From: an uncultured Verrucomicrobiae bacterium
GTDB taxonomy: Bacteria > Verrucomicrobiota > Verrucomicrobiia > Chthoniobacterales > UBA10450
Assembly (NCBI GenBank): GCA_963791565.1
Contig: CAWBSX010000004.1
Location: 372,601 to 436,600, forward strand
Length of the DNA stretch: 64,000 nt
Reading direction: 5' to 3'
Shown: positions 1 to 64,000 of the stretch, one piece after another
Numbering within the stretch: the stretch's first letter is position 1
Layout: the number at the start of each line of letters is the position of its first letter
Translations under genes and position numbers: made by a program
Notes under the pieces: generated by a model
What the model saw: only the letters and a program-made list of their open reading frames with translations
Told to the model about the DNA's origin: nothing
The model's database searches: none

Positions 1-2004
1 CGCAGCCAGGCTAATCGCGCCGACCAGCGCAGCGGCCAAGGCAACGATGCGCATGACATCTGTCACCGCCGCGAAATGTTCCTCGAGCGCTTTTCGAAAA
101 TCGCCGCGCGTTTGAATACTGCTGGAAACGAAGTGCGCATCGAGCAGCGCTTGATCGAGCGCGTTGGAAATCGAATCCGGTGCGTCCGCCGACGTCTTCA
201 CGCGCAGGAGCGTGTTGTTATCGCCCATCGCGGTAATCGCTTCGAATGTCTGATACGTGCCGTAGATAATCGGCGCGCCGATTTCTTCTACCACGCCGAC
301 CACACGCACGGTCTTGCGTCGATCGCGAAAATGAATTTCGAGTTCGCTGCCGACGCGCGCCCCGGCAACAGCTTCCTGCACCAAGCGGTTGATTACGATC
401 GTGTCCGATTCGCCGTTAAGTGGGAGACGTCCCTCTTTCACCGGCAGCTGGAACAAACGCGTCTCCGTCGGATAACCGAGGAGCGAAATCCGCGACGATT
501 CCTGTTGGTTGGTCGCGATGGTAATTGCCGCCGTCCGCCAGGCTTCGGCGATTTCAATCTCTGGAACTTGTCGCGCGACCGCCGTCAATTCGGCGGAAGT
601 CGCCGGGCGTTGCAACTGCACTTGAATGTCGTGAGCCTGATTGCCTAACGAGACGTCAACCACGCGCATCAGGCTTTCGTAAGTGTTGTCCGCAGTCAGC
701 AACATTGCGCCGCCGGCAGACAATGCCAGGAGCGTGATGGTCAGCCGACCGGGACGCCGAAAAGTATTTCGCAACGCAAAGGTCCAGCGGCGATTCCCGG
801 GCATCTTCACCCACCTTGCCGTCCTTCCCGGCGCGACAATTCCCGGTTCTTGAATCGCCTTGTGCGCCGTCATTCGCGCGGCGCGGGCGATTGGCACAAA
901 CATCGCGAGCAACGGAATGGCAAAAGTGAAAAGCAGTTCGAAACGCAGAAGCGAATTCGGCGGCGACCAATCGGCCACATCGATATTGAAAACCGTTTGA
1001 TAATAGCGGACCAGCGCGCGTCCAAGAAATGCGCCCAGGGGAAAAGCAATCGCATTCGCCGCCACGACGATCGGTGCGACCAATCCGAAATATTGTGCGG
1101 CCAGTTGATGCGAACGCGCCCCGAGCGTTTTCATGATTCCGACCTGGCGCACTTCGCGTTTCATCCAGATCGAAACCATGTAGAGGGCGAGCGACGCGCC
1201 GCAGACAAACGCAATCGCGGCGAAGGCCTGCAGCACGCGCAACATCGTGGCCATGAGCGAGGAATGCGGGTGTTGGTCGGGCAAGGCATCGGCGCGTAGC
1301 GGATTTTCGCCGGTCGCCTTAAGCGCATCGCGCAGTTCATGCGCGTAATCAGCCGTGTCGCTTAAGTCACTAGCATTTTTTAGCCTAACGAGTAGTTGAT
1401 CGAGATCTTCACTCTGTCCGATCACGTTCGCCGTCACGCGATTCACATAACCGTAGATCACACGATCCTGCGGGCTCGGCGCGACCGCCGGATCGTGCAC
1501 AAAACCCGCGAACGGAAGCGACGCCGTTCCGCCGCTCGGTTTTCGGATCTGCAACTCTTCGCCAGGTTGGGTCTCGAGCATTGATTGGCCGGATTGCTCG
1601 ATGAAAATTTCGCCGTCAGTTGGCGGCCAGGTTGCATCATGCTGGTGGATTTTGCTCAATCGCTGGCCATCGAAATTTCGCAGCACCGTCAGCCGCATGG
1701 GAAACCATTTTCCTCCTTTGCCAGCAACGCGGCTGAAGACCACACGCCGCGCGTCCACCTCGGCCACGCCTGGTTGCGCTCGAACTTTTTGCAGCAACGC
1801 GGAATTAACTTTGTCGAACCAAACGACGATGTTGGGCGATTCCGATCCGGCGAAACTGCGCGCGACTTCGCGTTGCAAAACGGCACGTGCATTCAAGGCC
1901 GCGACGACACCGGCGGCGCCGAGTGTCAGCACCAAACCGATCAACGCGATCTGCAATCGATGCGCCCGAAAATCGCCAAGAATCTTGCGCCACTGTGTGT
2001 TCAC
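1..2004 (-). CDS. ABC transporter permease, duplicated FtsX/MacB-like architecture (two TM1 + periplasmic domain + 3TM modules); 5'-partial, runs off the window start
   Basis: The minus-strand frame (codons at 3k+1..3k+3) is open from the GTG at 2004..2002 down to position 1; I checked every codon and found no TTA/CTA/TCA triplets on the plus strand in that register. The GTG overlaps the stop of the upstream ATPase as GTGA. Translation reads [34 protein letters not shown]... (TM1), then a periplasmic domain, then FtsX TM2-4. A second module follows, beginning ...FALRNTFRRPGRLTITLLALSAGGAMLL. The gene is not in the supplied ORF track, apparently because it has no stop codon inside the window. 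Confidence 0.8.
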   Translation of the reverse strand, partial: MNTQWRKILGDFRAHRLQIALIGLVLTLGAAGVVAALNARAVLQREVARSFAGSESPNIVVWFDKVNSALLQKVRAQPGVAEVDARRVVFSRVAGKGGKWFPMRLTVLRNFDGQRLSKIHQHDATWPPTDGEIFIEQSGQSMLETQPGEELQIRKPSGGTASLPFAGFVHDPAVAPSPQDRVIYGYVNRVTANVIGQSEDLDQLLVRLKNASDLSDTADYAHELRDALKATGENPLRADALPDQHPHSSLMATMLRVLQAFAAIAFVCGASLALYMVSIWMKREVRQVGIMKTLGARSHQLAAQYFGLVAPIVVAANAIAFPLGAFLGRALVRYYQTVFNIDVADWSPPNSLLRFELLFTFAIPLLAMFVPIARAARMTAHKAIQEPGIVAPGRTARWVKMPGNRRWTFALRNTFRRPGRLTITLLALSAGGAMLLTADNTYESLMRVVDVSLGNQAHDIQVQLQRPATSAELTAVARQVPEIEIAEAWRTAAITIATNQQESSRISLLGYPTETRLFQLPVKEGRLPLNGESDTIVINRLVQEAVAGARVGSELEIHFRDRRKTVRVVGVVEEIGAPIIYGTYQTFEAITAMGDNNTLLRVKTSADAPDSISNALDQALLDAHFVSSSIQTRGDFRKALEEHFAAVTDVMRIVALAAALVGAISLAA

Positions 2005-2720
2005 GAAGGTGACGACCTGTCGGCGATAACGGCGCCGTCCTGTAATTCGATGACGCGATGCGCGCGGCGCGCCAAATTCGCGTCGTGCGTCACGATCATC
2101 AGCGTTTTGTTCTGCGCGATTAGTCCGTGAAAAAGTTCCGTCACGGCCGCGGCTGTTTCGGTGTCGAGATTGCCCGTTGGTTCGTCCGCGAGAACGACCG
2201 GCGGATCATTGGCCAGTGCGCGCGCGATCGCAGCGCGTTGCTGCTGGCCGCCCGATAATGCGGACGGCAATTTATTCGCCTGATCGCTCAGACCGACGAG
2301 CGCGAGCAATTCTTCCGCGCGAGTTCGTCGTTTTTCCGCGGGAATTTTCCCGACAAAGTCCATCGCGAGCAGAATGTTTTCTTCAACCGTGAGTGTCGGC
2401 AGCAGCTGAAAGAATTGGAAAACGATCCCGAGATTGCGGCCGCGCCAGAGCGCCATTTTTGATTCGGTCAATCGATTCAGGCTCTCGCCCGCCGCGCGCA
2501 CGTCGCCGGAGGTAACTCGATCGAGTCCGGCGATGAGATTGAGCAAAGTCGACTTGCCACTGCCGGATTTTCCCAGAACGGCGACGAACTCGCCGCGTGC
2601 CACTCGTAAGGAAACACCACGCAACGCGTGAAACTTGCGGCCGCCCGGTGAAGTATACGACTTCGTCGCAATGTCCAACTCCACGATCGCGGCCGGCCCG
2701 CCATTCGTTAGGCCAGACAT
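2001..2720 (-). CDS. ABC transporter ATP-binding protein (LolD/MacB type)
   Basis: Walker [16 protein letters not shown] signature [15 protein letters not shown] and Walker [13 protein letters not shown] are all present. It sits directly upstream of the permease with a 4-nt overlap. Confidence 0.9.
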
Positions 2721-2723
2721 CGC

Positions 2724-3215
2724 CTAAAAAAATCGGTGACGCTGCAGCGCGAAGAAATCGGTGCCGCTTAATTTGCCCTCCGCATCGAAGCGAAATGTTT
2801 TCGTTCTTGCCGGTCGATCGGCTGAGCGAAACTCGAGAGTGGCGACGCGCACATCGCCGTTGGTTTCAACCTTTGTCACAATTAACTCGTTAGGCGATTT
2901 CGCTTTCACCATCGCCTGCATGAGAAAATCCGTGGCGTTACTTCCTTCCGGCGCGCCTTCGACCGTAAACTTTTCCGAGACGCGCGGCTTCAACGCCGTG
3001 CCATCATGCACACGCATCGCTTCGGCAAAGGCGAGCATGAAATCCATGATCGGCTTGTCGGGCGCGACGTCGGCGGCGAACAAAACATTCGCGACTTTAG
3101 CGTCCGGCGGGCCGGGAGTGGCCGCTGGTTGAGTCCCGTGTATCCATTCTTTCAAACCGCCCTGCGCCCCGGCCATGGAAAAGAAAATGAGAATGAGGGT
3201 GAGTATTTTTTTCAT
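2724..3215 (-). CDS. secreted hypothetical protein, first gene of the ABC transporter operon
   Basis: 163-aa ORF with an N-terminal signal-like hydrophobic segment (MKKILTLILIFFSMAGAQG). Its stop lies 3 nt before the ATPase start. Confidence 0.5.
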   Translation of the reverse strand: MKKILTLILIFFSMAGAQGGLKEWIHGTQPAATPGPPDAKVANVLFAADVAPDKPIMDFMLAFAEAMRVHDGTALKPRVSEKFTVEGAPEGSNATDFLMQAMVKAKSPNELIVTKVETNGDVRVATLEFRSADRPARTKTFRFDAEGKLSGTDFFALQRHRFF

Positions 3216-3314
3216 GGGGAGAACGTGATCTTCTCCGACAAGACTGCGTGCGCCAGCCGGCGGTTACAAAAGTCGTTAGGCGAAAAGCATAAAGTCCAGA
3301 AACATCGGAAGTCT

Positions 3315-3343
3315 GTAACCGAATCCTTGGCGAAACTGTCTTA
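3315..3343 (+). promoter_or_regulatory. candidate ECF-type promoter: -35 GTAACC (3315-3320), 17-nt spacer, -10 GTCTTA (3338-3343)
   Basis: An AAC-containing -35 and a GTC-containing -10 at ECF-like spacing, 30 nt upstream of the sigma factor ATG. Based on pattern only. Confidence 0.25.
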
Positions 3344-3372
3344 TCGGACAGAGTGGAAACATTGTGGTGGGC

Positions 3373-3960
3373 ATGGTTAACGATCTCGACGTCTCCGCAC
3401 TGGTGGCGGCTGCGCTACGAGACGACGATGAAGCTGCGCGAGCACTCGTGCGGCATCTCTACCCCTTTGTCGTCAAAATGGTTCGATCGCACCGACCGCA
3501 ACGCGCCGCCGAAGAGGACCTTTGCCAAATGATCTTCATCAAAATTTTTCAGAAGCTCGATCAATATTCCGGCGCGGTTCCGCTTGAGCACTGGGTCTCG
3601 CGCATCGCGATCAACACCTGCCTCAATCAGATCGCGGCGGAAAAAGCGCGGCCGGAATTGCGTCGAGCGGATTTGAGTGAAGAACAGGCCGCAGTAGTGG
3701 ATAATCTGGCGACGACTTCAGATGAACTTGCTCCCGGTCAACAACTCGCCTCGCGCGATCTCGTGGCACATTTGCTCGATAGGCTCAAGCCAGCCGAGCG
3801 TCTGGTGATGGATATGCTTTATCTGCAACAAAAGTCGGTGGAAGAAATTCGCAAGGCCACCGGCTGGAGCGCGGCCCTGGTAAAAGTGCGCGCATTTCGG
3901 GCGCGGCAAAAATTGAAAAGCCAGTTCGAGCGTTTGCAGCGAAAGGAAGACAATGTCTAA
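3373..3960 (+). CDS. RNA polymerase sigma-70 factor, ECF subfamily
   Basis: Region 2 (LVRHLYPFVVKMV..., DLCQMIFIKIFQKLDQY) and region 4 (ERLVMDMLYLQQKSVEEIRKATGWSAALVKVRAFRARQKL) are both recognisable. The ATG at 3373 is preferred over the GTG at 3364. Confidence 0.85.
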   Translation: MVNDLDVSALVAAALRDDDEAARALVRHLYPFVVKMVRSHRPQRAAEEDLCQMIFIKIFQKLDQYSGAVPLEHWVSRIAINTCLNQIAAEKARPELRRADLSEEQAAVVDNLATTSDELAPGQQLASRDLVAHLLDRLKPAERLVMDMLYLQQKSVEEIRKATGWSAALVKVRAFRARQKLKSQFERLQRKEDNV

Positions 3961-4261
3961 CATCGACCGCCTTTTTCGCGCGGCTAGTGCTGCGCCTAAC
4001 GAATCGTTGCCGGAAGAAATGCCGTTCGGTTTCGACACACGCGTCTTGGCCAATTGGCGCGCATCACGTTCGAGCAATGGAAATGGTTCGCTGGAATTTG
4101 CGCGTTACTTCAAACGCATTGCCATGGCCGCAGTCGTGGTCGCGGCTTGTGCCGGCACGGGTGCCTTTTGGCAACTGCAGCAAAATGATGATCTCGACGA
4201 AGCGACCGGCGGCGCTTACGCCATGGCCGACAGCGCGATAGAAGCGAACACTTTGCAATGA
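3953..4261 (+). CDS. putative anti-sigma factor (single-pass membrane protein)
   Basis: 102 aa with one TM segment (IAMAAVVVAACAGTGAF). Its start overlaps the sigma-factor stop (ATGTCTAA). Confidence 0.5.
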   Translation: MSNIDRLFRAASAAPNESLPEEMPFGFDTRVLANWRASRSSNGNGSLEFARYFKRIAMAAVVVAACAGTGAFWQLQQNDDLDEATGGAYAMADSAIEANTLQ

Positions 4262-4668
4262 CCAAACACTGGAAATTATGGTTAGCGCTCGCGCTCCTTG
4301 TCGTCTTTTTGGCTGGCGGCGCGCTTGGTCTCTGCGCCGGCGTGATCCATGCGCGTCAGGTTTTTTTTGCGCGGCATGGTGGCTTTGCTGGCGGTCGCAT
4401 GCGGGAACATTTGCGCCGCAAATTAGAGCTCACGCCGGAGCAATACGACAAGGTCAGTCCGATCCTCGATCAGACCGAACGGCGTCTGGAAGAGATTCGG
4501 GCGGAGACTGGCCAGCGCGTGCGCGAAGCGATGAATCAATCGCACGATCAAATTGTTCCGCTGCTCAATCCGGACCAACGAAAGAAACTCGACGAAATGC
4601 GCGAACGTCATCGGCACATCATGCGCATGCACGGCGGCGACATGCCGCCCCCGCCCGACGGTCACTAA
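4258..4668 (+). CDS. periplasmic LTXXQ-motif protein (CpxP/Spy-like)
   Basis: N-terminal TM/signal segment, an LTPEQ motif, and a charged helical C-terminus. There is an ATGA overlap with the anti-sigma gene. Confidence 0.55.
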   Translation: MTKHWKLWLALALLVVFLAGGALGLCAGVIHARQVFFARHGGFAGGRMREHLRRKLELTPEQYDKVSPILDQTERRLEEIRAETGQRVREAMNQSHDQIVPLLNPDQRKKLDEMRERHRHIMRMHGGDMPPPPDGH

Positions 4669-4679
4669 TCGACCACTCG

Positions 4680-5672
4680 TTAGGCGAACTCGCGAAAAAT
4701 CTCCGCGCCAATTTCGAACGAGCGCAGCCGCGCCGCGTGATCGAAAATTTGTCCGGTGGCAATTATTTCGTCGGCGCCGGTTTCGTCCAGAATGGATTTT
4801 ACCCGCGTGCGAATGGTCGCGGGCGATCCGATGAGCGCATAACGCATTCGCTCGTCCACGGCCGCGCGCTCCAGCATATTCCACTCAACTTCCATGTCGT
4901 CGACGGGCGGCGGCAATTCGCCGGGCTGGCCGCGCACAAGATTCAAAAACATCAGCTGCGCGGAAGTGGCGATTCGCTGACCTTCTCGGTCGGTCTCCGC
5001 GCCAAAGAGTCCGGCGCCGATCATGACGTAAGGTTTCTGCAACTGCGCCGACGGTTTGAATTCGCTGCGATAAATCTTGAGAGCGACGTGCAGATATTCC
5101 GGCGCGAAATGTGAGGCGAAGGCGAAAGGCAGGCCGAGCTCCGCCGCGAGACGCGCGCTAAAATCGCTCGAGCCTAACAAGTAGAGCGGCACCTTTAAAC
5201 CCGCGCCCGGTACCGCACGCAACCTCTCGTTAGGCGCAGCCGGCTTGAAATAGGATTGCAGTTCGAGAAGGTCTTGCGGAAAAGTCTCGCCGCTGCTGCC
5301 GAGATAACGCCGCAAAGCGCGTGCAGTCAGCTGGTCGCTCCCCGGCGCGCGACCGAGGCCGAGATCGATCCGTCCGGGATAGAGCGATTCCAGCGTGCCG
5401 AACTGTTCCGCGATCACGAGCGGCGCGTGATTCGGCAGCATGATCCCGCCCGCGCCGACGCGAATCTTTTTCGTCGCGCCCGCGACATGACCGATAACGA
5501 TCGACGTCGCCGCGCTCGCGATTCCTGGAAGATTGTGATGCTCCGCTAGCCAGAAGCGATGATAACCCCACTCCTCCGCGTGCCGCGCCAGATCGGCCGT
5601 GTTGCGAAATGCCTGCGACGCGTCACCGCCTTCGACAATCGGTGACAGATCGAGAACGGAATAGAACTGCAT
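4680..5672 (-). CDS. LLM-class (luciferase-like) flavin-dependent oxidoreductase
   Basis: [22 protein letters not shown]...[77 protein letters not shown]. The start is reassigned to the internal ATG at 5672; the track's start at 5759 adds 29 aa that overlap the upstream gene. Confidence 0.8.
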
Positions 5673-6016
5673 CAGGTCCGAACGGACTGCACGATCAGCA
5701 GCACGATATCGAGCAAGGCCACAACGATGATGAAGGCGCCGAATTTCTTCTTGCTCCAATACGGAATGGTCTCGTTAGGCGAAAGCTCCTCTGTGCGCTT
5801 CATCCCGGTCGGCGTCATCTCGAATCGCCAACCGATGATGAGCGCCATGGGAAATCCCAGCGCGACGATGATGATGAAAAACTTGAGCAGACCCGGTGCA
5901 TCCATCATTGGAAAAAAGATCCAGGCGAGATCAATCGCCAGCCAGGCGAGCAACAGGTAAACGACCGTGACCTTGTGCACGTTGCGGCGTCGAAATTCGC
6001 GAAAGAAATTGGTCAT
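5672..6016 (-). CDS. small integral membrane protein (2-3 TM), hypothetical
   Basis: 114 aa with hydrophobic segments. It overlaps the stop of the MBL gene and the start of the LLM gene by 1-4 nt. Confidence 0.5.
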
Positions 6017-6903
6017 GCGCCGTGATATTTCCGCCAGTAGCGCACCGCGCCACTCACTGCCATGTAGCTTGGATCGGCCGCCTCGTAGTTGTCGACCTCA
6101 TCCTGCTTCGCGCCATGCTCGCGCAAATCGGTGTGTTCGTATTCAGCAAAAGGCGCAATGAGTTGCGGCTCCTCTTTGCCTTCGCGCAACCGATCGCGAA
6201 ACCATTCCGACCAGCGCCGCACACGCTCTTCCAGTTGGTCGAAATGCATCGCGATCGAATTTTCCACCAAACCAAAATGCGGAAGATAAAGTTTCGCCGG
6301 ATCGAGAACGCGCATCTTCGCGATCGATTCGAGCCACGATTCGACGTGCAATTCCGGCGGGACGAAGGGCGGGATCGGCGGACCGCTGCCAATTCGCACG
6401 CCAGCAATGTCGCCACCGAAAAGGATGTCGTCCCAATGGTAAACGTGATGATGACTGGCGTGACCGGGCGTGGCGATGGCGCGAATGCCTAATGAATCCA
6501 GTTTAACCACATCGCCATCCTGCAGGATCCTGATTTTGTCTTCCGGCACGGGCGCGATTTTTCCCCACAATCGTTCCATGTCGTCGCCAAAAATCCGCGT
6601 GGCGGAATCGACTAATTTTTTCGGATCGATCAGATGCGGCGCGCCGCGCGGGTGCACGTAAATCCTCGCGCCCAATTCCGCGAAGCGCCAGCCTGCCCCG
6701 GCATGATCAAAATGAATGTGACTAAGAAAAACGTGCCGAACCTCTTTTGCTTCCGCCCCAATCCGCCGGAGTTCGGCCACGACGTTCTCGAAAGTGGATT
6801 CGGGACCGGTGTCGAAGAGCGCGATACCGTCCTTCGTTTCGAGCGCCGTCGCCGCAATCACGCCCGGGCATCCCAGCTGTCGCGTATCGAGAACGTGCAT
6901 CAT
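6013..6903 (-). CDS. MBL-fold metallo-hydrolase
   Basis: HxHxDH motif (LSHIHFDHAGAG) in a 296-aa protein. Confidence 0.8.
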   Translation of the reverse strand: MMHVLDTRQLGCPGVIAATALETKDGIALFDTGPESTFENVVAELRRIGAEAKEVRHVFLSHIHFDHAGAGWRFAELGARIYVHPRGAPHLIDPKKLVDSATRIFGDDMERLWGKIAPVPEDKIRILQDGDVVKLDSLGIRAIATPGHASHHHVYHWDDILFGGDIAGVRIGSGPPIPPFVPPELHVESWLESIAKMRVLDPAKLYLPHFGLVENSIAMHFDQLEERVRRWSEWFRDRLREGKEEPQLIAPFAEYEHTDLREHGAKQDEVDNYEAADPSYMAVSGAVRYWRKYHGA

Positions 6904-6951
6904 CGGAAATTCGCGTTCGCACTCTCACGTCATTTGGTCGAAAAGAAAATC

Positions 6952-8022
6952 ATGAGTGCTCTTCGAATTCTCGCGGTTCTGCTCGCCTCGATTGCCATCT
7001 CGTTCGCGGCCGATTATCCGCAGCCGGCCGAAAGTGATTACATCATTAAGGACTTCAAGTTTGCGTCCGGTGAATCCTTGCCGGAATTGCGCATTCATTA
7101 TCGGACTATCGGTAAACCGGATACCGACGCGCACGGGGAAATTCATAACGCCGTGCTGATCACGCACGGCACCACCGGGAGCGGCGCACAATTCGTTAGG
7201 CCGGAATTTGCCGGCGAACTTTTCGGCGCGGGACAGCCGCTCGATGCCGCAAAATTTTTCATCATCCTGCCGGACGGAATCGGCCACGGAAAATCGAGCC
7301 GGCCGAGCGAAGGCTTGCACGCGAAGTTTCCGCGCTACGGCTATCGCGACATGGTCGAAGCGCAGTTCCGTTTGTTAACCGACGGCCTTGGCATCAAACA
7401 CGCGCGGCTCATCATGGGCACATCGATGGGCGGAATGCACACCTGGCTCTGGGGCGAAATGCATCCGGATTTCATGGACGCCCTCATGCCGCTGGCGAGT
7501 TTGCCGACGCAAATTTCCGGTCGCAATCGCGGGTGGCGCAAAACAGTCAGCGACGCTATCCGCAACGATCCCTCCTGGGAAAACGGCGATTACAAGACAC
7601 AGCCGCAGAGTTTGCGCACCGCGGCGGAGATGTTGTGGTTCATGAGCAGCAATCCGGTCTTGCGCCAAACGGAAGCCCCGACTTTGGAGAAGACGGATGA
7701 GGTGCTCGAAAAGTTCGTCGCTGATCATCTGAAAAATGACGACGCGAACGACGTGCTCTATGCAATCGAAGCATCGCGTGATTACGATCCCGGTCCGAAC
7801 CTGGAGAAAATTCGCGCTCCACTTCTCGCGATCAACTCCGCCGATGATCTGATCAATCCGCCTGAGCTCGGAATTCTGGAACGCGAAATCAAACGCGTCC
7901 CGCACGGACGCGCCATCGTTATTCCATTAAGCGACAAGACGCGCGGGCATGGCAGCCACACGCTGGCGGCGTTGTGGAAAGATGAGTTGGTAAAACTACT
8001 GGCCGAATCTACTACTCGTTAG
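6952..8022 (+). CDS. secreted alpha/beta-hydrolase (homoserine O-acetyltransferase-like fold)
   Basis: Signal peptide MSALRILAVLLASIAISFA and nucleophile elbow GTSMGGM. The start is set at the ATG at 6952; the track ORF starts at 6634 but that upstream portion is antisense to the MBL gene. The stop TAG lies inside a copy of the 11-mer word. Confidence 0.75.
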   Translation: MSALRILAVLLASIAISFAADYPQPAESDYIIKDFKFASGESLPELRIHYRTIGKPDTDAHGEIHNAVLITHGTTGSGAQFVRPEFAGELFGAGQPLDAAKFFIILPDGIGHGKSSRPSEGLHAKFPRYGYRDMVEAQFRLLTDGLGIKHARLIMGTSMGGMHTWLWGEMHPDFMDALMPLASLPTQISGRNRGWRKTVSDAIRNDPSWENGDYKTQPQSLRTAAEMLWFMSSNPVLRQTEAPTLEKTDEVLEKFVADHLKNDDANDVLYAIEASRDYDPGPNLEKIRAPLLAINSADDLINPPELGILEREIKRVPHGRAIVIPLSDKTRGHGSHTLAALWKDELVKLLAESTTR

Positions 8023-9103
8023 GCCGAATTCCGCGTTGCGTCACCAGATAGACCGCGAAACTGCCTAACCAGTGGCCACCTTCGTAATGTTCGCCGGTGA
8101 CGGCGGCTAACCCCGCGCGACGATGCGCCGCGGCCGCGGCTTGCAAAGCACCACGGCGCGAATCGTCTTTGGGCAAAACGGAAAGAATTCCTTCCAGCAT
8201 CCAGGCACGGCTTAGATTCAAGCCGTCGAGGTGCGCCAACTTTGGATCGCTCGGATCCGGCGAGACAGCTATTGGCAGCCAGTCGATCTTGGACTCGTTA
8301 GGCAATTGCGGCAGAAAATCCTTCAGCCATTTCGCAAAATCATCCGCTGGAAGAACGCGGCGCATGACGTCCGCTTCCGCCAAACAGGGCGAAAGAAAAT
8401 CTTCCCCGGAAGGTTCGTAAGCCAGGGGCGCGTTCTTGTCGGCGTCGAAAAATTGTCTGGCCTTTGCGCTCACCAGTTTCGCGAACTCTTCGTTCTTAAC
8501 CACGCGCGCGTAGTCCAGCATCAAGCCCAGGGAAAAGGCCGTTTGATTGTGTTCGCCGATGCGAATTGGGTGAGAAAGTTTCGGCAGCCAGTTCGTTAGG
8601 CGCTCAAGCGCGGCCGTTTCGACCGGCTGCAAGTTTGTCGATAATTCGCGTGCCTCCGGATCATCCCATTCGCGCAATTCGGCGCAGAGTTGCAGCAACC
8701 ATGCTAATCCATATGGCCGCTCGAAACTGGCGCGACCTTCGCCGCGCAAATAGGCCGCCTCCTGTTTGAGATTCTCCGCGCTCAAACTCTTGCGCAGTGC
8801 TTCGCGCGCCGCGGCCGCGAAAGGCGCATCGGGAAATGTTCTCGTCAGGCGAACGAGCAACCAATGGCCGTGCACGGAGGAATGCCAGTCGTAACAGCCG
8901 AAAAATGCCGGCGTCAGTTTGCGCGGCGGCGCGACATCGGCGTCGCTGTTCAAATTGTGGCTGATCTTGTTCGGATACTCTTTGGCGACGCAGGCGAGCG
9001 CCAGATCGGCGAAACGTTGCGCGGCTGCGACATCGAATTTCGGCGAAGATTCTTCCGCCATAACCACGAGCGGGAGCAAAAATAGAAATGCGCACGTTTT
9101 CAC
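8012..9103 (-). CDS. secreted hypothetical protein (DUF2891-like?)
   Basis: 363 aa with a signal peptide MKTCAFLFLLPLVVMA and conserved-looking YDWHSSVHGHW. The family assignment is from memory only. Confidence 0.45.
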   Translation of the reverse strand: MKTCAFLFLLPLVVMAEESSPKFDVAAAQRFADLALACVAKEYPNKISHNLNSDADVAPPRKLTPAFFGCYDWHSSVHGHWLLVRLTRTFPDAPFAAAAREALRKSLSAENLKQEAAYLRGEGRASFERPYGLAWLLQLCAELREWDDPEARELSTNLQPVETAALERLTNWLPKLSHPIRIGEHNQTAFSLGLMLDYARVVKNEEFAKLVSAKARQFFDADKNAPLAYEPSGEDFLSPCLAEADVMRRVLPADDFAKWLKDFLPQLPNESKIDWLPIAVSPDPSDPKLAHLDGLNLSRAWMLEGILSVLPKDDSRRGALQAAAAAHRRAGLAAVTGEHYEGGHWLGSFAVYLVTQRGIRPNE

Positions 9104-9119
9104 TTGCGGTAGTTATGGT

Positions 9120-9749
9120 TTGAATTTGAAAACCAGAAAACCAGAAAGTTCTGATTTCACCAAAGCGGAGCTGCGCAAACTGCGGGCGTTGAAAACACCG
9201 CAAGGCATTCAACGCTTTCTCGATTCGTTGCCGTATCATCTGGCGACGACGGCCTGGTCGCCGCGGCGCGTTTTGCAGGAAGGCACGGCGCATTGTCTGG
9301 AAGGCGCGATTTTCGCCGCGGCTGCGCTGCGCGCGCTCGGATATGCGCCGCTTATTTTCGACTTGGAAGCGGAACAGGATACCGATCACGTCGTGGCGAT
9401 TTATCGGACGCGCGGACACTGGGGCGCGATCGCCAAATCGAACTTCTCAGGTTGCCGCGATCGCACGCCGGTTTATCCGACCTTGCGCGAATTGGCCCTG
9501 AGTTATTTTCACATCTATTTCAATCTGCGCGGCGAACGGACGTTGCGTCGCTATTCGCAACCGGTGAATCTCGCGCGTTTCGATAAACGCGATTGGATGA
9601 CAACGGACCAGGAGGTTTGGTTTATCGCCGATTATCTCTGCGAAATTCCGCATCGTCCGGTGGTCAAGCGGACCTTGTTAAAAAATGCGTACCGCATAGA
9701 CGCGCGCACGATGCAGGCCGAGATGGTCGGTCATCGAAAGAAGCACTAA
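9120..9749 (+). CDS. hypothetical protein with a Cys/His/Asp motif (possible transglutaminase-like fold)
   Basis: The ORF frame continues from the antisense region. The start is probably a TTG just after the upstream gene's start at 9103. Motif GTAHCLEGAIFAAAALRALGY...DHVVAIY...GHWGAID. The start is uncertain. Confidence 0.4.
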   Translation: MNLKTRKPESSDFTKAELRKLRALKTPQGIQRFLDSLPYHLATTAWSPRRVLQEGTAHCLEGAIFAAAALRALGYAPLIFDLEAEQDTDHVVAIYRTRGHWGAIAKSNFSGCRDRTPVYPTLRELALSYFHIYFNLRGERTLRRYSQPVNLARFDKRDWMTTDQEVWFIADYLCEIPHRPVVKRTLLKNAYRIDARTMQAEMVGHRKKH

Positions 9750-9758
9750 CCTGCGTTC

Positions 9759-10478
9759 GTGGAGACGAAGACACATATTCTAATCACCGGTTCGACGCGT
9801 GGCATCGGCGCCGTCACGCGCGACGAATTGAAGAAACAGGGCGCTCGTGTCATCGGTCACGGTTCGCGCGCAGCCGGAGCGGAAGAAATCCCCGCGGATC
9901 TCTCGCAGCCCAATGCAGCGGATGCACTGTGGCGCGAAGCGATCGAACGACTCGACGGCCGGATTGACGTCCTGATCAATAATGCCGGCATTTACGAACC
10001 TGTGTCCGTTGGAGAGAGCACGGAAGTTTGGGAAGCGCGCTGGAATCGCACCATGCAGATCAACCTCCAGGCCGCAGCGGATCTTTGCCGACTGGCCGTT
10101 TCGCATTTCCGATCGCGCGCCGGAGGCGGTCGCATCGTCAATGTCGCGAGTCGCGCGGCCCATCGCGGTGATTCGCCGGAGCACTGGCATTACGCGGCGT
10201 CGAAAGCGGGCTTGATCGCTGTGACAAAGTCGATCGCGCGTGGATTCGCGACCGAAGAAATCTACGCCTTTGCCGTCGCGCCCGGTTTCACCATGACTGG
10301 AATGGCGGAAGATTACCTAACGAGTCGTGGAGGTGACGCGATCCTGAAAGAGATACCATTACGTCGCGTGAATTCCGCGGAAGAAGTTGCCAACGCGATC
10401 GTTTATCTCGCTCTGCACGCTCCAGCCGCAATGACCGGCGCGGTGATTGATATCAATGGCGCGAGTTACGTGCGCTGA
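9759..10478 (+). CDS. SDR-family short-chain dehydrogenase/reductase
   Basis: TGSTRGIGAVT (TGxxxGxG) and YAASK (YxxxK) are present. Confidence 0.9.
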   Translation: METKTHILITGSTRGIGAVTRDELKKQGARVIGHGSRAAGAEEIPADLSQPNAADALWREAIERLDGRIDVLINNAGIYEPVSVGESTEVWEARWNRTMQINLQAAADLCRLAVSHFRSRAGGGRIVNVASRAAHRGDSPEHWHYAASKAGLIAVTKSIARGFATEEIYAFAVAPGFTMTGMAEDYLTSRGGDAILKEIPLRRVNSAEEVANAIVYLALHAPAAMTGAVIDINGASYVR

Positions 10479-10481
10479 TTT

Positions 10482-10492
10482 GCCTAACGAGT
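10482..10492. repeat. representative copy of the hyper-abundant 11-mer GCCTAACGAGT (plus-strand reading), 4 nt after the SDR gene stop
   Basis: Exact match. See findings for the full set of about 90 copies. Confidence 0.9.
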
Positions 10493-10507
10493 AGTTAATT
10501 CGCTGCT

Positions 10508-10535
10508 AAAACGCGGCTGTCCTACCGCGTTTCAA
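10508..10535 (+). terminator. candidate intrinsic terminator after the SDR gene
   Basis: 8-bp stem AAACGCGG / CCGCGTTT with an 8-nt loop. The T-run is weak (TTT). Confidence 0.3.
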
Positions 10536-10698
10536 CCGTTGTCCCAAAAGCGGAACGGTCACATCCCAAGCACGACACGTTTCCGATGGACTCGTAAAAT
10601 GATCCACATTCTCAAGTGGCTGATTTAATGGTATTTGTGACTTGTTTTTGGCGGTGGCATAGGCCTTGCAAATAGAAGCGGCCTAACCAAACAAACCA

Positions 10699-10947
10699 AT
10701 GAAAAACAAAAACACTTATTCGCTTCTCGTTCAGTCCCAGGAGAAGGGTCGCTCGATTTTCGAAGCTTCGATTTATGGCCTCGTGATTCTCTGCACCGTT
10801 TTCTCCGCCTGGTCGTTCGCGGCGCATTCGATCATGTTGCCCGGAATGAACCACGTGGACAAAAACGCGGGGACGGAAATGGCCGCGCAAGCAGCGGCGG
10901 AGAACCCTGTCGCCATCGCGAGCAACGCCGACGCCAACGCGCTGTAA
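10699..10947 (+). CDS. small hypothetical membrane protein (82 aa) in the lower-GC region upstream of the ADOP cluster
   Basis: The ORF has a hydrophobic core (IYGLVILCTVFSAWSFAA) and sits in an otherwise gene-free 500-bp spacer. It may not be expressed. Confidence 0.25.
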   Translation: MKNKNTYSLLVQSQEKGRSIFEASIYGLVILCTVFSAWSFAAHSIMLPGMNHVDKNAGTEMAAQAAAENPVAIASNADANAL

Positions 10948-10980
10948 TCGTGGCGTTGCTAAACGCCTAACGAGTCCTGC

Positions 10981-13443
10981 GTGAACACGTTCCTGAAGGA
11001 TCTGCAGTATGCCGCGCGCATGCTGCTGAAAAATCCTGGTTTCAGCGCCATCGCGGTCATCGCTTTGGCGCTCGGGATCGGTGCCAACACCGCGATCTTC
11101 AGCGTGGTCAGCGCAGTTCTGCTGCGTCCGCTGCCTTATCCGCAGCCGGAACAAATCGCCGCCGTCTGGGCGGCGGACAATACCAAAGGACACGCGAAGA
11201 CTTCGTTTTCGTTTCCGGATTTTGCGGACGTGCGCGCGCAGAACCAGGTCTTCAGCGCGATGGCGGCGTACGACGATTCCGACATGACCGCGACCGACCG
11301 CGGCGCGGATGCCGAGCACATGCACGGCCTGCTGGTGACGTCGGATCTTTTTCGTGTCTTAAACGTGAATCCGATTCTCGGACGCGGCTTCACTGCCGAT
11401 GACGACAAACCCGGCGTGCGCGTCGTCGTTTTGAGCTACGACCTTTGGCAACGCCGGTTCGGCGGTGATCGCAACGTTCTCGAAAAAACGATCACGTTGA
11501 ACGAAACGCCGCATCAAATCATCGGCGTCATGCCGCCGACGTTCCGTTTTCCAATCGAAAAAACGTCCGCCGTTTTCTGGACTTCCGCCGCAACGCAATT
11601 TGAAGCCGCGCCCGGCAGCACCGAGACCTCAGCTTCGCAGCGCGGCATGCACTTCTTGCACTCCATCGCACGCCTCAAACCGGGTGTGAGCGCGGCACAG
11701 GCGGAAGCGAACACGAAGACCATCATGGCTTCGCTGGCCACGCAATATCCCGATTCGAACAAGCGCTTCGATTCCTCGCGCGTCGTCGCGCTTCTCTCCG
11801 ATCTAACTACCGATGTCCGTCCCGCGCTCGTCGTTCTCCTCGCCGCCGCCGGCTGCGTCTTGCTGATCGCATGCGTGAACGTGGCCAACCTTCTTCTCGC
11901 CCGCGCCACTTCGCGCGAAAAGGAAATGGGAATTCGCGCCGCGCTCGGCGCGAGTCGGGCGAGAATTTTCCGGCAGCTCCTCACCGAAAGCGCCTTGCTC
12001 TCGTTAGGCGGTGGCGCCGCCGGGATGTTGCTGGCCGTTTGGGGAACAGCCGGCCTCGCCGCGTTGCTTCCGCAAAATTTTCCGCGCGCAGAGGAGATCG
12101 GACCCGACCTGCGCGTGCTCGCGTTTACCGCACTCGTTAGTCTTTTTACCGGCCTCCTTTTCGGACTCGCCCCGGCCTGGCGCGTTTCGCGGCCTGATGT
12201 TGTCAGCGCGCTCAATGAAAGCGCGCGCGGCTCGAGCGAAACCGCGCGCGGTCGCCGCCTGCGCGGAATTCTTGTCACCGCCGAAATGGTGCTCGCGTTT
12301 GTCTTGCTCGTCGGCGCCGGGCTCTTGATCCGCAGCTTTTGGCAATTGCAGAAAGTGCCGATCGGCTTTGATCCAAACCACGTCATGACCGCGAGTGTTT
12401 CGCTGCCCGAGGGCGACGGCGGACCGGAAATCACCAAGCGCGACGAACAATTTTACGTGCAGCTGATGGAACGGGCCAACGCCATTCCCGGCGTCCGTTC
12501 GGTCGCGGCGATCAGCCCATTGCCCTTGAGCGGCGCGGATTGGCGAACCGGGTTCGACATCGCCGGCCGTCCCACCGCGAAGTCCGATCGAGCGCTGAGC
12601 GCGGCGCGCGTCGTTACGCCGGGTTATTTCGGCACGATGGGAATTCCGCTGCGCAAAGGCCGCGATTTCGATCCGCGCGATAAGTTCGAATCGGCCGGCG
12701 TTGTCATCGTGAACGAATCACTCGTTAGGCAATATTTTCCTAACGAAGATCCAATCGGGAAAAGAATCACACCGCAAATTTCACTGGATGTGCGCGAACC
12801 GATCGAGCGCGAGATCATCGGCGTGGTCGGCGATGTGAAGGCGCGCAAGCTAACCGCGGAAAATATGGCCGAGTTGTATCTGCCGCACACGCAGGCGCCG
12901 AGCGGCAGCATGACGATTGTCGCGCGCACCCATATGGAACCGCAGGCGATCCTGCCTTCGCTGCGCGGCGCGGTTGAAAGTTTGAACAAAGATCTGCCGC
13001 TCTACGAAACGCGGACCATGCAGCAATATCTTGATCGCGCCGTCGCGCAGCCGCGCTTGAACATGACACTGCTCATCGTTTTCGCGGGTGTGGCCATCGT
13101 CCTCACCGCCGTCGGAATTTACGGCGTGATGGCTTACTCGGTCGCACAACGCACCCAGGAAATCGGCATTCGCATGGCGCTCGGCGCGCAACGTTTCGAT
13201 GTTCTGCGACTCATCGTCGGACAAGGCGCGCGCTTGGTTGCGCTCGCGATGGTCATCGGCGTCGGCGCTGCGTTCGCCATGACTCGATCAATCGCCAGTC
13301 TGCTCTACGGCGTCGGGGCGACAGATTTCCCCACACTTTTCTCGGTCGCGCTTCTTCTCGCACTCATCGCGCTCCTGGCTTGCTGGTTGCCGGCGCGCCG
13401 CGCGAGCGGGATTGATCCGATCACCGCGCTACGCACGGAATAA
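10981..13443 (+). CDS. ADOP-family duplicated FtsX permease (MacB-like periplasmic core domain x2), copy 1
   Basis: 820 aa. N-terminus [43 protein letters not shown], and a C-terminus of the same kind ending ...[17 protein letters not shown] start. Confidence 0.85.
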
Positions 13444-13502
13444 TTCGTATGCGAGAAGAAGCGCGGCGCGACACTCTGGGTAGCGCAAGCGTCTCGCGCG
13501 CC

Positions 13503-13535
13503 GGTTTCGGTGTCTCGCCGAAACGAACTTTTTTT
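13503..13535 (+). terminator. intrinsic terminator between ADOP copy 1 and copy 2
   Basis: Stem GTTTCGG (13504-13510) / CCGAAAC (13518-13524) with a 7-nt loop, followed by a T7 run at 13529-13535. Confidence 0.55.
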
Positions 13536-13575
13536 CGAGCAAAGTCCACATCGCCTAAGGAGAGGAGAAACTTCG

Positions 13576-15987
13576 ATGAATAATTTTCGCTACGCACTTC
13601 GCCAGTTGCGTAAGTCGCCCGGGTTCACTTTTGTCGCTGTACTAACGCTTGCGCTCGGCATCGGCGCGAACACCGCGATCTTCACTGTCGTTCACGCAGT
13701 TTTGCTTTCACCGCTGCCGTTCCCCGACGCCGATCGCATCGTCGCGGTGCAATCGCGCAACCTGCAGGAGAATCTCAAAGGGCTGGGCTTCGCGCCCGCC
13801 GGATTCCGCGATGTCGAGAAACAGGTCACCTCTTTCGAGGCCATCGCGGCTTATCGCTATAACTACGACAATCTCACGCGCGTGGAGAAACCAACTTCGG
13901 TCAGCGGAAGTCTTGTCACGCAAGATTACTTTCGCGTGCTCGGCGAGAAGGCGCTGATCGGGCGCACTTTCACGCCCGAAGACGCCGCGGCCAACGCAAA
14001 ACCGACCGTTCTTCTGAGCTATGATTTCTGGCAGAAACAATTCGGCGGCCGGCGCGATCTCGTCGGCCAAACGGTCACGCTCGATGACGTTCCGCACGAG
14101 GTCATCGGCGTCATGCCGCGCACTTTCAAAGATCCATTTGGCATCGCCGCCGAGTGGCGACTCTTTCCGAACGAAGGCGGCGAGAACTTCGTCGCCAATG
14201 CGCGTTTCTGGGCCGTCATCGGACACATGAAAGCTGACGTACCAATGTCCACTGTTCAGGCCGAGCTCGGTACAATCAGCGCGCGACTCGCGCAGAGCGA
14301 TGCGAAATTCTACAAAGGCTGGGACATCAATCTGAGTCCGTTGCGCGATCAGGTCGTCGGAAATTATCGCGAAGGTTTACTGCTGGTGGTGGGCGCCGCG
14401 CTGGTCGTGTTGCTTATCACCTGCGCCAATGTCGCGGGTCTGCAATTTGTTCGCGCCTCGACACGACAACGCGAAGTCGCGATTCGACTCGCTCTTGGCG
14501 CGAGTCGCGGGGCGGTCGCGCGCGGACATCTGATCGAATCGCTGTTGCTCGTCGCGGTCGGTGGACTCGGGGGTGTGTTGCTCGCGAGTTGGGGATTGGA
14601 TGTGCTTCTCGCGAGCCTGGCGCGCGATTGGATTCCGCGCAGCGATGAAATCGCGCTCAACACGACGGTGCTTTTGGTCACCGGCGTGACCGCATTAGTA
14701 ACCGGAATTCTCTTCGGACTTTTCCCCGCATGGCACGCCACGCGCATCGACGCGATCGATTCGTTGCGCGACGGCGGCAAAGGGGGCTCGGCCGGTCTGC
14801 AATCGGTGCGACTGCGCGGCGCGCTCGTCATCGCACAAATCGCGCTCACGCTCGTGCTGCTGGTTTGCGCGGGACTGGTCTGGAAGAGTTTCGCCGCGAT
14901 CACGCGCGTGAATCCCGGGATTCAAATCGAGAACACGCTCAGCATGGTCATCACGCTCGCGCCCACGCAATACGACACGGGTCCCAAACGCATCGACTAT
15001 TTTCGTCAGCTTCTCGAACGCACAAGTGTGATTCCGGGAGTGGAATCAGTCGCGTTCACTCAGACGATGCCGTTCACGTGGGGAATCCCGGCGACGTTTT
15101 CTGTTTACGGCTCTTCGAACGACGAAAACAAATTGCCACCGGCCATCTACGATTCCGTTAGTCCATCGTATTTTTCGACGATGCACATTCCGCTGCTGGC
15201 TGGCCGGGTATTTGCGGAAACCGACAACGCGCAATCGCCCGGTGTGATCATGATCAGCCAATCAACGGCGAAGAAATTTTTCCCGAATGAAGATCCGATT
15301 GGAAAGCGTCTGATTCTTCCGCCGGGCCGTCAGCAACCGAATCCCGTGCCGCTCGAAATCATCGGCGTGGTCGGCGATGTGCCGCGCGATGGACTCAACG
15401 CCGACACGCCATACCAGGTCTACGCGAGTTTGAATCAGCGTGCGTGGGCCTTCGCCACATTGCTTGTGCGCTCGCCGCTTCCAGTCGAAACACTCACGCA
15501 GACAGTTCAGCGCGCGATCTGGGCCTTCAATCCGGAGCAGACAATTTCCAACGTCGCGCCGGTGCGCACGCTGGTGAAACAAAGCCTGACGCAGCCGCAA
15601 CTTTATCTCACGCTCTTCAGTCTCTTCGCGCTCCTCGCATTGCTGCTCGCCAGCATCGGTCTTTACGGGCTCATCGCTTACAGCGTCGCGCAGCGCACGC
15701 GCGAATTCGGCATTCGCTTCGCACTCGGCGCGCAGATTGGCGATGTGCTGCGACTCGTTCTCGGACAAGGCGCGCGGCTGACCGCGCTTGGCCTTGTCCT
15801 TGGTTTGCTGGGCGCGGCGGGAGTCGCGCGTCTCATGCAAACACTTCTCTTTCATACCGCCGCTTACGACCCGCTGGTCTTCGGCGGTGTTGTGTTAGTA
15901 CTCGCGGTCATCGGCCTTCTCGCCGCGTTGTTGCCAGCGTTGCGCGCGACCAAGGCCGACCCAGTCGCCGCTCTCCGCACCGAATAG
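13576..15987 (+). CDS. ADOP-family duplicated FtsX permease, copy 2
   Basis: The start is set at [39 protein letters not shown], which aligns with the N-termini of the paralogues. An AAGGAG sits 10 nt upstream. The track start at 13510 lies inside the terminator hairpin. Confidence 0.85.
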
Positions 15988-15997
15988 GAACGCCAAC

Positions 15998-18430
15998 ATG
16001 AACACACTGCTTCAAGATTTTCGTTACGCACTGCGCAAGCTCGTGCAGCAGCCCGCCTACACCATCATCGCCGTGCTCACGCTCGCGCTCGGCATCGGCG
16101 CGAACACTGCGATCTTCAGTGTGGTCAACGCGGTGCTTTTACGCCCGCTGCCTTATCCGGAACCTGATCGCATCGTTTATCTCAGCGAAGTAAACGGCGG
16201 GACGAACAGCGCGATCGCATTTCCGGATTACATCGATTGGCGCAACGATGCGAAATCGTTCGAGCATCTCGCACTCTCGCGCACGGAATCGCGAAACCTC
16301 AGCGGCATTGCCGGTCGTGAACCGGAGCGCGTCTCGGTCTCGTTCGTCACTGCGAACTTCTTTCGCGTGATCGGCCTCAATCCACAAATCGGCCGCACCT
16401 TTACGGACGACGAAGACAAGCCGGGCGCGCCGGCGCTGGTCGTGCTGAGCGATCGTTTGTGGGACCGCGTCTTCAATCGCGACCCAAACATCATCGGTCG
16501 CGCGGTGACGTTTCACGGTCAGCCGTTCACGGTCACGGGCGTGATGCCGCGGGAAATGGATTCGCCGCATGGCGTGGACGCGTGGTTCTCGGTGATGCGA
16601 CGGAGCGCAAACGCCGCCTGGCAGAATCGCGCCAATCATCCAATGCTCTTCGCCTGGGGCCGGCTGAAGAAAGGTATCACGGTCGAGCAGGCGCGAAGCG
16701 AGATAAAAACCATCGCGGCGCGATTGGAAAAAACTTACCCGGAAACGAACGCGGGCACGAGCGGCGAAGTAAAACCGCTGCTCGATAACTTGTTAGGCAA
16801 CTACCGCACAAGTCTCACGCTGTTGCTTTGCGCGGTCGCGCTCGTCCTCCTCATCGCTTGCGCGAATCTCGCCAATCTTTTCGCCGCGCGCGGTGCTTCG
16901 CGTTCGCGTGAGTTTGCCATTCGCGCCGCTATTGGTGCATCGCGCTTAGGAGTCGTTAGGCAATTGCTCATTGAAAGTTTTTGTATCGCGCTGATCGGCG
17001 GCGCGCTCGGTTTGCTCTTTGCCATTTGGGGACGCGACGCTCTTGTCGCCTTCGCGCCGGGTAATGCGCCGCGCTTCGAAGGCATCGGCTTCGATGCGCG
17101 CGTGCTCGGTTTCACTTTTCTGCTGGCCAGCCTGACGACAATTCTTTTCGGCCTCTGGCCCGCATGGCAGGTCGCGCACGCCGACATTCAAACCGCACTT
17201 CAAGCCGGTTCATTCGGTAGTTCCGAAACAAAAACAGCGCGGCGTAGTCGCGATTGGCTGGTCATCGCCGAAGTCGCGCTCACACTTTTGTTGCTCAGCG
17301 CCGCCGGTCTTGTTTTGAAGAGCTTCGCCAAGATGCAATCGGTCGCGCTCGGTTTCGAGCCGCGCGGACTTCTCACCGCGCGCATCGATTTGCCCTACAC
17401 GAAATACACCGATCACGAAAAGGTCGCGAACTTCGACAACGCATTGCTCGACGGCGTGCGGCGCTTGCCCGGCGTGCAAAACGCAGCCGTTGGCGCGAAT
17501 CCTCCGATGCTGAGCGGATGGCAGCTGAATTTTTTACCCGAAGGCGCGCCGCCGACTGATCCGAGCCAGCAGCCATCCGCCGATTCGGAAGTGATCGCGG
17601 GTGATTACTTCGCTGCGCTGCAAACAACATTGATCCGCGGCCGCACCTTCAACGCCGGCGACACCAAAGATTCGCCGCCGGTCGTGATCATCGATCAAAC
17701 GTTGGCCGAGACAGCTTTCCCGAAACAGGATCCGTTAGGCAAACGTCTCGCCATCGGTGGTGCCGACGGGAACAGCGAGGACATCATTCTCTATGAAATC
17801 GTCGGCGTGGTCGCGCACATGAAACTGCGCGGATACGACGACGTGCCAGCGATACCGGCATTCTTTTTTGCCGAAACGCAAACGGCGCGAACGAATCAGG
17901 TATTACTCGTTAGGGCGAGCGGCAATGTGAAGTCGCTCGAGAGATCGATTCGCGAAGTCATCAATCGCGTCGATCCAACACAGCCGGTTTTCGACTTCCG
18001 CGCCATGGAAGAACGCGTGGCCGAAACCTGGTCGACGCAACGTCTGCTTTCATTTCTTCTCGCGATTTTTGCGGGTCTCGCGTTGCTCCTCGCCGCAGTC
18101 GGCTTGTATGGCGTGCTTTCTTACACTGCATTGCGACGCTTACGCGAAATGGCGGTGCGCATCGCATTCGGCGCGCGACCTGCGGACATCCGCGGTTTGG
18201 TTTTCGGTCACGGCTTCCGTTTGTTCGGCGTAGGAATCGCGCTCGGCGCAATCGGCGTTGCTGGCTCTGCGCCCGTCATCCGCAGTTTTCTTTTCGGGGT
18301 CGCAACCGCTGATCTGCAGATTTTTGCCGCTGTCGGTATTCTGCTCTCGTTAGTCACCGTGCTCGCCGCGTGGTTACCCGCGCAACGCGCCTGCCGCGTG
18401 AATCCGATCATTGCGCTGCGCGCAGAATAA
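15998..18430 (+). CDS. ADOP-family duplicated FtsX permease, copy 3
   Basis: 810 aa, [43 protein letters not shown]. It is 10 nt downstream of copy 2. Confidence 0.85.
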
Positions 18431-18433
18431 TTC

Positions 18434-18444
18434 GCCTAACGAGT
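18434..18444. repeat. copy of GCCTAACGAGT in the 18-nt spacer between ADOP copies 3 and 4
   Basis: Exact match. The same extended form GCCTAACGAGTCCT also occurs at 10965-10978, upstream of ADOP copy 1. Confidence 0.9.
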
Positions 18445-18448
18445 CCTA

Positions 18449-20863
18449 ATGGAAACAACCCTTCGCGACATTCGCTATGGCTTGCGCACCCTGCGCAAAA
18501 ATCTCGGCTTCACCGCGGTGGCGGTGGTCGCCCTCATGCTCGGAATCGCGAGCACGACCGTCATCTTCAGCGTGATCAATGGCGTCCTGCTCCGCCCGCT
18601 GCCTTATCCGGACGCGGATCGGATCGTCACCATCTCGCAGACCATCGCCGCTTCGAATATTGCGCGCGGAGCGACAGCGCCGGCGAATTACGTCGATCTG
18701 GCGGCGCAGTCCGATGCCTTCGTCGCCATGGCTGCGTCGCGTGGCTGGCAGGGAAATCTCACCGAGGGCGACATGCCCGAACGTCTGCGCGTGACCATGA
18801 CGACGACGAACTTGTTTCAAGTTTTTGCGAGCGCGCCGATCCTCGGTCGCGGTTTGCAAGCGGCGGATGAACAGCCCGGTCGTTCGAATGTCGCCGTGCT
18901 TAGTCAGGGTTTGTGGGAACGGAAATTCGGGAGCGATCGCAACATCATCGGTCGCGAAATTCGTTTCGATGGCGAACCGCGCACCATCGTTGGCGTGATG
19001 CCGGCCAGTTTTTCACCGGATGATTACGGCGAACTTTGGGTGCCATCGCCTTTCGGTGTGCCAACGCATGCCTTGCGGCCGACGCAAGACCCGCGCCGAA
19101 TGCGCGACAGCAATTATCTCGATGTTTATGCGCGTCTGAAACCGGGCGTGACTTTGCAGCAGGCGCAAACGCAGTTGAGCGCGGTCATGGCGCGTTTGGA
19201 AAAAGATTACCCCGACGACAACATGGGCGAAGGCGTCGCCGTTACGCCGTTGCAGGAAGACAAAGCGGGCAGCATGCGGCCAGCGCTGCTCATGCTGGGC
19301 GCGGCGGTTGGATTTCTTCTTCTGATCGGTTGCGCGAACGTGGCGAACCTGCAGCTGGCGCGCGCGGCAGCGCGGTCACGCGAAGTTTCCATTCGCGCCG
19401 CGCTGGGCGCGGATCGCTCACGACTCGTTAGGCAACTTCTGACCGAAAGTATTTTGCTCGCGCTGATTGGCGGCGCGCTGGGAATTCTGGTCGCGGCCTG
19501 GGCCGTGCCGGTTTTGATGGCGATGGCGCCGCCCGCCTTGACAAGCTTCAAGGAAATTACACTCGATCGCGGCGTGCTCTTGTTCAGCCTGATCATTTCA
19601 TTACTAACTGGCGTGCTCTTCGGGCTGGCACCGGCTTTTCAAGCCTCATCGGCGAATCCGAACGACTCGTTAGGCGAAGGCGAACGCGGCAGCACGGCCA
19701 GTCACAGCCGCAGCCGGTCCGTTCTGATCGCGACGGAAGTTGGACTAACACTGGTCCTGCTCATCGGCGCGGGATTGCTCATCAGAAGTTTCGGGAAGGT
19801 CACCAAAGTCGATCCCGGTTTCACGCCGGAGAACTTACTTGTCTTTGACGTCGGCCTTCCGCCCGCGACGGACGACGCGCACAATCTCGCCTTTTATCAG
19901 CAGGTGGTGGAACGCGTGCAGGCTGTTCCCGGTGTGATGCGCGTCGGCGCGGTCAGCCGGTTGCCGTTCTCCGGCGGTAACAGCGGCCGCTCCTTCAATC
20001 TTCCCGGCAGCGACAAAAACTACGACGCCGACATTCGCGTGAGCACGCCGGATTATTTTCGCACGATGAACATTCCGCTTTTGCGCGGACGCGTCTTTAC
20101 TGAACAGGACACGAAAGATTCTGTGCGCGTTTGTGTGATCAACGACGCCACCGCGCGGATGGCGTTTCCCGGCGAAGATCCGGTCGGCAAATTCGTCGTC
20201 AATTTCGGACCGGACAGCGAGAAGCTGCAGATCATCGGCGTGGTCGGAAACATCCGGCATCTCGCGCTCGACACCGCGCCGCATCCGGAACTCTATCAAC
20301 CACTCGGCCAGGCAAAATGGCCGCGCATGTTCATCGCAATGCGAAGCGCCGTGGGAAATTCGCTCGCGTTATTACCGGCCGCGCAGAACGCGGTCTGGAG
20401 CGTCGATCGCAACGTCGCGCTCGGTAATGTACGCACGATGGAAGACACGATCGCGCGGACGTTGTTGAAGCGAAAATTCACCATGACGCTGCTGACAATT
20501 TTCGCCGGCATCGCCGTCGCGCTCGCCTCGATCGGTTTGTATGGTGTGATGTCGTATTCCGTTTCGCAACGCACGCGTGAGATCGGAATTCGCATGGCGC
20601 TCGGTGCGCAACGTGCGGATGTGCTGCGACTGGTCGTTAGGCAAGGGATGTTACTAACCGCGATTGGCGTCGGGCTTGGGCTGGCCGGTTCGCTTGGCCT
20701 AACGAGACTTATCTCGAGTTTGCTCTTTGGTATCAGCGCGACGGATGTCAGTACCTTCGGCGCGGTTTCGATTTTGCTGCTCGCGATCGCGTTACTGGCC
20801 TGCTGGCTGCCGGCGCGGCGCGCGAGTGGCGTCGATCCGATGGTGGCGCTACGAGCGGAGTAA
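18449..20863 (+). CDS. ADOP-family duplicated FtsX permease, copy 4
   Basis: 804 aa, METTLRDIRYGLRTLRKNLGFTAVAVVALMLGIASTTVIFSVI. The 18-nt spacer from copy 3 contains a copy of the 11-mer word. Confidence 0.85.
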   Translation: METTLRDIRYGLRTLRKNLGFTAVAVVALMLGIASTTVIFSVINGVLLRPLPYPDADRIVTISQTIAASNIARGATAPANYVDLAAQSDAFVAMAASRGWQGNLTEGDMPERLRVTMTTTNLFQVFASAPILGRGLQAADEQPGRSNVAVLSQGLWERKFGSDRNIIGREIRFDGEPRTIVGVMPASFSPDDYGELWVPSPFGVPTHALRPTQDPRRMRDSNYLDVYARLKPGVTLQQAQTQLSAVMARLEKDYPDDNMGEGVAVTPLQEDKAGSMRPALLMLGAAVGFLLLIGCANVANLQLARAAARSREVSIRAALGADRSRLVRQLLTESILLALIGGALGILVAAWAVPVLMAMAPPALTSFKEITLDRGVLLFSLIISLLTGVLFGLAPAFQASSANPNDSLGEGERGSTASHSRSRSVLIATEVGLTLVLLIGAGLLIRSFGKVTKVDPGFTPENLLVFDVGLPPATDDAHNLAFYQQVVERVQAVPGVMRVGAVSRLPFSGGNSGRSFNLPGSDKNYDADIRVSTPDYFRTMNIPLLRGRVFTEQDTKDSVRVCVINDATARMAFPGEDPVGKFVVNFGPDSEKLQIIGVVGNIRHLALDTAPHPELYQPLGQAKWPRMFIAMRSAVGNSLALLPAAQNAVWSVDRNVALGNVRTMEDTIARTLLKRKFTMTLLTIFAGIAVALASIGLYGVMSYSVSQRTREIGIRMALGAQRADVLRLVVRQGMLLTAIGVGLGLAGSLGLTRLISSLLFGISATDVSTFGAVSILLLAIALLACWLPARRASGVDPMVALRAE

Positions 20864-20880
20864 ACGTTCCAAGCGCTTGC

Positions 20881-20966
20881 GTTGTAGCGACGCCGCTCTG
20901 TCGGCGTAAGAACCTTTTGCCTGCAATCCGCGCGTGTGACGGCGATAGAGCGCCGTCGCTACAACA
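20881..20966. terminator. long imperfect inverted repeat between the convergent ADOP4 and phosphoesterase genes (possible bidirectional terminator)
   Basis: Arm GTTGTAGCGACGCCGCTCTGTCGGCG... (20881-20907) pairs with ...GCGATAGAGCGCCGTCGCTACAAC (20939-20966). There is a 12-bp perfect core and a ~30-nt loop. No clear U-tract. Confidence 0.35.
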
Positions 20967-20971
20967 TCTGC

Positions 20972-21424
20972 CTAACGAGTCAGTTGTAAACGCCAGTTGA
21001 GCTTGCCGTCGGCGGCGATGTCGAGATAAGCGACGCTGGCCGGCGCGCCACGATTCGGCCGCGTCACGCATCCGGGATTAAGGAATAAGACATCGTGAAC
21101 ACGCTCGTACCGCGGTACGTGCGTGTGACCATGCAGAACGACGTCGACATTTTTCGGCGAGTCGTCAGGCGGAATATGAACAAGGCGAAAGCAGAGTCCG
21201 TTTCGTTTCAGAAGAACAACGAGAGGCCACTCGGTCTCACTGTCGCAATTTCCCCGGACAAGCGTCAGCGGCGGCCCGGCAGCGCGAATTTCCTCAAGCA
21301 AGCTCGGCGCGCAGACATCGCCGAGATGCCAGATTTCATCCACGTCGTCGGCCAATCGATTGAAGTTCGGCGGCAGATGATTGTGCGTGTCGGCCATGAC
21401 CAGGACGCGAATCGATTTTCCCAT
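20972..21424 (-). CDS. metallophosphoesterase (YfcE/MJ0936-like phosphodiesterase)
   Basis: VMADTHNHLPPNF...GDVCAPS...VRGNCD...GHTHVP. Confidence 0.8.
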   Translation of the reverse strand: MGKSIRVLVMADTHNHLPPNFNRLADDVDEIWHLGDVCAPSLLEEIRAAGPPLTLVRGNCDSETEWPLVVLLKRNGLCFRLVHIPPDDSPKNVDVVLHGHTHVPRYERVHDVLFLNPGCVTRPNRGAPASVAYLDIAADGKLNWRLQLTR

Positions 21425-21459
21425 GTGCGCAGTATCTGTATCGGCGTAAGCTTCGGCCA

Positions 21460-22677
21460 GTGTCTTTCCGTGATTTTGGCCTTTCTGATGAAGTCGTGCG
21501 CGGCACGCAAGCGATGGGATTTACTGATCCCACGCCGATCCAGCTGCGTGCGTTTCCCATCGTCCTCGCCGGTAAAGATTTGATCGGCACCGCGCAAACC
21601 GGCACGGGCAAGACGGCGGCGTTTGCCTTGCCCATTTTGACGAACCTTTCGCGACACGGTGCGTTTCGTTGTTTGGTTTTGGAACCGACGCGCGAATTGG
21701 CGGCACAAGTCGAGACGGCTTTTCGCGATTACGGACGCTTCACCAATTTGTTGGCCTCGTTAGTCCACGGCGGTGTCGGCTACGGCAAGCAACGCGAAGA
21801 AGCCGCGCGCGGCAGCGACATCGTGGTCGCGACGCCCGGCCGTCTGCTCGATCATTTACAGCAAGGCACGATGCGCCTCGACAAGGTAAATGTCCTCGTG
21901 CTCGACGAAGTCGATCGCATGCTCGACATGGGATTTCTGCCGGACGTACGCCGGATCGTGGAAAAGATTTCCACCGATCGACAGACGCTTTTGTTTTCCG
22001 CCACTCTGCCGCCAGAGATCGAACGCCTCGCTTCCTGGGTGCTACGCGATCCGGAGACGGTCGAGATCGGCGCACAGCGTTCGCCCGCGGAAACCGTGAC
22101 GCACGCAGTCTATCCCGTCGCAGCGGAACAGAAATTCGAACTGCTCATGGCGTTGCTCGAGCGAACGAATTTCGATAGCGCGCTGATTTTTTCGCGCACC
22201 AAACATGGCGCCGACAAGATCGCGGTGAAGCTGAAGGCGGGCCGGCATTCCGTAGCGGTGCTGCATTCGAATCGCACGCAGCGCGAACGCGTCGAAGCGC
22301 TCGACGGTTTTAAGAGCGGCAAATACGAAATCATGGTCGCGACCGACATCGCGGCCCGCGGCATTGACGTCGCCGGCGTGAGTCACGTGATCAATTACGA
22401 TGTGCCGGAGCATCCGGAAGATTACGTCCATCGGATCGGCCGAACCGGGCGCGCGCAAAAAGTGGGCGACGCATTCACGCTGATGAATGGTGAGGAAGTC
22501 GGATCGTTGCAGGCGATCGAGCGTTTCATCGGCGCGAAAATTCCGCGCCTGAAGCTGGACAATTTCGCCTATAAATATACGGCGCTTTTCGAGCCGGAAT
22601 CGATGAGCGGCGGCAAACGCGCCATCGGCGGGGGGCGCACCCACGGCGGATATTCCTACGGCCGGCGGCGACGATAG
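21460..22677 (+). CDS. DEAD-box ATP-dependent RNA helicase
   Basis: Motif I AQTGTGKT, Ia PTRELA, II DEVD, III SAT, VI HRIGRTGRAG, and a Q-motif region (TPIQ). Confidence 0.9.
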   Translation: MSFRDFGLSDEVVRGTQAMGFTDPTPIQLRAFPIVLAGKDLIGTAQTGTGKTAAFALPILTNLSRHGAFRCLVLEPTRELAAQVETAFRDYGRFTNLLASLVHGGVGYGKQREEAARGSDIVVATPGRLLDHLQQGTMRLDKVNVLVLDEVDRMLDMGFLPDVRRIVEKISTDRQTLLFSATLPPEIERLASWVLRDPETVEIGAQRSPAETVTHAVYPVAAEQKFELLMALLERTNFDSALIFSRTKHGADKIAVKLKAGRHSVAVLHSNRTQRERVEALDGFKSGKYEIMVATDIAARGIDVAGVSHVINYDVPEHPEDYVHRIGRTGRAQKVGDAFTLMNGEEVGSLQAIERFIGAKIPRLKLDNFAYKYTALFEPESMSGGKRAIGGGRTHGGYSYGRRRR

Positions 22678-22734
22678 ACAGAAGCTTGCTCAAGACGCGC
22701 GCGTTTCATAAAGTCGACGCGGCGGACGCATCGC

Positions 22735-24126
22735 ATGTCACTCGTTTTCGAACGTTTTCAGACAGAAGGAATCGCAGAACTCTCTTACTTGTTAGGCGAT
22801 GACGATGAAGGCATCGCCGCTGTGTTTGATCCGACGCCGGATGTCGACAAGTACATAGAACTGGCGCGAGAGAAGGGCGTTTCGATCACGCACATTTTCG
22901 AAACGCACATTCACGCCGATTTGGTGAGCGGCGCGCGCGAGCTCTGCGCACGAGTGGATTCCGCAAAAATTTATGTGAGCCACGAAGCCGGCGCGAAATA
23001 CGGCTTTGAAACGGAGAAGCTGCACGACGGCGATTCGTTTTCATTTGGCGACACACTTGTGACCGTGCGTCACACACCAGGCCACACGCCCGAACATATC
23101 AGTTTCGAGATGGCGGAATCGGCAACGCCGGAGAAACCGTGGGGCGTGCTGACCGGCGATTCGCTTTTCGTTAACTCAGCAGGTCGGCCTGACTTGTTAG
23201 GCAATTCGATGACCAAACAACTGGCGGCGCAGCAATTCAAAACGTTGCGCGAATATTTTCTCGAGCTGGCCGATAGCGTCATGATTCATCCGGGACACGG
23301 CGCGGGTTCGCCTTGCGGCGCGGATATCGGCGATCGCTTGCAAAGCACGATCGGCTACGAGCGCCTAACGAATCCTTTTCTGCAATTCGATGACGTGGAG
23401 AAGTTCACCGACTTCGCAATCGAGACTGCGCCACCGGTTCCAACTTACTACCCGCGGATGAAAAAAGTGAACGCGGAGGGGCCGGAGATCATCGGAAATT
23501 TGCCGAAGGTCGCCGCGGTTCCAGCGAAGGCATTTAAGAAGGCGATCGAAGAGAAAAAAGGTGTGTTGGTCGATACGCGCTCGATGCTCGCCTTCGGCGG
23601 CGGACATATTCCGGGTGCGCTGAACATCGGCGGCTCGCCATCGCTTTCGATCTGGGCCGGCTGGCTGCTTGATCCGGCGCAGCCAATCCTGCTCGTACTG
23701 GATAAGAACAACGCGCTCGAAGATGTGTTGAAGCTTTTCATTCGCACCGGCTACACAAAATTCGCCGGTTATCTCGTCGGCGGAATTCAGGCCTGGGAAG
23801 CGGAGGGATTTCCGCTCGAGCAAATTCCGCAATTGAGCGTGCACGAGATTCAAAAAAACGGCCGCGGCCTGCAGCTTCTCGACGTGCGGGGTCCGGGCGA
23901 ATGGAAGAAAGGTCACATCCCCGGCGCGCAACATTTCTTCCTCCCGCAATTGCGCGAGAAAAGTTCCGCGCTCGATAAATCGAAGCCGACTGCGGTTTAT
24001 TGTGCAAGCGGTTATCGCGCGAGTCTCGCGGCCAGCATTTTGAAACAGGAAGGTTTCACCGACGTGCGCAACGTGCCCGGCAGCTGGCACGCGTGGAGGA
24101 AGGCCGGTTTCCCGGTCGAGAAGTAA
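22735..24126 (+). CDS. MBL-fold hydrolase fused to two rhodanese domains (CstB/persulfide-dioxygenase-like sulfurtransferase fusion)
   Basis: N-terminal MBL motif [11 protein letters not shown], then two rhodanese modules. The second carries the active-site loop YCASGYRAS (CxxGxR). Confidence 0.75.
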
Positions 24127-24163
24127 GCTTGCCGCGACGCGAAAGCGGATAGAACATTTCCGC

Positions 24164-25024
24164 ATGGCCACAAACTCCTACGCACATCCAGAAGCCTTGG
24201 TGGACGCGGACTGGCTTGAAAAACATCGCAACGACGAAGGGATCCGCATCGTCGAGTCCAACGAAGACATCCTCCTTTACGACAACGGTCACATTCCCGG
24301 CGCCGTGCATATTGATTGGCGGACCGATCTTCAAGATCCGATCATTCGCGATTACATCACACCCGATAAGTTCGCCGAGCTATGCAGTCGCAATGGCATT
24401 ACGCCCGACACGACGTGCATCTTTTACGGCGACAAAGCGAACTGGTGGGCCTGCTACGCGCTGTGGGCTTTCCGCTTGTTCGGTCACGAGAAGGTAAAAA
24501 TCCTCAACGGCGGCCGCGACAAATGGAAAGCGGAAGGCCGGGAGATGACGCGGGAAGTTCCGAAGTATGCGCGCGCAAATTATCCGGTGCCGAAGAAACG
24601 TTACGACAAAGAGATTCGCGCTTTCGCCGATGAAGCACTCGCGCAGAGCAAGGCGGGTAAGCCGATGATCGATGTGCGTTCGCCTGGCGAATTCAAGGGC
24701 GAGATCACGCACATGCCCGAGTATCCGCAGGAGGGCGTACTGCGCGGCGGTCACATTCCCGGCGCGAAAAGCGTGCCCTGGAAAACGGCGACGAACGACG
24801 ACAGCACATTCAAATCCGCCGCGGAGCTGGAGAAAATCTACAAAGAGAACTGCGGCGTATCGTCCGACAAAGAAACGATCGTCTATTGCCGAATCGGGGA
24901 ACGTTCGAGTCACACCTGGTTCGTCCTCACGTATCTGCTTGGGATTGATAACGTGCGGAATTACGACGGCTCGTGGACGGAGTGGGGCAATAAAGTCGGC
25001 GCGCCAATCGAACGGAGCGCGTAA
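24164..25024 (+). CDS. thiosulfate/3-mercaptopyruvate sulfurtransferase (two-domain rhodanese, SseA-like)
   Basis: Tandem rhodanese domains with the catalytic loop YCRIGERSS in the C-terminal domain. Confidence 0.8.
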
Positions 25025-25032
25025 GATTCTGC

Positions 25033-25488
25033 GTGTACCCGCCGAAACTCGATAAGATCATCCATCTCTTCGAAACGCTGCCGGAAGTGGAGCGGCGTGA
25101 GACGCTCGTTTCCTATGCCGACGGCGCGAAGAAGCAGGAACCGCGGCCTAACGAGAAGTTCGATCTCGAAGATATCCGCAAAGATGAGGAATGCGCCGAT
25201 ACCGTCGGCGTTTATTTACAGGTCGATGACGAAGGCAAAGCGCACTTCCGGATGTCGCTCGGACCGGAAGTGCAAACGCTGACACGCGCGATGACCTCGA
25301 TTCTTTGCAAAGGCCTCGACGGCGCGACGCCGCAGGAAGTTCTCGATCTGCCGAGCGATTTCGTTACGCGCATTGTCGGCGCCGAACTCGTGCGCGTGCG
25401 CAGCCAAACGACTTACTACATTCTCACCCGCATGAAGGGCATCTGTAAGGTTTATCTTGATCGGCAGCGCAAGATGGCCGCGGCTTAA
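25033..25488 (+). CDS. SufE-like sulfur acceptor protein
   Basis: 151 aa. Conserved Cys in DEECADTVGVYL, aligning with the GCQSQVW region of SufE. C-terminal KGLDGATPQEVL...RSQTTYYILTRMK resembles the SufE family. Confidence 0.55.
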   Translation: MYPPKLDKIIHLFETLPEVERRETLVSYADGAKKQEPRPNEKFDLEDIRKDEECADTVGVYLQVDDEGKAHFRMSLGPEVQTLTRAMTSILCKGLDGATPQEVLDLPSDFVTRIVGAELVRVRSQTTYYILTRMKGICKVYLDRQRKMAAA

Positions 25489-25539
25489 TCGGCTTTCGCT
25501 CGTGACGCGCTGAGGTTTTCGCCTACAGTTCGCGCGCCC

Positions 25540-28500
25540 ATGCCGCGGAACAACGAGCTGCGAAAAATTCTCCTCATCGGCTCCGGCCCGATCGTGATCG
25601 GGCAGGGCTGCGAGTTCGATTATTCCGGCGTGCAGGCCTGCAAGGCTTTGCAGGAAGAGGGCTACGAGGTCGTGCTGGTGAACTCGAACCCGGCTACCAT
25701 CATGACCGATCCGGAATTCGCGGACCGCACTTACATCGAGCCGATCACGCCGGAAGTGATCGAAGCGATTCTCGAGCGCGAAAAGCCGGACGCGATTCTG
25801 CCAACAATGGGCGGCCAAACCGCGCTCAACGCCGCGATGGAATTGAATCGCAACGGCGCGCTCGCTAGGCACGGCGTGAAATTGATCGGCGCGAACGCGC
25901 AGGCCATCGCGAAAGGCGAAGATCGCCAGCTTTTCAAGGAAGCGATGTTGCGCATCGGTCTCGACGTTCCGCGCTCCGGCATCGCGCACAATCGCTCGCC
26001 GATGCGAACCGCGTCGCGGACACGATCGGAACTTTTCCGCTCATCATTCGACCCGCTTTCACGCTCGGCGGCACCGGCGGCGGCATCGCCTACAATCGCG
26101 AAGAGCTCGAGGAAATCGCCGAGCGCGGGCTCGCGCTTTCGCCGGTCACGCGAAGTCTTGATCGAGGAGTCGCTCGTCGGCTGGAAGGAATTCGAGATGG
26201 AAGTGATGCGCGACCACGCCGACAACTGCGTAGTCGTTTGCTCGATCGAAAACTTCGATCCGATGGGCGTGCACACCGGCGACTCGATCACTGTCGCGCC
26301 GGCGCAAACGCTGACCGATCGCGAATATCAATTGATGCGCGACGCGTCGTTCGCCGTGATTCGCGAGATCGGCGTGGAGACCGGCGGATCGAACATTCAG
26401 TTCGCCGTCAATCCGGACAACGGCCGCATGGTGGTGATCGAAATGAATCCGCGCGTCTCGCGTTCGAGCGCGCTCGCTTCGAAAGCCACCGGATTTCCCA
26501 TCGCGAAAATCGCCGCCAAACTCGCGGTCGGCTACACGCTCGACGAAATCAAGAACGACATCACGCGCGAAACGCCGGCGAGCTTCGAGCCAACGATCGA
26601 CTACTGCGTGGTCAAAGTTCCGCGCTTCACTTTCGAAAAATTTCCGCACGCCGACCCGACTCTAACGACGCAGATGAAGAGCGTCGGCGAAGCGATGGCG
26701 ATCGGCCGCACTTTCAAGGAGGCGCTGCAAAAAGCGCTGCGTTCACTCGAGATCAAGCGCTTCGGTCTGTGCGGCGACGGCGAAGGAAAAGCGCGTCGAT
26801 CCCGAAACATTGCGTCTCAAGCTCGCCATTCCGAATGCCGAGCGCATTTTCCATCTCGCGCAGGCGTTCCAGGACGGCATGCGATCGACGACGTCTTCGA
26901 GCTGACGAAAATCGACCGCTGGTTCCTGCACAATGTCGAGCAGATCGTGTAGGGCAGAACTGCACAGCTGGCAATCGATCGACTTGCGCCGAGCGAAGAA
27001 GCTCGGATTTTCCGATCGGCAACTGGCGATCGCGCACGGAACTTGAAAGAACAGACGATTCGCGCAACGGCGGAAAGCAGCAGAAAGTCATCCCCACTTA
27101 CCGACTGGTCGATACCTGCGCGGCGGAGTTCGAAGCGTTCACGCCGTATTACTATTCCACCTACGGGATCGAGAACGAGATGCGCCGCGACGCGAACGGC
27201 GCAAGATCATGATTCTCGGCGGCGGGCCGAATCGCATCGGGCAGGGAATTGAATTCGATTACTGCTGCGTGCACGCGGCTTTCGCGCTGCGCGAACTCGG
27301 ATTCGAAACCATCATGGTGAACTCGAATCCGGAAACGGTTTCGACCGATTACGACACGAGCGACAAACTCTATTTCGAGCCGCTCACGCTCGAAGACGTG
27401 CTCAATATTTACGATCAGGAAAAGCCGGAAGGTGTGATCGTGCAGTTCGGCGGACAAACGCCGCTGAATCTCGCGGCCGGTTTGCGCGCGGCCGGCGTTC
27501 CGATTCTCGGGACGCAACCGGAGAGCATCGAGATGGCGGAAGACCGCAAGCTTTTCGCCGCGATGCTGGACAAGCTCGGTTTGCGGCAAACGCCGAGCGG
27601 ATCGGCGGTGAGCGCCGACGGAAGCGATAGCGATCGCGGAACGAATCGGTTATCCAGTGCTCGTTAGGCCGTCGTTCGTCCTGGGCGGTCGCGCGATGGA
27701 ACTGGTTTACAACGACGACAGATCTCGAGCGTTACATGCAGAGCGCGATCGAGGTCAGCTCGGATCGGCCGGTCTTGGTCGATCGGTTTCTCGAAGACGC
27801 GATCGAGGTCGACGTCGATTGCATCGCTGATGGTGAGACTAGCCGTGATCGGCGCGATCATGGAGCACGTCGCAGCTCGCCGGCATTCATAGCGGGGACA
27901 GCGCCTGCGCCATCCCGACTTTTTCGCTCTCGACAAAACGTGCTCGACGGAAATCTCGCGCGCGACGAAGGCGATGGCGCGCGAGCTCGAACGTGCGCGG
28001 GCTGATGAATGTGCAATTCGCGGTGAAAGGCGACGACGTCTACGTGCTCGAAGTGAATCCGCGCGCCTCGCGCACCGCGCCGTTTGTCAGCAAAGCGATC
28101 GGCGTTCCGTTCGCAAAACTCGCCGCCAAAGTGATGACGGGAAAGACGTTGAGCGAACTCGGCTTCACCAAAGAAATTATTCCGAAACATTTTTCGGTGA
28201 AGGAACCGGTCTTTCCTTTCCTGCGTTATCAAGGAAGCGACACTGCGCCTGGGCCCGGAAATGAAATCTACCGGCGAAGTGATGGGCATCGATGCCGATC
28301 TCGGTCTTGCTTACGCCAAGGCGCAGATGGCCGCGCCGCCGCCCTGCCGAAGATCAGGAAATGTTTTCATCAGCGTGAAAGATTCGGACAAGGAAAGCGT
28401 CGTGCCATTGGCGCGTGATTACATCGCGCTCGGTTTCGGGATTATCGCGACCAGCGGAACGGCGGCGATGTTGGCCGCGGTCGGAATTCCAGTGCACCAG

Positions 28501-28750
28501 CGTTTTCAAATTACGCGAAGGCCGGCCGAACGTGCTCGATCGGATCAAGAACGGCGACATGCAGTTGATCATCAATACGCCGAGCGGAAAAATTCCACGC
28601 GAAGATGAAATCAAAATGCGCAGCGGCGCGCGCACATTGAAAATTCCGATCATCACGACGATGCGCGCGGCGCAGGCCAGCGTACACGGCATTGCTTCAC
28701 TGCAGAAAAGCAGTCTGCAGGTTAAGACGTTGCAGGAATATCACCTGTAA
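25540..28750 (+). pseudogene. carB: carbamoyl-phosphate synthase large subunit (carB) disrupted by at least 12 single-nucleotide frameshifts
   Basis: All CarB segments are present and colinear in three alternating frames. These include [30 protein letters not shown]..., [54 protein letters not shown]..., [24 protein letters not shown]..., [20 protein letters not shown]..., [47 protein letters not shown]..., EMKSTGEVMGIDADLGLAYAKAQ... and ...LIINTPSGKIPREDEIKMRSGARTLKIPIITTM. The frame switches near 25990, 26152, 26795, 26885, 26955-27210 (about 4), 27625, 27717, 27850-28010 (about 3), 28240, 28345 and 28495. No large deletions. Confidence 0.85.
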
Positions 28751-28954
28751 ACCCTACCATGCGCCGCCGCTGCAACCGCGCATGAGGACGAGCAAAATAA
28801 TCGTGCCGATAATTGAAACGACGATCGAGCCAAGACAGCCCATGCGGGAGGAAAAGAAAGCGAACATCGCCGCGGAAACGATGGTGGCGAGCGCATCAGC
28901 TGTGTGAAACGCAAAACGCGTGACACCGCGCGCGCTTCGTGTGACAGGTCTCGG

Positions 28955-29596
28955 ATGAAACTGACCTTGCTCGCTTGTCTCGCGACCGCGCTGGCCGCGA
29001 CGAACTTGTTTGGCCAAACCGAAACACCATCTGCTTCTCCGAACGCTTCTATGACTCCATCACCATCATCCAGTCCTGCCGCGAAAGAAGTCGCCGTCAT
29101 CAAAACAAGCGAAGGCGAAATGGTCGCCGAATTCTGGCCCGATGTCGCGCCGAACACGGTGGAGAATTTCAAGAAATTAGCGCGGCAGGGTTTCTACGAT
29201 GGCACTGCTTTTCATCGCATCATCAAAGGTTTCATGGCGCAGGGCGGCGATCCGCTGACCAAAGATCCCGCGAAAGAAAGCATGTGGGGCACCGGCGGTC
29301 CGGGTTACAAAGTGAAAGCCGAATTCAACAAAAAGCCGCATGAGCGCGGGGTTCTTTCCATGGCGCGCTCGAGCGATCCGGATTCGGCTGGTAGCCAGTT
29401 TTTTCTCTGCTTCGGCAAAGTCAGCCAGCTCGACGGGCAATACACGACCTTCGGCAAAATCATTAAAGGCGACGCCGTGCTCGACAAACTGGCCAACGTC
29501 GAAGTAACAACGAGCAACAGCGGCGAAAAAAGTAAGCCGGTCAATCGCGTCGGTCTTGAGAGCATCAAGATCGTGCCGGCGGACTCGGTGAAGTAA
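28955..29596 (+). CDS. periplasmic peptidyl-prolyl cis-trans isomerase, cyclophilin type
   Basis: Signal peptide MKLTLLACLATALAATNLFG; FHRIIKGFMAQGGDP...GVLSMARSSDPDSAGSQFFLCF...QYTTFGKII. The start is set at the internal ATG at 28955. Confidence 0.9.
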   Translation: MKLTLLACLATALAATNLFGQTETPSASPNASMTPSPSSSPAAKEVAVIKTSEGEMVAEFWPDVAPNTVENFKKLARQGFYDGTAFHRIIKGFMAQGGDPLTKDPAKESMWGTGGPGYKVKAEFNKKPHERGVLSMARSSDPDSAGSQFFLCFGKVSQLDGQYTTFGKIIKGDAVLDKLANVEVTTSNSGEKSKPVNRVGLESIKIVPADSVK

Positions 29597-29598
29597 CA

Positions 29599-30483
29599 AT
29601 GTCGGAGGCGAGCACCAACGTCGCATTGGTGCAGATGCAATGCGGGACGGATCCCGCGGCGAATCTGGAAAAGGCGATCGGGTTCATCCGCGATGCGGCG
29701 AAGAGCGGCGCGCAGATAATCTGTCTGCCGGAGCTTTTTCGATCGCAGTATTTTTGCCAATCGGAAGATCACAAATACTTCGCGCTCGCGGAAGAAATTC
29801 CCGGGCCGACCACGGACTCGTTAGGCAAACTCGCGGGCGAGCTTAAGGTTGTCATCGTCGCGTCGCTTTTCGAAAAGCGCGCTGCCGGCGTTTATCACAA
29901 CACCGCCGCCATCATCGATGCCGATGGGAAATTTCTCGGAAAATATCGCAAGATGCACATCCCGGATGATCCATCGTTTTACGAAAAATTTTATTTCGCG
30001 CCGGGCGACTTGGGCTTCAAAAACTGGCCCACACAACGTGGGAATATTGGTGTCTGTGTTTGCTGGGACCAATGGTATCCGGAGGCAGCCCGCCTGACGG
30101 CATTGCGCGGTGCGCAGTTACTTTTTTATCCGACTGCGATCGGATGGCATCCTTCTGAGAAGGAAAAGTATGGTCGCGCGCAATATTCCGCTTGGGAAAC
30201 AATGCAACGCAGTCACGCCATTTCGAATGGTTGTTTCGTCGCAGCCGTGAATCGCGTCGGTTTCGAAAATCCCGCGGGCGGCGACGGCATCGAATTCTGG
30301 GGACAAAGTTTCATGGTCGCGCCGAGCGGCGAAATTCTCGCGAAAGGCAGCGTTGATCGCGAAGAAATCATCCTGGCCGACGTGGATTGGAAACGCGTCG
30401 ATGAACACCGCACGCATTGGCCATTCCTGCGCGATCGTCGCATCGACGCCTACGCAGGCCTCGAGCGGCGGATGATCGACTGA
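29599..30483 (+). CDS. aguB: carbon-nitrogen hydrolase, N-carbamoylputrescine amidase-like
   Basis: Nitrilase-superfamily signature (catalytic E/K/C context, CVCWDQWYPE). About 294 aa, typical for AguB. The symbol is tentative. Confidence 0.7.
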   Translation: MSEASTNVALVQMQCGTDPAANLEKAIGFIRDAAKSGAQIICLPELFRSQYFCQSEDHKYFALAEEIPGPTTDSLGKLAGELKVVIVASLFEKRAAGVYHNTAAIIDADGKFLGKYRKMHIPDDPSFYEKFYFAPGDLGFKNWPTQRGNIGVCVCWDQWYPEAARLTALRGAQLLFYPTAIGWHPSEKEKYGRAQYSAWETMQRSHAISNGCFVAAVNRVGFENPAGGDGIEFWGQSFMVAPSGEILAKGSVDREEIILADVDWKRVDEHRTHWPFLRDRRIDAYAGLERRMID

Positions 30484-30509
30484 ACATTCAAGCGGGTGTA
30501 GCGTACCGC

Positions 30510-31058
30510 ATGAAAATCAGCTCCTTCGTTTTTCTTTTCGCGCTCGTTGTTGGTATGAGTGCGCCGTTTGCGGTTGCGCAGGATGTGCAACAAGCAGTCG
30601 CCGTAGTTCAACCGACCGCCAACAGCAAAGTCACCGGCACGATCACGTTCACGAAATCAGCCGATGGTGTGAAAGTTGTCGGCGACATTAATGGCCTCAC
30701 ACCGGGCAAACATGGTTTCCATATCCACGAATTCGGTGATTGCTCTGCGCCCGACGCCACCTCGGCTGGCTCTCATTTCAATCCGAGCAAACACCAACAC
30801 GGTGCGCCGGATGCGAGCGATCGTCATGACGGCGACATGGGAAACATCGAAGCCGATGCTTCCGGCAAAGCACATGTCGATTACACAGATAAAATGATGA
30901 AACTGAGCGGCGCTGATTCCATCATCGGTCATGCGGTGATCGTGCACGAAAAAGCCGATGATTTGAAAACGCAGCCGACCGGCGATGCCGGCGGTCGTCT
31001 GGCGTGCGGTGTAATCGGAGTGGCAAACCCTAACATGTCTCTGCATAGCACTCGTTAG
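30510..31058 (+). CDS. sodC: Cu/Zn superoxide dismutase (periplasmic)
   Basis: GFHIHEFGDCS, GSHFNP, HGAPDASDRHDGDMGNIEA, GHAVIVHEKADD, GGRLACGVIG. The start is set at ATG 30510 (signal peptide MKISSFVFLFALVV). The stop TAG is embedded in a copy of the 11-mer. Confidence 0.9.
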   Translation: MKISSFVFLFALVVGMSAPFAVAQDVQQAVAVVQPTANSKVTGTITFTKSADGVKVVGDINGLTPGKHGFHIHEFGDCSAPDATSAGSHFNPSKHQHGAPDASDRHDGDMGNIEADASGKAHVDYTDKMMKLSGADSIIGHAVIVHEKADDLKTQPTGDAGGRLACGVIGVANPNMSLHSTR

Positions 31059-31348
31059 GCGCCACTCAGACACCCCTGAACGCCGCTGTTCCGTAACTGT
31101 CTAATATCGCAGTTCTTTGTTAGTGCTGAGCGGATCCGCCTGGGGCGGATTCGACGGGGGACCCAAATTTCGCGCAAGCGATCGGGGCGCATGACGCTGC
31201 GGCGTCAGGAGCACTTGGTGGCTCTAGCCCGACAGCTAACTCCGTAAGCGAAACACCGAGAGCAGGGAGCGATTCCTGAGTCTCAAAAAAAGTTCGCCTT
31301 CCGCAAATAGTGCGAGCGCAAGCCGCAAGGCTTTAGAAGGAGATAGTC

Positions 31349-32653
31349 ATGAATGCCGTCAGGAAACTGGTGGTGTTTGTGGTGCTCGTGTCGGTCGCGA
31401 TTGCGATCGAGCGGGCGTGGTTAGGTGCAGTGCAGCCGCAAATCGCGACGCGGGTCGCGGTCGAGCAGCTCAATGGAAACGACAATGCGTTTCGGCAACT
31501 GCGTTTGTTCGAAGTGTTCAAGGACATCGCGGATGGCGTCGTGGTCATCGCAGCGATCGGACTCGCGTGGTGGCTTGTCGCCAAACCGGCCAGCACGCGG
31601 CGCGATTGGCCACGTTTGATATTGATCGGCGCGTTGCCGCTCCTGGCAATGAGCGGTTGCGTGCGGCCCTTCGACACGCCGGAATATGCGGAGATCAATA
31701 CCTCCGAGACGGGATTCCTTATTCCGCTCGAAGGCGACAGCACCGCGCAGGCAAAATTCCAATCGGAAGAATATCTGCGCGATTTGAAAGTCGCAGCCAA
31801 ACGCGTGCAGATCACGCATCGTTGGTCGCAGGAAGGACGGCTGCCGGGAAACGGCCGCTGGATTCCGACCGTGCGTTTGATCAAAGTGAATCGTTCGCCG
31901 ATCACGCGCGAATGGACAGCGGAAGCTACGACCGGCACGGCGGCGAAGAACCAGGCCATCTGGATCGAGAGCTCCGATAGCGTCGGATTCAGTATGGGAT
32001 TTACCTGCACTGCTTTCATTCCCGAAGAGCAGGCGGCGAAATTCCTGTATTGGTATCCGAGCGGCTCGCTCTCGGAAGTGATGGATGCCGAAGTGCGCGG
32101 CCGTATTCAACAAGTATCGGCTGAGATCGCGGCGAAATATCCGCTCGACGCCTTGCGTGCACGCAAACAGGAAATATCCGACGCGGTGAAGACTGACGTC
32201 ACGCAATTCTTCGCGCAACGCGGTGTTGTGATCACGACCGTCGGAATGTTCGGCGGCATGACCTACGAGAACGGCGAGATCCAGAAGGCGATCGACAACA
32301 CGATCATCGCACAACAGCTCAAAGTGGTGAACGAAGCGAAATGGGAAGCACAACAGCGCGATAACGATCGCGTAACGCTCGAGGCAAACGCAGTAGCGGA
32401 ACGGGCGCGGCGCATTGCCGCTGGCGAAGCGGATGCGAAAAAAATCGCGGCTGATGCCGAAGCACAGTCGATTCGCGAAGTCACGAAAGCTCTCGCGGAC
32501 GCCAAAGAGAATCCGTTGCTCTATCAACTGCGCGCGCTCGAAGTAGAACGCGCCCGAGTCGAACACTGGAACGGTCAATACCCAAGCTGGTTCATGGGCA
32601 CCGCGGCGAGTTCGCCGAATCTGATGCTGCAAATGCCCGCGCCCCCGCGCTAA
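31349..32653 (+). CDS. SPFH/band-7 (stomatin/prohibitin-like) membrane protein with a coiled-coil C-terminus
   Basis: N-terminal TM segments, an SPFH core, and an Ala/Glu-rich coiled coil (AERARRIAAGEADAKKIAADAEAQS). A strong RBS, AAGGAGA, sits 5 nt upstream. Confidence 0.75.
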   Translation: MNAVRKLVVFVVLVSVAIAIERAWLGAVQPQIATRVAVEQLNGNDNAFRQLRLFEVFKDIADGVVVIAAIGLAWWLVAKPASTRRDWPRLILIGALPLLAMSGCVRPFDTPEYAEINTSETGFLIPLEGDSTAQAKFQSEEYLRDLKVAAKRVQITHRWSQEGRLPGNGRWIPTVRLIKVNRSPITREWTAEATTGTAAKNQAIWIESSDSVGFSMGFTCTAFIPEEQAAKFLYWYPSGSLSEVMDAEVRGRIQQVSAEIAAKYPLDALRARKQEISDAVKTDVTQFFAQRGVVITTVGMFGGMTYENGEIQKAIDNTIIAQQLKVVNEAKWEAQQRDNDRVTLEANAVAERARRIAAGEADAKKIAADAEAQSIREVTKALADAKENPLLYQLRALEVERARVEHWNGQYPSWFMGTAASSPNLMLQMPAPPR

Positions 32654-32662
32654 GTTGTCGAT

Positions 32663-33688
32663 GTGGAATTGTTGACCATCGGCGAAATCAGGCGACGCGC
32701 GCAGAACGGTTTCGTTACTGCGCGCGTTCATGTGCAGATCAGTGCGGCAGAAGCGAAGGCAACCCGCGAAGGAAAACCCTACTGCGAAATGACGCTGGCC
32801 GATGCGCGCGATCGCATGACCTTGCGCGTCTGGAGCGATCATCCGGAATATCGCGCCTGCGAAACATTACAAGCTTCCGAGTTCATCGAGATCAGCGGAG
32901 AATTTGCGCAGCACCAGCAATTCGGACTCGAGGCGAAGCAGTGGAACGTTCGTCGCCTAACGAGTGATGAAATCGCCGACCTGCTGGCCGGCCCGCCGGA
33001 GTTGCGCGCGAAACAAACCGCGGACTGGAGTCTGATTACGGAACGAATCAAAACGATCGGCGATCCTCGTCTGCGCGCGTTATGCGAAGCGTTCATCACG
33101 GAATTCGGCGAACGATTTCGCCGTACCGCGGGCGCGCGCAGTTATCATCACGCGCGCCGCGGCGGATTAGTCGAGCACGTCGCGCAGATGTTGCGCACGG
33201 CCGATGCGCTCGCGCCGCTTTATCCGCAATTGAATCTCGATCTCCTCATCGCCGGAATTGTTTTTCACGATTCCGGAAAACTTTGGGAAAACCATCTGCC
33301 GGAAGATGGCTTTACCATGGGTTTCGACGAGCGCGGCGAATTGATGGGGCACATTTCGATCGGGATTGAGCTGGTCAATTCGCTCTGGCGCAAAGTGAAT
33401 TTGCCTAACGAGTGGAATGGCCTGTCGCCCGCGGCTGAAGATGTGCGGCTGCATCTTTTGCATTTGATCGGCGCGCATCATGGCGAGCCGCAATTTGGTT
33501 CGCCGGTTAGTCCGAAAACTCCGGAGGCGATGGCGCTCAACTACATCGACAACCTCGACGCTCGTCTGGAGATGTTCGCCGCGGGATATCTCGTGGCGAA
33601 ACCAATCGCCGATCGAATTTTTGATCGCGTCCGGCCTTTGCCCGGAAATTTGGTCAAGCCACTGGAAAAATTTTCGCCGGCGAACTAA
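32663..33688 (+). CDS. YhaM-like 3'-5' exonuclease (OB-fold + HD domain)
   Basis: HD-domain residues HHARRGGLVEHV...VFHDSGK...LIGAHHGE, preceded by an OB-fold-like N-terminus. Confidence 0.65.
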   Translation: MELLTIGEIRRRAQNGFVTARVHVQISAAEAKATREGKPYCEMTLADARDRMTLRVWSDHPEYRACETLQASEFIEISGEFAQHQQFGLEAKQWNVRRLTSDEIADLLAGPPELRAKQTADWSLITERIKTIGDPRLRALCEAFITEFGERFRRTAGARSYHHARRGGLVEHVAQMLRTADALAPLYPQLNLDLLIAGIVFHDSGKLWENHLPEDGFTMGFDERGELMGHISIGIELVNSLWRKVNLPNEWNGLSPAAEDVRLHLLHLIGAHHGEPQFGSPVSPKTPEAMALNYIDNLDARLEMFAAGYLVAKPIADRIFDRVRPLPGNLVKPLEKFSPAN

Positions 33689-34413
33689 TTGCCCGGCGGG
33701 CCCTGCGTGGCAATGACCATTTGATTGCCCTGCAGGGTGATCGTCTTCACGTTCGGCCAAAACGTGTGCTGATTATTTTTTCGCAAGCTCTCCCCGAATC
33801 CAGTGGTGAAGCTACGACCGAAAGTTGACGCGAATGCGCGTAGGAACCCCCCCGTGATTTGATGACCATTCGCTTCGATCCATTCCGGATCGAAATAAAA
33901 ATTGTTATCGTCGTAACTGAATCGGAGGCGGGTACTGCCGTTGAACCAACGCTGTTTCATCGAGGGTAGCGGAGCGGCATTTAGCGGCACACTCACTTCC
34001 AGTGTCGCCATCGAATCCGCGAGGGCGACGTGCATTCTGTTTTTGCGACTCGCGAAATCCGGATGGCGTGCAATCAGCGCGTTCAGGTCATCGGCGGTGA
34101 AAGCAACCGTGCTTGCTTGATTGGTGGCGAGCGCGTTTTTCAGCTGCGCGAACTTGGCGCTGGCCGCGTTGAATTCGCCATCAGTCGGCATCGTAATCTT
34201 AGTGTCGATCGGATCAGCCGTGGTTAGTTTTTTGACCGCTCCCAGGTAAAGAAACCAACATGCGCAAACGAGAATGATGCAGCCGACAAACGCCGCAAAG
34301 AGGACGCTGAGGCAGCCGCCCGCGAAACAACCGCAACCAGAAGGCTTGGGCGGCGGAAGAACGACTTGCTGTTGCGGAGCTGCGGGCGCGGGAACTGGCG
34401 GCGGCGTGTCCAT
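33685..34413 (-). CDS. membrane-anchored hypothetical protein (Pro-rich N-terminus, Cys-rich TM)
   Basis: 242-aa ORF. Its end overlaps the upstream gene convergently. Confidence 0.45.
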   Translation of the reverse strand: MDTPPPVPAPAAPQQQVVLPPPKPSGCGCFAGGCLSVLFAAFVGCIILVCACWFLYLGAVKKLTTADPIDTKITMPTDGEFNAASAKFAQLKNALATNQASTVAFTADDLNALIARHPDFASRKNRMHVALADSMATLEVSVPLNAAPLPSMKQRWFNGSTRLRFSYDDNNFYFDPEWIEANGHQITGGFLRAFASTFGRSFTTGFGESLRKNNQHTFWPNVKTITLQGNQMVIATQGPPGN

Positions 34414-34465
34414 CCGTCCCGTTTAACTGCTCGTTAGGCGCGAAGAAAGCTCTTTTGTTGGCGTG

Positions 34466-34506
34466 GCGAATAAAGAAAAAGCGGCGGTCAATTCGACCGC
34501 CGCTTT
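34466..34506 (-). terminator. rho-independent terminator of rplQ (bidirectional hairpin)
   Basis: Perfect 13-bp stem AAAAGCGGCGGTC / GACCGCCGCTTTT (34476-34488 and 34494-34506) with loop AATTC. On the minus strand it is followed by TTTTTCTTTATT. Confidence 0.7.
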
Positions 34507-34537
34507 TCTGAACATTCTGCCTAACGAATGGTTACAA

Positions 34538-35011
34538 CTACTCGTTAGTCTCTTTCGATTTCTTGCTCTTCGGCGCAGGCTTCGAATCGGCCGCGCTCTT
34601 CTTGGATTTCGCCTTCTTGGTTGTTTCTGCCGTTTCCGGCTCATCGACAACGACTGCGGCATCGACCCATTCAATGAACGCAACCGAAGCAGAGTCGCTC
34701 TTGCGTTGACCGAGCCGGACGATGCGGGTGTAGCCGCCTTTGCGATCAGCCGAGCGCGGAGCGATGTCGTCGAACAGTTTCTTCACCGCATCCGCCTGAC
34801 GCAACGTGGCGAGCGCAGTGCGTCGCGCGTGCAGCGAGCCTTTCTTTCCCAGCGTCACCATTTTTTCCGCGAGCGGGCGAACCGCTTTCGCTTTGGCGAG
34901 CGTCGTCTTGATGCGGTGATGTTCGATCAAGCTGCAAACCTGATTGGCCAGCAGCGCTTTTCGATGCGCGGCGGTCAGGCCGAGCTTCAAGGTTTTCTTC
35001 TGGTGTCTCAT
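34538..35011 (-). CDS. rplQ: 50S ribosomal protein L17 with a Lys/Ala-rich C-terminal extension
   Basis: MRHQKKTLKLGLTAAHRKALLANQVCSLIEHHRIKTTLAKAKAVRPLAEKMVTLGKKGSLHARR...YTRIVRLGQRKSDSASVAFIEWVD, plus a tail ...TTKKAKSKKSAADSKPAPKSKKSKETNE. Confidence 0.9.
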   Translation of the reverse strand: MRHQKKTLKLGLTAAHRKALLANQVCSLIEHHRIKTTLAKAKAVRPLAEKMVTLGKKGSLHARRTALATLRQADAVKKLFDDIAPRSADRKGGYTRIVRLGQRKSDSASVAFIEWVDAAVVVDEPETAETTKKAKSKKSAADSKPAPKSKKSKETNE

Positions 35012-35019
35012 GATGATTC

Positions 35020-35030
35020 GCCTAACGAGT
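35020..35030. repeat. copy of GCCTAACGAGT filling the rpoA-rplQ intergenic spacer
   Basis: Exact match between the rpoA stop (35032-35034) and the rplQ start (35011). Confidence 0.9.
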
Positions 35031-35031
35031 G

Positions 35032-36072
35032 CTATTCGTGATCAGCCGAGCCATTCATGCTCGCGCCGTCCACACCGACCGGGACTTCCACCAAACCTGG
35101 ATCGAATTTCATCCCAAGACCAAGGCCGAGCTGTTGCAGCTTGTCCTTGATTTCGTTGAGCGATTTTTTGCCGAAGTTGCGATACTTCAGCATCTCAGCT
35201 TCGGATTTTCTGCGCGAGCTGGCCAACCGTGGTGATATTGGCGTTGTTCAAGCAATTGGCGGCGCGGACACTGAGTTCGATTTCGTTCACGCTCATATTG
35301 AGAAGCTTCTTCAGCTTCATGTTTTCCTCGGAAACACCGGCAGGCGTTTCGTCGAACTCGATCACGTCTTCGTTGAAATTCACGAAAACATCGAGGTGAT
35401 GGCGCAGGATCGCCGAGGCCTGGAGCAACGCATCATCTGGCGTGAGACGACCGTCCGTCCAGACTTCGAGGACGAGCTTGTCGTAATCGGTCCGCTGACC
35501 GACGCGGGTGTTTTCCACCGCATATTTCACGCGCGTAACTGGCGAGAAAATGGAATCAATTGGAATAAGACCAATCGGTTGGTCGGCACGCTTGTTCTCG
35601 TCGCCCGTGGCAAAACCGCGGCCGACGCGCACTTCCAGTTCGGCATGTCGAACTTGTGCTTCTTGTCGAGAGTGCAGATGAGCTGCTTCGGATTCAAAAC
35701 CTCGAACCCTTGCGCGAGCTGAATGTCGTGCGCGGTGACTTCGCCTTCTTTGTTGACCGCGAGCGAGAGTTTGCGCGGCTCGTGTTCCGCGGCCTTGAAT
35801 TTGATCCGCTTCAGGTTGAGCACGATGTCGGTCACGTCTTCGACCACGCCGGGCAGAGTAGCGAATTCATGTTGCGCCCCGGTGATTTTCACCGCGGTGA
35901 TGGCGGCGCCTTCGAGCGACGAAAGCAAAACTCGGCGGAGCGAATTTCCGACCGTGTGACCGTAACCGGCTTCAAACGGCTCGGCGACGAACTTGGCGTA
36001 GGTTTCTGTGGAGCCGTCCTCAACTTTGGTGAGGGTCTTCGGCATTTCAAAACGACCGTATCTTACTGGCAT
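35032..36072 (-). CDS. rpoA: DNA-directed RNA polymerase alpha subunit, interrupted by two apparent homopolymer frameshifts
   Basis: Three ORF pieces are colinear with RpoA: ...[35 protein letters not shown]..., ...[59 protein letters not shown]...[22 protein letters not shown], and [31 protein letters not shown]. The shifts are near 35630 (GG to G) and 35205 (AAA to AAAA). Confidence 0.85.
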
Positions 36073-36228
36073 AGTGTGCCTTTTCCTTTTTCTGACGCGC
36101 CGGGTTACCCCTGACGAGTGCGGCTTACATCTGATGACGTAAACCCAGGGACCAACGGCGCAGCTTCTACAAACTCGCTGCGGGACGTGGAATCAACACT
36201 ACTCCCGCTTTTTTGCAAGCGGCGGATT

Positions 36229-36666
36229 CTATTCCTCGATAATCGTGTTGGGCAGCTCGTCTTTATCGGTCGCCTGCCGCGGAAAAAATCGCCCGAGCAA
36301 ATCGCCCGCATTCTCGATTCCGTGAATCAACGCTTCGGTGAAATTCTCTTTCTTGAAGTGCGTCTGCATTTCATCGACCAACCGTTGCCAGAATTCATCG
36401 CCGCATTTTTGATGAACGGCTTCGTCACCCACGACCGCGAATTTCCGCGCGCGCGGCGCCACGAAAATGAGAATGCTATTGCGGCCAGCCGTCTGGTGCA
36501 TTTTCAGTTCCTGAAATTTTTTCTGCGCCACCGGCAACGGATCGCCCGCGATTTCACCGCGCTGAATATAGAGTCGGATCTCGCCGGATGTTTTCGCCTC
36601 CGCCGCTGCGATCGCGGAGACGATCCGGTCATGACTCAGACGAGTGAGAAATTCCTTCGAGCGCAT
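36229..36666 (-). CDS. TPM-domain protein (third gene of the LemA-TPM operon)
   Basis: Start set at MRSKEFLTRLSHDRIVSAIAAAEAKTSGEIRLYIQRGEI. The track's upstream 39 aa are Ala-rich, low-complexity antisense. Confidence 0.55.
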   Translation of the reverse strand: MRSKEFLTRLSHDRIVSAIAAAEAKTSGEIRLYIQRGEIAGDPLPVAQKKFQELKMHQTAGRNSILIFVAPRARKFAVVGDEAVHQKCGDEFWQRLVDEMQTHFKKENFTEALIHGIENAGDLLGRFFPRQATDKDELPNTIIEE

Positions 36667-36673
36667 TTCGATT

Positions 36674-37450
36674 TTACCAACTCGAGCCCGCCCCGCCGCC
36701 GCCGAAGCTACCACCGCCGCCGCTGAAACCACTAAAGCCTCCGCCGCCTGAGGAACCGCCCGACCAGCCGCCGCCACCACCACCCCACCCGCCGATGAAC
36801 GGTCCGCCCATTCCAGTATAACCCCAACCGCGCCGCTGCGATCGTCGCGCGATCATAATTAGAATGATGAGAAAGATTACAAACGGCAAAAACGGAATGA
36901 CGCCTGTCGCGATCGACCCGCCTTTGTCGTCCGCCACGGTTTTGCCGGTGCCTTTGTATTCGCCGCGAATCGCCTTGCCGATCAGGTCGATGCCAGTGGC
37001 CAGTCCGCCTTCATAATCCGCCGTGCGAAATTTCGGTTTGATGTGGCGCTCGGTAATATCGAAAGCCGTCGCATCCGGGAGCGCGCCTTCCAAACCGTAG
37101 CCGACCTGAATGAACATTTTGCGATCGTCCTTGAAGACGAAAAGCACGGCGCCGTTGCGCCGATCTTTTTGTCCCACGCCCCAGGATTGCGCGATGCGCT
37201 GCGTGTAATCCGCGATGTCCGAATCGGTCTGCATCTTCGGATAAATGGCGACCAACACTTGGTTGGAAGTGTCGCGTTCGAACTGCGCGAGCTGTTCGTT
37301 GAAACGCGCCGCCGCATCTCGGGAAACAACGCCAGCATAGTCGTTGAAATAACGATCCGGCTTCGGCGGCATGACTTCCGCCGCCCGTAGCCTAACGAGT
37401 GCTGCAAAAACGAGCAGCGCAGCGCCGGCGAAATTCCTGATCGGATGCAA
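36674..37450 (-). CDS. TPM-domain (YgcG-like) membrane protein with a Gly-rich C-terminal tail
   Basis: Signal peptide, TPM domain, one TM segment (VIPFLPFVIFLIILIMI), then GGWGGGGGGWSGGSSGGGGFSGFSGGGG. Confidence 0.7.
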   Translation of the reverse strand: MHPIRNFAGAALLVFAALVRLRAAEVMPPKPDRYFNDYAGVVSRDAAARFNEQLAQFERDTSNQVLVAIYPKMQTDSDIADYTQRIAQSWGVGQKDRRNGAVLFVFKDDRKMFIQVGYGLEGALPDATAFDITERHIKPKFRTADYEGGLATGIDLIGKAIRGEYKGTGKTVADDKGGSIATGVIPFLPFVIFLIILIMIARRSQRRGWGYTGMGGPFIGGWGGGGGGWSGGSSGGGGFSGFSGGGGSFGGGGAGSSW

Positions 37451-37462
37451 TGAAGCTCGTTA

Positions 37463-38134
37463 CTACGGCGTCGGCACAGGTGTGGCGGCCGGCTTCGTCA
37501 TTGTAGGTGGCACCGAAGGCGCGTTGCCGAAGTTTCCGAAATTCACCGCGGGCGCTCTTTCTGATCCAGGCTGCGCGTTGAAAAATGGTTTCGGCTGAAA
37601 ACCAAACATCTTGTTCAGCATGTTTGTCGGGAAAGTTCCGAGGGCCGTGTTGTAATCTTGCACCGCGCCGTTGAAATTATTTCGCTCCACCGAGATGCGG
37701 TTCTCCGTTCCTTCGAGTTGAACTTGCAGATCTTGGAAGCCCTTCGTCGCCGTCAGCTGCGGATAATTTTCGCTCACGACTAGCAAACGCGAGAGAGCGT
37801 TGCTCAATTGCCCCTGCGCTTCCTGGAATTGCTGCAATTGCGCTGCGTCTGTCGGCGCCTTGTTCGGATCAAGCTGCACACGGCCCACACTGGCGCGCGC
37901 GTTCGTCACCTCGGTCAGCGTCGATTTTTCGAAATTCGCCTCGCCTTGTACGGTGTTGACCAGATTCGGAATCAAATCCGCGCGGCGTTGATAGACCGAC
38001 TGCACGTCGGCCCATTTCTTGTTCACGTTTTGTTCGAGAGCGACGAGCCGGTTGTAGGTCCCGCAACCGGTCAGTCCGTGAAGCGCAACCAGCGCGATTA
38101 ATAACCCTCCGCATCTCGACGCGAATGTTTTCAT
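37463..38134 (-). CDS. LemA-family protein
   Basis: N-terminal lipoprotein-like signal (LTGCG). Coiled LemA core NRLVALEQNVNKKWADVQSVYQRRADLIPNLVNTVQGEANFEKSTLTEVTNARA. Confidence 0.8.
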   Translation of the reverse strand: MKTFASRCGGLLIALVALHGLTGCGTYNRLVALEQNVNKKWADVQSVYQRRADLIPNLVNTVQGEANFEKSTLTEVTNARASVGRVQLDPNKAPTDAAQLQQFQEAQGQLSNALSRLLVVSENYPQLTATKGFQDLQVQLEGTENRISVERNNFNGAVQDYNTALGTFPTNMLNKMFGFQPKPFFNAQPGSERAPAVNFGNFGNAPSVPPTMTKPAATPVPTP

Positions 38135-38204
38135 AGTTGCGAGACGTTCGCGAATCGCTCCGGCAAGTCAATGCGCGTGGCGCGCCGGCAGGTTTCGCGG
38201 TAGT

Positions 38205-39242
38205 TTGCGCGGCGAAATTTCCATGCAACGTCCCGTCGCAATTTCCTACGCAGTCTTCGCCCTGCTCTTGATTTTGGTCGCCGCCCTGGGCTTGGGGACG
38301 CCGTTTATCGCCGCCCTTTTTTGTTATTTGGCGCTGAAAAAATTTGCCTTCACCGGGCGCCGCTGGATCGCGCTTACCTTATTCCTCATTCTCTTCGCCG
38401 CTGTTTTCGCCGGCTCCGTTATTTTCATCACCAAGGGCGCGCGCGCGTTTCCCGAAATTGCCGAGCAATCCATCCCACGCGTGGTGAAATTCACCCAGGA
38501 TCACGGGATCGAGCCGCCTTTCACCGACATGGAAAGTCTCAAGGCCCTCACGCTCGACAGCGTGCGCGATGCGTTCGGTCAGCTGAGCAAATATGTGCGG
38601 GTCGCGACCAAGGAATTTGTCTTTCTGATCATCGGCATCGTGGTGGCGATTGGGATTTTCCTGAATCCAGATTTTGAATCGAAGCGACCAGGGCGCGCCG
38701 GCCCGCTCGATTTGTATTCCTATTACACCGGGCGGATCAAAGAACGGTTTGCGTCGTTTTTCGCCAGCTTCGAAACGGTCATCGGCGCGCAGATTATTAT
38801 CTCTGCCATCAACACCGCGTTCACGGCCGTGTTCCTTTACTTTTCCGGTCTGCGTTACGCCACGCTGGTGTTGATTCTCACTTTCATTTGCGGACTTCTG
38901 CCGATCGTCGGCAACGTCATCAGCAACACCATCATTGTCTGCATCGCCTTCATCGCCTCGCCGAAACTCGCCGGGGCCGCGCTCATCTTTCTCGTCCTCG
39001 TGCACAAGTTTGAATATTTTCTCAACAGCCGAATCATCGGCGGTCGCATTCAAAATCCGATGTGGCTGACTTTGCTCGCGTTGCTCATCGGCGAACAACT
39101 CATGGGAATTCCGGGAATGATTCTCGCGCCGGTGGTTTTGAGCTTCATCAAGATCGAGATGAAGAAAATCGGGATGGACGATTCCGATTTCGAACGGCCG
39201 ACGACGGAGACATTGCCGCGCCGCGAACTAACGCGTGTCTAG
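38205..39242 (+). CDS. AI-2E family transporter (PerM/UPF0118)
   Basis: Eight predicted TM segments. Conserved C-terminal region GLLPIVGNVISNTIIVCIAFIASPKLAGAALIFLVLVHKFEYFLNSRIIGGRIQNPMWLTLLALLIGEQLMGIPGMILAPVV. Confidence 0.8.
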   Translation: MRGEISMQRPVAISYAVFALLLILVAALGLGTPFIAALFCYLALKKFAFTGRRWIALTLFLILFAAVFAGSVIFITKGARAFPEIAEQSIPRVVKFTQDHGIEPPFTDMESLKALTLDSVRDAFGQLSKYVRVATKEFVFLIIGIVVAIGIFLNPDFESKRPGRAGPLDLYSYYTGRIKERFASFFASFETVIGAQIIISAINTAFTAVFLYFSGLRYATLVLILTFICGLLPIVGNVISNTIIVCIAFIASPKLAGAALIFLVLVHKFEYFLNSRIIGGRIQNPMWLTLLALLIGEQLMGIPGMILAPVVLSFIKIEMKKIGMDDSDFERPTTETLPRRELTRV

Positions 39243-39871
39243 CTCTCGTCAGGCGGAACCAGCTCCGGCGTCTCAACAACTGGCGCCGGCTCTGGTTTGG
39301 GCGCGGTCGGTAGATAACGCTTTCGCAGTTCGTCCGCGTTCGGCAATTCGTCGAGATTACGCAGGCCAAAATGCTCCAGGAAAAACTGAGTCGTTTCGTA
39401 GAGTAACGGACGCCCCGGCACTTCGGCGCGACCAGCGATTCTGACAAGGCCGCGCTCCATCAGATTTTGTAGCACGCCATCGACTGCTACGCCGCGTACG
39501 GCTTCAACATCGGCGCGCGTAATCGGCTGGCGATAAGCAATAATCGCCAGCGTCTCCAACGACGGCGGCGTGAGACGCTGCGGTTTCGGCGCGGGAAAAA
39601 GCTGGCGAACCCATTGCGCGTAAGCCGGCTCACTTGCCAGCTGCCAGCCTTCCGCTTTTTCCACTAATTGAAATGCATGTTGCTGCTCGATGTATTCGAC
39701 TTTCAACTGCTCGAGCGCGGCGGAAATGTTGGCCTCGGTCACTTTCGCGAACTCGTTAGGCAAAAGTTCGTCCGCATCGCCCGCGCCTTTAATTGCATCT
39801 TTCAACTCGCGCGTGGTCAGCGGTTTTTGCGCGCTGAAAAGCAAAGCCTCGACTACTTGAACGAGTGTCAT
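39239..39871 (-). CDS. scpB: segregation and condensation protein B
   Basis: MTLVQVVEALLFSAQKPLTTRELKDAI...LETLAIIAYRQPITRADVEAVRGVAVDGVLQNLMERGLVRIAGRAEVPGRPLLYETT. The start is reassigned to the internal ATG. Confidence 0.8.
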   Translation of the reverse strand: MTLVQVVEALLFSAQKPLTTRELKDAIKGAGDADELLPNEFAKVTEANISAALEQLKVEYIEQQHAFQLVEKAEGWQLASEPAYAQWVRQLFPAPKPQRLTPPSLETLAIIAYRQPITRADVEAVRGVAVDGVLQNLMERGLVRIAGRAEVPGRPLLYETTQFFLEHFGLRNLDELPNADELRKRYLPTAPKPEPAPVVETPELVPPDES

Positions 39872-41256
39872 GAGTTGAGCCCGATCGCTGATTGAATCGC
39901 GTCCGCAATGCGATCGGCCTGGCGATCGATCTGCGACAGCTCGCGTCCTTCGATGAGTAAACGGATTTTCGGCTCCGTGCCGGAGTAGCGCAGCAAGACG
40001 CGTCCTTTGCCGTTCAGTTCTTTCTCGGCATCGCCGACCAGCTTCATTACGTCGGGCAATTTTTCCAGCGGCGGTTTTTCTTTCACCTTCAGATTCCGCT
40101 GCGCTTGCGGATATTTCGACAAGCAACGCTTCAATTCGCTGAGCGGTTTGCCGGTCGATTTCATGATGCGCAGAATTTGCAGTGCGCAGACGATGCCGTC
40201 GCCCGTCGTGCCGAAGTCGCGAAAAATCATATGGCCGCTTTGTTCGCCGCCGACATTCAGATCGCGCTTCACCATTTCTTCGATGACGTAACGATCACCG
40301 ACTTTCGTGCGCAGCACTTTTCCACCGGCCGCGTTGATCGCTTCGTCGAGTCCGAAGTTGCTCATAACCGTCGCGACCAGCGTATTTTCACGCAAACGTC
40401 CCGCACCTAACAAGTCCGTCGCAGCGATCGCGAGAATCTCGTCGCCATCAACAATTTCGCCATTCTCATCGCAAAGGAGAACGCGATCGGCATCGCCGTC
40501 ATGGGTGATGCCGACTTCTACGCCGGTCGCTTTGACGATGCGCTGAATTTCCTGCGGATGAGTGCTACCGCAATCGGCGTTGATGTTGGTTCCGTTCGGT
40601 TCGTTGTGCGCGACGATGAGATCCGCGCCGAGCTCTCGCAGAATGCACGGCGTCGATTTGTAAGCAGCCCCGTTCGCGACATCGACGGCGATGCGCATCT
40701 TCTCCAATGACATGCCGCGCGGAAAACTCGCTTTGGCAAATTCGACATATCGACCGAGCGCATCATCGATGCGTCGCGCGCGACCAATTTTTTTGGCAGT
40801 TGGTCGAATCGCATCAATCTCGCCAGAGAAAACCAGCTGCTCGATTTGTTCTTCGATTTGATCGTCGAGTTTGTAGCCGTCGTGCCGGAAAAATTTGATG
40901 CCGTTGTCTTCGTAGGAATTGTGCGAAGCTGAGAGAACGATGCCGGCGTCGGCCCGAAGCGAACGCGTGATGTAGGCGACGCCTGGCGTCGGCAACGGAC
41001 CAATGACGAGAACATCGACCCCTAACGAAGTGATGCCGGCGACGAGCGCGTTCTCCAACATGTAGCCGGAAAGGCGCGTGTCTTTGCCCAGGACAATTTT
41101 CGGGCGAGTGCCGGCCGGCAGTGTGCGGGGATTCAGTTGAGTGAAAACGTGCGCAGCAGCGCGCCCGAGCTTGAGCGCCGTTTCCGCGGTCACCGGTTCG
41201 ACGTTCGCCACACCGCGAACCCCGTCCGTGCCGAAAAGTTTATTCCGCTGCGTCAC
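39868..41256 (-). CDS. glmM: phosphoglucosamine mutase
   Basis: (V)TQRNKLFGTDGVRGVAN... with the SASHNSYEDNGIKFF phosphoserine loop and GDGDADR. GTG start chosen; the track's upstream 100 aa are Arg-rich junk. Confidence 0.9.
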   Translation of the reverse strand: MTQRNKLFGTDGVRGVANVEPVTAETALKLGRAAAHVFTQLNPRTLPAGTRPKIVLGKDTRLSGYMLENALVAGITSLGVDVLVIGPLPTPGVAYITRSLRADAGIVLSASHNSYEDNGIKFFRHDGYKLDDQIEEQIEQLVFSGEIDAIRPTAKKIGRARRIDDALGRYVEFAKASFPRGMSLEKMRIAVDVANGAAYKSTPCILRELGADLIVAHNEPNGTNINADCGSTHPQEIQRIVKATGVEVGITHDGDADRVLLCDENGEIVDGDEILAIAATDLLGAGRLRENTLVATVMSNFGLDEAINAAGGKVLRTKVGDRYVIEEMVKRDLNVGGEQSGHMIFRDFGTTGDGIVCALQILRIMKSTGKPLSELKRCLSKYPQAQRNLKVKEKPPLEKLPDVMKLVGDAEKELNGKGRVLLRYSGTEPKIRLLIEGRELSQIDRQADRIADAIQSAIGLNS

Positions 41257-41279
41257 GAAGAAGATTGAACCGCGCTTCG

Positions 41280-41855
41280 TTAGGTTCGTAAACCGATTTT
41301 CCGCGCGGGCACGCCGCCCCAGATTTCGTGGGCGGGTATGTTTTCCCTCACCACCGCGCCAGCGGCGACGATCGCGCCGGCACGGATCCTGACATTTTTC
41401 AGGACAACAACGTTCGCGCCTAACCAGACATCGGATTCGAGAACGATCGCTCCTTCCGCACCGTCGAGTTGTTGATTCATCGGTAAATCGCGGCGCGCGT
41501 TTCCGTGATCGTGATCGATGAATTTGCAGCCGGACCCGATCAAACAATCGACGCCGATTTCCACGCGTCGGCGCACATTGAATTCACAGCCAAAGCCGAT
41601 GAAGACGCGATCGCCGATAATGATCGACGGGCCGGGCGCGTAGATGCCGTCGAATTTGAAATAGATGTCATGCTCAAGCCGGCAATTTTTGCCTAACGAG
41701 ACCTGATGCGGCCAGGTCACGTGAACTCGCGGAAGCAAAGTTCCTTGGCCGATCTGCATTCCCAGCACGCGCCACCACAAAGTGCGCATCTCGGCGACGA
41801 CCGCGGCGCAATTGGCCCGCAGACGAAACATCGCGCGGCCAGCCGTCGCGCTCAT
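41280..41855 (-). CDS. hexapeptide-repeat (left-handed beta-helix) acetyltransferase, WcaF/WbbJ-like
   Basis: Imperfect hexapeptide repeats IGDRVFIGFGCEFNV...VEIGVDCLIGSGCKFIDHDH...VWLGANVVVLKNVRIRAGAIVAAGAVV. Confidence 0.75.
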   Translation of the reverse strand: MSATAGRAMFRLRANCAAVVAEMRTLWWRVLGMQIGQGTLLPRVHVTWPHQVSLGKNCRLEHDIYFKFDGIYAPGPSIIIGDRVFIGFGCEFNVRRRVEIGVDCLIGSGCKFIDHDHGNARRDLPMNQQLDGAEGAIVLESDVWLGANVVVLKNVRIRAGAIVAAGAVVRENIPAHEIWGGVPARKIGLRT

Positions 41856-41862
41856 CGAAATT

Positions 41863-43593
41863 CTACGGCACCGCGATGCGTTGCCGGTCGTGATCGGAGA
41901 AGAAGACGCATTCGTTTTCCAACCCGAGAAGCGTGGCCCATTTCAACGGGAATTTTTGCAGGTCGATATTGCGCGTAATCACGCCGGCCCAATCCTTGTA
42001 TTCGCCTTTCAAAATATCTCCGAGCCTATTCTGACTGCCGCTGATCGGCGTGAGATAAAGGCCGTTCACCGGCGCGCCGAAGGTGTTGTAATCGTTAAAT
42101 TCGGTAAAGGCATGGATGGTGTCGGGCAGCCAAAGCGATTTGCGATCGGCATACCACGAGATGGCCCATGGCATGTCGGAAGCGATCACTTCATTCGGCT
42201 TCATCCACGCGTTCAGCACGGAAATGTAAGGCGGAACATAGGGCGGCCAGCGAATGGTGCGCGTGGTCGGGGTTAAAAAAGTGAAGGCGATCGGCACGGA
42301 ACAAATGAGGAAGAGCAAGGTGAGAAATCCGATGCGCGCGAGGCGCCATTCGATTTCCAGCCGGTTCCATTGCACCAACAGGTAGGCGAGTCCGTAACAG
42401 GTCATGATCGGAATGAAGAGGAGATGCAACTGGTTCGCCGCTACGTCCATCTCTTCGCTCAGCCCGTAGATCGACATCCCGATAAATGCGAAGCCCCACA
42501 TGCACAAAACCAGCCAGCGCATCGCGGCCGTTTCGGGTTTCCGAAAAATGTGAAGCAAGCCGGTGAAAAACATCAGCGCGACAAAACTCCACCCGAAATA
42601 TTCCAGCCCGCGTCCGATCTGCAAAACGACATTGCCGGTAAACTTATTCTTGAAATGGCCGAGGCCGACGTCTGCCAGATCGAGATCGACCCGGCGCATG
42701 TGTCCCGCCTCGGGATGATTGATGGTATCCAGCACCGAATAGATCGCGACGCCGCCGGGATTGCCGCACACGGCATAGTTCCGCACCAGCCATGGCGAAT
42801 AGATGATCGCGAAGGCCGCCAGCATGATAACCGCCGCCCAGAAGCGCGGCCGGAAATGGAAAATGCAAAAAATGAATGCGCCGAGAAAAATCCAGATCGT
42901 CAGCGCGTGTGAGAGCGCGAGCAGTCCGAAACCGACGCCGGCCAGCGCGAGCCAAAGACCAACCCGACCGCCGCCCGTTTGCGCCAACATCGCGCGCACG
43001 AGGACGTAAAGCGTCCCGTTGAAAAGAAACAGCATGAGCATCTGCGGCAAGCCGGAAATCGAGTAACGCCAGAGCGCGTCGCATAACAAAACAAGCCAGG
43101 CCGCGAGCACGGCCAGTCGATCATCGAAGAGAAGCTTCGCGAGAAAATAAAGAATGACGACCGAGCCGAGCAAGAGGAGCACCTGCAATCCGACGAGAAT
43201 CTTCTCGGCCGGATACGTGATGTCCTTCGGCGTCATGGCCCAGCTGGATTTGAATGGCTTGAGCGCAATGGCATCAACCAGCGGTGGCAACGGCGCGTTG
43301 TAGGTATCGAACCAAATTTTCTCCGCCACATTCTTGCCGTGCGCTTCCAACTGCCCGACCGCAAGTGGCCGGATCATTTGCGTCCGAAAACCTTCGCCGC
43401 GCGCGAGATTGCGGCCGATCTGCGCCTGATCCATCCCTTGGGAAGCGGCGAATCCCTTGAACTCGTGCACCAGATAAAAAACGCTCAGCGCCAGAATGGC
43501 GAAAACCGTGAGTGCGATCTTGACCCACTTCGCGCCGACCCCCTCTTCGAGACCGTGGATAGTGCGTTGGATGAAATCAGCGGCGCCGGGCAT
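41863..43593 (-). CDS. polytopic membrane protein, putative GT-C-type glycosyltransferase (ArnT/PMT-like)
   Basis: 576 aa. About 12 hydrophobic segments and a C-terminal soluble region. The family assignment is weak. Confidence 0.4.
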   Translation of the reverse strand: MPGAADFIQRTIHGLEEGVGAKWVKIALTVFAILALSVFYLVHEFKGFAASQGMDQAQIGRNLARGEGFRTQMIRPLAVGQLEAHGKNVAEKIWFDTYNAPLPPLVDAIALKPFKSSWAMTPKDITYPAEKILVGLQVLLLLGSVVILYFLAKLLFDDRLAVLAAWLVLLCDALWRYSISGLPQMLMLFLFNGTLYVLVRAMLAQTGGGRVGLWLALAGVGFGLLALSHALTIWIFLGAFIFCIFHFRPRFWAAVIMLAAFAIIYSPWLVRNYAVCGNPGGVAIYSVLDTINHPEAGHMRRVDLDLADVGLGHFKNKFTGNVVLQIGRGLEYFGWSFVALMFFTGLLHIFRKPETAAMRWLVLCMWGFAFIGMSIYGLSEEMDVAANQLHLLFIPIMTCYGLAYLLVQWNRLEIEWRLARIGFLTLLFLICSVPIAFTFLTPTTRTIRWPPYVPPYISVLNAWMKPNEVIASDMPWAISWYADRKSLWLPDTIHAFTEFNDYNTFGAPVNGLYLTPISGSQNRLGDILKGEYKDWAGVITRNIDLQKFPLKWATLLGLENECVFFSDHDRQRIAVP

Positions 43594-43621
43594 AAGAAAA
43601 AGTTAGCGGGTGAACGAAAAG

Positions 43622-45061
43622 CTACTCGGGACGAAGTTGGGGAGTTTCTCGTTCAAGCGACGGGCTGTCCAGTTCCTTTGCTTTCTCCGCATTCATCTCG
43701 TTGATCTTGCGGTGCAGGGTGCGTCGGCTAATCCCGAGCCGTTTCGCGGCCGCGGTGACGTTGCCGTTGGTGCTGGCCAACGCTTGCATAATCAAACGCC
43801 GCTCAGTGTCGTGCAGATCGAGTGGACTGGATTTTTCGCCCCACGCTTTTGCCGGCGTGACACCGCCCGGCAAATTCCGCGGCGCATTTTGCCGCACGCT
43901 GGCCGGTAACTCGCGCACCGTAATTTTCGGACCGTTGGCCATGACCACGCCGTGTTCGATGGCGGTCCGCAGCTCGCGCACGTTTCCCGGCCAATCATAA
44001 TTCAGCAGCAGATTCATGGCGTCGGAAGTCAGTTCGAGGAGCGGTTTCTCGTTCACCTTGCAAAAATGTTTCAGGAAAGTTCGCACGAGCAGCGGGATGT
44101 CTTCCTTCCGCTCACGCAACGGCGGCATGGTGATGTGCACGACGTTCAACCGGAAGTAGAGATCGTCGCGAAATTTTCCTTCGCGGACTAACGAGTCCAA
44201 ATTCTTGTTCGTGGCCGCGATCAATCGCACATCGGCTTTCAGCAATTGATTGCCGCCGACGCGTTCAAAAGCGCGTTCCTCGCTGATCACGCGTAGCAAT
44301 TTAACCTGCGTGCTCGGATCGATCTCGCCGATTTCATCCAGGAAAATCGTTCCGCCGTTGGCTTGTTCGAAACGTCCGATGCGGCGCTCGTGCGCCCCGG
44401 TGAAAGAGCCGCGTTCATGCCCGAAGAGTTCGCTCTCCAGCAATGTCGGCGAAAGTGCCGCGCAGTGAACCGTGACGAATTTCGCTTTGCTGCGTCGGCT
44501 CAGATTATGAATAGCGTGCGCGACCAATTCTTTGCCGGTTCCACTTTCGCCGTCGATCAAGACGTTGGCGTTCGATGGCGCGACCTGACGAATGGTGTCG
44601 AGCACTTCGTGTAACGACGGCGATTCGCCGATGATATTTTCCAGCCCGTAACGCTCATCCACCTGCTGACGGAGCGTGCGATTTTCCTGCTCCAGTCGGC
44701 GCGAAGACAGAGCGCGCGCGATCAACATCTCGACCTTGTCGAGATTGAGCGGCTTGGTCACGAAATCGTAGGCGCCCCGTTTCATCGCTTCGACCGCGGT
44801 ATCGACTGAGCCGTAGGCCGTCATCATGATGCAGATCGGCGGCCGCGACATTTTTAAGGCGCGCTCAATCAAGGTCATGCCGTCTTCGCCGCTGAGCCGC
44901 AGATCAGTGATGAGCACATCGACCTGTTCACGTTCGAGCACATCCATCGCTCCCGCGATATCGGCCGCGACGTAAACGTCATACTCATCTTCCAACAAAC
45001 GGCGCATCCCATCGCGGGTATGCTTTTCGTCATCGACGATCAGTATCGTGCCCTTTGTCAT
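43622..45061 (-). CDS. sigma-54-dependent response regulator (NtrC family: receiver + AAA+ + Fis HTH)
   Basis: Receiver ILIVDDEKHTRDG...VDVLITDLRL; AAA+ GESGTGKELVAHAIH; GAFTGA motif region ERGSFTGA; C-terminal HTH AAKRLGISRRTLHRKI. Confidence 0.9.
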   Translation of the reverse strand: MTKGTILIVDDEKHTRDGMRRLLEDEYDVYVAADIAGAMDVLEREQVDVLITDLRLSGEDGMTLIERALKMSRPPICIMMTAYGSVDTAVEAMKRGAYDFVTKPLNLDKVEMLIARALSSRRLEQENRTLRQQVDERYGLENIIGESPSLHEVLDTIRQVAPSNANVLIDGESGTGKELVAHAIHNLSRRSKAKFVTVHCAALSPTLLESELFGHERGSFTGAHERRIGRFEQANGGTIFLDEIGEIDPSTQVKLLRVISEERAFERVGGNQLLKADVRLIAATNKNLDSLVREGKFRDDLYFRLNVVHITMPPLRERKEDIPLLVRTFLKHFCKVNEKPLLELTSDAMNLLLNYDWPGNVRELRTAIEHGVVMANGPKITVRELPASVRQNAPRNLPGGVTPAKAWGEKSSPLDLHDTERRLIMQALASTNGNVTAAAKRLGISRRTLHRKINEMNAEKAKELDSPSLERETPQLRPE

Positions 45062-45075
45062 TTCAAATCAGCGCC

Positions 45076-47022
45076 TCAATTTTCTTTCCCCCAAAGAAAC
45101 GCATCCTCAAACGTCACCCAAGCCGCGACGCGTTGCCGCAAGTTTTTTGCGCGCTCGGTTTCGTTAGCCAGCACATCGTGTTGTTCGGTCGGATCGGTTG
45201 CGAGATTGAAGAACGATTCGTGTGCGCTGGTCACGTCGTAGATGTATTTCCAATCGTCTTCGCGCACCCCGAAAATATCGCCACCCGCGATCGCCATGAA
45301 GAAAGCGCGGTTCGGTTTCGCAGGATCGAACAAACTATAACCCTGCCACTCCGGATCGGGTTCCATGCCTAACAAGTCCACGATCGTAGGATTGAGATCG
45401 ACGTGGCCACCGATTATTTGCGCGCGGCCGCCATTTGGAAACAGTCGCGGACTCCAAAACATCAGCGGCACATGCGTTTCCTCTTCAAAGACCGACCAGG
45501 CGTGGCCGCGTTGCTCGTGCGGATCGGCGAAGGCTTCACCGTGATCGCCGGTGACGACCACGAGCGTGTCATCCGCCAGTCCGCGCGCGCGCAAAGCGTC
45601 GAACATTTCGCCGAGATGCTTATCGGTTTCGTGCACGACGTTGAGATAGGCGGACAAATCTTTTGCCAGGGGCGGCGCGGGTTTTCCGGCGAAGAAATCG
45701 ATCGTCGTCATGCCGGGACTGGCGGGATAAGGATCGTGCGTTTGATCTGTCCAACAAATGGCGAAGAACGACTCGTTAGGCTTTTCGTCGATCCAGCGGA
45801 TGAGACGATCGAAGACGCACCGGTCTTCTGTTCCCCAGGAACTAAGCGGCGGACAACCGACCGTGGAATAATCGTCTAACGAGTCGAAGGCACCGCTTTT
45901 TTCCAAAAGCCAATGTTCGTCTTCCCAATAAAGATTGCCGTTATTGATGTAGGCGGTGCGACATCCGCGTCCGCGCATTTTGGCGGCGAGAGTCGCGGGA
46001 AACGCGCGCGCATCGCCCAGCGCCGCATAATGCCACGGCAAACCCGGGTAGATGGAAAAATTCAGCGTGCGAAAGGAGCAGTAAGTGAAACTGGCATGCG
46101 CGTAAATGTTATCGAAGACGAGCGCGTGAGCCGCTTCCGCTTCAAAGCGCGGCATGGCGTCGTGGATGTATTTCGTTCCGATCGATTCGAGCACGATAAT
46201 GATGACGTTCTTCGGTCGCGCGATGCCGGCCGGCACCCCGAAATACGAACTACTCGTTAGGCCACGCGCCTTGAAGGTGCGAAACTCGTTGGCGTATTCC
46301 GGCGGAAAATCCTTCGGAAACGATGGACGTTGCCCACCTTTCAGACGCAGCGCCGTCGTGCGCAGCAATTCGAAATGTGGACTCAGCCAAAGATGTGTCA
46401 GCTGCTGTTCCTTCCATAAATTTCGTTGCAAAACGTAGCCGGCTGGCCACCAAACGATCGTAAAGACGAGAAGTCCGCGCGTTAGTCTCGGCCAGCGCTG
46501 AGTTCGGATCGCGATGATGAGATAGACTATCGGCACGAGCAGAAGTGCCAGAGCCATTCCAATTCCAAGCCGATCGAAGATGGACGAACGGACCGCCGAT
46601 GCGTTCCCGATCATTGCGAAAAGTTCGAAGGTGATTGGCCGGTTGAAGTAGCGAAATAATCCGATCGAACCAACGCCGTAGAGAGCGCAGAGCGCGAAAA
46701 ACCCGAGGAAGATTCCGCGCGCGATCGCAGCGGCGCGCAGCAAATTTCGCAGAACGAAAACGATCATCGCGCCGATCGCGCCGCAGACGAGCGCGAAAAA
46801 CACATCGGTCCATGAGGACATCAGCAACCCGAGCGAACGCTCGAAGAAATGTCCGAACCATGGCTTATCCCACGTCGCTGCCTTGGTCGCGATGAGGAGA
46901 AGCGCAAGCCACGCGCTGGCGCCGAGCAAAGAAACGCCGGCCTTCCTTCGCGCGTTTTCGGACTCCAGGTATAATCCTTCGATCACGAGCAAGGCTACTA
47001 GCTCGCGCAGTGCGCCGCGCAA
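45076..47022 (-). CDS. membrane-anchored sulfatase-like (alkaline-phosphatase superfamily) transferase, LTA-synthase/phosphoethanolamine-transferase-like
   Basis: N-terminal 5 TM segments, then a sulfatase domain (VIIIVLESIG..., VVTGDHGEAF). Confidence 0.65.
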   Translation of the reverse strand: MRGALRELVALLVIEGLYLESENARRKAGVSLLGASAWLALLLIATKAATWDKPWFGHFFERSLGLLMSSWTDVFFALVCGAIGAMIVFVLRNLLRAAAIARGIFLGFFALCALYGVGSIGLFRYFNRPITFELFAMIGNASAVRSSIFDRLGIGMALALLLVPIVYLIIAIRTQRWPRLTRGLLVFTIVWWPAGYVLQRNLWKEQQLTHLWLSPHFELLRTTALRLKGGQRPSFPKDFPPEYANEFRTFKARGLTSSSYFGVPAGIARPKNVIIIVLESIGTKYIHDAMPRFEAEAAHALVFDNIYAHASFTYCSFRTLNFSIYPGLPWHYAALGDARAFPATLAAKMRGRGCRTAYINNGNLYWEDEHWLLEKSGAFDSLDDYSTVGCPPLSSWGTEDRCVFDRLIRWIDEKPNESFFAICWTDQTHDPYPASPGMTTIDFFAGKPAPPLAKDLSAYLNVVHETDKHLGEMFDALRARGLADDTLVVVTGDHGEAFADPHEQRGHAWSVFEEETHVPLMFWSPRLFPNGGRAQIIGGHVDLNPTIVDLLGMEPDPEWQGYSLFDPAKPNRAFFMAIAGGDIFGVREDDWKYIYDVTSAHESFFNLATDPTEQHDVLANETERAKNLRQRVAAWVTFEDAFLWGKEN

Positions 47023-47071
47023 CTTTCCTTTTTTCTGGTCTCGTTAGGCGCGCACTGCCACTCTCCGCCGC

Positions 47072-47587
47072 ATGAAGATTTTCCTCGGGATTGTTATCGC
47101 CCTGCTGGTCCTCGCTGGTGGCGCTTATTTCTACGCCTCGTCGTTGCCGGAACAGACCACGCACACGCGCAGCATCACGCTCCAGCAATCGCCCGCCGCC
47201 GTCTTCGCCTTACTCACCGACATGGAGAACATGCCGAAGTGGAATCGCAACATGGAGAAAATCGAAATACTTCCGCCGATCGACGGCAAAGAAGCGACGC
47301 GTCAATACTTCAAGGGCAACATGCAGATGACCATCATCACCAGCGAGAGCACACCGCCGTCGCATCTCGTGCGCACCCTGGGCGACGCGGGCGGCCCGTT
47401 CTCCGGTTCGTGGACTTACGAAATCAAACCGACGAACGGCGGCAGCGACGTCGTGCTGACGGAAGATTCCCACATGAAGAATCCGCTCTTTCGTTTGATG
47501 ACGAAGATTTTCGGCGAAACGAAATATCTCGACGAACATCTCGCAGACATGGCCAAGCACTTCGGCGAAACGGCTACTATTCGTTAG
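47072..47587 (+). CDS. SRPBCC-family (polyketide cyclase/START-like) protein with an N-terminal TM
   Basis: 171 aa. The stop TAG lies inside a copy of the 11-mer. Confidence 0.5.
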   Translation: MKIFLGIVIALLVLAGGAYFYASSLPEQTTHTRSITLQQSPAAVFALLTDMENMPKWNRNMEKIEILPPIDGKEATRQYFKGNMQMTIITSESTPPSHLVRTLGDAGGPFSGSWTYEIKPTNGGSDVVLTEDSHMKNPLFRLMTKIFGETKYLDEHLADMAKHFGETATIR

Positions 47588-47601
47588 GCAGCTACTTCGC
47601 T

Positions 47602-49684
47602 TTACACCACTGGTCGACCCACTCGTTCACGGTCTGGTACCACAAAACCGGAATTCTGTGGCTTCAGGACCCAATGCCCTTCGTCGGGGAAGTAGAGGAA
47701 CTTGGACGGCACTTTGAGACGCTGCAGCGTGGTGAAAAGCTGCATGCCTTCCGCGACATCGAGCCGGTAATCGAGCTGACCGTGCACGACCAGCGTGGGC
47801 GTTTTGAATTTGTCCGCGAACAAGTGCGGCGAAAATTTCCGGTAAAGCTCGCGCTGTTTCCACGGCGGGCCTTTGAATTCCCATTCGTTAAACCAAAGTT
47901 CCTCCGTCTCGCCGTAGGCCGACTCGGTATTGAAGACGCCGTCATGCGAAACGATGCACTTGAAGCGATCGGTGTGGCCTAACAACCAGTTGGCCATGTA
48001 GCCGCCGTAGCTCGCGCCCATCGCCGCTTCGCGCGTTTTGTCGATGAACGGATAAGTCTTTTCCACGTAATCGAGACCCTTCATCAAATCTTCATACGGC
48101 TTGCCGCCCCAATCGCCGCTGATCGCGTCGCAAAATTTCTGTCCGTAACCGGTCGAGCCGTGGAAGTTGATCATGACCACTACATAACTGCCGGTTGCCG
48201 CGAAAAGTTCGGCGTTCCAGCGATACGTCCACGAATTTCCCCACGCGCCTTGCGGACCGCCATGAAGCAAAAACTTCAGCGGATATTTTTTCGACGCATC
48301 AAACCCCGGCGGCTTGATGATGAAGCCCTGCACATCATCGTTATTCGCGCCTTTGAAGGTGAACGACTCTATCGGCGGCATGTCGATTTGTGACAAGAGC
48401 GCATCGTTTACATGCGTAACCTCTGTGACCGCGGGATTCGTTCCGCTCGGCGTCAGTGGAGAAGCTGTTGCGAACCATCGGCGAACTTTCAGGCTTACAA
48501 TCTCATTCGGCACCTCGATCTGAGATATGCTCAAGTACAGACTGTCGGCATCTCCGCCAAAGGCGAGATCATCCGCGTGGCCCATTCGCACAAGCTCAAG
48601 CGCTTTGTTTGTCGCGAGCGATAAAACATAAATCGGCGACATGCCGTGATCCTCGGCGCTGAAGAAAATCGTCTGCGAATCCGGTGCCCAAGCAAAACTG
48701 CCTAACGAACGGTCGAAATCCGCCGTTGCATTTCGCATTTGTGCGGACTGCCGCTGATAAACGATGAGCGATTGCTTATCTGCTTCGAAACCGGCGCGCG
48801 CCATTGATCGCCAGGCGATGTGGTTTCCATCCGGCGAATAGCGCGGCGTGTTGTCGTTACCGGGGCTGGTGGAAATTTTCTTGGGCGACCCGCCGGTGAT
48901 CGGGACGAGAAAGATGTCGTTGTTCGTGCTGGTCGCGCCGACTTCATCGATGTTGCTGGTGTAGGCAACTTCCTGTCCGTCGGGGGAAATGGCGTACATA
49001 TCCGCACCGCCGAGATTGAATGGCGGCACATCGTGATCGCCCGGCGTGATGTCGCGCACAGTCCCCGCGCCGCCGGTGCTAATTACGAAAAGATGGCTGC
49101 GTTTGAAATTCAGTGAACGAAGTCCAATGACGATAAAGCAGTGAGGTGAAGATTTTTGCCTTCACTTTGCTTTTCTCGATTTTCTCGTCGCGGTCCTTGT
49201 TGCAGGCGTCGTCTTTGCAATCGGGAAAAACGGAGGAAACAAAGACGATATTTTTCCCGTCCGGCGACCAGATACCGCCGTCCGCGCCGGTGGAAATATT
49301 CGTGACCTGATGCGGTTCGCCGTCGAGTCCGCCGCTTTCCGGCGTAAAATTGCACATCCAGATTTGCGTCGGATCGGTTGCCTTCGAAGTCCAGATCAAC
49401 TTGGTGCCGTCGGGCGAAAAGCGCGGCCGTTCCTCCTGGTTCTCCGTTTGATTCAAGCGCCGCGCGTCGCCGCCGCTGGCCGGCACAATCCAGAGATGTG
49501 TCTTCTTCGTGTTCGCCGCCAGATCCACATCGACCGCGTCGAAGACAACCCATTTCCCATCGGGCGAGGGCGCCAATCCACCGACGCGTTTCAATTTCAT
49601 CATGTCTTCGAAGGTGAACGGGCGCGTTTGCGCAAAAGACGTGGCGACGAAAAGGAAAACGAGCGTGGGAATTCGGAAGTGCAT
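47602..49684 (-). CDS. S9-family serine peptidase (beta-propeller + alpha/beta catalytic domain), with one apparent frameshift near 49070
   Basis: The N-terminal propeller ORF (49684..49079) and the C-terminal ORF (49059..47602, with GASYGGYMANW at the GxSxGG nucleophile and a C-terminal His/Asp region) are colinear. The join ...TEF(K)RSHLFVISTGGAGTVRDITPGD requires a -1 shift. Confidence 0.8.
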
Positions 49685-49755
49685 AGGTTCGCGGCACGCT
49701 CTGGCGGAAGCGGTCGCGATGCAACTTAGGCGCGGCAGGAATTCTGCTTACTCAC

Positions 49756-50538
49756 GTGCCGATGAAAAAAAGTGCCCGCGGTACGCTTCTCCTGTTGCTC
49801 TTCTGCTTTTCCGGAACGCTTGAGGCCTTCCCGCCAGAGATCCAAATGAATTGGGGCGTCGGCGCGCAAAATATTTCCGGAGACAGTGATGTCGCGACGG
49901 ACGGCACCCTGGTGGATGCTTTCGTTTTTGGTGATAACACCGTCGCTGACGTGACGGTCAACGGCGTGACTTTCCGCGCATTCAACGTCCCGAGCGACGG
50001 CTCCACGCAATTTGGAGCGGTCGGAAATTACACTCTGAGCACGACCTCGACTCCGCTCGTCGCTTACAGCAACCTCAGCAGTCAGGAAGCGCCTTACGGC
50101 CTGCTCTCGAACGGCTATCAAACCATGCTCGGCCAGGCGGGCAGCACCAGTTCGCCAGGCATGCTCGTTCTAAGCATCGATGGCCTGACGGTTGGCCAGC
50201 AGTATCTCTTTCAATTTTGGACTTCGAACTCTCCGCTGACGACAGCGAGCCCGTCGGGGAATCGTTTTTCCACCATCGGGACCGCGGTCAACTCCATCAA
50301 TCTGGTCGATAACATGCCCAATACCGACGGCGGAATCGGACAGTTCGCCATCGGCACTTTTACCGCCACGGCTTCTTCAGAATTCATGAGCTTCTCGGGG
50401 ATCGACGGCAGCAACGATCCCGCCATCAACGCCTTTCAATTGCGCGCTTTGGCCGTGCCGGAACCGGGCAGCAGTGTCCTGCTCGGTTTGGGATTGCTCA
50501 TGGGCAGTTTTGTTTTTCGGCGCCGCCGTCCTGCCTAA
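49756..50538 (+). CDS. PEP-CTERM-anchored secreted protein
   Basis: Signal peptide; C-terminus LRALAVPEPGSSVLLGLGLLMGSFVFRRRRPA (VPEP + TM + Arg cluster). The stop TAA lies inside a copy of the 11-mer. Confidence 0.7.
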   Translation: MPMKKSARGTLLLLLFCFSGTLEAFPPEIQMNWGVGAQNISGDSDVATDGTLVDAFVFGDNTVADVTVNGVTFRAFNVPSDGSTQFGAVGNYTLSTTSTPLVAYSNLSSQEAPYGLLSNGYQTMLGQAGSTSSPGMLVLSIDGLTVGQQYLFQFWTSNSPLTTASPSGNRFSTIGTAVNSINLVDNMPNTDGGIGQFAIGTFTATASSEFMSFSGIDGSNDPAINAFQLRALAVPEPGSSVLLGLGLLMGSFVFRRRRPA

Positions 50539-50554
50539 CGAGTGCCTAACAAGT
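50533..50554. repeat. tandem pair GCCTAACGAGT-GCCTAACAAGT at the end of the PEP-CTERM gene; the gene's TAA stop is inside the first copy
   Basis: Direct tandem of two copies (the second has one mismatch). Confidence 0.9.
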
Positions 50555-50561
50555 CCTTCTG

Positions 50562-50600
50562 AAAAGCCGGGAGAGCAATCTTCCGGCTTTCGTTTTTCTG
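50562..50600 (+). terminator. intrinsic terminator after the PEP-CTERM gene
   Basis: Stem AAAGCCGG (50563-50570) / CCGGCTTT (50583-50590) with a 12-nt loop, followed by CGTTTTTCTG. Confidence 0.6.
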
Positions 50601-50690
50601 CGGCGCCGTGACCTTCGATCACTCTTTGTTTGCCATTGATCTTCGCTTTTTTCCGATCAGAATCGTCTTCCCCAAACGGAAGGACATTTT

Positions 50691-53600
50691 ATGGTTTTCC
50701 GATCCCCCCGCGCTGGCTGGAAAGCGCGGTCGATCATTGCCGGTGGCTTTTTTCTTTTCTCACTCGGCTCCGCCTGCGCGGCGCCAGATTACAGCAGGGA
50801 CATCGCAGTGTACGATCGATTCCTCGCCCAGGTAAAATCGGACGACGAAATTGTGCGCTTTGGCGATGTGGGACTTACGCCAGCGCAGCTACGCACCTTT
50901 CGAGAACGACTCGTTAGGCTACAAGGCGCCGCCGAAAAAGGCGCCGCGATCGAACCGGACGTGGTCACGCCCGCCGGCACAACCTTCAAGTGGCCGAGCG
51001 GAAATGTTTTCTACCGTTTCGATCCGTCGCAGGTCACGGCCGGGACCATTACCTCGGCGAAGATGCAGGCATTTCGCGATGGCATCGCGGAATGGGCCGC
51101 GTTCGCTAATTTGCATTTCAACGAATTTACCGGGACGCCGCCGGCGAATTACATCACCGTCCAGCAAAACACCACGGGCAACGAAGGCGGCTTCTCCTCA
51201 TCGGTAGGAATGGCGGGTGGCGAACAGTTTGTGCAGTTCGGTCCGAACAGTTGGAATCGCGGCACGGTTTGCCACGAAGTCGGTCACGCCATCGGCCTCT
51301 GGCACGAACAACAGCGCCCCGATCGCGACACTTATGTCACGATCAACTTCAGCAACATCGATCCCGCGCAGCAGGGCAACTTCACCATTGTCGCAGGCGG
51401 GCAGACCTTCAGCACCGCTTACGATTTTTACTCGGTGATGCATTACCGGCGCGCTGACCTGACCAACAAAATGGGCACGCCCAATCCGAACGCGCCCGAT
51501 CCAACCATCGACACCGTGGATCCGAACGCGCCCTATCTGTTTTTCCTAAACATCATGGGCAACGTCTATGATCGGACCTTGAGCAAATCCGATCGCGCCG
51601 GCATGGCGGCGATCTACGGAAATCCGTCACCGCTGCCGGGTGCCGTGGTCACTAATACAAACGACAGCGGCCCGGGAAGTTTGCGCAGCGCGATCTATTA
51701 CGCCTTCGATCGCTCGACCGACGCAGTGCCGACCCCGACGACGGTGACATTTCACATTCCGACCAGCGATCCGAACTACAACGCCAGCACCGGTGTCTTC
51801 ACCATCAAGCCGACATTCCTGCTCGTGGCGCTCGGTGCTGGCACGACCATCGATGGCTCTTCGCAAACTGCATTTACTGGCGACACGAATACGAGCGGAC
51901 CCGAGATCGCGCTCGATGGATCGCAAATTGCCGGGCAAGGACTCGGCCTCTTCGCCTCCGGGATTCCCATTCATGACAGCAATTGCACGATCAAGAATTT
52001 GATCATTAACGGATTCAATCAGAATGGCATCGTCCTCGACGGCACCCGCGCCGCGCTCTTTGGTACTTCGGCGAACGGGAACGTCATCACCGGTTGTTAC
52101 ATTGGAACAGATCGGACCGGCACAGTCGGCGTGGCCAACACATTTCCCGGCATCGAACTTCTCGGCGGCGCATCGAACAATACCATCGGCGGCCTAACGA
52201 GTACTTTGCGCAACATTATTTCCGGCAACGCCAGTTACGGCATATCGATGCACGACGCCGGCACGAGCAATAATTTGATTGAAGGAAATTACATTGGGAC
52301 AAACGCCGCCGGCGCCGGCGCAGTCTCGAACGCGGCCGCGGGCATAGGAATTTTCAACGGCGCAAACCACAACACCATCGGCGGAACCACCAGCACCGCG
52401 CGCAATCTCATTTCCGGCAACAAGGGGCAGGGCGTCCAGATTTTGGATTCCGGCTCCAACGCCAACGTCATCGCTGGAAATTACATCGGCGTAAACGTGA
52501 GCGGAAACAGCGCCCTGGCCAATGGCTTCTTCGATCCGCCTAACGAGTCGTTTTCTTCCGGCGTCGATATCTTCAACGGCGCGCAAAACAATGTGATCGG
52601 CGGCACCGCACTCGGTTCGGGCAACGTCATCTCCGGCAACGCCGCTTACGGCGTCGGCATTTCCAATTCCGGCACCAATGGCAACATCGTCCGTGGAAAT
52701 CTTATCGGCGTTGGCGCCAACGGCACGACCGCCATTCCAAACGGCAACGCCGATCCCGGCCATATGCCGTTTCCGGTTTTGTTCGCGGGCGTGGGAATCT
52801 TCGGCGGCGCCTCGAACAACATCATCGGCAGCGCCGGTTCCGGTAATGTCATCTCCGGCAACGCTGCGCAAGGTGTCGTCGTCTCCAATAGCGGCACGAA
52901 TGGCAACGTTATTTCTGGAAATATTATCGGTCTGAATGCGTTCGGAAACAGCGCGCTGGCCAACGGCTTTTCCGGCATCGGAATCTTCGGCGGCGCACAA
53001 AACAACACCATCGGCGGCCTAACGAGTAATGCCGGCAACATTATTTCGGGCAACAGCAATCAGGGGATCGCCATCAGCAACAGCGGCACCAACGGCAACG
53101 TTGTGCAGGGAAATTTCATCGGGGTGAACAGCGGCGGCGGAACGGCTTTCCCGAATGCCTTCGAAGGCGTGGCTATTTTCGGCGGCGCCTCCAATAACAC
53201 GATCGGTGGCCTAACGAGTAGTGCGCGCAACATTATTTCCGGCAACACCGGCGCGGGAATTTCCATCGGCAACAGCGGCACCAACGGAAATTCGGTGCAG
53301 GGAAATTACATCGGCACCGATGCCAACGTGTACCACTGCGGTCGGCAATGTTCCCGAAGGCGTGAGTATTTATAACGGCGCTCAGAACAACGTCATCGGT
53401 GGCGGTGCCGGTGCGCGTAATGTCATCTCCGGCAATGGCGCGCGCGGCGTGGGAATTTTCGACGCTGCGACAATGAACAACACCGTGCAGGGAAATTACA
53501 TCGGGCTAAATACGAACGGGAACGCGGCCATTCCGAATAATTTTTCCGGCGTGGAAATTTATCTCGGCTCCAACAACACCATCGGCGGCACGACCGGCAG

Positions 53601-54678
53601 TACGCGCAATTTTATTTCCGGCAACAACGATCGCGGCGTGCTTATCGACGGCGCCAACGCGAGCGGAAATGTCGTGCAAGGAAACACCATCGGCCTTGAT
53701 ATTACCGGCACCGCGCGACCGAATGGAAATACCGGCGTGGAATTCTTCACCGGTTCCCACGCGAACACGATCGGCGGCAGCGCGTTTGGCGCGAGCAATC
53801 AAATCGCGAGCAACACGAACGATGGTATTCGGGTTTACGACAGCGGCACCGACGGCACCAACATGATGGCGCTCCTTGGGAATTCCATTTTCAACAACAG
53901 CGCTCTCGGAATCGATTTGCTCTACGGCAATAGCGGTCCGCAGCATCCGAACAATCAGCAGGCCGCGCCGACCTTGAGTTCCGCGGTGCTCGGCTCCGCC
54001 AGTAACATCAGTGGCACCGATGTCAGCGGCACGTTGAACAGCACGGCCAGCACAACTTTCCGCATCGAATTTTTCGCCAGCCCGGGCGGGACGAGTCAGG
54101 GGAAAAATTTTATCGGTTCAACTAGTGTGACCACGAACGGTTCTGGTTCCGCTTCGTTTGCTTCGCTGCATCTCGCCGCCGCCGTTCCGATCGCGCCCGT
54201 GCAAAGTGGCGGCAGCGTGATCACGGCGACCGCGACTGATCCAAGCAACAATACGTCGCAATTTTCCGCACCGGTTGCGGTAACTGCGACCGATAGCGGT
54301 GGCGCGGGAATTCCCGATAACTGGATGGTTGCACACTTTGGCCCCACTTGGCAGACGAACCCGAGCGCAGCGCCGAATGCGGATCCGGACGGTGACGGCC
54401 TAACGAATGCTCAGGAATTTCTCGCCGGAACCGATCCAAAATCAGGTGGCAATTCGCTGCACATCACGGCCATCGCGCGCAGCGGCATAGACCGGCTCGT
54501 CGCCTTCGCTTCCGTGACCGGAAAAACTTATCGCGTCGATTACAAAGATGATCTGCTCAGCGCGAATTGGATTCTGCTGCAAGATCAACTCAACGCCACA
54601 GGCAACAGCACACAAATCACCGACACTGGCGCGGGAAATCTCGCCCGCCGTTTTTATCGCATCGCGCTCGATCAGTAG
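50691..54678 (+). CDS. large secreted protein: N-terminal astacin-like (M12A) zinc metalloprotease + long right-handed parallel beta-helix repeat region + C-terminal DPDGDG domain; one apparent frameshift near 53320
   Basis: Signal peptide. HEVGHAIGLWHEQQRPDRDTYV (HExxHxxGxxHE...RxDRD) and the Met-turn SVMHY. More than 20 repeats of about 22 aa (NxIGG(L)TSxxRNIISGNxxxGIxIxNSGTNGNxVxGNYIG). The two track ORFs (50691..53375 and 53221..54678) join as ...GTDANV(T)TAVGNVPEGVSIYNGAQNN. Confidence 0.75.
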
Positions 54679-54729
54679 GTTGTAGCAAGCGCATTGACGA
54701 TCCCGAGCACGCTGCGCGACACTGCGCCG

Positions 54730-55813
54730 ATGGAGTGCCCGTTTAATGGCGAACGGCCGGTGCAGTATTACGGCGATTATCTCGGGTCGAAAAACTCCTC
54801 GAGCTACAGAAGCCGCTCAGCCTCAAAGAAGGCAAGCTCATCGCCCACGATGAAATGCTCTTCATCATCATCCACCAGGCCTACGAACTCTGGTTCAAAC
54901 AAATCCTGCACGAGTTGATGGCGTGCGGCGAAGTTCTCGAGAAACCGGCGGCGGACGATGACGGCCCGGACATGAACGTCGTCGTGCATCGTTTGAAACG
55001 GACCGTGGAAATTTGGAAACTTTCAACCATCAGGTAGACGTCCTGGAAACAATGACGCCACTCGATTTTCTGGAGTTCCGTCGAAAGCCTCCAAGGCGCC
55101 TCGGGTTTTCAAAGCACCCAATTCCGCCAGATCGAAGCGACTCTCGGCTTGCGGATGGAGAACGTTTCCGGCCGGATTACTACAAGCACACCGAGATGGG
55201 TGGCTTTAACGAGGCGGACTACCAGAGATTGTCGAGTGCGGAAAAGGGCGAGTCCTGTTGCGAATGGTGGAACGGTGGTTGGCCCGCATGCCATTCTTCG
55301 ACGAATCCTTCTGGCAAAAGTGGGATGGCGAAGAACGGACCGGCCAACCCGGTAACGGCCAAATTTTGGAACCACTACCGAAAACTTTACGAGCAAAGTC
55401 TTTCCGAACGCGATGAAAAAAACGACTTTTAGGCAAATTCGACGCATGTTTTTCGAGGAAGGGCCCGGGCGATTTCTCCGCCGCCCGCTTTGCGGGCCGC
55501 GCTTTTCATCATGCTCTATCGCGACGAGCCGCTCTTTCGTTTGCCCTTCGCTCTGCTTAACAGCTTGATCGAGATCGACGAACAGCTGGCCAACTTCCGT
55601 TATCGCCATCTGCAGATGGTGCGGCGCATGATCGGCACAAGGGTCGGGACTGGTGGAAGCAGCGGCGAGCAATACCTGCAAGGCGCGGTAAATAAAAACT
55701 ACGTCTACAAAGAACTGGCCGGCGTCATCACGTTCCTGATCGAGCGACGAAATCTGCCCGCGCTGCCCGCGCGTTTGCATAAGGCGCTCCGTTTCAGTTT
55801 CGCGGAAGTCTAA
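54730..55813 (+). pseudogene. kynA: tryptophan 2,3-dioxygenase (kynA) disrupted by at least 6 frameshifts
   Basis: TDO segments are colinear but in alternating frames: MECPFNGERPVQYYGDYLG, EKLLELQKPLSLKEGKLIAHDEMLFIIIHQAYELWFKQILHEL, HQVDVLETMTPLDFLEFR, ESLQGASGFQSTQFRQIEATLGLRMEN, PDYYKHTEMGGFNEADYQRLSSAEKGES, LLRMVERWLARMPFFDESFWQKW, and ...AALFIMLYRDEPLFRLPFALLNSLIEIDEQLANFRYRHLQMVRRMIGTRVGTGGSSGEQYLQ. The stop TAA lies inside a copy of the 11-mer. Confidence 0.75.
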
Positions 55814-55828
55814 CGAGTAGTCGAATCC

Positions 55829-56641
55829 ATGGCCGAAACAGATTACGTCCTCGGCACGCACGATGAAGAAGTCGCGCGGCTCGGCCTGCAACATCGCGTC
55901 TGGCGACCGGTCGTGACCGAATGCTGGCAGCGCGCCGGCATTACCGACGGCTGGCGCGTCATCGACATCGGCGCAGGACCGGGTTACGCCACCGCTGACC
56001 TCGCGGAAATTGTCGGACCGACCGGCGCTGTTCTCGGCATCGAACGCTCGGCGCGTTTTCTCGAAGCCGCACGCGATCGTTGCGCGCGTCGCGGCCTGAC
56101 GAATGTCAAATTCCGCGAGAGCGACCTGATGGAGCTCTCGTTAGGCAATCTCAATTACGACGCCAGCTGGTGTCGCTGGGTCGCGTCATTTGTTTCATCG
56201 CCGAAACTCCTGGTCGAAAAAATTGCCGGCGCCTTGCGCAAAGGCGGCATCGCCATTTTTCACGAGTACAGCGACTACGAAACGTTTTGCTTCATGCCGC
56301 TTCGTCCGGCGATCGAAAACTTCCGGCGCGAGGTCGCATCGAGCTGGCGCGCCAGTGGCGGCGAACCCGATGTCGCGCGTCAGTTGCCGGGACTGCTGCG
56401 CGACGCGGGAATGCGCGTGCGCGAAATCCGGCCGCGCGTCATCACCATTTCACCGCACGATTATGCCTGGCAATGGCCGGCGAGCTTCATCGAGATTAAC
56501 GTCCTGCGTTTACAGGAGCTCGGTCGCCTAACGAGTGAACAAGGCGCGGAGGCCTTGCGCGAATTTCACGAAGCCAATGCTGATCCCGAGTCCTGGTTCA
56601 CCACGCCGATGTTTCTCGAAATCGTGGCGGAGAAAAAATGA
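55829..56641 (+). CDS. class I SAM-dependent methyltransferase
   Basis: Motif I VIDIGAGPGYAT, post-I acidic residue, and motif II region. 270 aa. Confidence 0.8.
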   Translation: MAETDYVLGTHDEEVARLGLQHRVWRPVVTECWQRAGITDGWRVIDIGAGPGYATADLAEIVGPTGAVLGIERSARFLEAARDRCARRGLTNVKFRESDLMELSLGNLNYDASWCRWVASFVSSPKLLVEKIAGALRKGGIAIFHEYSDYETFCFMPLRPAIENFRREVASSWRASGGEPDVARQLPGLLRDAGMRVREIRPRVITISPHDYAWQWPASFIEINVLRLQELGRLTSEQGAEALREFHEANADPESWFTTPMFLEIVAEKK

Positions 56642-57893
56642 AACGACTGCTCGTTTCGTTTTTGTTGTTCACTGCGATCGCTCGCGCCGACCAGCCTATC
56701 CTGTTGAAACCAGCCGCCGTTTTCGACGGACAGGAAATGCATCCCGGTTGGTCGGTCTTGATAAATGGAGACAAAATTTCTGCGGTCGGGCAGCGGATGT
56801 CTCCGCGCCGGCGGACGCGCGCACGATCGAGTTGCCTAACGAGACCTTGATGCCGGGAATGATCGAAGGTCATTCGCACATGTTCCTTCACCCGTACAAC
56901 GAGACGAGTTGGAACGAGCAGGTGACTAACGAATCGTTGGCCTTGCGCACTGCGCGCGCCACTGTGCATGCGCGCAAAACTTTGGAAGCTGGTTTCACCA
57001 CCGCGCGCGATCTCGGGACGGAAGGCGCCGGTTATGCCGATGTCGGACTGAAGCAGGCGATCGATAGCGGAATTATTCCCGGTCCGCGTCTCATCGTGGT
57101 TACGCGCGCGATCGTCGCGACGAAAAGTTACGGGCCGAAATACGCGAGCGAACTCGACGTTCCGCAAGGCGCGCAGGAATGCAGCGCCGTCGATGAATGT
57201 ACCCGCGTGACGCGCGAGCAAATCGGCAAAGGCGCGGACTGGGTGAAGGTCTACGCCGATTATCGCTGGACGCCTAACGAGTCATCGCGCCCGACATTTT
57301 CGCAGGAAGAATTAAATGCGATCGTGCAGACAGCTCGTTCTGCGGGTCGGCCGACTGTGGCGCACGCCACAACCGCGGAAGGAATGCGTCGCGCGATTAA
57401 CGCCGGCGTGGACTCCATTGAGCACGGCGATGAAGGAACCGCGGAAGTGTTCCGTTTAATGAAACAAAAAAACGTCGCGTTTTGCCCGACGGTCGCTGCG
57501 GGCGATGCCGTCTCCCGTTATCACGGCTGGAAAAAAGGAACGGATCCGGATCCACCGCGCATCGCGCAAAAACGCGCGAGCATGAAAGCCGCGCGCGAAG
57601 CCGGCGTGACCTTTGCGATGGGCGGCGATGTCGGCGTTTTCACTCATGGCGAGAACGCGCTCGAAATGGAATTGCTCGTGCACGAGTACGGCTTCACGCC
57701 TCTGGAAGTGTTGCGCCAGGCGACGAGCGGCAACGCCGCCGTGTTCCATCTCACCGACCGAGGACTCGTTAGGCCAAATTTGCTCGCCGATCTCGTGGGT
57801 GTGGAAGGCGATCCGACGCGCGACATCGATCTTGTGCGCAAAGTAAAGTTCGTCATGAAAGGCGGGACAGTCGTGCCTTTGCCTAACGAGTGA
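56638..57893 (+). CDS. secreted amidohydrolase-family metal-dependent hydrolase, one apparent frameshift near 56790
   Basis: Signal peptide MKRLLVSFLLFTAIARA...ISAVG, then in the other frame DVSAPADARTIELPNETLMPGMIEGHSHMF (HxH). Later metal ligands (VAHATT..., IEHGDEG..., GGD) are present. ATGA overlap with the methyltransferase. Confidence 0.8.
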
Positions 57894-58727
57894 TGGAAAC
57901 ACCCGACGCTCTCCCGCCAAAACCAAAACGTTGGCCGGTCGCGCTGCTGGTCGGCTTCATCAGTGCGATCATCGGCGCGGCGATCTCCGCGCCCGTCTCC
58001 GACTGGGCGATGCAGATGCATCACGTTTCCGCGCGCGAAGGCGAACGCGGGTATGCGGTCATGTGCCTCTGGATACCGCTTGCGTTTGTCATCTGTTTCG
58101 TCGCTGGATTTGTCGTTAGTCTGCTAATCAAGCGCAGCGGTTTCGTCGGTTATTTGCTGCGCCAAGGTGCGGCGCTCGCCATTGTTCTATTTTGGTCGGC
58201 GATCGGGCGCCGTTGGTTACGCCACCGCCGATCATCCGCCGTTGGTCGATGGAAAAAATCTCGCGCTCGAAATCGAAGTGCGCGTGCCACGCAAAGGTCG
58301 ATCCATCGAAGATTTGAAAAAAGCCGATTTCAGTGTTGCGCTCGTCGTCTCAAATTCCGATCGCAGTTATTCCGACATGCGTTGGACGGAAGCGAGCGAG
58401 TCTAACGAAACCATCACTATTCCCGCCTGGGCCAATTTGAATTCGCGCAACGCTGGCCGCGAAATCACCGCCGGCATAAAAGATGAGAACCGGCAAATCT
58501 TTAACGTCATGCGTCGCGCCTCGCCTGCGATCGATGAAGCCTGGTCGGAATGGGAACCGCCGCGCGAGCGGTTCGATGGCAGCAAGCCGGCGCCGGGAGA
58601 TCAATATCAGGTTCGCTATCGCGTGCGTTTCGCGGGCGAATACTCACCGACCCCGCGACCGACGCTTACTTACGAGCCATCGACCCCGGAAGAAACGGCG
58701 TCGCCTAACGAGTCGTCGTCGCCATAG
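57893..58727 (+). CDS. hypothetical membrane-anchored protein, one apparent frameshift near 58205
   Basis: N-terminal TM-rich part (ALLVGFISAIIGAAISAPV..., MCLWIPLAFVICFVAGFVVSLLI) from ORF 57890..58405 continues as AVGYATADHPPLVDGKNLALEIEVRVPRKGRSIEDL... in ORF 58167..58727. Confidence 0.4.
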
Positions 58728-60163
58728 TGCGCGATCGTCGCATCGAGTTCATTCTGGTCCTGTGCGCCGCCGTCATGATTGGCGCGCGGATTTTTGGACC
58801 AAGCGCGTTGCAGCGACAGGATCAACCCCGCACTGCTTCCTACACGGCCGACATCGCGGCGAATGATCGTTGGCTGCTACCGCGCGACATGCTCGGCAAC
58901 ACCGCCACGAAACCGCCGCTGGTGAATTGGTTGGCCGCGCCACTGCTTAAGCTGGGTTTCTGGACGGAATTCGCGGTGAAATTACCAATGCTGCTCGCCA
59001 GCCTCGCGACACTCGCGCTCACAATCTGGTTCGCCAACCATTCGTTAGGCAATCGCGATCTCGCCTACCTCGCCGGCATCGTCTGGCTGGTGAATCCCGC
59101 GAACATCAACATGATTTACCATTGCCGGCCCGATCCGGTGCTGATCGCGTTTCTCACCGCCGCGTGGATTCTCGCGACGCGAATCATTCGCGACGAAAAT
59201 CCGGCGCGTGGAATCGTCGCCGGTTTTTGGATTTGCGTCGGACTAGCCGGCCTAACGAAAGGTCCAGCCGCACTCGTTGCGGTCATTTATCTTCCACTGG
59301 CGGCGCGTTTGATCGGCGGGCGTTGGTCAACCGCCAATCGCAGCCAGTGGTGGTGGGGCCTTCCGCTGGCCGCGGCAATTTTCTGCGCGTGGGCCATTCC
59401 GTGCGCCCTTCGTTATCCGGACGCCTTCTACAAAACGCTCGTCGGTCACGAGCTGCTCGCGCACTCCTTAGGCCTCGGCCAGCAATTCGGTAACAATCAT
59501 CTCACGAGCGAAGGACCAATCGCCGCGTTGAAATTGATCTGGCAGAATCCGGTCTGGTTCGTCACGCGATTTGCGCCGTGGTCATTAGCTACCGTGGCCG
59601 CACTCATCGTCATCGGCGCGCGCCAGTGGTTCCGTCATGAACTCGCGCCGGCCATTCTTTGGTTGCTCGTCGTTCTGTGTTTCTTCGCGCTCTCCGCGCA
59701 CAAAACGGCCGATTACATTCAGCCTGCATTTCCGGCCGCCGCTATTCTCGCCGCCTGGTTCTTTCAATATCTTCGCGTTCCGTTACGCATCGTCGCGATC
59801 GCATCACTTCTCTTTGCCATCGGACTCGCGCTGCATTTCGTTTTCCTCAGCAATTTCTCGCGCGATCGGCGCGGCGAAGATGTAAAAGCCTTCGCGCGTG
59901 ATGTGAGTGCCATCGTCCACGACGATCCGGTTGTTTTCGCCGGCACCGGCTACAACACGCTCGAATTATTTCTGCGTCGTTGTCAGCCGAGCATGTTGCC
60001 GTCGGCGGAAGAAAAGGCGCGGGCGAAATGGATGGTGGCGCCGTTGTTGCCGGGAATTCCGGCGGAAATTGTTTCGAAGCGATTACCAACCGCGCCGATT
60101 TCGCGCAGTGTTATTCTCGGTTTGTATCCGATGGATCGGGTGCGAGATCGCATCGAGAAATGA
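58727..60163 (+). CDS. polytopic membrane protein, putative GT-C glycosyltransferase (GT39/ArnT-like)
   Basis: 478 aa, more than 10 hydrophobic segments. GTG start overlapping the previous stop (TAGTG). The family assignment is weak. Confidence 0.4.
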   Translation: MRDRRIEFILVLCAAVMIGARIFGPSALQRQDQPRTASYTADIAANDRWLLPRDMLGNTATKPPLVNWLAAPLLKLGFWTEFAVKLPMLLASLATLALTIWFANHSLGNRDLAYLAGIVWLVNPANINMIYHCRPDPVLIAFLTAAWILATRIIRDENPARGIVAGFWICVGLAGLTKGPAALVAVIYLPLAARLIGGRWSTANRSQWWWGLPLAAAIFCAWAIPCALRYPDAFYKTLVGHELLAHSLGLGQQFGNNHLTSEGPIAALKLIWQNPVWFVTRFAPWSLATVAALIVIGARQWFRHELAPAILWLLVVLCFFALSAHKTADYIQPAFPAAAILAAWFFQYLRVPLRIVAIASLLFAIGLALHFVFLSNFSRDRRGEDVKAFARDVSAIVHDDPVVFAGTGYNTLELFLRRCQPSMLPSAEEKARAKWMVAPLLPGIPAEIVSKRLPTAPISRSVILGLYPMDRVRDRIEK

Positions 60164-62970
60164 CTTCGATCGAAAAGAAATTGCGGACCGCAGATTGCGA
60201 TGTCGCCTTCGACAATCTTACGCGCCAACTCTTCGCCAGCGATGCCTCCTTATATCAAATCGAACCGCTCGGCGTCGCATATCCGCGCAGTCCGCAGCAG
60301 GCGCGCTCGATCATAACTACCGCGGCCGAGGCCGGCATCTCCGTCATTCCGCGCGGCGCCGGCAGCGGACTTTCTGGCGGCGCGATTGGCGATGGATTGA
60401 TCGTCGATTTCTCGCGCTTCAATCGCGAGATCAGTGCGTTTGATTTGGAGAAACGAACGGTGCGCATCGGTGCCGGCGTCGTGCTCGATCAACTCAACGC
60501 CTTCTTGAAGCCACACGGCTTTTGTTTTGGTCCGGACGTAGCGACGAGTTCGCGCGCCACGCTCGGCGGCATGATCGCGAACAATTCTTCCGGCGCGCGT
60601 GTGCCGGTTTACGGCACGACGGCTGATCATGTCGTCGCGCTCGAAGTGGTCCTGGCTGATGGCCGGATTGAAAACATTTCGACGAACAACCACTCGTTAG
60701 GCGCGGAACACCAATTCATCGCGCAGCTCGTGCAGCGTCACGCCGCTGACATCGCGGAATGGATGCCGCCGGGAATGTTGAAACGCTGGAGCGGCTATGG
60801 GCTCGCGCGTTTTCTTAATGAGCCGAACGACTTAACGGAGATCTTTTCGGCGAGTGAAGGAACGCTCGGCGCGATTTGTTCTGCCGAACTCAACATCGTG
60901 CCACTGCCGCGGGAAAAAGGTTTGGGCCTGGTGTTTTTCGCGTCGGTCGCCGAGGCGATGCAAGCGACGGTCGAATTGCTGGACCTCAAGCCATCGGCCA
61001 TCGAGCACATCGACAAGCCACTCTTCGATCAGACGAAGGGTCAGCTTCTTTTCCAGGCCGCGCGCGATTTGATGGAGCTCGATACGAAACCGTGCGAAGC
61101 GATCTTGATCGTCGAATTCTACGAAGATGTCGCCGCGTGCCTAACGACACTCGCATCGAAACAGCTCGGGCTTCGCACCTTGATCTGCAAAAACGCGGCG
61201 GAGATGAATCTCATCTGGGCGATGCGCAAAGCCGGATTGTCGCTCCTGACCGGCCGGGTCGGTCCCGCGAAGCCGGTGGCTTTCATCGAAGATGCCGCCA
61301 TTCCACCGCACAAGCTGCCGGAATACGTCGCGGGCTTGAGATCGCTCATGGATCCGCTCGGTCTCGAGGTTTGTTATTACGGCCACGCCGCCACCGGACT
61401 ATTACACGTGCGGCCGGTGCTCGATCTGCGGCGAGCAGATGACCTGCGGAAGTATCGGCAAATCGCCGACGGAGTTTCAGCACTCGTTAGGCAATTCAAA
61501 GGCTCGCTCGCCGGTGAGCACGGCGTGGGCATCGCGCGGACTGAATACATGCGCGCACAAGTGGGCGACGAATTGTTCGGTGTCATGCGCGAGATCAAGC
61601 GCCTCTTCGATCCGAAGAATCTTTTTAATCCGGGGAAATTGATCGGCGACGGCGAATTCAAAGTCGATTCGCATTTGCGCAGCACCTACACCTCGCATCC
61701 GACGCTGCCGTTTGAACCACGCCTCGCGTTCGCGTTTAAAGATGGTTCGTTCATCGGCAATCTCGAGCAGTGCAATGGCTGCGGCGGGTGTCGCAAAGAT
61801 GCGCCGACGATGTGTCCAACTTTCCTCGCTACCGGTGAGGAATACATGTCGACGCGCGGTCGCGCCAATGCCATCCGCGCCGCGCTGGAATTGCGCACGG
61901 ACAATCATGATCCCCTGCGCGCGCATGAGTTGGAAAAAGCGCTGAGCAACTGTCTTTCGTGCAAAGCTTGCACGACGGAGTGTCCGTCGAACGTCAATCT
62001 GGCATTGCTCAAGGCCGAGCTGCTTTATGCGCGCCACCGACGCGATGGTTTGCCGCTGCGCGAACGAATGCTGAGTGCGGTGGACTTGTTAAGCAAGCTC
62101 GGTTGTCTCGCTCCGCGTCTGGCCAACGCCACGCTGGAAAATCGATTCGTGCGCGGGTTGATGCAGAACTCGTTAGGCATTTCGGCGAAACGACCCTTGC
62201 CGCATTATGCGCGGGAGCGTTTCGATAAATGGTTCGTGAAACATTCGCCGACGAAAACGACGCGAGGGCGTGTGATTCTTTGGGATGACACCTTCGTCCG
62301 CTATCATGAACCGAACATCGGCATCGCCGCCGTAACGGTTCTGGAGTCGTTAGGCTTCGAAGTTGCGCTGGCGAAGAATCGGAAATGCTGCGGACGTCCG
62401 GCGTTCAGTCAGGGAAACATCGATGAAGCCAAACGGCTCGGTCAGCATAATCTCGCGCTGCTGAAGGGATCCGACGCACCGATTCTGTTTCTGGAACCTT
62501 CGTGTTACTCAATGTTCGCGGAAGATTATCGCGAGATGAATTTGACCGACGCGGTGGCCGTTGCGCCACGCGCATTTCTCTTCGAACGATTCGTCGAAGA
62601 CATTCTCGAACGCGAACCGAATGCGTTGCACCTCAAGCAAACCGCGGGACACGTCGCAATCCATGCGCATTGTCACGCCAAAGCGCTGATGAAGCCCGAC
62701 TTTATGAAGCAGCTCGCGCAACGTTTGCCCGGCAGAAAGGTGGAGCTACTCGACACCGGCTGCTGCGGAATGGCGGGCGCATTTGGCGCGCTGGAATCAA
62801 AATACGAATTATCGCTACAAGTGGCGGAACCACTCGTTAGGCAAGTTGAGGCGCAACCGAACGAGACGACAATCGTCGCCTCTGGCACGAGTTGCCGTCA
62901 TCAAATCGAACATCTCACGACCGCCAAGCCGCAGCACATGGCAGAGTTACTGGCCGATGCCTTAGTCTGA
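60160..62970 (+). CDS. FAD-linked oxidase fused to 4Fe-4S and CCG (heterodisulfide-reductase-like) domains, YdiJ/GlcD-GlcF-fusion type
   Basis: Start set at MTSIEKKL (ATGA overlap with the upstream gene). FAD-binding PCMH domain (PRGAGSGLSGGA), then C-x2-C-x2-C-x3-CP clusters (CNGCGGCRKDAPTMCP, CLSCKACTTECP), and two CCG-like regions (CCGRP, GCCGMAG). Confidence 0.8.
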   Translation: MTSIEKKLRTADCDVAFDNLTRQLFASDASLYQIEPLGVAYPRSPQQARSIITTAAEAGISVIPRGAGSGLSGGAIGDGLIVDFSRFNREISAFDLEKRTVRIGAGVVLDQLNAFLKPHGFCFGPDVATSSRATLGGMIANNSSGARVPVYGTTADHVVALEVVLADGRIENISTNNHSLGAEHQFIAQLVQRHAADIAEWMPPGMLKRWSGYGLARFLNEPNDLTEIFSASEGTLGAICSAELNIVPLPREKGLGLVFFASVAEAMQATVELLDLKPSAIEHIDKPLFDQTKGQLLFQAARDLMELDTKPCEAILIVEFYEDVAACLTTLASKQLGLRTLICKNAAEMNLIWAMRKAGLSLLTGRVGPAKPVAFIEDAAIPPHKLPEYVAGLRSLMDPLGLEVCYYGHAATGLLHVRPVLDLRRADDLRKYRQIADGVSALVRQFKGSLAGEHGVGIARTEYMRAQVGDELFGVMREIKRLFDPKNLFNPGKLIGDGEFKVDSHLRSTYTSHPTLPFEPRLAFAFKDGSFIGNLEQCNGCGGCRKDAPTMCPTFLATGEEYMSTRGRANAIRAALELRTDNHDPLRAHELEKALSNCLSCKACTTECPSNVNLALLKAELLYARHRRDGLPLRERMLSAVDLLSKLGCLAPRLANATLENRFVRGLMQNSLGISAKRPLPHYARERFDKWFVKHSPTKTTRGRVILWDDTFVRYHEPNIGIAAVTVLESLGFEVALAKNRKCCGRPAFSQGNIDEAKRLGQHNLALLKGSDAPILFLEPSCYSMFAEDYREMNLTDAVAVAPRAFLFERFVEDILEREPNALHLKQTAGHVAIHAHCHAKALMKPDFMKQLAQRLPGRKVELLDTGCCGMAGAFGALESKYELSLQVAEPLVRQVEAQPNETTIVASGTSCRHQIEHLTTAKPQHMAELLADALV

Positions 62971-62995
62971 CAATTGTCATCGCCTAACGAGTGAT

Positions 62996-64000
62996 TCAGA
63001 ACGGAATTTTTATTCCGAGATTCTTAACCAGGAACGAAAGTTGATCGGTCACATCTTCGATCACTTTCGAAGTCGGCTTGCCCGCACCATGTCCGGCGCG
63101 TGTTTCGATGCGAATCAAAACCGGGGCTGGTCCGGCTTGATCGGCTTGCAGCGTGGCAGCGAACTTGAAGCTGTGTCCGGGAAAAACGCGGTCGTCGTGA
63201 TCGGCGGTCGAGACCAGAGTGGGCGGATATTTCGTTCCCGGTTTGATGTTATGCAGCGGCGAATATTTGTAGATCGCCTTGAATTGCTCCGGATCATCCG
63301 ACGAGCCGTAGTCGCTCGCCCACGCCCAGCCGATGGTGAATTTCTGGAAACGCAGCATGTCCATCACGCCGACGGCTGGTAACGTCGCGCCCCAGAGATC
63401 GGGACGTTGCGTAAGCGCGGCACCGACCAGCAAACCACCATTGCTGCGTCCGCTGATCGCGAGCTTCGGCGTGGAAGTATATTTGTTCGCGATCAGCCAT
63501 TCGCCGGCGGCGATGAAATCATCGAAGACATTTTGCTTTTGCAATTTCGTTCCAGCGAGATGCCATTCCTCGCCGTACTCGCCGCCGCCGCGCAAATTCG
63601 CGACTGCATAAATACCGCCCATATCGAGCCAGGTGGCCGCGTAGGGTGAGAATGTCGGCACGCTGGAAAGATCGAATCCGCCGTAGCCGTAAAGGATGGT
63701 TGGATTGTTGCCGTTTTTCTTCAGATCTTTGCGATGGGTCAGGAACATCGGCACGCGCGTGCCGTCTTTGCTTTTGTAGAAAACCTGTTCGGTCGTGTAG
63801 TCGTCCGATTTGAAATCGATCTTCGGTTGAAACAGGACGCTGCTCTTACCACTCGTTAGGTCGCAGCGGAAAATCGTCGGCGGCTGCGTGTAGCTGACAT
63901 AACTGTAGAAGGTCTCCTTGTCCTTGCGCTTGCCCGTGAGTCCGCCGGCGGTGCCGAGACCGGGCAAGGCGATTTCGCCCGCGGGTTTGCCCGTGAGATC
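62996..64000 (-). CDS. prolyl oligopeptidase (S9A) catalytic domain; N-terminus beyond the window end
   Basis: GGEYGEEWH..., nucleophile GRSNGGLLVGA, ...TADHDDRVFPGHSFKF...RAGHGAG. The ORF is open to the window edge. Confidence 0.85.
   Translation of the reverse strand, partial: DLTGKPAGEIALPGLGTAGGLTGKRKDKETFYSYVSYTQPPTIFRCDLTSGKSSVLFQPKIDFKSDDYTTEQVFYKSKDGTRVPMFLTHRKDLKKNGNNPTILYGYGGFDLSSVPTFSPYAATWLDMGGIYAVANLRGGGEYGEEWHLAGTKLQKQNVFDDFIAAGEWLIANKYTSTPKLAISGRSNGGLLVGAALTQRPDLWGATLPAVGVMDMLRFQKFTIGWAWASDYGSSDDPEQFKAIYKYSPLHNIKPGTKYPPTLVSTADHDDRVFPGHSFKFAATLQADQAGPAPVLIRIETRAGHGAGKPTSKVIEDVTDQLSFLVKNLGIKIPF

Follow-up and report, generated by a model that had tools for sequence, protein, structure and literature searches.

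A hyper-abundant DNA word in Chthoniobacterales as a candidate uptake-enhancing sequence

DNA uptake sequences (DUS and USS) are the closest described parallel to the word reported here, and in the literature searched comparable signals appear to be unreported outside the Neisseria and Haemophilus families, two proteobacterial families. Their defining property is that DNA bearing them is taken up in preference to other DNA. Terminators hold about half of DUS and USS, and recently acquired genes in Neisseria are without DUS. Uptake sequences also raise the counts of their tripeptides (PMC2817400), and DUS have been described as conserved sites in less conserved surroundings (PMC2397512). For another word, HIP1, selection and a role in the nucleoid have been inferred from conservation (PMC5861425), and Xu et al. 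took strong positional conservation as a sign of selection rather than neutral replenishment. Here we describe the abundance, anatomy, DNA-level action, evolutionary dynamics and phylogenetic distribution of a word for which no earlier description was found in the literature searched. The window, the whole 64-kb stretch analysed (1..64000), is ordinary chromosomal DNA of a soil bacterium from the Chthoniobacterales (Verrucomicrobiota).

Abundance, anatomy and placement of the word

Exact searches of both strands of the window found 65 copies of the 9-mer GCCTAACGA (31 on the plus strand, 34 on the minus strand; Table 1), a density of about 1 per kb, and 37 copies of the 11-mer GCCTAACGAGT, compared with 0.36 and 0.00 expected from dinucleotide shuffles. 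Markov models of order 1-5 with the word masked predict 0.2-1.7 copies of the 9-mer and 0.007-0.06 of the 11-mer, so enrichment is ~40- to 300-fold and >600-fold, respectively. The hyper-abundant non-palindromic word of the original prediction is real; it had been estimated there at ~30 and ~34 copies. One-mismatch copies are also present, in numbers somewhat above the 25-30 it gave (43 differing by one base from the 9-mer and 39 from the 11-mer, versus 0.3 in Markov-1 simulations), and the example positions it listed hold an exact or one-mismatch copy, except that 12718-12727 is offset from the true site at 12720-12730. Its description of balanced orientation without KOPS- or Chi-type polarity is correct for the 64-kb window: copies are balanced between the strands (31/34, p=0.80) and, inside genes, between the two directions of reading (28 sense, 21 antisense, p=0.39). 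Exact cores are spaced 974 nt apart on average (CV 0.90) over 1..64000.

The full motif in the window spans ~16 nt, TyGCCTAACGAGTssT, with T at -2, Y at -1, S at +11 and +12, and T at +13 (50/65 copies) beyond the 11-mer, an extension that the earlier description had missed. In near-copies, positions 3-7 and 9 are nearly fixed and positions 1, 2, 8, 10 and 11 allow change, and the two bases of the internal CpG change unequally, with 12 cases of G8 to A and one of C7 to T. This information profile looks like that of a protein-binding site. Among the window copies, no common sequence outside the ~16 nt and no co-motif was found, and flanks are unique.

The word acts at the DNA level, overriding coding. 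In-gene sites are spread over all four stop-free frames (12, 16, 10 and 11), and they force rare codons (CTA 3%, CCT 7%, TTA 5%, AGG 3%). With 22 occurrences where 2.2 are expected, the tripeptide PNE is in tenfold excess, and it is encoded by CCTAACGAG in 14 of these 22 cases (0.31 expected). Frame choice does not track preferred codons, unlike that of USS and DUS. In the beta-helix protein, GGLTS is encoded by GGCCTAACGAGT only three times (52191, 53016 and 53208), rather than the four first claimed.

Placement favours permissive DNA: non-coding stretches and gene edges make up 8% of the window and hold 16/65 sites (p=5e-5), the word is 3-fold enriched between genes, and 10 sites are no more than 10 nt from a stop codon (1.3 expected, ~8-fold). 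At the sites in the window the word forms part of neither hairpins nor inverted pairs, and fold energy is -16.1 kcal/mol at sites versus -16.9 at random positions.

Table 1 Copies of the word in the window (core, exact 9-mer GCCTAACGA; 11-mer, exact GCCTAACGAGT; L numbers, relatives)
Position	Strand	Match	Context
643..651	+	core	antisense to CDS 1-2004(-), frame S-L-G
1383..1393	+	11-mer	antisense to CDS, frame L-V-R
2705..2713	-	core	ABC ATPase gene 2001-2720(-), sense, frame L-T-N
2885..2895	-	11-mer	CDS 2724-3215(-), sense, frame P-N-E
3273..3281	-	core	intergenic (3215/3364)
3994..4002	+	core	sense, frame P-N-E
4675..4685	-	11-mer	between convergent genes; TAA = stop codon of 4680-5672(-)
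5227..5235	-	core	luciferase-like monooxygenase gene, sense, frame P-N-E
5772..5780	-	core	sense, frame P-N-E
7193..7201	-	core	antisense to hydrolase gene 6634-8022(+), frame (F)V-R
8014..8024	-	11-mer	convergent ends; complement TAG = stop of 6634-8022(+); P-N-E = last residues of 8012-9103(-)
8293..8303	-	11-mer	DUF2891 gene, sense, frame P-N-E
8593..8601	-	core	sense, frame L-T-N
10482..10492	+	11-mer	begins 4 nt past stop of SDR gene 9759-10478
10965..10975	+	11-mer	intergenic, upstream of MacB gene; kept in L001 and L002
12001..12009	-	core	antisense to MacB gene, frame S-L-G
12720..12730	-	11-mer	antisense, frame L-V-R; inverted pair with 8-nt core 12739-12746
16953..16961	-	core	antisense, frame V-V-R
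18434..18444	+	11-mer	intergenic; begins 4 nt past stop of 15998-18430
19423..19433	-	11-mer	antisense, frame L-V-R
19665..19675	-	11-mer	antisense, frame S-L-G
20634..20642	-	core	antisense, frame V-V-R
20697..20705	+	core	sense, frame L-T-R
20970..20980	+	11-mer	complement TAG = stop of phosphoesterase gene 20972-21424(-)
23363..23371	+	core	sense, frame L-T-N
25146..25154	+	core	SufE-like gene, sense, frame P-N-E
27661..27669	-	core	complement TAG = end of ORF 27209-27667 (piece of frameshifted carB)
29816..29826	-	11-mer	antisense to CN-hydrolase gene, frame S-L-G
31050..31060	-	11-mer	intergenic, just upstream of c-di-AMP riboswitch
32955..32965	+	11-mer	HD-domain gene, sense, frame L-T-S
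33403..33413	+	11-mer	sense, frame P-N-E
34431..34439	-	core	intergenic
34519..34527	+	core	intergenic; 8-nt core kept in L001
35020..35030	+	11-mer	rpoA stop / rplQ start spacer; 8-nt core CCTAACGA at same position in 10/15 aligned relatives
37390..37400	+	11-mer	antisense to TPM-domain gene, frame L-V-R; kept in L001 and L040
39751..39761	-	11-mer	scpB, sense, P-N-E; 8-nt core CCTAACGA at same position in 12/17 aligned relatives
41691..41699	+	core	antisense, frame S-L-G; kept in L001, L011, L006
45771..45781	-	11-mer	sulfatase-family gene, sense, frame P-N-E; kept in L002
46252..46262	-	11-mer	sense, frame L-T-S
47041..47049	-	core	intergenic; kept in L001
47581..47589	-	core	between convergent genes; complement TAG = stop of 47072-47587(+); kept in L001
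48700..48708	+	core	antisense to peptidase S9 gene, S-L-G; kept in L001; four other relatives same length, 2-3 substitutions off
50533..50554	+	11-mer + near-copy	TAA = stop of PEP-CTERM gene 49756-50538; then head-to-tail G8A near-copy GCCTAACAAGT
50909..50919	-	11-mer	antisense to astacin/beta-helix gene, frame L-V-R; kept in L001
52192..52202	+	11-mer	sense, G-L-T-S, beta-helix repeat
52538..52548	+	11-mer	sense, frame P-N-E
53017..53027	+	11-mer	sense, G-L-T-S, beta-helix repeat
53209..53219	+	11-mer	sense, G-L-T-S, beta-helix repeat
54398..54406	+	core	sense, frame L-T-N
56138..56146	-	core	antisense to methyltransferase gene, frame S-L-G
56526..56536	+	11-mer	sense, frame L-T-S
56834..56842	+	core	amidohydrolase gene, sense, frame P-N-E
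57272..57282	+	11-mer	sense, frame P-N-E
57764..57774	-	11-mer	antisense, frame L-V-R
57881..57891	+	11-mer	P-N-E = last residues ahead of TGA stop of 56748-57893
58703..58713	+	11-mer	sense, frame P-N-E; 16 nt before ORF end
59042..59050	-	core	gene calls uncertain (PMT_2 glycosyltransferase gene area)
59250..59258	+	core	gene calls uncertain
60692..60702	-	11-mer	antisense to FAD-oxidase/Fe-S gene 59980-62970, frame S-L-G
61139..61147	+	core	sense, frame L-T-T
61482..61492	-	11-mer	antisense, frame L-V-R
62168..62178	-	11-mer	antisense, frame S-L-G
62347..62355	-	core	antisense, frame S-L-G
62832..62842	-	11-mer	antisense, frame L-V-R
62982..62992	+	11-mer	intergenic; convergent genes 59980-62970(+) / 62996-64000(-)

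Conservation, origin and dialects among relatives

Sister MAGs, where the original prediction proposed to look for the word, carry it: it stands at orthologous positions in independently assembled Chthoniobacterales MAGs ('Ca. Udaeobacter' relatives). Conservation of word sites is 50-90% versus 10-40% for background 9-mers (3-6x background; p from 2e-4 to 4e-8), and the 20-30 nt flanking the sites are of below-average conservation (0.785-0.788 versus 0.822). Word-less orthologous sequences are mostly of equal length and a few substitutions apart, so new copies come about through substitutions rather than insertions. A 5.6-kb efflux cassette, found only in L040 and atypical in tetranucleotide composition, has no word copies against 13.7 expected (P ~1e-6); this cassette is a recent insertion in that relative. 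No enrichment of the word was found in IMG/VR viral contigs.

Related clades share the 9-nt core and differ in its flanks, forming dialects such as GCCTAACGAGT..T in clade A and (ttc)GCCTAACGA in clade B. Density in these clades ranges from 0 to 1.8 per kb and tracks phylogeny; close relatives that share gene order run from 0 to ~2 per kb. In a sister lineage, another word, cAAGATCGACAw, unrelated to the first, behaves in the same way, and in two genomes (L057 and L044) both words are abundant and conserved, which to our knowledge is without precedent among uptake sequences.

A possible role in DNA uptake and competing explanations

We estimate a probability of about one in two that the word, in its function, is a counterpart of the DUS/USS-type sequences that enhance DNA uptake, which is the best explanation, and we infer a recognising protein that acts in DNA uptake. 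A transformation apparatus would include a receptor specific for the sequence, the most plausible candidates being a pilus or pseudopilus component exposed at the surface and a DNA-binding protein of the periplasm. This receptor would bind double-stranded DNA carrying TyGCCTAACGAGTssT, mostly through the invariant CTAAC.A core, and fragments from kin would then be preferentially taken up and recombined. This bias, possibly together with selection, would slowly turn near-matches into matches where they are tolerated, that is, in intergenic DNA, at gene 3' ends and in weakly constrained codons of any stop-free frame, and copies once present would be retained. Shifts in receptor specificity between lineages could generate both the dialects and the second word. 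No competence or pilus genes were found within the 64-kb window, and literature searches turned up no account of naturally competent Verrucomicrobiota. The lack of hairpins at the sites, the two unrelated words conserved in the same genomes and the frame choice unlike that of USS and DUS also count against an uptake role.

The main rival, which we regard as possible but hold only tentatively, is a HIP1-like intracellular word without any role in uptake, in which an abundant chromosomal protein (nucleoid-associated, condensin-loading, repair-related or a defence 'self-tag') would bind the sites and selection would keep them. It draws on site conservation far over background both within and between genes, on the resemblance of the information profile to a protein-binding site, on the recent insertion without the word, on the ease with which two DNA-binding proteins would explain two co-resident words, and on a phylum for which no competence is known from the literature searches; indeed, conservation, permissive placement and absence from new DNA would also mark any intracellular binding site under selection, the case made for HIP1. 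However, we know of no nucleoid or segregation site that is non-palindromic, 9-16 nt long, present at ~1 per kb and unbiased in orientation: parS, matS, SBS and NBS are sparse palindromes, and KOPS and Chi have a skewed orientation. Spacing is near random (CV 0.90) rather than regular, a structuring role would not obviously give rapid dialects, word replacement and densities from 0 to ~2 per kb, and the heavy rare-codon and peptide cost is easier to square with a drive than with an architectural role that is dispensable.

It is unlikely that the word is the functionless by-product of context-specific mismatch nicking, VSP-like repair or biased gene conversion, as might be suggested by its substitution origin, its slow build-up in resident rather than new DNA, the asymmetric CpG near-copies and accumulation that goes on despite the coding cost. 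Recognition by known VSP-type systems covers 4-6 nt, and the shifts in word frequency that they cause stay below a few fold, too little for the >=100-fold excess of a 9-16 nt motif; conservation of the kind that Xu et al. read as selection is present here, and the window showed no enzyme that would be a candidate. Adapters or barcodes, assembly or polishing, engineering, a miniature repeat or a repeated peptide might be suspected from assembly-type indel errors in the window, which frameshift rpoA and carB, and from three copies inside repeats of one beta-helix protein. These frameshifts lie away from word sites, though, flanks have nothing in common past ~16 nt, and copies lie in frame within intact genes that have Pfam support, covering four frames and both orientations, so that insertions and a peptide repeat are ruled out. 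Such an artefact or watermark, which the original prediction had wanted addressed, is excluded by the recurrence of the word at orthologous sites in MAGs that six or more unrelated projects and assemblers produced.

Compared with known uptake sequences, GCCTAACGA lacks the terminator-hairpin link of DUS and USS, the sole tested signature not seen. The earlier suggestion, an uptake-signal-type word or a site for an abundant nucleoid or repair protein, is partly supported: almost every testable sequence-level signature of uptake sequences is otherwise present, and a HIP1-like role would fit most of the same evidence. The likenesses to uptake sequences include a density of ~1 per kb, strand balance, weaker flanks and clade dialects that resemble those of DUS. 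They extend to occupancy of several frames, proteome distortion, gene-end enrichment, substitution origin, conserved sites amid permissive surroundings and absence from newly acquired DNA.

Abundance, motif and placement of the word in the window

Exact search finds 65 copies of the 9-nt core word GCCTAACGA in the 64-kb window, 31 on the plus strand and 34 on the minus strand (p=0.80), and 37 copies of its non-palindromic 11-mer extension GCCTAACGAGT; together they form the commonest 8- to 11-mer family of the window. Dinucleotide-preserving shuffles hold 0.36 copies of GCCTAACGA and 0.00 of GCCTAACGAGT, and with the word masked, Markov models from first to fifth order predict 0.2-1.7 and 0.007-0.06 copies, respectively. 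Enrichment of the 9-mer exceeds 100-fold under most background models used. One-mismatch neighbours number 43 for the 9-mer and 39 for the 11-mer, for which simulations give 0.3. Copies are spaced near-randomly (mean 974 nt, CV 0.90), and no strand skew of the Chi, KOPS or AIMS kind is present within this one 64-kb stretch. These counts bear out the original prediction as to hyper-abundance, strand balance and lack of Chi- or KOPS-type polarity. Its example coordinates are right apart from one that falls 2-3 nt from the true site (see the table), and GGLTS, which it had described as encoded by GGCCTAACGAGT four times, is encoded so three times.

Alignment of the 65 copies yields a longer motif with the consensus TyGCCTAACGAGTssT, in which the core is flanked by T at position -2, C/T at -1, G and T at 10 and 11, and then C/G twice, with a T closing the 3' end in 50 copies. 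Beyond this motif no flanking position is conserved among the 65 copies, and a composite element is ruled out by the lack of any co-motif or fixed partner in the flanks. Among near-copies in 371 kb of pooled word-rich loci, CTAAC.A (positions 3-7 and 9) is almost invariant. The internal CpG of these near-copies varies unequally, with G8 changed to A 12 times and C7 to T once. This imbalance could arise because function tolerates change at one position better than at the other, or through strand-specific methylation and deamination.

On an approximate gene map (92% coding), 49 copies (75%) are intragenic and 16 are intergenic or span gene ends, a threefold excess (p=5e-5). The intragenic copies lie in both gene orientations (28 sense, 21 antisense) and use, about equally, all four frames in which the word's TAA (forward) or TAG (reverse) is not read (L-T-S/N 12, P-N-E 16, S-L-G 10 and L-V-R 11), so the signal resides in DNA rather than in peptide or mRNA. 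The same use of frames and orientations rules out a peptide-repeat origin, and strand neutrality relative to genes rules out an RNA-level motif. The word imposes the rare codons CTA (3% of Leu), CCT (7% of Pro), TTA (5% of Leu) and AGG (3% of Arg). In the window the P-N-E tripeptide is found 22 times where 2.2 are expected, a tenfold excess, and 14 of these 22 are encoded by CCTAACGAG (0.31 expected); L-V-R (24 versus 9.1) and S-L-G (17 versus 9.4) are in about twofold excess. The word thus overrides coding preferences.

Within 10 nt of stop codons there are ten copies, about eightfold above a random mean of 1.3 (maximum 7 in 2,000 trials), an excess that is in part inherent to stop-defined ORFs. 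The TAA or TAG of the word serves as the stop codon in at least seven genes, and the affected genes have Pfam domains that are complete to their ends. Within the window, start codons show no excess of copies, and neither excess folding nor association with terminators is detected at word sites.

The genes of the window are ordinary chromosomal genes, including MacB/FtsX permeases, carB, rpoA, rplQ, scpB, a phosphoglucosamine-mutase-like gene, a sigma-54 response regulator, and sulfatase-family, PEP-CTERM and astacin/beta-helix proteins. Both rpoA and carB are broken across reading frames. The split in rpoA comes from two 1-nt indels read directly off the sequence, of which one adds an A to an A-run and neither falls at a word site; that in carB is known from the ORF map only. 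Both look like errors left over from long-read assembly and not like true pseudogenes. Other features are listed in the table.

Coordinates of word sites, genes and side features in the window and in loci of relatives
Sequence	Position	Strand	Feature
Window	1-2004	-	Fifth MacB-type permease gene
Window	2001-2720	-	ABC ATPase gene of the fifth MacB-type permease
Window	10981-20863	+	Four tandem paralogous MacB-type FtsX permease genes, ~800 aa each
Window	12720-12730		True site of the misplaced example copy
Window	12722-12746		Inverted pair TCGTTAGG-9 nt-CCTAACGA within a MacB gene
Window	25540-28750	+	carB
Window	31050-31060		Exact word copy just 5' of the c-di-AMP riboswitch
Window	31114-31265	+	c-di-AMP riboswitch (Rfam RF00379, 53.7 bits), 5' of the SPFH/Band-7-like gene
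Window	31349-32653		SPFH/Band-7-like gene
Window	35020		Word site between rpoA and rplQ
Window	35032-36072	-	rpoA
Window	39753		Word site in scpB
Window	50533-50554		Exact copy and G8A near-copy, head-to-tail, at the PEP-CTERM gene stop codon
L040	4402-9982		RND efflux cassette
L057	3902/3918, 7124/7140, 18324/18339, 19405/19420		Second-word pairs
L044	14665/14680		Second-word pair

Dialects, conservation and turnover among relatives

A response-regulator scan of one genome per species gave 80 loci of about 20 kb per relative, nearly all from MAGs labelled Chthoniobacterales, Spartobacteria, 'Ca. Udaeobacter' or Verrucomicrobiota, with the closest response-regulator match 92% identical at the protein level. 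In six of these loci (L001, L004, L040, L061, L063 and L072) GCCTAACGA outranks every other 9-mer, and many more show enrichment of it, so that the word does recur in sister MAGs, where the original prediction had proposed to look for it. These MAGs stem from many independent projects and assemblers, and in alignments their copies coincide in position with those of the window. An artefact of library, assembly or engineering, about which the original prediction was wary, is therefore excluded.

On clades taken from the response-regulator tree, the density of the core is 0.4-1.8 per kb in two clades, weak but above chance in a peat 'palsa' clade (0.1-0.3 per kb), and essentially nil in a lower-GC Udaeobacter-type clade. 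Clade A, to which the window belongs, carries GCCTAACGAGT..T, that is, a 3' extension GT..T, and clade B, the other dense clade, carries (ttc)GCCTAACGA, with a weak 5' ttc and without the GT..T extension. These variants are dialects around a common 9-nt core. A second word, cAAGATCGACAw, is dispersed in a sister lineage (L057, L044, L024, L045, L037, L058 and L052) at up to 2 per kb, strand-balanced and in several frames, and its sites are conserved in 20 of 24 cases (background 0.29). Two of these loci, L057 and L044, hold both words, each conserved and placed independently of the other. The second word recurs as same-orientation pairs 15-16 nt apart. Three further candidates for dispersed words, AACGTCCAA, AAGCTCCAA and ACTCCGACT (from L012, L014 and L041), were rejected as short-period tandem repeats with spans of ~2.6-4.7 kb.

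Word sites are conserved well above background 9-mers (p 2e-4 to 6e-6): 9 of 15 sites between the window and L001 (background 0.17), 18 of 20 between L061 and L063 (0.40), and 9 of 18 between L040 and L063 (0.10). The 8-nt core CCTAACGA is kept in 10 of 15 aligned genomes at the site between rpoA and rplQ and in 12 of 17 at the site in scpB, in genomes whose DNA elsewhere is ~75-80% identical. Mean per-base identity over nine genome pairs is 0.883 in the word but falls to 0.785-0.788 in the neighbouring 20-30 nt, compared with 0.822 in controls. There is also turnover, and of 14 L040 sites aligned to the window, three are common to both. Aligned sites that lack the word in a relative are mostly of the same length and a few substitutions away (for example, CTGCCTAACGAACGGT versus CTGCCGACCGAACGGT), indicating that copies arise through point mutation, not insertion. 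An origin from insertion, REP or MITE elements is ruled out by these same-length orthologues, by unique flanks and by the 75% of copies that lie in frame within genes.

L040 is the densest genome (1.8 per kb), and its sole significant word-free gap is a 5.6-kb cassette encoding RND efflux functions (a hypothetical protein, an AcrB-type pump and a membrane-fusion protein), inserted between the histidine kinase and response regulator genes. This cassette is missing from all 79 other loci, has an atypical tetranucleotide composition (r=0.913 versus 0.965-0.978), and contains no copy of the word where 13.7 are expected. Newly arrived DNA thus appears to lack the word, as judged from this single island, which bears on the original prediction's question of resident versus acquired DNA. 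A search of IMG/VR viral contigs with TTGCCTAACGAGTSST matched 19 contigs at one copy each, the chance level, and points to no enrichment in phages, although no phage of this host is known for comparison.

Function and significance

We consider the word a putative functional analogue of DUS and USS, the DNA uptake sequences of Neisseriaceae and Pasteurellaceae, with a probability of about 0.5. This reading is taken as the likeliest because the word matches uptake sequences feature by feature: it occurs at about 1 per kb, is strand-neutral, has a protein-site-like profile, distorts the proteome and has dialects, and it builds up by substitution where tolerated, is conserved in permissive DNA and is absent from new DNA. 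From this behaviour we infer the link of the word to uptake. A sequence-specific receptor of the transformation apparatus would favour kin DNA, and the bias of uptake and recombination, possibly with selection, would create and keep copies. The uptake-signal reading of the original prediction holds up in its sequence signatures, which match DUS and USS, but not in the terminator association. The lack of that association, the use of rare codons and the presence of two unrelated words in some genomes speak against uptake. Two further points count against uptake: the 64-kb window holds no genes for a competence apparatus or a ComP-type receptor, and literature searches found no relevant report of natural competence or uptake sequences in Verrucomicrobia or Udaeobacter. 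A regular-expression scan for pilin signatures across 1.35 Mb of loci found a single pilin-like ORF (L060), which is uninformative given that the loci all come from one neighbourhood. In full texts, either orientation of the word, alone or with Verrucomicrobia, turned up only in primers and unrelated matches.

The main rival is an intracellular word read by an abundant DNA-binding protein, in the manner of the cyanobacterial word HIP1. HIP1 is likewise hyper-abundant with conserved sites, but it is palindromic and periodic, and we regard this explanation as rather unlikely. We know of no chromosomal site class that is non-palindromic, strand-neutral and this dense. That the word is instead a by-product of repair or conversion seems improbable.

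Nowhere is it clearer that the way in which a genome exchanges genes can shape its sequence than in uptake sequences. They are known from two proteobacterial families only (2025 survey), and our full-text literature search found no report of them outside Neisseriaceae and Pasteurellaceae. A role in uptake would make this the first system of its kind outside Proteobacteria and give the first hint of natural transformation in Verrucomicrobiota; otherwise, the word would represent a new class of chromosomal words, non-palindromic and strand-neutral. The Chthoniobacterales, which include the globally dominant soil genus 'Ca. Udaeobacter', may well possess sequence-specific DNA self-recognition of independent origin, in which words (GCCTAACGA dialects and AAGATCGACA) turn over and two specificities can coexist. 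Such a system would imply kin-biased transformation in soil Verrucomicrobiota, and its dialects, co-resident second word and word-decaying lineages would offer a natural comparison of drive with selection. Word-bearing DNA might then enable genetic manipulation of these bacteria or tracking of gene flow, and the word would be a simple marker for MAG binning and for spotting recently acquired DNA. Even with an intracellular reader protein, this would be a new, experimentally tractable DNA-protein recognition system.

Comparison with known systems

The word resembles the DUS of Neisseriaceae (AT-GCCGTCTGAA) in being non-palindromic, with DUS of 10-12 nt, and in occurring about once per kb in both orientations, with a fixed inner core and outer positions that vary between lineages as dialects. 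Both are missing from recently acquired genes and in excess outside coding sequence and at gene ends. Conserved copies lie in locally more divergent, permissive DNA, as described for DUS (PMC2397512). Unlike DUS, the word is of unrelated sequence and belongs to an unrelated phylum, Verrucomicrobiota; 75% of its copies lie in coding sequence, versus 34.5% in N. meningitidis; and a second, unrelated word may share the genome. Transcription terminators contain about half of all DUS and USS copies, frequently in inverted pairs (2025 survey), whereas the word is not paired in inverted repeats or terminators.

The USS of Pasteurellaceae (AAGTGCGGT) likewise has a 9-nt core with weaker flanks and is mostly intragenic (65% in H. 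influenzae versus 75% here). Pasteurellaceae have two USS types, each in a different subclade. In coding DNA uptake sequences use several reading frames and inflate the encoded tripeptides (PMC2817400), as does the word. Proteome distortion is larger here in this sample (about 10-fold for PNE versus about 2-fold), the frames of USS follow preferred codons whereas the word imposes rare ones, and the helically phased AT-rich flanks of USS are not seen around the word.

HIP1 (GCGATCGC) is similarly hyper-abundant within and between genes, being 15-300-fold over-represented and sometimes exceeding one copy per gene (PMC5861425), and its sites are conserved between genomes, implying maintenance. 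Cognate methyltransferases are reported to target it. HIP1 differs from the word in being a palindrome of 8 nt with periodic placement; the word has 9-16 nt, is not palindromic and shows near-random spacing in the window. Chi, KOPS and skewed octamers are, like the word, short, non-palindromic and over-represented. They are recognised by DNA-processing proteins, and words of this type have a strong one-strand skew per replichore and only modest over-representation; the word, by contrast, is distributed 31/34 and enriched more than 100-fold by most background models.

Because its host belongs to the Chthoniobacterales and its sequence is unrelated to DUS and USS, the word could be an analogue only, not a homologue, and it cannot belong by descent to the uptake-word families of Neisseriaceae or Pasteurellaceae. 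Among uptake-type sequences it fits best as a new variant of independent origin, whose new traits are a different phylum, no coupling to terminators, a heavier coding cost and a coexisting second word.

Follow-up and report, generated by a model that had tools for sequence, protein, structure and literature searches.

Gene-end accumulation of a hyper-abundant 11-nucleotide word in soil Chthoniobacterales: a probable by-product of a candidate uptake-sequence analogue

In the 64-kb stretch of DNA analyzed here (the window), copies of the 11-nt word ACTCGTTAGGC pile up at the ends of genes, and this pile-up is very probably a passive by-product and not punctuation or a terminator. The 11-mer is the form taken locally by a 9-nt core, TCGTTAGGC; in an uncultured soil clade of Chthoniobacterales (Verrucomicrobiota), this core is found along the whole chromosome and on either strand, at approximately one copy per kb. 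As an overall explanation we lean, by a little, toward by-product accumulation at gene ends combined with an uptake-type drive.

An abundant word and the genes that end on it

Thirty-seven exact copies of ACTCGTTAGGC were found in the 64 kb (19 on the + strand and 18 on the − strand), where 0-0.03 would be expected (0.00 in shuffles), together with 39 one-mismatch copies against about 1 expected. The 76 copies lie 843 nt apart on average and make up 1.3% of the window sequence. Their spacing in the window looks Poisson (CV = 0.95), and the even spacing reported for USS was looked for among them and was absent. The word is non-palindromic, its reverse complement being GCCTAACGAGT. Mismatches in the variants fall at word positions 1, 2, 4, 10, and 11, with only one at position 5, and positions 3 and 6-9 are invariant among one-mismatch copies. 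Immediate flanks are A-rich, with A at −3 in 29/37 exact copies and A two bases past the word in 25/37, and no sequence is shared beyond these 1-3 weakly preferred bases. No RNA family in Rfam matched at the word.

Genes were called with a periodic-Markov model for which long ORFs of the window and of related loci (644 kb) served as the training set. It gave 57 genes in the window (89% coding), in agreement with Pfam on 50 ORFs. Fifty-eight of the 76 copies are wholly intragenic. The original prediction had confined in-gene copies to the frames that avoid the embedded stop, two per strand, and all four of these frames are indeed in use (LVR 8, SLG 4, PNE 8, LTS 6). Relative position within genes shows no trend for the copies of the window (p = 0.74); for pooled sets, this test is confounded by orthologous sites in common. 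A peptide-repeat reading of the copies was rejected.

The word has no polarity with respect to replication or transcription: the 76 copies divide 40:36 between the + and − strands, and the exact in-gene copies of the window comprise 12 sense and 14 antisense. Over-representation of a short non-palindromic word could point to a polar signal for recombination or translocation, as Chi and KOPS are, yet such a role is hardly credible here. Strand bias is missing over the 64 kb and also elsewhere (13:9 in L051 and 6:9 in L001), there is no GC-skew switch in the window that might mask a change of polarity, and the word is longer than known sites and several-fold denser.

Seven genuine genes are terminated by a TAG or TAA embedded in ACTCGTTAGGC or a one-mismatch copy, and Pfam support extends near the C-terminus in all seven. 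The exact copy at 8014-8024 (+) supplies TAG 8020-8022 as the stop of an alpha/beta hydrolase gene (6652-8022, +). It terminates both convergent genes: on the other side, the DUF2891 gene (8012-9079, −) runs through the copy as ..P-N-E and then stops at a TAG (8014-8012) whose T is paired with the copy's first base. Exact copies likewise provide the minus-strand TAA 4682-4680 that ends a luciferase-like monooxygenase gene (4680-5672, −; copy 4675-4685, +, which is also 6 nt past the stop of the gene at 4258-4668, +), the TAG 20974-20972 of a metallophosphoesterase gene (20972-21424, −; copy 20970-20980, −), the TAG 31056-31058 of sodC (30510-31058; copy 31050-31060, +), and the TAA 50536-50538 of a PEP-CTERM protein gene (49756-50538; copy 50533-50543, −). 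The last of these copies is followed in direct tandem, right past the gene, by the one-mismatch copy ACTTGTTAGGC at 50544-50554 (−). One-mismatch copies end the remaining two genes. ATTCGTTAGGC at 47579-47589 (+) carries TAG 47585-47587, the stop of an SRPBCC gene (47072-47587), and ACTCGTTAGAC at 55808-55818 (−) carries TAA 55811-55813, the stop of a C-terminal fragment of kynA (tryptophan 2,3-dioxygenase; 55490-55813). A further one-mismatch copy, GCTCGTTAGGC at 27659-27669 (+), has a TAG that seems to terminate an ORF at 27209-27667, but this candidate eighth case was discarded as an artefact because the ORF is a fragment from within carB, which is frameshifted.

Every word coordinate given in the original prediction was confirmed. 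It had listed five genes as stopping on the 11-mer, and all five do so, but only the copies at 8014, 31050, and 50533 are exact; the SRPBCC and kynA stops are real and fall in one-mismatch copies. Missing from it were the exact stop-supplying copies at 4675 and 20970, both of which end minus-strand genes.

Besides the seven, three genes have a stop codon that starts with the last T of the word. The exact copy at 57881-57891 (−) lies in the P-N-E frame at the extreme end of an amidohydrolase gene (56748-57893); it had been described as immediately preceding the TGA, and its last T also serves as the T of that stop codon (57891-57893). The one-mismatch copy at 34540-34550 (+) encodes, on the minus strand, the final rplQ codons (..T-N-E), and its last T opens the TAG stop at 34540-34538. 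Another one-mismatch copy (34519-34529, −) is 10 nt past the rplQ stop and forms a close inverted pair with the copy at 34540.

Other copies lie close to gene boundaries. The exact copy at 10482-10492 (−) is 3 nt past the stop of a short-chain dehydrogenase gene (9759-10478), and the one at 10965-10975 (−) precedes the first MacB/FtsX-type (ADOP) permease gene (10981-13443), 5 nt ahead of its GTG start. The third and fourth permease genes are 18 nt apart, and this gap is filled by the exact copy at 18434-18444 (−), which begins 3 nt past the stop at 18430 and finishes 4 nt ahead of the start at 18449. An exact copy at 35020-35030 (−) lies between rpoA and rplQ, 8 nt ahead of the ATG (35011) with which rplQ starts, and one at 62982-62992 (−) sits in the spacer of two convergent genes, 11 nt past the stop of an FAD-oxidase (62970) and 3 nt past that of an S9 peptidase (62996). 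The exact copy at 58703-58713 (−) had been placed after a hypothetical gene; the present gene call instead puts it within the final 8 codons of the ORF at 58182-58727, with the next gene (58727-60163) starting 13 nt further on. The word claimed for the start of the ABC ATPase gene (2001-2720, −) is there, at codons 3-6 (G-L-T-N), as the one-mismatch variant ATTCGTTAGGC (2703-2713, +).

Enrichment at stop codons

Under a null of uniform placement, word centres within ±10 nt of a stop are enriched approximately 10-fold in the window, with 14/76 observed versus 1.3 expected (p = 1.6e-10), and the corresponding count for starts is 0 versus 1.4 expected. Enrichment near stops was replicated in related loci (10 versus 1.5 expected) and in independent soil contigs (5 versus 1.0). 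The soil-contig tests used 33 contigs with at least two core copies, the ascertaining copy being left out. Metagenomes were scanned with the pattern ANNACTCGTTAGGCAA, ANNACTCGTTAGGCRA having too few specified bases, and the scan gave many single-copy chance matches in low-GC contigs.

The picture changes once the comparison is made among TAG and TAA triplets. Copies of the word account for 17% of the TAG triplets of the window and for 10% of its TAA triplets. TAG stops lie inside copies in 5/22 cases versus 71/433 for other TAGs (p = 0.30), and TAA stops in 3/21 cases versus 73/707 for other TAAs (p = 0.38); when pooled with 12 related loci, the same test gives p = 0.34 for TAG and 0.81 for TAA. 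Eight stop-providing copies were observed where 5.8 are expected given the TAG/TAA triplets, and the word supplies approximately 14% of the TAG/TAA stops of the window. The original prediction had proposed weighing the frequency of the embedded stop against expectation, and on the window and the 12 loci the conditioned comparison yields no excess. It had also named, as the outcome that would speak against it, uniform positions relative to gene boundaries once the ban on in-frame stops is allowed for; this is what is found in spirit, but a modest gene-end enrichment persists. Copies that give no stop number 12 within ±10 nt of stops versus 2.8 expected (window and related loci), and starts are not enriched, an asymmetry that relaxed constraint explains only loosely. 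The stop-free sister word AAGATCGACA, described below, is 3-4 fold enriched within ±20 nt of starts and stops alike, and the remaining gene-end copies of ACTCGTTAGGC are a modest enrichment that matches it.

TAG accounts for 39% of stops here and 29% in word-free relatives; the word as the cause of this difference is suggestive only.

A role as functional punctuation, with the word ending translation or transcription at gene boundaries, could call on the 10-fold enrichment under the uniform null, on the seven real genes that stop on its TAG or TAA and the three more whose stops begin with its last T, and on sodC, the extended tail of which gets its stop from the word. We regard it as very improbable. 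The wholly intragenic copies lie in stop-free frames with sense and antisense in balance, the excess at stops vanishes once conditioned on TAG/TAA, and AAGATCGACA is just as abundant and likewise enriched near gene ends although all six of its frames lack a stop. These observations speak against the alternative raised in the original prediction, that the word is a punctuation or termination-associated element.

Nor does the word behave as an intrinsic terminator, a candidate that was rejected: it is not self-complementary, has neither hairpin nor T-run, and is found after genes in both orientations. The pair after rplQ (34519/34540) is the only close inverted pair in the window, and close pairs of any kind number six among 103 hits. 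The real rplQ terminator, a hairpin plus T-run at approximately 34503-34474 on the minus strand, is a separate element downstream of both copies. Gene-end copies in 1-20 kb were checked against terminator-like sites and showed no overlap. The word had been likened to DUS and USS placed near terminators; the likeness of the word itself holds up, but the placement in terminators is not seen.

The by-product reading of the gene-end copies would work as follows. In-frame copies collect at stops because the two strands of ACTCGTTAGGC carry TAG and TAA, respectively: this register would be lethal inside a gene and tolerated only where a stop is needed, and a stop that already supplies three bases of the word would help such copies to gather exactly at stop codons. 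C-terminal tails and the few bases past the stop are probably the least constrained sequence of an 89%-coding genome, and the other registers gather at gene ends too because constraint is lowest there. For annotation, the lesson is that a hyper-abundant word containing TAG or TAA automatically provides a proportional share of stops, with no termination signal implied.

Origin, conservation and distribution of the copies

Comparison with orthologues shows that copies are created by point substitution at tolerant sites and not by insertion. Alignments at orthologous sites contain no insertion or deletion; CGCAGCTGGTG in relatives, for instance, corresponds to ACTCGTTAGTC here. Metallophosphoesterase orthologues end in ..PLR followed by TGA, TAA, or TAG and the protein here in ..LTR-TAG, with its length unchanged; the orthologues end at the same position, and the copy at 20970 therefore arose by substitution. 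In L001, the closest relative, sodC terminates approximately 8 codons earlier, and the word here is therefore the next available stop of an extended tail. The SRPBCC copy at 47579 is conserved in L051 and L005, and L003 has GTT CAC TGA in its place. Orthologues of kynA have ..V followed by TAA at the same codon, and the remainder of the word is absent.

These alignments bear on a mobile-element origin, with the copies as footprints or miniature forms, which is scarcely plausible. The copy number is high and there is one direct tandem pair (50533/50544), but the flanks share nothing beyond the weakly preferred bases, copies stand in frame in conserved genes, and no association with a transposase was found; the gap-free orthologous alignments rule the reading out. 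A REP/MITE-type repeat was rejected on the same alignments, on the lack of a flank consensus, and on the 58/76 copies in genes.

Established copies are preserved at the DNA level, synonymous positions included, as the alignments show. Thirteen of 16 copies are perfectly conserved in L001, compared with 30% of all 11-mers (p = 4e-5), and third-codon-position identity with L001 is 0.958 in copies versus 0.743 elsewhere. Relative to L051 and L006, which are more distant, third positions in copies are more conserved than average (0.75-0.81 versus 0.58-0.61) and first positions are less conserved (0.71-0.73 versus 0.84-0.85); second positions are lower relative to L051 only (0.81 versus 0.89) and equal for L006 (0.91 versus 0.91). 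The same comparisons show that copies occupy protein positions whose conservation, judged by codon position, is below average.

The density of TCGTTAGGC in its clade ranges from 0.05 to 1.0 per kb, with densities similar to that of the window in L051, L001, L002, L021, and soil contigs, and the core has a lineage-dependent 5' extension (AC-, TC- or other). Udaeobacter-like relatives carry the unrelated word AAGATCGACA at up to 1.6 per kb, which contains GATC and TCGA. Both words are present in some genomes (L034 and L047), and the Chthoniobacter outgroup has neither. The core TCGTTAGGC is lost or wholly replaced between lineages at approximately 75% DNA identity. A survey of lineage-specific hyper-abundant 9-mers gave two clear words only.

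The force preserving the copies may be a molecular drive of the kind associated with DUS in Neisseriaceae and USS in Pasteurellaceae. Under this model, word-bearing DNA would be preferred by a putative receptor that belongs to a competence system and is located at the cell surface or in the periplasm, and homologous recombination would then spread the word after biased uptake. By analogy with those systems, we give an even chance to ACTCGTTAGGC being a DUS/USS-like uptake-sequence analogue outside the Proteobacteria. The wider claim, that TCGTTAGGC and AAGATCGACA would be the first DNA uptake-enhancing sequences outside the Proteobacteria and that some genomes are in mid-switch or have two specificities, is offered more tentatively, at slightly below even. 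Against the uptake reading, inverted pairs inside terminators of the DUS/USS type are essentially absent. We know of no precedent among known uptake-sequence families for two unrelated hyper-abundant words in one genome, and their coexistence in L034 and L047 would, under uptake, need two specificities or a recent switch. A Pfam search of the 64-kb window found no competence or pilin genes. Literature searches returned only primers for either word, and nothing relevant on uptake sequences or competence in Verrucomicrobiota, Udaeobacter, or Chthoniobacter; as far as the literature was searched, an uptake-sequence analogue in this lineage is unreported.

Synonymous-site conservation would be equally expected of a selected protein-binding site. 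One alternative, which we consider unlikely, is that the word forms a dense array of sites for an abundant chromosomal protein (nucleoid-associated, condensin-loading, or replication/repair), maintained by weak per-site selection and piling up at gene ends as the same by-product. Strand symmetry, an invariant core with flexible flanks and the conservation at synonymous sites all fit double-stranded recognition, and the two words in L034 and L047 are easier to accommodate with two proteins than with one uptake receptor. Per-site selection would, however, be hard put to hold approximately 1% of a genome as exact words, and loss or replacement at approximately 75% DNA identity is unexpected for a core chromosome-organizing function. 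To our knowledge, no nucleoid or segregation protein relies on near-exact 9-11-mers that number in the thousands and lie inside coding sequence at approximately 1/kb.

Sequence-biased repair, gene conversion, or a methylation-linked process like that proposed for HIP1, with no role in uptake, seems improbable. It would account for copies that arise by substitution and for conservation independent of coding, and the GATC and TCGA in AAGATCGACA are typical methylation/restriction cores. Known biased-repair systems such as very-short-patch repair, however, shape 4-6-mers, and ACTCGTTAGGC is an asymmetric 11-mer at approximately 1000-fold excess, non-palindromic and with no obvious methylation core. 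No word-specific methyltransferase or repair gene was identified.

If the uptake reading is true, the word would reveal self-preferring natural transformation in some of the most abundant and least tractable lineages of soil, the Chthoniobacterales and Udaeobacter-like bacteria, and would provide a genomic marker of natural transformation for lineages that resist cultivation. Word-positive, word-negative, and double-word genomes at approximately 75% DNA identity form a comparative panel in which the receptor could be sought by phylogenetic profiling. The known uptake sequences are confined to two families of Proteobacteria, each of them animal-associated (10.1101/2025.10.24.684340; PMC13020248). 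Adding an independent third system would make self-biased DNA uptake a recurrent evolutionary solution.

Comparison with known repeated words

Chi and KOPS are, like ACTCGTTAGGC, over-represented non-palindromic chromosomal words. They differ in a strong co-orientation with replication, in a length of 5-8 nt, and in being several-fold rarer than ACTCGTTAGGC, which is equally frequent on the two strands. HIP1 (GCGATCGC, cyanobacteria) is similarly hyper-abundant in and outside genes and conserved beyond coding needs. It is an 8-nt palindrome linked to methyltransferases, whereas ACTCGTTAGGC/TCGTTAGGC is an asymmetric 9-11-mer. Intrinsic terminators and REP/BIME-type repeats resemble the minority of copies that lie just past genes, but the word has no stem-loop, T-run, or shared flanks, and three quarters of its copies are intragenic.

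The closest parallels are with uptake sequences, although membership by descent was rejected, ACTCGTTAGGC being unrelated to GCCGTCTGAA or AAGTGCGGT and its host, judged by the closest genome loci, a member of the Chthoniobacterales. A bias toward gene termini has been published for the Pasteurellaceae USS and its complement (PMC2346458). USS (AAGTGCGGT) and ACTCGTTAGGC have this bias in common, and both occur mostly as single intragenic copies in tolerated frames at poorly conserved protein positions, have A-rich or AT-rich flanks immediately beside the word, and originate by point mutation. They differ in sequence and taxon, and the uptake role of ACTCGTTAGGC is putative; moreover, the USS core is without a stop on both strands, and the pile-up exactly at stops is specific to ACTCGTTAGGC.

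The Neisseriaceae DUS (GCCGTCTGAA and its dialects) is recognized by the minor pilin ComP. It is a 10-12-nt non-palindromic word present at approximately 1/kb on both strands and making up at most approximately 2% of the genome (10.1101/2025.10.24.684340; PMC3630211). The word described here differs in that it is unrelated in sequence, belongs to the phylum Verrucomicrobiota and would act through a putative receptor. Approximately half of DUS lie in predicted terminators, whereas ACTCGTTAGGC is almost without inverted pairs and is not placed inside terminators, and a second unrelated word, AAGATCGACA, coexists with it in some Chthoniobacterales genomes. In the remaining features the two are alike: ACTCGTTAGGC is also non-palindromic and present at approximately 1/kb on both strands, occurs within and between genes and is barred from stop-containing frames, has clade-specific dialects that differ mainly at the word edges, and is conserved above the surrounding DNA.

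The word and its abundance

The 64-kb window contains 37 exact copies of the 11-mer ACTCGTTAGGC, which carries TAG on one strand and TAA on the other. They divide 19:18 between the plus and minus strands; dinucleotide-preserving shuffles of the window yielded 0.00 exact copies. One-mismatch copies number 39, with approximately 1 expected, and two-mismatch copies 27, with approximately 16 expected. Single mismatches are confined to positions 1, 2, 4, 10, and 11, apart from one case at position 5. No one-mismatch copy varies at positions 3 or 6-9, which identifies TCGTTAGGC as the conserved core. Flank preferences of the exact copies are weak, with A at −3 in 29/37 and A two bases 3′ of the word in 25/37. 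Together, the 76 exact and one-mismatch copies cover 1.3% of the window, with a strand balance of 40:36 and a spacing that is not distinguishable from random (CV 0.95). Their density is 1.14 copies per kb in coding and 1.57 in intergenic sequence (p = 0.35).

For comparison, 80 related loci were found with a phosphoglucomutase of the window; all belong to metagenome-assembled genomes of Chthoniobacterales, Udaeobacter, or Chthoniobacter (Verrucomicrobiota). The nearest by DNA, L001, is 88% identical across 19 kb. A periodic Markov model trained on long ORFs from the window and its relatives called 57 genes, with 89% of the window coding. Several essential genes are split by frameshifts into 2 to 4 ORFs in differing frames: rpoA (35032-36072), carB (25540-28750), kynA (55013-55813), and an S9 peptidase gene (47602-49684). 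Such splits in housekeeping genes suggest indel errors of long-read metagenome assembly rather than pseudogenes. They generate false gene ends, for example that of a carB fragment ending at 27667, so the apparent stop in the copy at 27659 is an artefact. Four successive genes of ~810 codons for MacB-PCD/FtsX duplicated permeases (ADOP type) occupy 10981-20863 (+), the first assigned by Pfam and the other three by size and the original annotation; the spacers between them are 10-66 nt by ORF boundaries, and the word fills one. A related FtsX permease and ABC ATPase are found at 1-2720.

Gene ends and stop codons

The original prediction held that at least five genes terminate on the word, and its coordinates were all correct. 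All five listed stops do lie in the word, but the SRPBCC and kynA stops come from one-mismatch variants. Among the 57 called genes, exact copies supply the stops of five, with the genes hosting gene-end copies confirmed by Pfam: the alpha/beta hydrolase (TAG 8020-8022), sodC (TAG 31056-31058), the PEP-CTERM protein (TAA 50536-50538), and two minus-strand genes absent from the original list, encoding a luciferase-like monooxygenase (copy 4675) and a metallophosphoesterase (copy 20970). Three further genes end on the word in the frame read as P-N-E, where its last T is the first base of the stop codon: DUF2891 at 8014, rplQ at 34540, and the amidohydrolase at 57881. The DUF2891 and alpha/beta hydrolase ends both lie in the copy at 8014, so that a single copy closes both convergent genes. 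The other intergenic copies are 1-17 nt away from a stop, as originally described. Between sodC and an SPFH/Band-7 gene (31349-32653) there is a c-di-AMP riboswitch (Rfam RF00379, 53.7 bits, E = 1.2e-9) at 31114-31265 (+).

Measured against uniform placement, the proposed gene-boundary bias is borne out at stops. The centres of 14/76 copies lie ≤10 nt from a stop codon, with 1.3 expected (p = 1.6e-10), and 18/76 lie ≤20 nt away, with 2.5 expected; 0/76 are within ±10 nt of a start (1.4 expected). The stop enrichment is repeated in 12 related loci (10 copies versus 1.5 expected) and, with the ascertaining copy left out, in 33 independent soil contigs (5 versus 1.0 expected), where 4/5 supply the stop.

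The decisive control compared gene-terminating TAG and TAA with all other TAG and TAA triplets. On both strands of the window, 76/455 TAG triplets (17%) and 76/728 TAA triplets (10%) are inside the word. For TAG, this applies to 5/22 stops and 71/433 other triplets (p = 0.30), and for TAA, to 3/21 stops and 73/707 others (p = 0.38). Pooled with related loci, the values are 8/75 stops versus 148/1689 others for TAG (p = 0.34) and 3/70 versus 153/2504 for TAA (p = 0.81). From the triplet counts, 5.8 stop-supplying copies would be expected; 8 are observed, or 7 without the carB artefact. Stop triplets are embedded at about the same rate as others, so genes do not recruit the word as a stop by preference, and its use as a stop codon is very probably a passive by-product. 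The in-frame register of the word is impossible within a gene except at its end, and an existing stop codon already gives 3/11 bases of the word. TAG is unusually frequent as a stop in the window (22 TAG, 21 TAA, and 13 TGA in called genes), and in relatives without the word it still accounts for ~29% of stops (209 TAG, 240 TAA, 263 TGA); the word explains only part of TAG stop use.

Enrichment also extends to near-stop copies whose TAG or TAA is not the stop (12 versus 2.8 expected, window and related loci) and, among in-gene copies, to the last five codons (4 versus 0.85 expected). The core AGATCGACA of an unrelated, stop-free sister word, AAGATCGACA, is concentrated 3-4 fold in the ±20 nt around stops and starts alike, with 30% of its copies intergenic versus 11% of the sequence. 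The gene-end enrichment of non-stop copies matches that of AGATCGACA, a pattern expected if constraint is relaxed at gene ends.

Maintenance at the DNA level

The word acts at the level of double-stranded DNA. Exact in-gene copies divide into 12 sense and 14 antisense, spread over all four stop-free frames (LVR 8, SLG 4, PNE 8, LTS 6). Orthologous sites align with the copies free of gaps, and relatives without the word differ by point substitutions. At the metallophosphoesterase end, relatives have ..P-L-R followed by TGA, TAA, or TAG and the window has ..L-T-R followed by TAG, at equal length. The SRPBCC end is ATT CGT TAG in the related loci L051 and L005 and GTT CAC TGA in L003. For kynA, ..V and TAA are kept in orthologues, with changes confined to downstream bases, and sodC ends on the word ~8 codons beyond the L001 stop. 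These frame, strand, and alignment results, together with the control word, contradict three readings: the originally suggested punctuation or termination element, which is unsupported and very improbable, and the still more remote proposals that the copies are mobile-element footprints or that the word is a polar Chi/KOPS signal, both of which we regard as extremely improbable.

Copies are conserved beyond their surroundings: 13/16 are identical in L001 (p = 4e-5 against the 30% seen for 11-mers in general), and identity at third codon positions is 0.958 within copies and 0.743 outside them. In the comparison with L051 and L006, which are more distant, copies keep 0.75-0.81 identity at third positions (0.58-0.61 elsewhere), whereas their first positions (0.71-0.73) are below the average of 0.84-0.85; their second positions are lower (0.81 versus 0.89) only in the L051 comparison. 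Low first-position and high third-position identity show that the copies occupy protein regions under little constraint and yet are preserved as DNA. Exact copies 52192, 53017, and 53209 (−) have ~25 nt in common on either flank (tgccggaaataatgttgc...ACTCGTTAGGCcgccgatggt); because they fall within internal repeats of an astacin/beta-helix protein gene (50808-53375), they count as duplicates and not as independent copies. Copy 39751-39761 (+) in scpB (39239-39871, −) is retained at the orthologous position in 10 or more genomes, not all of them from the word-rich clade, with ACTCGTTCGGC or ATTCGTTCGGT in other relatives; the site could be ancient, or the encoded peptide could favour it.

Lineage distribution and uptake sequences

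On the phosphoglucomutase tree, TCGTTAGGC is found in one clade at 0.05-1.0 per kb, densest in the window, L051, L001, L002, and L021, and the word is absent from the Chthoniobacter outgroup. The Udaeobacter-like clade carries the sister word, its core reaching 1.6 copies per kb; both words are found in L034, L047, L042, and L022. The 5′ extension of the core varies by lineage, with AC in the window and TC in L011. The sister word has the form AAGATCGACA(A/T), seen in L034 (21 kb), L047 (16 kb), L030, L056, L062, and L073, among others; it is equally distributed between strands (16:13 in L034), has no stop in any frame, and often adjoins start codons, e.g., AAGATCGACATG or AAGATCGACAATG. Alternatively, selection could maintain the copies as an array of sites bound by a chromosomal protein. 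This would account for why they are conserved as DNA and why two words coexist, but it is without precedent at such density and exactness and fits poorly with rapid word turnover between lineages, and we consider it unlikely. Somewhat less likely again is a HIP1-like origin, in biased repair or a process linked to methylation, which is a possibility above all for the sister word with its GATC.

The DUS of Neisseriaceae and USS of Pasteurellaceae are 9-12-nt words at ~1 per kb, up to ~2% of the genome, found on both strands in and outside genes, avoiding stop frames, occupying permissive protein positions, and forming dialects (10.1101/2025.10.24.684340; PMC3630211). Pasteurellaceae uptake sequences are biased toward gene termini (PMC2346458), and the papers cited here describe uptake sequences in these two families only (10.1101/2025.10.24.684340; PMC13020248). 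We found no literature on either word, or on competence or uptake sequences for Verrucomicrobiota, Udaeobacter, or Chthoniobacter, and no receptor or competence genes in the 64-kb window. The likeness to DUS and USS, originally drawn from placement near terminators, holds for the word as a whole in length, abundance, strands, stop-frame avoidance, permissive positions, and dialects; it fails for terminator placement. About half of DUS and USS copies are located in terminators, often as inverted pairs. In contrast, the only close inverted pair of the window word follows rplQ, and the genuine hairpin-plus-T-run terminator there stands apart from it, just downstream. We give about even chances to an uptake drive that may lie behind the word. 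The word is a strong uptake-sequence-like feature of soil Chthoniobacterales, apparently undescribed; as judged by these comparisons, it is not a member of DUS or USS by descent and behaves like an independent analogue of them.

Follow-up and report, generated by a model that had tools for sequence, protein, structure and literature searches.

Introduction

Sequence-specific DNA uptake is, to our knowledge, documented only in two proteobacterial families of animal-associated bacteria, the relatives of Neisseria and those of Haemophilus. In the Neisseriaceae the minor pilin ComP recognises the DUS, AT-GCCGTCTGAA and dialects of it, and the USS of the Pasteurellaceae is AAGTGCGGT / ACAAGCGGT. 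About half of the DUS and USS lie in terminators. Among other over-represented words, Chi and the KOPS/FtsK-orienting sequences strongly prefer one strand relative to replication, and the cyanobacterial HIP1 (GCGATCGC) is palindromic, a known methyltransferase target and quasi-periodic. The canonical DUS are spread evenly over four frames (bioRxiv 10.1101/2025.10.24.684340), and USS reshape proteomes (PMC2817400).

Here we describe a word with the core TCGTTAGGC, present at about one copy per kb in a 'Candidatus Udaeobacter'-like soil verrucomicrobium (Verrucomicrobiota, Chthoniobacterales), of which we analysed a stretch of 64 kb (the window). The word is a DNA motif that is hyper-abundant genome-wide and kept by pressure. 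Like the Neisseriaceae DUS it is a non-palindromic 9–12-mer whose core is strict and whose outer positions are graded; it occurs about once per kb on both strands, in genes and in spacers, with the four stop-free frames used about evenly, and copies keep their positions among relatives. Its variation between lineages may amount to dialects as in the DUS, and one inverted pair brackets a terminator. It differs from the DUS in its unrelated sequence and in its phylum, it is known here from sequence alone, and one related genome (L034) carries two abundant words. With the USS it shares the accumulation by point mutation at permissive coding positions, a measurable distortion of the proteome, the enrichment in non-coding DNA and the over-representation of singly mismatched copies, while its frame usage is more even and its host is uncultured. 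The excess of word-encoded tripeptides likewise has its counterpart in the USS (PMC2817400). The likeness to HIP1 lies in being a hyper-abundant, octamer-scale word inside coding DNA and outside the Proteobacteria; the likeness to Chi and KOPS, which are much rarer, lies in being an over-represented 8-mer that is tolerated in coding sequence.

Results and Discussion

The 8-mer core counted in the window, CGTTAGGC, is found 66 times, while 1.36 copies are expected, and the full 11-mer ACTCGTTAGGC is present in 37 perfect copies against an expectation of about zero. The positions are collected in Table 1. We found 39 further variants with one mismatch to the 11-mer (0.6 expected), the mismatch sitting only at outer positions, and six of them are C to T changes at CpG. 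The extended consensus in this lineage is A-N-N-ACTCGTTAGGC-R-A, with A at −6 and −3 and R-A on the 3' side; unlike in the USS, AT-rich flanking segments are not evident. The conserved span amounts to about 11–16 nt, and the word is asymmetric and not a palindrome.

Both orientations are used equally (35 plus, 31 minus), so that a polar motif with a 75:25 skew, as one would have for Chi or KOPS, is rejected (P = 9e-5). Relative to the genes, the coding strand carries about 28 copies and its complement about 30. The spacing is Poisson-like (CV 0.91) and shows no departure from random; even spacing or periodicity is rejected as well. The four stop-free frames hold 12, 11, 12 and 15 copies. Some 40 unrelated genes contain the word, and the non-coding DNA, only 10% of the window, is touched by 17 of the 66 copies (P = 3e-4).

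Table 1. Positions of the word and of the features that contain it in the window.
Feature	Position	Strand	Remark
8-mer CGTTAGGC, starts (1/2)	2706, 2888, 3274, 4678, 5228, 5773, 7194, 8017, 8296, 8594, 12002, 12723, 16954, 17733, 19426, 19668, 20635, 27662	+	
8-mer CGTTAGGC, starts (2/2)	29819, 31053, 34432, 39754, 45774, 46255, 47042, 47582, 50912, 56139, 57767, 59043, 60695, 61485, 62171, 62348, 62835	+	
8-mer CGTTAGGC, starts (1/2)	643, 1383, 3994, 10482, 10965, 18434, 20697, 20970, 23363, 25146, 32955, 33403, 34519, 35020, 37390, 41691	-	
8-mer CGTTAGGC, starts (2/2)	48700, 50533, 52192, 52538, 53017, 53209, 54398, 56526, 56834, 57272, 57881, 58703, 59250, 61139, 62982	-	
Copies supplying a gene's stop codon	4678..4685 (+); others start at 8017, 20970, 31053, 47582, 50533		
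ADOP1 TCG TTA GGC (S L G)	12001..12009	+	not listed in the original prediction; paralogues VAV and ALI
ADOP1 CTC GTT AGG CAA (L V R Q)	12721..12732	+	residue 581, non-homologous site
ADOP3 GTC GTT AGG CAA (V V R Q)	16952..16963	+	site of the original prediction, correctly placed
ADOP3 CCG TTA GGC (P L G)	17732..17740	+	
ADOP4 CTC GTT AGG CAA (L V R Q)	19424..19435	+	alignment column homologous to the ADOP3 site
ADOP4 TCG TTA GGC (S L G)	19667..19675	+	
ADOP4 GTC GTT AGG CAA (V V R Q)	20633..20644	+	second FtsX half
ADOP4 GGC CTA ACG AGA (G L T R)	20697..20704	-	reverse-orientation copy, rare CTA
carB CTC GTT AGG CCG (L V R P)	27660..27671	+	peptide GYPVLVRPS in CarB
aguB-like (N-carbamoylputrescine amidase-like) TCG TTA GGC (S L G)	29818..29826	+	
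Inverted word pair	34429..34529		34432 + and 34519 -; outer stem around intrinsic terminator hairpin downstream of rplQ
rpoA-rplQ spacer copy	35020..35030	-	word at same place in about 10 relatives
scpB G CCT AAC GAG (LPNEF)	39752..39762	-	read on the - strand; conserved across the Udaeobacter group
FAD/Fe-S oxidoreductase (YdiJ-like) CTC GTT AGG CAA (ALVRQF)	61483..61494	+	
YdiJ-like TCG TTA GGC (S L G)	62170..62178	+	outgroups ACG CTC GGC, ACT CTC GGT (T L G)
YdiJ-like TCG TTA GGC (S L G)	62347..62355	+	outgroups GCG CTC GGC, GCG CTG GGC (A L G)
YdiJ-like CTC GTT AGG CAA (L V R Q)	62833..62844	+	outgroups CTC GTG CAG AAA, CTT GTG CAA CAG (L V Q K/Q)

The original prediction, made from the letters of the window, had proposed that the word is held against codon preference and forces rare AGG and TTA codons. 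The word and the listed copies are indeed real, while coordinates, paralogue count and leucine bias needed correction. All in-frame copies named there exist (16952, 20633, 12721, 19424, 27660, 29818, 19667, 17732), at positions shifted by 0–5 nt; the ADOP3 copy given as 16957–16968 lies at 16952–16963. The assumed preference for CGN holds for arginine (CGN 95.7%, AGG 2.7%), but for leucine the bias toward CTG and CTC is less extreme, with TTG at 20.6% and TTA at 5.3%. Of 36 AGG codons, 12 are located in an exact 8-mer and 15 (42%) lie at most two mismatches away from the 11-mer. For TTA the numbers are 11 and 24 of 102 codons, the majority lying outside the word, and about 24% each of the CTA and CCT codons also fall within two mismatches of the 11-mer. 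Many AGG and TTA codons are hence found elsewhere, yet the distance of the rare codons to the 11-mer is distributed bimodally and 24–42% are linked to the word, so that the claim of forced rare codons stands.

The word also distorts the coding of tripeptides. SLG is written in the codons of the word in 10 of 17 cases (59%), PNE in 14 of 21 (67%), LVR in 9 of 25 (36%) and LTS in 8 of 12 (67%), while codon usage predicts 0.2–1.4% (0.02–0.29 counts; P 1e-16 to 1e-21). The word-encoded tripeptides are themselves in excess, with 21 PNE against about 2 expected. The rare codons AGG, TTA, CTA and CCT are by-products of a pressure on the word, as are the conservative replacements of I by V, V/I by L, T/A by S, Q by R and G by R and the word-derived stop codons.

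The ADOP paralogues allow us to follow this at single sites. The word had been thought to occupy the same LVRQ site in three of them, but only ADOP3 and ADOP4 carry it at the homologous column; the copy in ADOP1 lies elsewhere, where the other paralogues read TAKK, LAET and TARM. For the arginine of the shared FtsX site ADOP1 uses CGG, which the paralogue alignment confirms, and ADOP2 uses CGC. We compared the ADOP3 site at 16952 with orthologues from a metagenome scan, which gave seven loci, enough for the sites in ADOP3 but too few for those in ADOP1 and ADOP4. Four tandem ADOP genes in L092 were rejected as orthologues (at most 49% identity) and excluded from the comparison. The site reads GTC/GTT ATT/ATC CGC CAG (V I R Q) in L081, L083, L085 and L087 and GTC GTT AGA CAA in L082. 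Since the orthologues thus mostly have V I R Q with common codons, the word in ADOP3 is derived (I to V, CGC to AGG, CAG to CAA) and its codons are not ancestral. The leucine position of the 17732 copy is encoded by CTC, CTA or ATC in the orthologues and by TTA also in L083. ADOP3 and ADOP4 are only 40% identical and the codons flanking the shared site differ, which fits an independent origin on a pre-adapted V/I-R-Q peptide. Indeed, the word could arise at this column in both genes because in both of them this peptide was already there and each of its codons needed only one or two changes. Judged from the codon alignment, the shared site is a case of convergence and not of gene conversion. 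At the second ADOP4 site (20633) the other three paralogues have glycine (GGA/GGT), showing a G to R replacement; this copy sits about four residues from the internal-repeat equivalent of 19424.

At the scpB site 26 of 34 related genomes retain the rare CCT, and in nearly all of these the preceding codon ends on G although its residue varies. In the YdiJ-like gene the codons at 61483 are identical in 5 of 5 orthologues examined, one of them from a word-poor genome, and the peptide ALVRQF is present in 95 of 120 homologues. At 48700 the window encodes S L G and the outgroups S V/I G, and in the comparison of YdiJ-like orthologues one relative has the word at the same spot in the opposite orientation. 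We note that frameshifts interrupt carB in this assembly. The copies are in frame, free of indels and alignable base for base with their orthologues. Because the orthologues of word-poor relatives have common codons or other residues, the word is the derived state, and each site took several substitutions to reach it, some of them synonymous and some replacing the residue. Of 54 word sites that could be aligned with close relatives, 37 (69%) keep the 8-mer intact, compared to 22% of other 8-mers (P = 1e-6 for L088 alone). We conclude that a directional DNA-level pressure turns near-matches into the word by point substitutions where the protein tolerates it and then maintains the word. The main point of the original prediction, that the nucleotide word and not the protein is under pressure, is borne out by the tripeptide codons, the derived orthologue sites, the CCT of scpB, the lack of strand bias, the frames and the non-coding excess.

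Among the related genomes, of which about 20 kb each were sampled, the density of the word ranges from 0 to 2.2 per kb. The closest relatives (L088–L091), 83–89% identical at the protein level, have 0.7–2.2 copies per kb; elsewhere in the Udaeobacter group the density reaches 1.5 per kb (L016 and others), and other genomes have 0.05–0.3 per kb. In the sampled 20 kb per genome of Chthoniobacter and Terrimicrobiaceae the count was zero. Genomes of low density still conserve particular copies, namely those in scpB and at 61485 in the YdiJ-like gene. In the same samples the core TCGTTAGGC is common to the relatives and the AC extension is confined to the clade of the window. L034 carries a second, different word, AAGATCGACA, at about 2 per kb beside the first one; there the second word forms pairs 15–26 bp apart, and it is frequent also in L009 and L035. 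Since the word itself is seen in independent short-read and long-read environmental assemblies from different studies, deliberate recoding, which had been offered as an alternative to selection, is excluded.

The word also occurs at the ends of genes. Six copies supply a gene's stop codon through their internal TAG (forward) or TAA (reverse), while random placement predicts about 0.03 such coincidences. A word-borne stop inside carB (27665–27667) is an artefact of the frameshifted reading frame and was left out of this count. The terminator of rplQ with its inverted word pair has an MFE of −47.5 kcal/mol (z = −5); it is the one terminator-bracketing pair in 64 kb, far fewer than with the DUS. 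No word pairs less than 30 nt apart occur in the window. Rfam and tRNA scans revealed no RNA gene that would account for the word, their single match being a c-di-AMP riboswitch.

At the level of sequence the word matches a DUS/USS-like uptake sequence in three respects: a short motif of 9–12 nt that occurs about once per kb, many times more often than composition predicts; equal use of both orientations without polarity, excess in non-coding DNA and avoidance of the stop frames except at gene ends; and origin in place by point substitution, conservation above the surroundings and perturbed codon and amino-acid usage. The uptake-like pattern that the original prediction had proposed thus held on every test run on the sequence. 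By analogy, we take the most likely source of the pressure to be the mechanism by which Neisseriaceae maintain the DUS and Pasteurellaceae the USS, with a probability of about 0.5. Competent cells would bind and take up word-bearing DNA fragments preferentially, and homologous recombination would then carry the alleles with the word through the population (molecular drive), with selection on the coding sequence as the counterweight. The differences in word density, flank preference and word identity among the relatives would be dialects of a changing receptor specificity. Pure drive explains the copies kept in low-density genomes only if a weak drive persists there. No competence genes (comEA, comEC, dprA, pilQ, minor pilins; uptake machinery or receptor) lie within the 64-kb window. 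ComEC is encoded by all five soil Verrucomicrobia populations (54–56% GC) of the Angelo meadow study (PMC7305173, Table S3). In the literature we found no prior report of the word, nor of uptake sequences or competence in Udaeobacter or Verrucomicrobia. The word patterns suggest, tentatively and with somewhat less than an even chance, that 'Candidatus Udaeobacter' may hold the first DNA-uptake-sequence system outside the Proteobacteria, with at least two words (TCGTTAGGC and AAGATCGACA) as dialects of sub-lineages.

The same codon-level signature would follow from a drive by biased repair or from selection for a DNA-binding function. The former would be an intracellular process as for HIP1, for example a methyltransferase-linked repair of the very-short-patch type acting on near-matches, with no role for sequence-specific uptake. 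We regard this as unlikely, even though it predicts the codon signature, the conservation at orthologous sites and the density of about one per kb. The six C to T variants at CpG also speak for it, as do GATC and TCGA, which are contained in the second word of the relatives. What argues against it is the shape of the word, a contiguous non-palindromic 9–11-mer with a graded outer consensus, which typical methyltransferase targets do not resemble. HIP1 itself is 15- to 300-fold over-represented (PMC5861425), tied to methyltransferases (PMC4390886) and described as evolutionarily conserved (bioRxiv 10.64898/2026.06.24.733823), in which it is like the word; the word, however, is asymmetric and randomly spaced. 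The HIP1-like and the uptake ideas are not cleanly separable, since HIP1 is reported to enhance natural transformation (bioRxiv 10.1101/2024.09.10.611283).

The DNA-binding function would belong to a protein of the chromosome, for instance a factor that organises the nucleoid or one that reads a non-polar recombination or repair signal, with ordinary selection on each copy. Single copies conserved across about 30 species including word-poor genomes (scpB, YdiJ-like 61485, rpoA-rplQ spacer) are what such a site would give, and so is the conservation of word 8-mers at three times that of other 8-mers. We nevertheless consider this source improbable, and slightly more so than a repair process. 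The word lacks the strand polarity of Chi or KOPS and is randomly spaced, sister lineages vary in its density by a factor of 10 to 40 and some have replaced it by another word, which is hard to reconcile with a conserved housekeeping site, and selection would need to prevail over the protein changes at each of thousands of copies.

Gene conversion within the ADOP array, or the spread of a repeat such as remnants of miniature mobile elements, could at first sight account for the 11 nt that ADOP3 and ADOP4 share at their homologous column, but the paralogues are 38–44% identical with identity that stops at the edges of the word, and the word is missing at that site in the ADOP3 orthologues. As the copies align base for base in frame and without indels, are conserved over about 11–16 nt only and reside in about 40 unrelated genes, this explanation is very improbable and for the genome-wide pattern effectively refuted. 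Protein-level selection for LVR, SLG, PNE and LTS, codon-pair bias, an assembly artefact or synthetic watermarking are refuted: peptides such as ALVRQF, LPNEF in ScpB and GYPVLVRPS in CarB are conserved at some sites and the window does contain frameshift errors, but one DNA word lies behind four unrelated peptides in two orientations as well as behind spacer and stop-codon copies, the peptides are mostly written with its rare codons, and independent short- and long-read assemblies from different studies share it.

Conclusion

'Candidatus Udaeobacter' is among the most abundant, still uncultured soil bacterial lineages. If the uptake reading is true, natural transformation biased toward self DNA operates in bulk soil and is strong enough to rewrite codon usage and proteins genome-wide. 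Gene flow in soil would then be directly testable, with the word as a tag for uptake and recombination experiments and for population-genomic tests of drive. An uptake sequence would also provide a handle for the genetic manipulation of this uncultured group, a marker for binning and for spotting foreign DNA in these genomes, and an independent case in the debate on molecular drive versus selection in the origin of such words. Even without uptake, it is significant for these genomes that a DNA-level force beats codon preference and alters amino acids roughly once in every gene, and annotators and codon-usage models should take account of the word.

Results and Discussion

The over-represented DNA word with the core CGTTAGGC occurs 66 times on both strands of the 64 kb window, against 1.36 copies expected from dinucleotide-preserving shuffles. 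Its extended consensus is A-N-N-A-C-T-CGTTAGGC-R-A, and the 11-mer ACTCGTTAGGC is found 37 times. Another 39 copies carry one mismatch (0.6 expected), almost always at an outer position. Six of these 39 variants read ACTTGTTAGGC, with C to T at the CpG of the word, which may be a trace of cytosines methylated and then deaminated inside the motif.

The orientation of the copies (35 plus, 31 minus) is unrelated to gene strand. By our tally, the coding strand carries about 28 and the opposite strand about 30; the counts reject a 75:25 strand polarity (P = 9e-5), and the spacing is Poisson-like (CV 0.91). Within our own crude gene calls, made from long ORFs and codon statistics and in many cases verified with NCBIfam and Pfam, all four stop-free frames (Table) are occupied roughly evenly, although the frameshifts in carB, rpoA and the genes for tryptophan 2,3-dioxygenase and S9 peptidase may have caused a few misassigned frames. 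These split housekeeping genes are most likely indel errors of long-read metagenome assembly, not real pseudogenes. The remaining two frames contain TAG or TAA and are occupied only where the word is the stop codon of the gene, which happens in six real cases where about 0.03 would be expected. Among the stops called in the window, TAG is the most frequent (20 of 52), and five of the 20 lie inside the word, one of which (27665-27667) is rejected as an artefact of the carB frameshift; at two further genes the word in reverse orientation gives a TAA stop. Non-coding DNA makes up 10% of the window and is touched by 17 of the 66 copies (P = 3e-4).

Table. Stop-free frames of the word and mapped features of the window
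Feature	Position (nt)	Strand	Remark
Stop-free frame			xxC GTT AGG C, L-V-R
Stop-free frame			TCG TTA GGC, S-L-G
Stop-free frame			G CCT AAC GAG, P-N-E
Stop-free frame			GC CTA ACG AGT, L-T-S
Inverted word pair	34432/34519		outer stem around rplQ terminator hairpin
scpB word, LPNEF site	39752-39762	-	homologous site in related loci L001-L038 and L069
rpoA-rplQ spacer word	35020	-	just upstream of rplQ; also in L003, L007, L016, L019, L024, L028, L031, L032 and L038, despite indel-rich spacer
ADOP1 copy	12723		unrelated site
Second ADOP4 copy	20635		GGA/GGT to AGG; all three other paralogues keep Gly here
ADOP/FtsX-type duplicated permease genes	1-2205; 10981-20860	-; +	five genes, four tandem; host verrucomicrobial
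ADOP2	13510-15984		zero word copies
c-di-AMP riboswitch	31114-31265	+	RF00379, 53.7 bits, E = 1e-9; upstream of SPFH/Band_7-domain ORF (31337-32653)
carB	25540-28750		split gene, overlapping ORFs in different frames
rpoA	35195-36072		split gene, overlapping ORFs in different frames
Tryptophan 2,3-dioxygenase	54747-55813		split gene, overlapping ORFs in different frames
S9 peptidase	47602-49747		split gene, overlapping ORFs in different frames

In the window, CGN accounts for 95.7% of the arginine codons and AGG for 2.7% (36 codons), TTA and CTA for 5.3% (102 codons) and 3.2% of the leucine codons, and CCT for 7.1% of the proline codons. The exact 8-mer contains 12 of the 36 AGG, 11 of the 102 TTA, 12 of 62 CTA and 15 of 74 CCT codons. 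When 11-mers with at most two mismatches are included, the share rises to 42% for AGG and to about 24% for TTA, CTA and CCT; the distribution is bimodal, with codons lying either ≤2 or ≥5 mismatches from the 11-mer. The original prediction that the word forces rare codons is strongly borne out for AGG; for TTA the direction is right and the effect more modest. The tripeptides give a sharper test: SLG is spelled TCG TTA GGC in 10 of 17 cases (0.16 expected), PNE CCT AAC GAG in 14 of 21 (0.29), LVR CTC GTT AGG in 9 of 25 (0.04) and LTS CTA ACG AGT in 8 of 12 (0.02), with P from 1e-16 to 1e-21. The tripeptides are also over-represented as such, each by roughly as many as the word encodes; PNE, for one, is found 21 times where amino-acid frequencies predict about 2, and therefore the word also alters proteins.

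How copies arise can be followed in the YdiJ-like gene. At three sites read ACG CTC GGC, GCG CTC/CTG GGC and CTC GTG CAG/CAA in outgroups, the window clade carries TCG TTA GGC, TCG TTA GGC and CTC GTT AGG, respectively. Each site needs three to four substitutions, synonymous ones to rare codons and conservative replacements (T/A to S, Q to R), and the protein alignment of 120 homologues bears this out. Site 48700 is S-L-G in the window and S-V/I-G in outgroups. At 60695 (YdiJ-like), the relative L089 (nt ~4940) has the word in opposite orientation a few bases away, giving SLPNE against SLGAE in the window; this is an independent acquisition at the same permissive spot. Some copies are old. In the YdiJ-like ALVRQF, CTC GTT AGG CAA is identical in all five orthologues, and the ScpB LPNEF word is conserved in most of 34 related genomes, word-poor ones included. 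There, the rare CCT is kept in 26 of the 34, preceded by a codon that ends in G in nearly all while its residue varies (M, L, S, T, A, V). Copies, once established, persist: in alignments with close relatives, 37 of the 54 word 8-mers are still intact, compared with 22% of all remaining 8-mers there. This pooled count is not fully independent because L089 and L090 are near-duplicates; L088 alone gives P = 1e-6.

The four tandem ADOP permeases (TIGR03434) share only 38-44% mutual identity. All in-frame copies of the original prediction are present, each 0-5 nt from where it had been placed; GTC GTT AGG CAA lies at 16952-16963, 5 nt off the 16957-16968 first given. The proposed common site in three paralogues had to be narrowed to two, since only ADOP3 (16954) and ADOP4 (19426) have the word at one alignment column. 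ADOP1, as predicted, uses CGG for the same arginine (ATT TTC CGG CAG), and ADOP2 reads GTC GCG CGC GGA. The second ADOP4 copy is offset by about four residues from the position that corresponds to the 19426 site in the internal repeat. Metagenomic ADOP3 orthologues (75-84% identical) read GTC/GTT ATT/ATC CGC CAG (V-I-R-Q), one reads GTC GTT AGA CAA, and the V-I-R-Q codons therefore mark the window sequence as derived (I to V, CGC to AGG, CAG to CAA). With paralogues only 40% identical and flanks dissimilar, the shared column is best explained by two genes that converged independently from a pre-adapted V/I-R-Q peptide, and not by gene conversion. Word-poor relatives almost never have the ADOP copies (1 of 16). 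The related locus L092 contains at least four tandem ADOP genes, which are not one-to-one orthologues of those in the window (≤49% identity).

GlmM is best matched (up to 89%) by Verrucomicrobiota/Chthoniobacterales MAGs labelled Udaeobacter or Spartobacteria. Whatever the ADOP family name may suggest, the genome is not acidobacterial. Relatives were sampled over about 20 kb each. Across 80 loci centred on glmM, some Udaeobacter-group genomes have 0.6-1.5 copies of the word per kb and others 0.05-0.3 per kb, the latter by estimate still several-fold over chance; the word is absent from Chthoniobacter and Terrimicrobiaceae. L088-L091, the nearest relatives by the YdiJ-like protein (83-89% identical), carry the extended word of the window at 0.7-2.2 per kb, and further genomes have just TCGTTAGGC in common with the window. 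The strength of the force on the word differs among sister lineages. One relative, L034, combines two abundant words in one genome: 40 copies (20 plus, 20 minus) of the unrelated AAGATCGACA(A) within 21 kb (1-21368), several as inverted pairs 15-26 bp apart, are interspersed with 18 of CGTTAGGC. L009 and L035, too, have AAGATCGACA at high frequency.

An assembly artefact or synthetic watermark is ruled out, as the word turns up in assemblies of short reads and of long reads made in unrelated studies. We conclude, at roughly 95%, that the DNA word itself is under a directional force. This force depends on neither strand, frame nor gene, overrides codon preference and drives amino-acid replacements, so the predicted pressure on the nucleotide word and not on the protein holds. 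Such a force would be supplied by biased uptake of DNA and subsequent homologous recombination, as with the DUS of Neisseriaceae and the USS of Pasteurellaceae, and we give this source even odds. The testable features match published DUS/USS descriptions. Those elements are 9-10 nt long and number hundreds to thousands of copies; they avoid stop-containing frames, canonical DUS occupy four frames evenly, and dialects exist (bioRxiv 10.1101/2025.10.24.684340). They also distort the proteome (PMC2817400). A weak lead in favor of uptake is that ComEC is encoded by each of the five soil Verrucomicrobia populations (54-56% GC) studied at the Angelo meadow (PMC7305173, Table S3); ComEC loci were associated with more recombination across the populations of that study (PMC7305173). 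The few terminator pairs in the window and the two words at once in L034 count against it. The main rivals for the same force are a repair- or methylation-linked motif like the cyanobacterial HIP1 and a putative selected protein-binding site.

Conclusion

In the literature, we found no report tying Udaeobacter or Verrucomicrobia to uptake sequences, and the word itself only as incidental strings in unrelated papers. To our knowledge, uptake-enhancing sequences have been described only for Neisseriaceae and Pasteurellaceae. The present case adds a further phylum in which a DNA word recurs across the genome under pressure at the DNA level, and its host lineage is ecologically dominant and uncultured.

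Follow-up and report, generated by a model that had tools for sequence, protein, structure and literature searches.

The breaks in the carB gene described here most likely reflect local errors in sequencing or assembly, not a real feature of the genome. The gene, which encodes the large subunit of carbamoyl-phosphate synthase, lies at 25540..28750 on the forward strand of the window, the whole 64-kb stretch of DNA that we analysed. We put at a little under nine in ten (about 0.87) the probability that the organism has an intact, functional carB and that the indels are consensus errors confined to 2.5 kb of a putative long-read metagenome contig. This reading, that consensus quality collapsed locally, was among those offered in the original prediction; it is favoured because the restored gene looks selected and because the noise-like indel signature matches that of contigs that are demonstrably noisy.

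The deposited carB DNA has no single continuous reading frame. Both the ORF fragments and our alignments confirmed that the gene is split across three frames by dense frameshifts, and frameshift-aware alignment to intact orthologues recovered every CarB segment in colinear order, without a large deletion, as had been proposed. We mapped the indels by frameshift-aware alignment to three intact orthologues, L003, L001, and L086/P0190, of which the last is the closest relative; aligning the nucleotides directly with L086 gives concordant results. The original prediction of at least 12 shifts was right in that there are many, but the count is higher: 18 frame-changing events, made up of 17 insertions (14 of 1 nt and three of 2 nt) and one deletion, plus a compensated pair that brings the total to roughly 20 small indels. 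All of these fall in an indel-rich core (25990..28501, forward strand) at a density of about 7-8 per kb. The boundaries of this core are sharp in the nucleotide alignment to L086, and no indel falls in the first 450 nt of the gene or in its last 250 nt.

The core opens with a 2-nt insertion at 25990..25991, and a 1-nt insertion at 26150..26151 (CAC-G-CGAAG) restores the frame lost there. Between the two, residues 151-203, which contain the glycine-rich ATP-grasp loop, are translated in the wrong frame without meeting a stop; both events appear in the frameshift-aware and the nucleotide alignments. The placement of the next 1-nt insertion, at 26782..26792, is ambiguous from the alignments and from reading the sequence, as it lies either at 26782 (GGC|G) or in the run of four A residues at 26789-26792. 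The sole uncompensated deletion, of 1 nt, is at 26881..26883. It is followed by a 1-nt insertion of ambiguous placement in the variable linker between the two halves of the protein (26949..26974), where a TAG at 26950-26952 arises from the frame shift and not from a nonsense substitution. The alignments place further 2-nt insertions at 27042..27045 and 27187..27193, and 1-nt insertions at 27064..27067, 27082..27083, 27614..27620, 27719..27720, 27838..27844, 27871..27872, 27931..27939, 27949, 27988..27992, and 28248..28251. Low-penalty alignment against two references, together with protein alignment, revealed the compensated -1/+1 pair at 28346..28353, which turns a conserved LPK into CRR. The last event is a 1-nt insertion at 28495..28501 (CACC-A-GCG). 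All of these events are given on the forward strand.

Correcting the frame yields a protein of 1063 residues that matches the NCBIfam equivalog NF003671 with 1693 bits (cutoff 599), over residues 1-1062 of the protein and all of the profile (positions 1-1058 of 1058), and TIGR01369 with 1519 bits (cutoff 1027). Its Pfam domains follow the order D1-D2-D3-D1-D2-MGS (two copies each of CPSase_L_D1 and CPSase_L_D2, with CPSase_L_D3 and MGS). The corrected gene has zero in-frame stops, in agreement with the earlier claim that the stops result from the shifts. Its product is 93.5% identical to that of the closest relative (L086/P0190), with 87% identity at the nucleotide level. Measured against L086, dN/dS is 0.057 for the whole gene and 0.061 for the noisy core, and five flanking genes give 0.02-0.08. 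The corrected protein carries two private changes in 276 invariant columns, and almost all of 32 intact orthologues carry 0-5; one of the two, in HVQLAG, looks lineage-specific, because the L086 DNA encodes the same residues there. These results show that the restored reading frame is a normal CarB under purifying selection. Judged by sequence, carB, once its frame is restored, cannot be told from a selected orthologue.

The genes around carB are intact, as was originally reported. The upstream rhodanese sulfurtransferase (24164-25024) and SufE (25033-25488) genes, both on the forward strand, have full-length Pfam matches and no frameshift relative to L003 or L086, and the downstream cyclophilin (28904-29596) and CN hydrolase (29599-30483) genes, also on the forward strand, are intact by Pfam and by alignment to L086. 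The SOD, HD, and DEAD-helicase genes also have their full length, as do four MacB/FtsX (ADOP) genes. Across the 8.3 kb of alignment with L086, carB holds 18 frame-changing indels and the other roughly 5 kb holds none; the only indels there are two of 3 nt, both intergenic. The claim of intact neighbours needs one qualification for the window as a whole: alignment to four homologues revealed a single separate frameshift at 58188..58208 (forward strand), about 29 kb downstream of carB, in the gene for a conserved hypothetical membrane protein (57893-58727); its merged product matches intact homologues of 275-300 residues with 95-100% coverage. The contig therefore bears sporadic indels beyond carB. 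A codon-usage Viterbi scan for further frameshifts was too crude to be relied on and did no more than point to the 58.2-kb site. Contigs on a scale of 613 kb are typical among long-read soil MAGs. The window ORFs P0177 and P0189 lie on one contig of 613,444 bp (NCBI, ENA).

Comparison with relatives, as the original prediction proposed, shows the same gene order in L086 (GCA_038237435.1) around an intact carB of 1062 codons for amino acids. Indeed, the order rhodanese-SufE-carB-cyclophilin is common to relatives with an intact carB. The earlier remark that no carA lies upstream is thus correct but unremarkable, this being the clade's normal arrangement; the 64-kb window contains neither a carA nor a second carB. 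By its conserved gene context, the carB in the window is the syntenic orthologue and not a paralogue. The gene is uninterrupted in L086, L001-L006, L009, and more than 100 database relatives, and intact copies occur in many Chthoniobacterales assemblies, including contigs of up to 4.2 Mb. A protein search with a short carB fragment returned only carB fragments, many of them on long contigs, which raised the idea of a recurrent, carB-specific breakage; this was a bias of the short query, as the corrected 1063-aa query retrieves more than 100 intact CarB proteins.

Where the indels fall is informative about their source. The original prediction placed several shifts in homopolymers, which holds for a few at most, such as the ambiguous site at 26782/26789-26792: just three of the 18 events lie near a run of at least three identical bases, compared to a background of 23%, and homopolymer slippage is not supported. 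Errors at methylation motifs were also considered, since GATC seemed frequent by eye, but k-mer enrichment was not significant. Around 86 events pooled from the window and five related contigs (L081-L085), no 3-mer or 4-mer was significant after multiple-test correction; the best tetramer reached P 0.005 over the 202 tetramers tested. At the borders of the noisy core, we found no repeats or junction signatures except the known internal duplication of CarB. The events do favour variable positions. Their mean local conservation is 0.536, compared to 0.724 +/- 0.038 in 22 simulations of random insertions, about 5 SD lower, and the same simulation rejects an artefact of alignment placement as the source of this bias. 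In addition, 13 of the 18 events lie within 3 residues of events in other noisy copies (P about 0.001). At reference residue 811, an insertion in the window coincides with a deletion in L082.

These other noisy copies, L081-L085, are Flye-style ENA contigs from related soil bacteria with 3-23 carB frameshifts each. Pooled with the window, they give 75 insertions versus 11 deletions, associated neither with homopolymers nor with any motif. In L082, the rhodanese, SufE, cyclophilin, CN hydrolase, SOD, and HD-domain genes each carry 1-8 frameshifts, mostly insertions, and the density of noise equals that of the window core, about 7-8 indels per kb. The noise in L083, L085, and one arm of L081 is concentrated in carB, in a sample that is ascertainment-biased, having been found with a carB fragment query. 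L081 could be taken for a real inverted duplication of carB; we read it instead as a strain chimera, because its arms share 92.7% identity with each other and about 94.5% each with L084. Co-occurring strains of 92-95% identity are thus visibly mixed in one noisy contig. The related ENA assemblies resemble a Nanopore-only soil project that used Flye and one round of Medaka (PMC12313526).

How might such errors arise in so short a stretch? We suggest that consensus building or polishing over carB drew on a heterogeneous read pile-up, which could have come from strains that occur together, from a recombinant tract, from reads of relatives that were cross-mapped, or from a haplotype branch with thin coverage. 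Were both alleles retained side by side at variable sites, net insertions would result. The closest parallels to this reading are in long-read assembly. Nanopore bins with coverage below about 40x are reported to retain gene-fragmenting indels (PMC9262707). The carB locus is like Nanopore-only assemblies made with Flye and Medaka (PMC9262707; PMC12313526; proovframe 10.1101/2021.08.23.457338) in that small indels leave a conserved gene in several ORF pieces, and related soil assemblies apparently built in this way share the carB indel signature. It differs from them in kind and in distribution: the errors described for Nanopore are mainly homopolymer indels (PMC9262707) and occur genome-wide, whereas the carB events are non-homopolymer, 17:1 in favour of insertions, biased to variable codons, and packed into 2.5 kb of a 64-kb window that is otherwise clean. 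Strain-collapsed or chimeric consensus sequences in long-read metagenomes, the difficulty that Strainberry (PMC8302730) and Strainy (10.1101/2023.01.31.526521) address, offer a second parallel, seen in the mixed strains of 92-95% identity in the related contig and in the position of the carB events at variable sites.

A possible though less probable course is that a few raw long reads bridge well-covered parts of the contig at low coverage, without any strain heterogeneity. The sharp core boundaries fit such a bridge, as does an indel density equal to that of the uniformly noisy L082. Random errors, in contrast, should spread evenly, and the carB events avoid conserved positions by the 5 SD noted above; nor did we detect excess substitution noise, in a test of low power. 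Such a bridge would be a variant of the consensus-error explanation, not a contradiction of it.

If the indels were real, carB would have been inactivated very recently in this lineage, leaving the organism reliant on an outside supply of arginine and pyrimidines or on a different enzyme. The deposited sequence does carry the frameshifts, and the window offers no carA or second carB, but we consider this explanation unlikely. In bacterial mutation accumulation and pseudogenes, indels make up roughly one tenth of spontaneous mutations, occur mostly in homopolymers, and are biased towards deletions. Eighteen indels would therefore be expected alongside roughly 100-200 substitutions and several stops. 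We looked in carB for the signs of a decaying pseudogene and found no raised dN/dS (about 0.06 in the affected core, like the neighbours), no excess of changes at invariant residues, no nonsense substitution, and no missing segment, despite 18 or more indels. The 17:1 excess of non-homopolymer insertions also runs counter to known bacterial indel spectra. Multi-frameshift pseudogenes are known in bacteria from reduced or host-restricted genomes; carB is like them in being a biosynthetic gene with many frame breaks among intact neighbours, but genuine pseudogenes gather substitutions, stops, and deletions, and carB has none of these besides its indels. The more specific suggestion that carB was duplicated and this copy recently became a pseudogene is disfavoured on the same grounds, and also by the locus being the single syntenic orthologue, intact in the closest relative.

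It is more doubtful still, indeed very improbable, that the insertions are real and that a carB allele of soil Chthoniobacterales was struck by a mutational process specific to insertions and targeted locally, related populations having undergone similar events. If true, this would mean either a very recent inactivation by a novel mechanism or expression through a dense frameshift bypass.

Such a bypass, in which full-length CarB would be made from really frameshifted DNA by dense programmed +1/+2 ribosomal frameshifting, transcriptional slippage, or RNA editing, was judged implausible at the outset and we give it next to no weight: each conserved segment is preserved in some frame, nearly all shifts go in one direction, with extra nucleotides, and some of their sites match those of shifts in other assemblies, but there is no shared shift motif around the 86 events after correction, residue 811 has opposite changes in the window and L082, close orthologues including L086 are uninterrupted at the shift sites, L082 has the same kind of indel in unrelated genes, and 18 consecutive events would each need near-perfect efficiency. 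In Euplotes nuclear genes and Perkinsus mitochondrial cox1, high-density programmed frameshifting is associated with a recurring motif and conserved sites, genome-wide. The carB gene shares with these systems its many +1/+2 shifts and still-conserved coding segments; unlike them, it has no motif and unconserved shift sites, it is the single gene affected, and its orthologues are uninterrupted.

The preferred reading, a local consensus error, carries a warning: an otherwise clean, putatively long-read contig can conceal a kilobase-scale pocket of about 7-8 indels per kb. Such pockets invite mis-annotation of pseudogenes and, here, the wrong inference of arginine or pyrimidine auxotrophy. Errors that are insertion-biased, non-homopolymer, and placed at variable codons could slip past quality checks focused on homopolymers. 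If heterogeneous pile-ups are indeed the cause, this would be a specific way in which consensus polishing fails in strain-rich samples, and one that can be fixed. For the organism itself, the biological weight of the broken frame is probably nil, as it most likely has a normal carB.

An ORF map of 24.5-30 kb breaks carB (window 25540-28750, plus strand), which encodes the large subunit of carbamoyl-phosphate synthase, into many pieces in three frames. We aligned the gene with a frameshift-tolerant protein-to-DNA aligner written for this analysis, using as references the intact CarB proteins of two Chthoniobacterales MAGs (L003 and L001) and of the closest relative found, L086 (GCA_038237435.1; CarB P0190). 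The result was the same with each reference: between 25990 and 28501 the frame changes 18 times, through 17 insertions (14 of 1 nt and three of 2 nt) and a single 1-nt deletion at 26881; a plain nucleotide alignment against L086 concurs. A compensated -1/+1 pair at 28346/28353 is seen in addition with a lower frameshift penalty, and the first 450 nt and last 250 nt are free of indels. The broken frame of the original prediction is confirmed, although its "at least 12" shifts was an undercount; its placing of shifts in homopolymers fits at most the 3 of the 18 that lie near a run of at least three identical bases (background, 23%). Because of the +2 event at 25990 and the +1 event at 26150, the 470-aa ORF of carB includes 53 out-of-frame residues without a stop. 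An apparently in-frame TAG at 26950 vanishes once the adjoining shift is moved a few bases earlier, leaving no in-frame stop in the frame-restored gene aligned to L086.

The neighbouring genes are intact while carB is broken, as had been claimed. The ORF map shows uninterrupted rhodanese and SufE genes upstream and cyclophilin and CN-hydrolase genes downstream, and across 8.3 kb aligned to L086 at ~85% nucleotide identity there are only two indels outside carB, each of 3 nt and intergenic. The DEAD helicase, lactamase-rhodanese, rhodanese, SufE, cyclophilin, CN hydrolase, SOD and HD-domain genes are full length or free of frameshifts, as are four tandem MacB_PCD/FtsX (ADOP-type) permease paralogues (10981-20863; 804-825 aa, all intact). 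The one exception elsewhere in the window is a conserved gene for a hypothetical membrane protein (57893-58727), in which a single frameshift near 58188-58208 yields two overlapping ORFs (57890-58405 and 58167-58727); a T4 run adjoins one possible placement of the shift, and homologues in Chthoniobacterales are intact at 275-300 aa. Separately, a 1.6-kb segment (31031-32651) is missing from the otherwise colinear L086 and present in another compared locus, L002; a 434-aa SPFH/Band-7 gene (31349-32653) lies on window sequence without a counterpart in L086.

Comparison with the orthologous locus in relatives, as originally proposed, finds carB intact in L086 and others. L086, a 427-kb contig, has the gene order of the window from the ADOP permease to the HD-domain gene, with a 1062-aa carB at the equivalent place. 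The order rhodanese-SufE-carB-cyclophilin with an intact carB is common to other relatives, so a carB without an adjoining carA is normal for the clade. Judged from sequence, the window carB is not a spare copy; the earlier suggestion of a recent pseudogene of a duplicated carB is disfavoured by the shared gene order, the intact gene in L086 and the lack of decay.

In Verrucomicrobiota, many CarB proteins have a length of 1300-1384 aa (L002:5377-9483 and L004:4870-9027; P0192, P0195, P0256, P0260 and others), with an IS200/RayT-like Y1 transposase domain (PF01797) inserted in-frame in the linker that follows the oligomerisation domain; the JGI name for this form is 'carbamoylphosphate synthase large subunit/REP element-mobilizing transposase RayT'. 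The window carB is without the PF01797 insert. At two other Verrucomicrobiota loci (L007:5347-6864 and L011:5173-6864), the alignment covers the CarB N-terminal half alone (~500 aa) and gives way downstream to unrelated sequence; these genes may be naturally split.

Once its frame is restored, carB is not decaying. The product aligns to the CarB equivalog model over its full length (1693 bits vs a cutoff of 599), has the canonical domain order and is 93.5% identical to the L086 CarB. Measured against L086, dN/dS is 0.057 for carB, 0.061 for its indel-rich core and 0.02-0.08 for five flanking genes. Across 276 columns invariant in 32 other CarB proteins there are two private changes, one of which seems lineage-specific, with the same residues encoded by L086 DNA; almost all intact orthologues have 0-5. 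Real bacterial indels favour homopolymers and deletions, and under bacterial mutation spectra 18 of them would be expected alongside a ~10-fold larger number of substitutions, with several stop codons. The carB pattern, 17 insertions to one deletion with 3 of 18 near homopolymers, is the opposite.

The events are not scattered at random along carB. Mean local conservation is 0.536 at the 18 event sites vs 0.73 for the gene; in 22 simulations, with 18 random insertions planted in an intact carB and realigned with the same aligner, it was 0.724 +/- 0.038 (minimum, 0.628). Related carB genes on five ENA metagenome contigs with Flye-style names (L081-L085) have 3-23 frameshifts each, and in short-read MAGs of the clade carB is intact. 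For 13 of the 18 window sites, another noisy carB has an event no more than three residues away (~6 expected, P ~0.001). One shared site is an insertion in the window and a deletion in L082, a mismatch that favours an error hot spot over a conserved recoding site. Pooling L081-L085 with the window gives 75 insertions and 11 deletions, among which neither homopolymer association nor an enriched motif was found. L082 is noisy throughout, with mostly 1-nt insertions in its rhodanese, SufE, cyclophilin, CN hydrolase, SOD and HD-domain genes; since all its tested flanking genes are noisy, it serves as a control, showing a generic error profile of contigs of this type and not a property of carB. L081 (ENA ERZ25039579 contig_82000, 1-13626) is palindromic, with two inverted rhodanese-SufE-carB arms around an Xre-type toxin-antitoxin gene; the arms share 92.7% identity with each other and ~94.5% each with L084, and a third strain is matched in mosaic fashion. 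The contig has the appearance of a chimera built from co-occurring strains, which would mean that closely related strains co-occur and become mixed in such assemblies.

A first protein search gave carB fragments only, hinting that carB is specifically fragile. We reject this idea: a 210-aa query listed matches all of at most 368 aa, although there are many intact relatives, of 1060-1100 aa, whose identity is at least as high, and the full-length corrected CarB retrieved more than 100 intact proteins, several on contigs of 0.4-4.2 Mb. With short queries such a search seems biased toward short, fragmentary entries, which can give a false picture of widespread gene fragmentation. L083, L085 and one L081 arm, where noise seemingly concentrates in carB, were chosen through carB fragments and so do not show that carB is special.

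The window's own ORFs P0177 and P0189 (470-aa carB ORF) belong to one 613,444-bp contig in NCBI and ENA, whose size points to a long-read assembly. Related ENA assemblies look similar to the output of a Danish soil project that used Nanopore reads only, Flye assembly and one round of Medaka polishing (PMC12313526); polishing is reported to be necessary for Nanopore bins with coverage below ~40x, in which indels break up gene calls (PMC9262707). We conclude, with a probability of roughly 0.87, that the carB frameshifts are a consensus artefact, local to this stretch of a long-read metagenome contig. A 2.5-kb stretch would have been polished over a heterogeneous read pile-up, which could stem from co-occurring strains, a recombinant tract or cross-mapped relatives, and retention of both alleles at variable sites would produce net insertions. 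Alternatively, a thinly covered haplotype branch may underlie this stretch. A genuine, very recent inactivation of carB could be entertained only with unanimous read support for the insertions, and we think it improbable: decay and in-frame stops are absent, and the insertion-heavy, non-homopolymer indels oppose bacterial mutation spectra. Dense programmed frameshifting or editing, already considered implausible in the original prediction, is essentially excluded because there is no motif and orthologues are uninterrupted. In biological terms the finding is ordinary, and it is of value as a quality-control warning.
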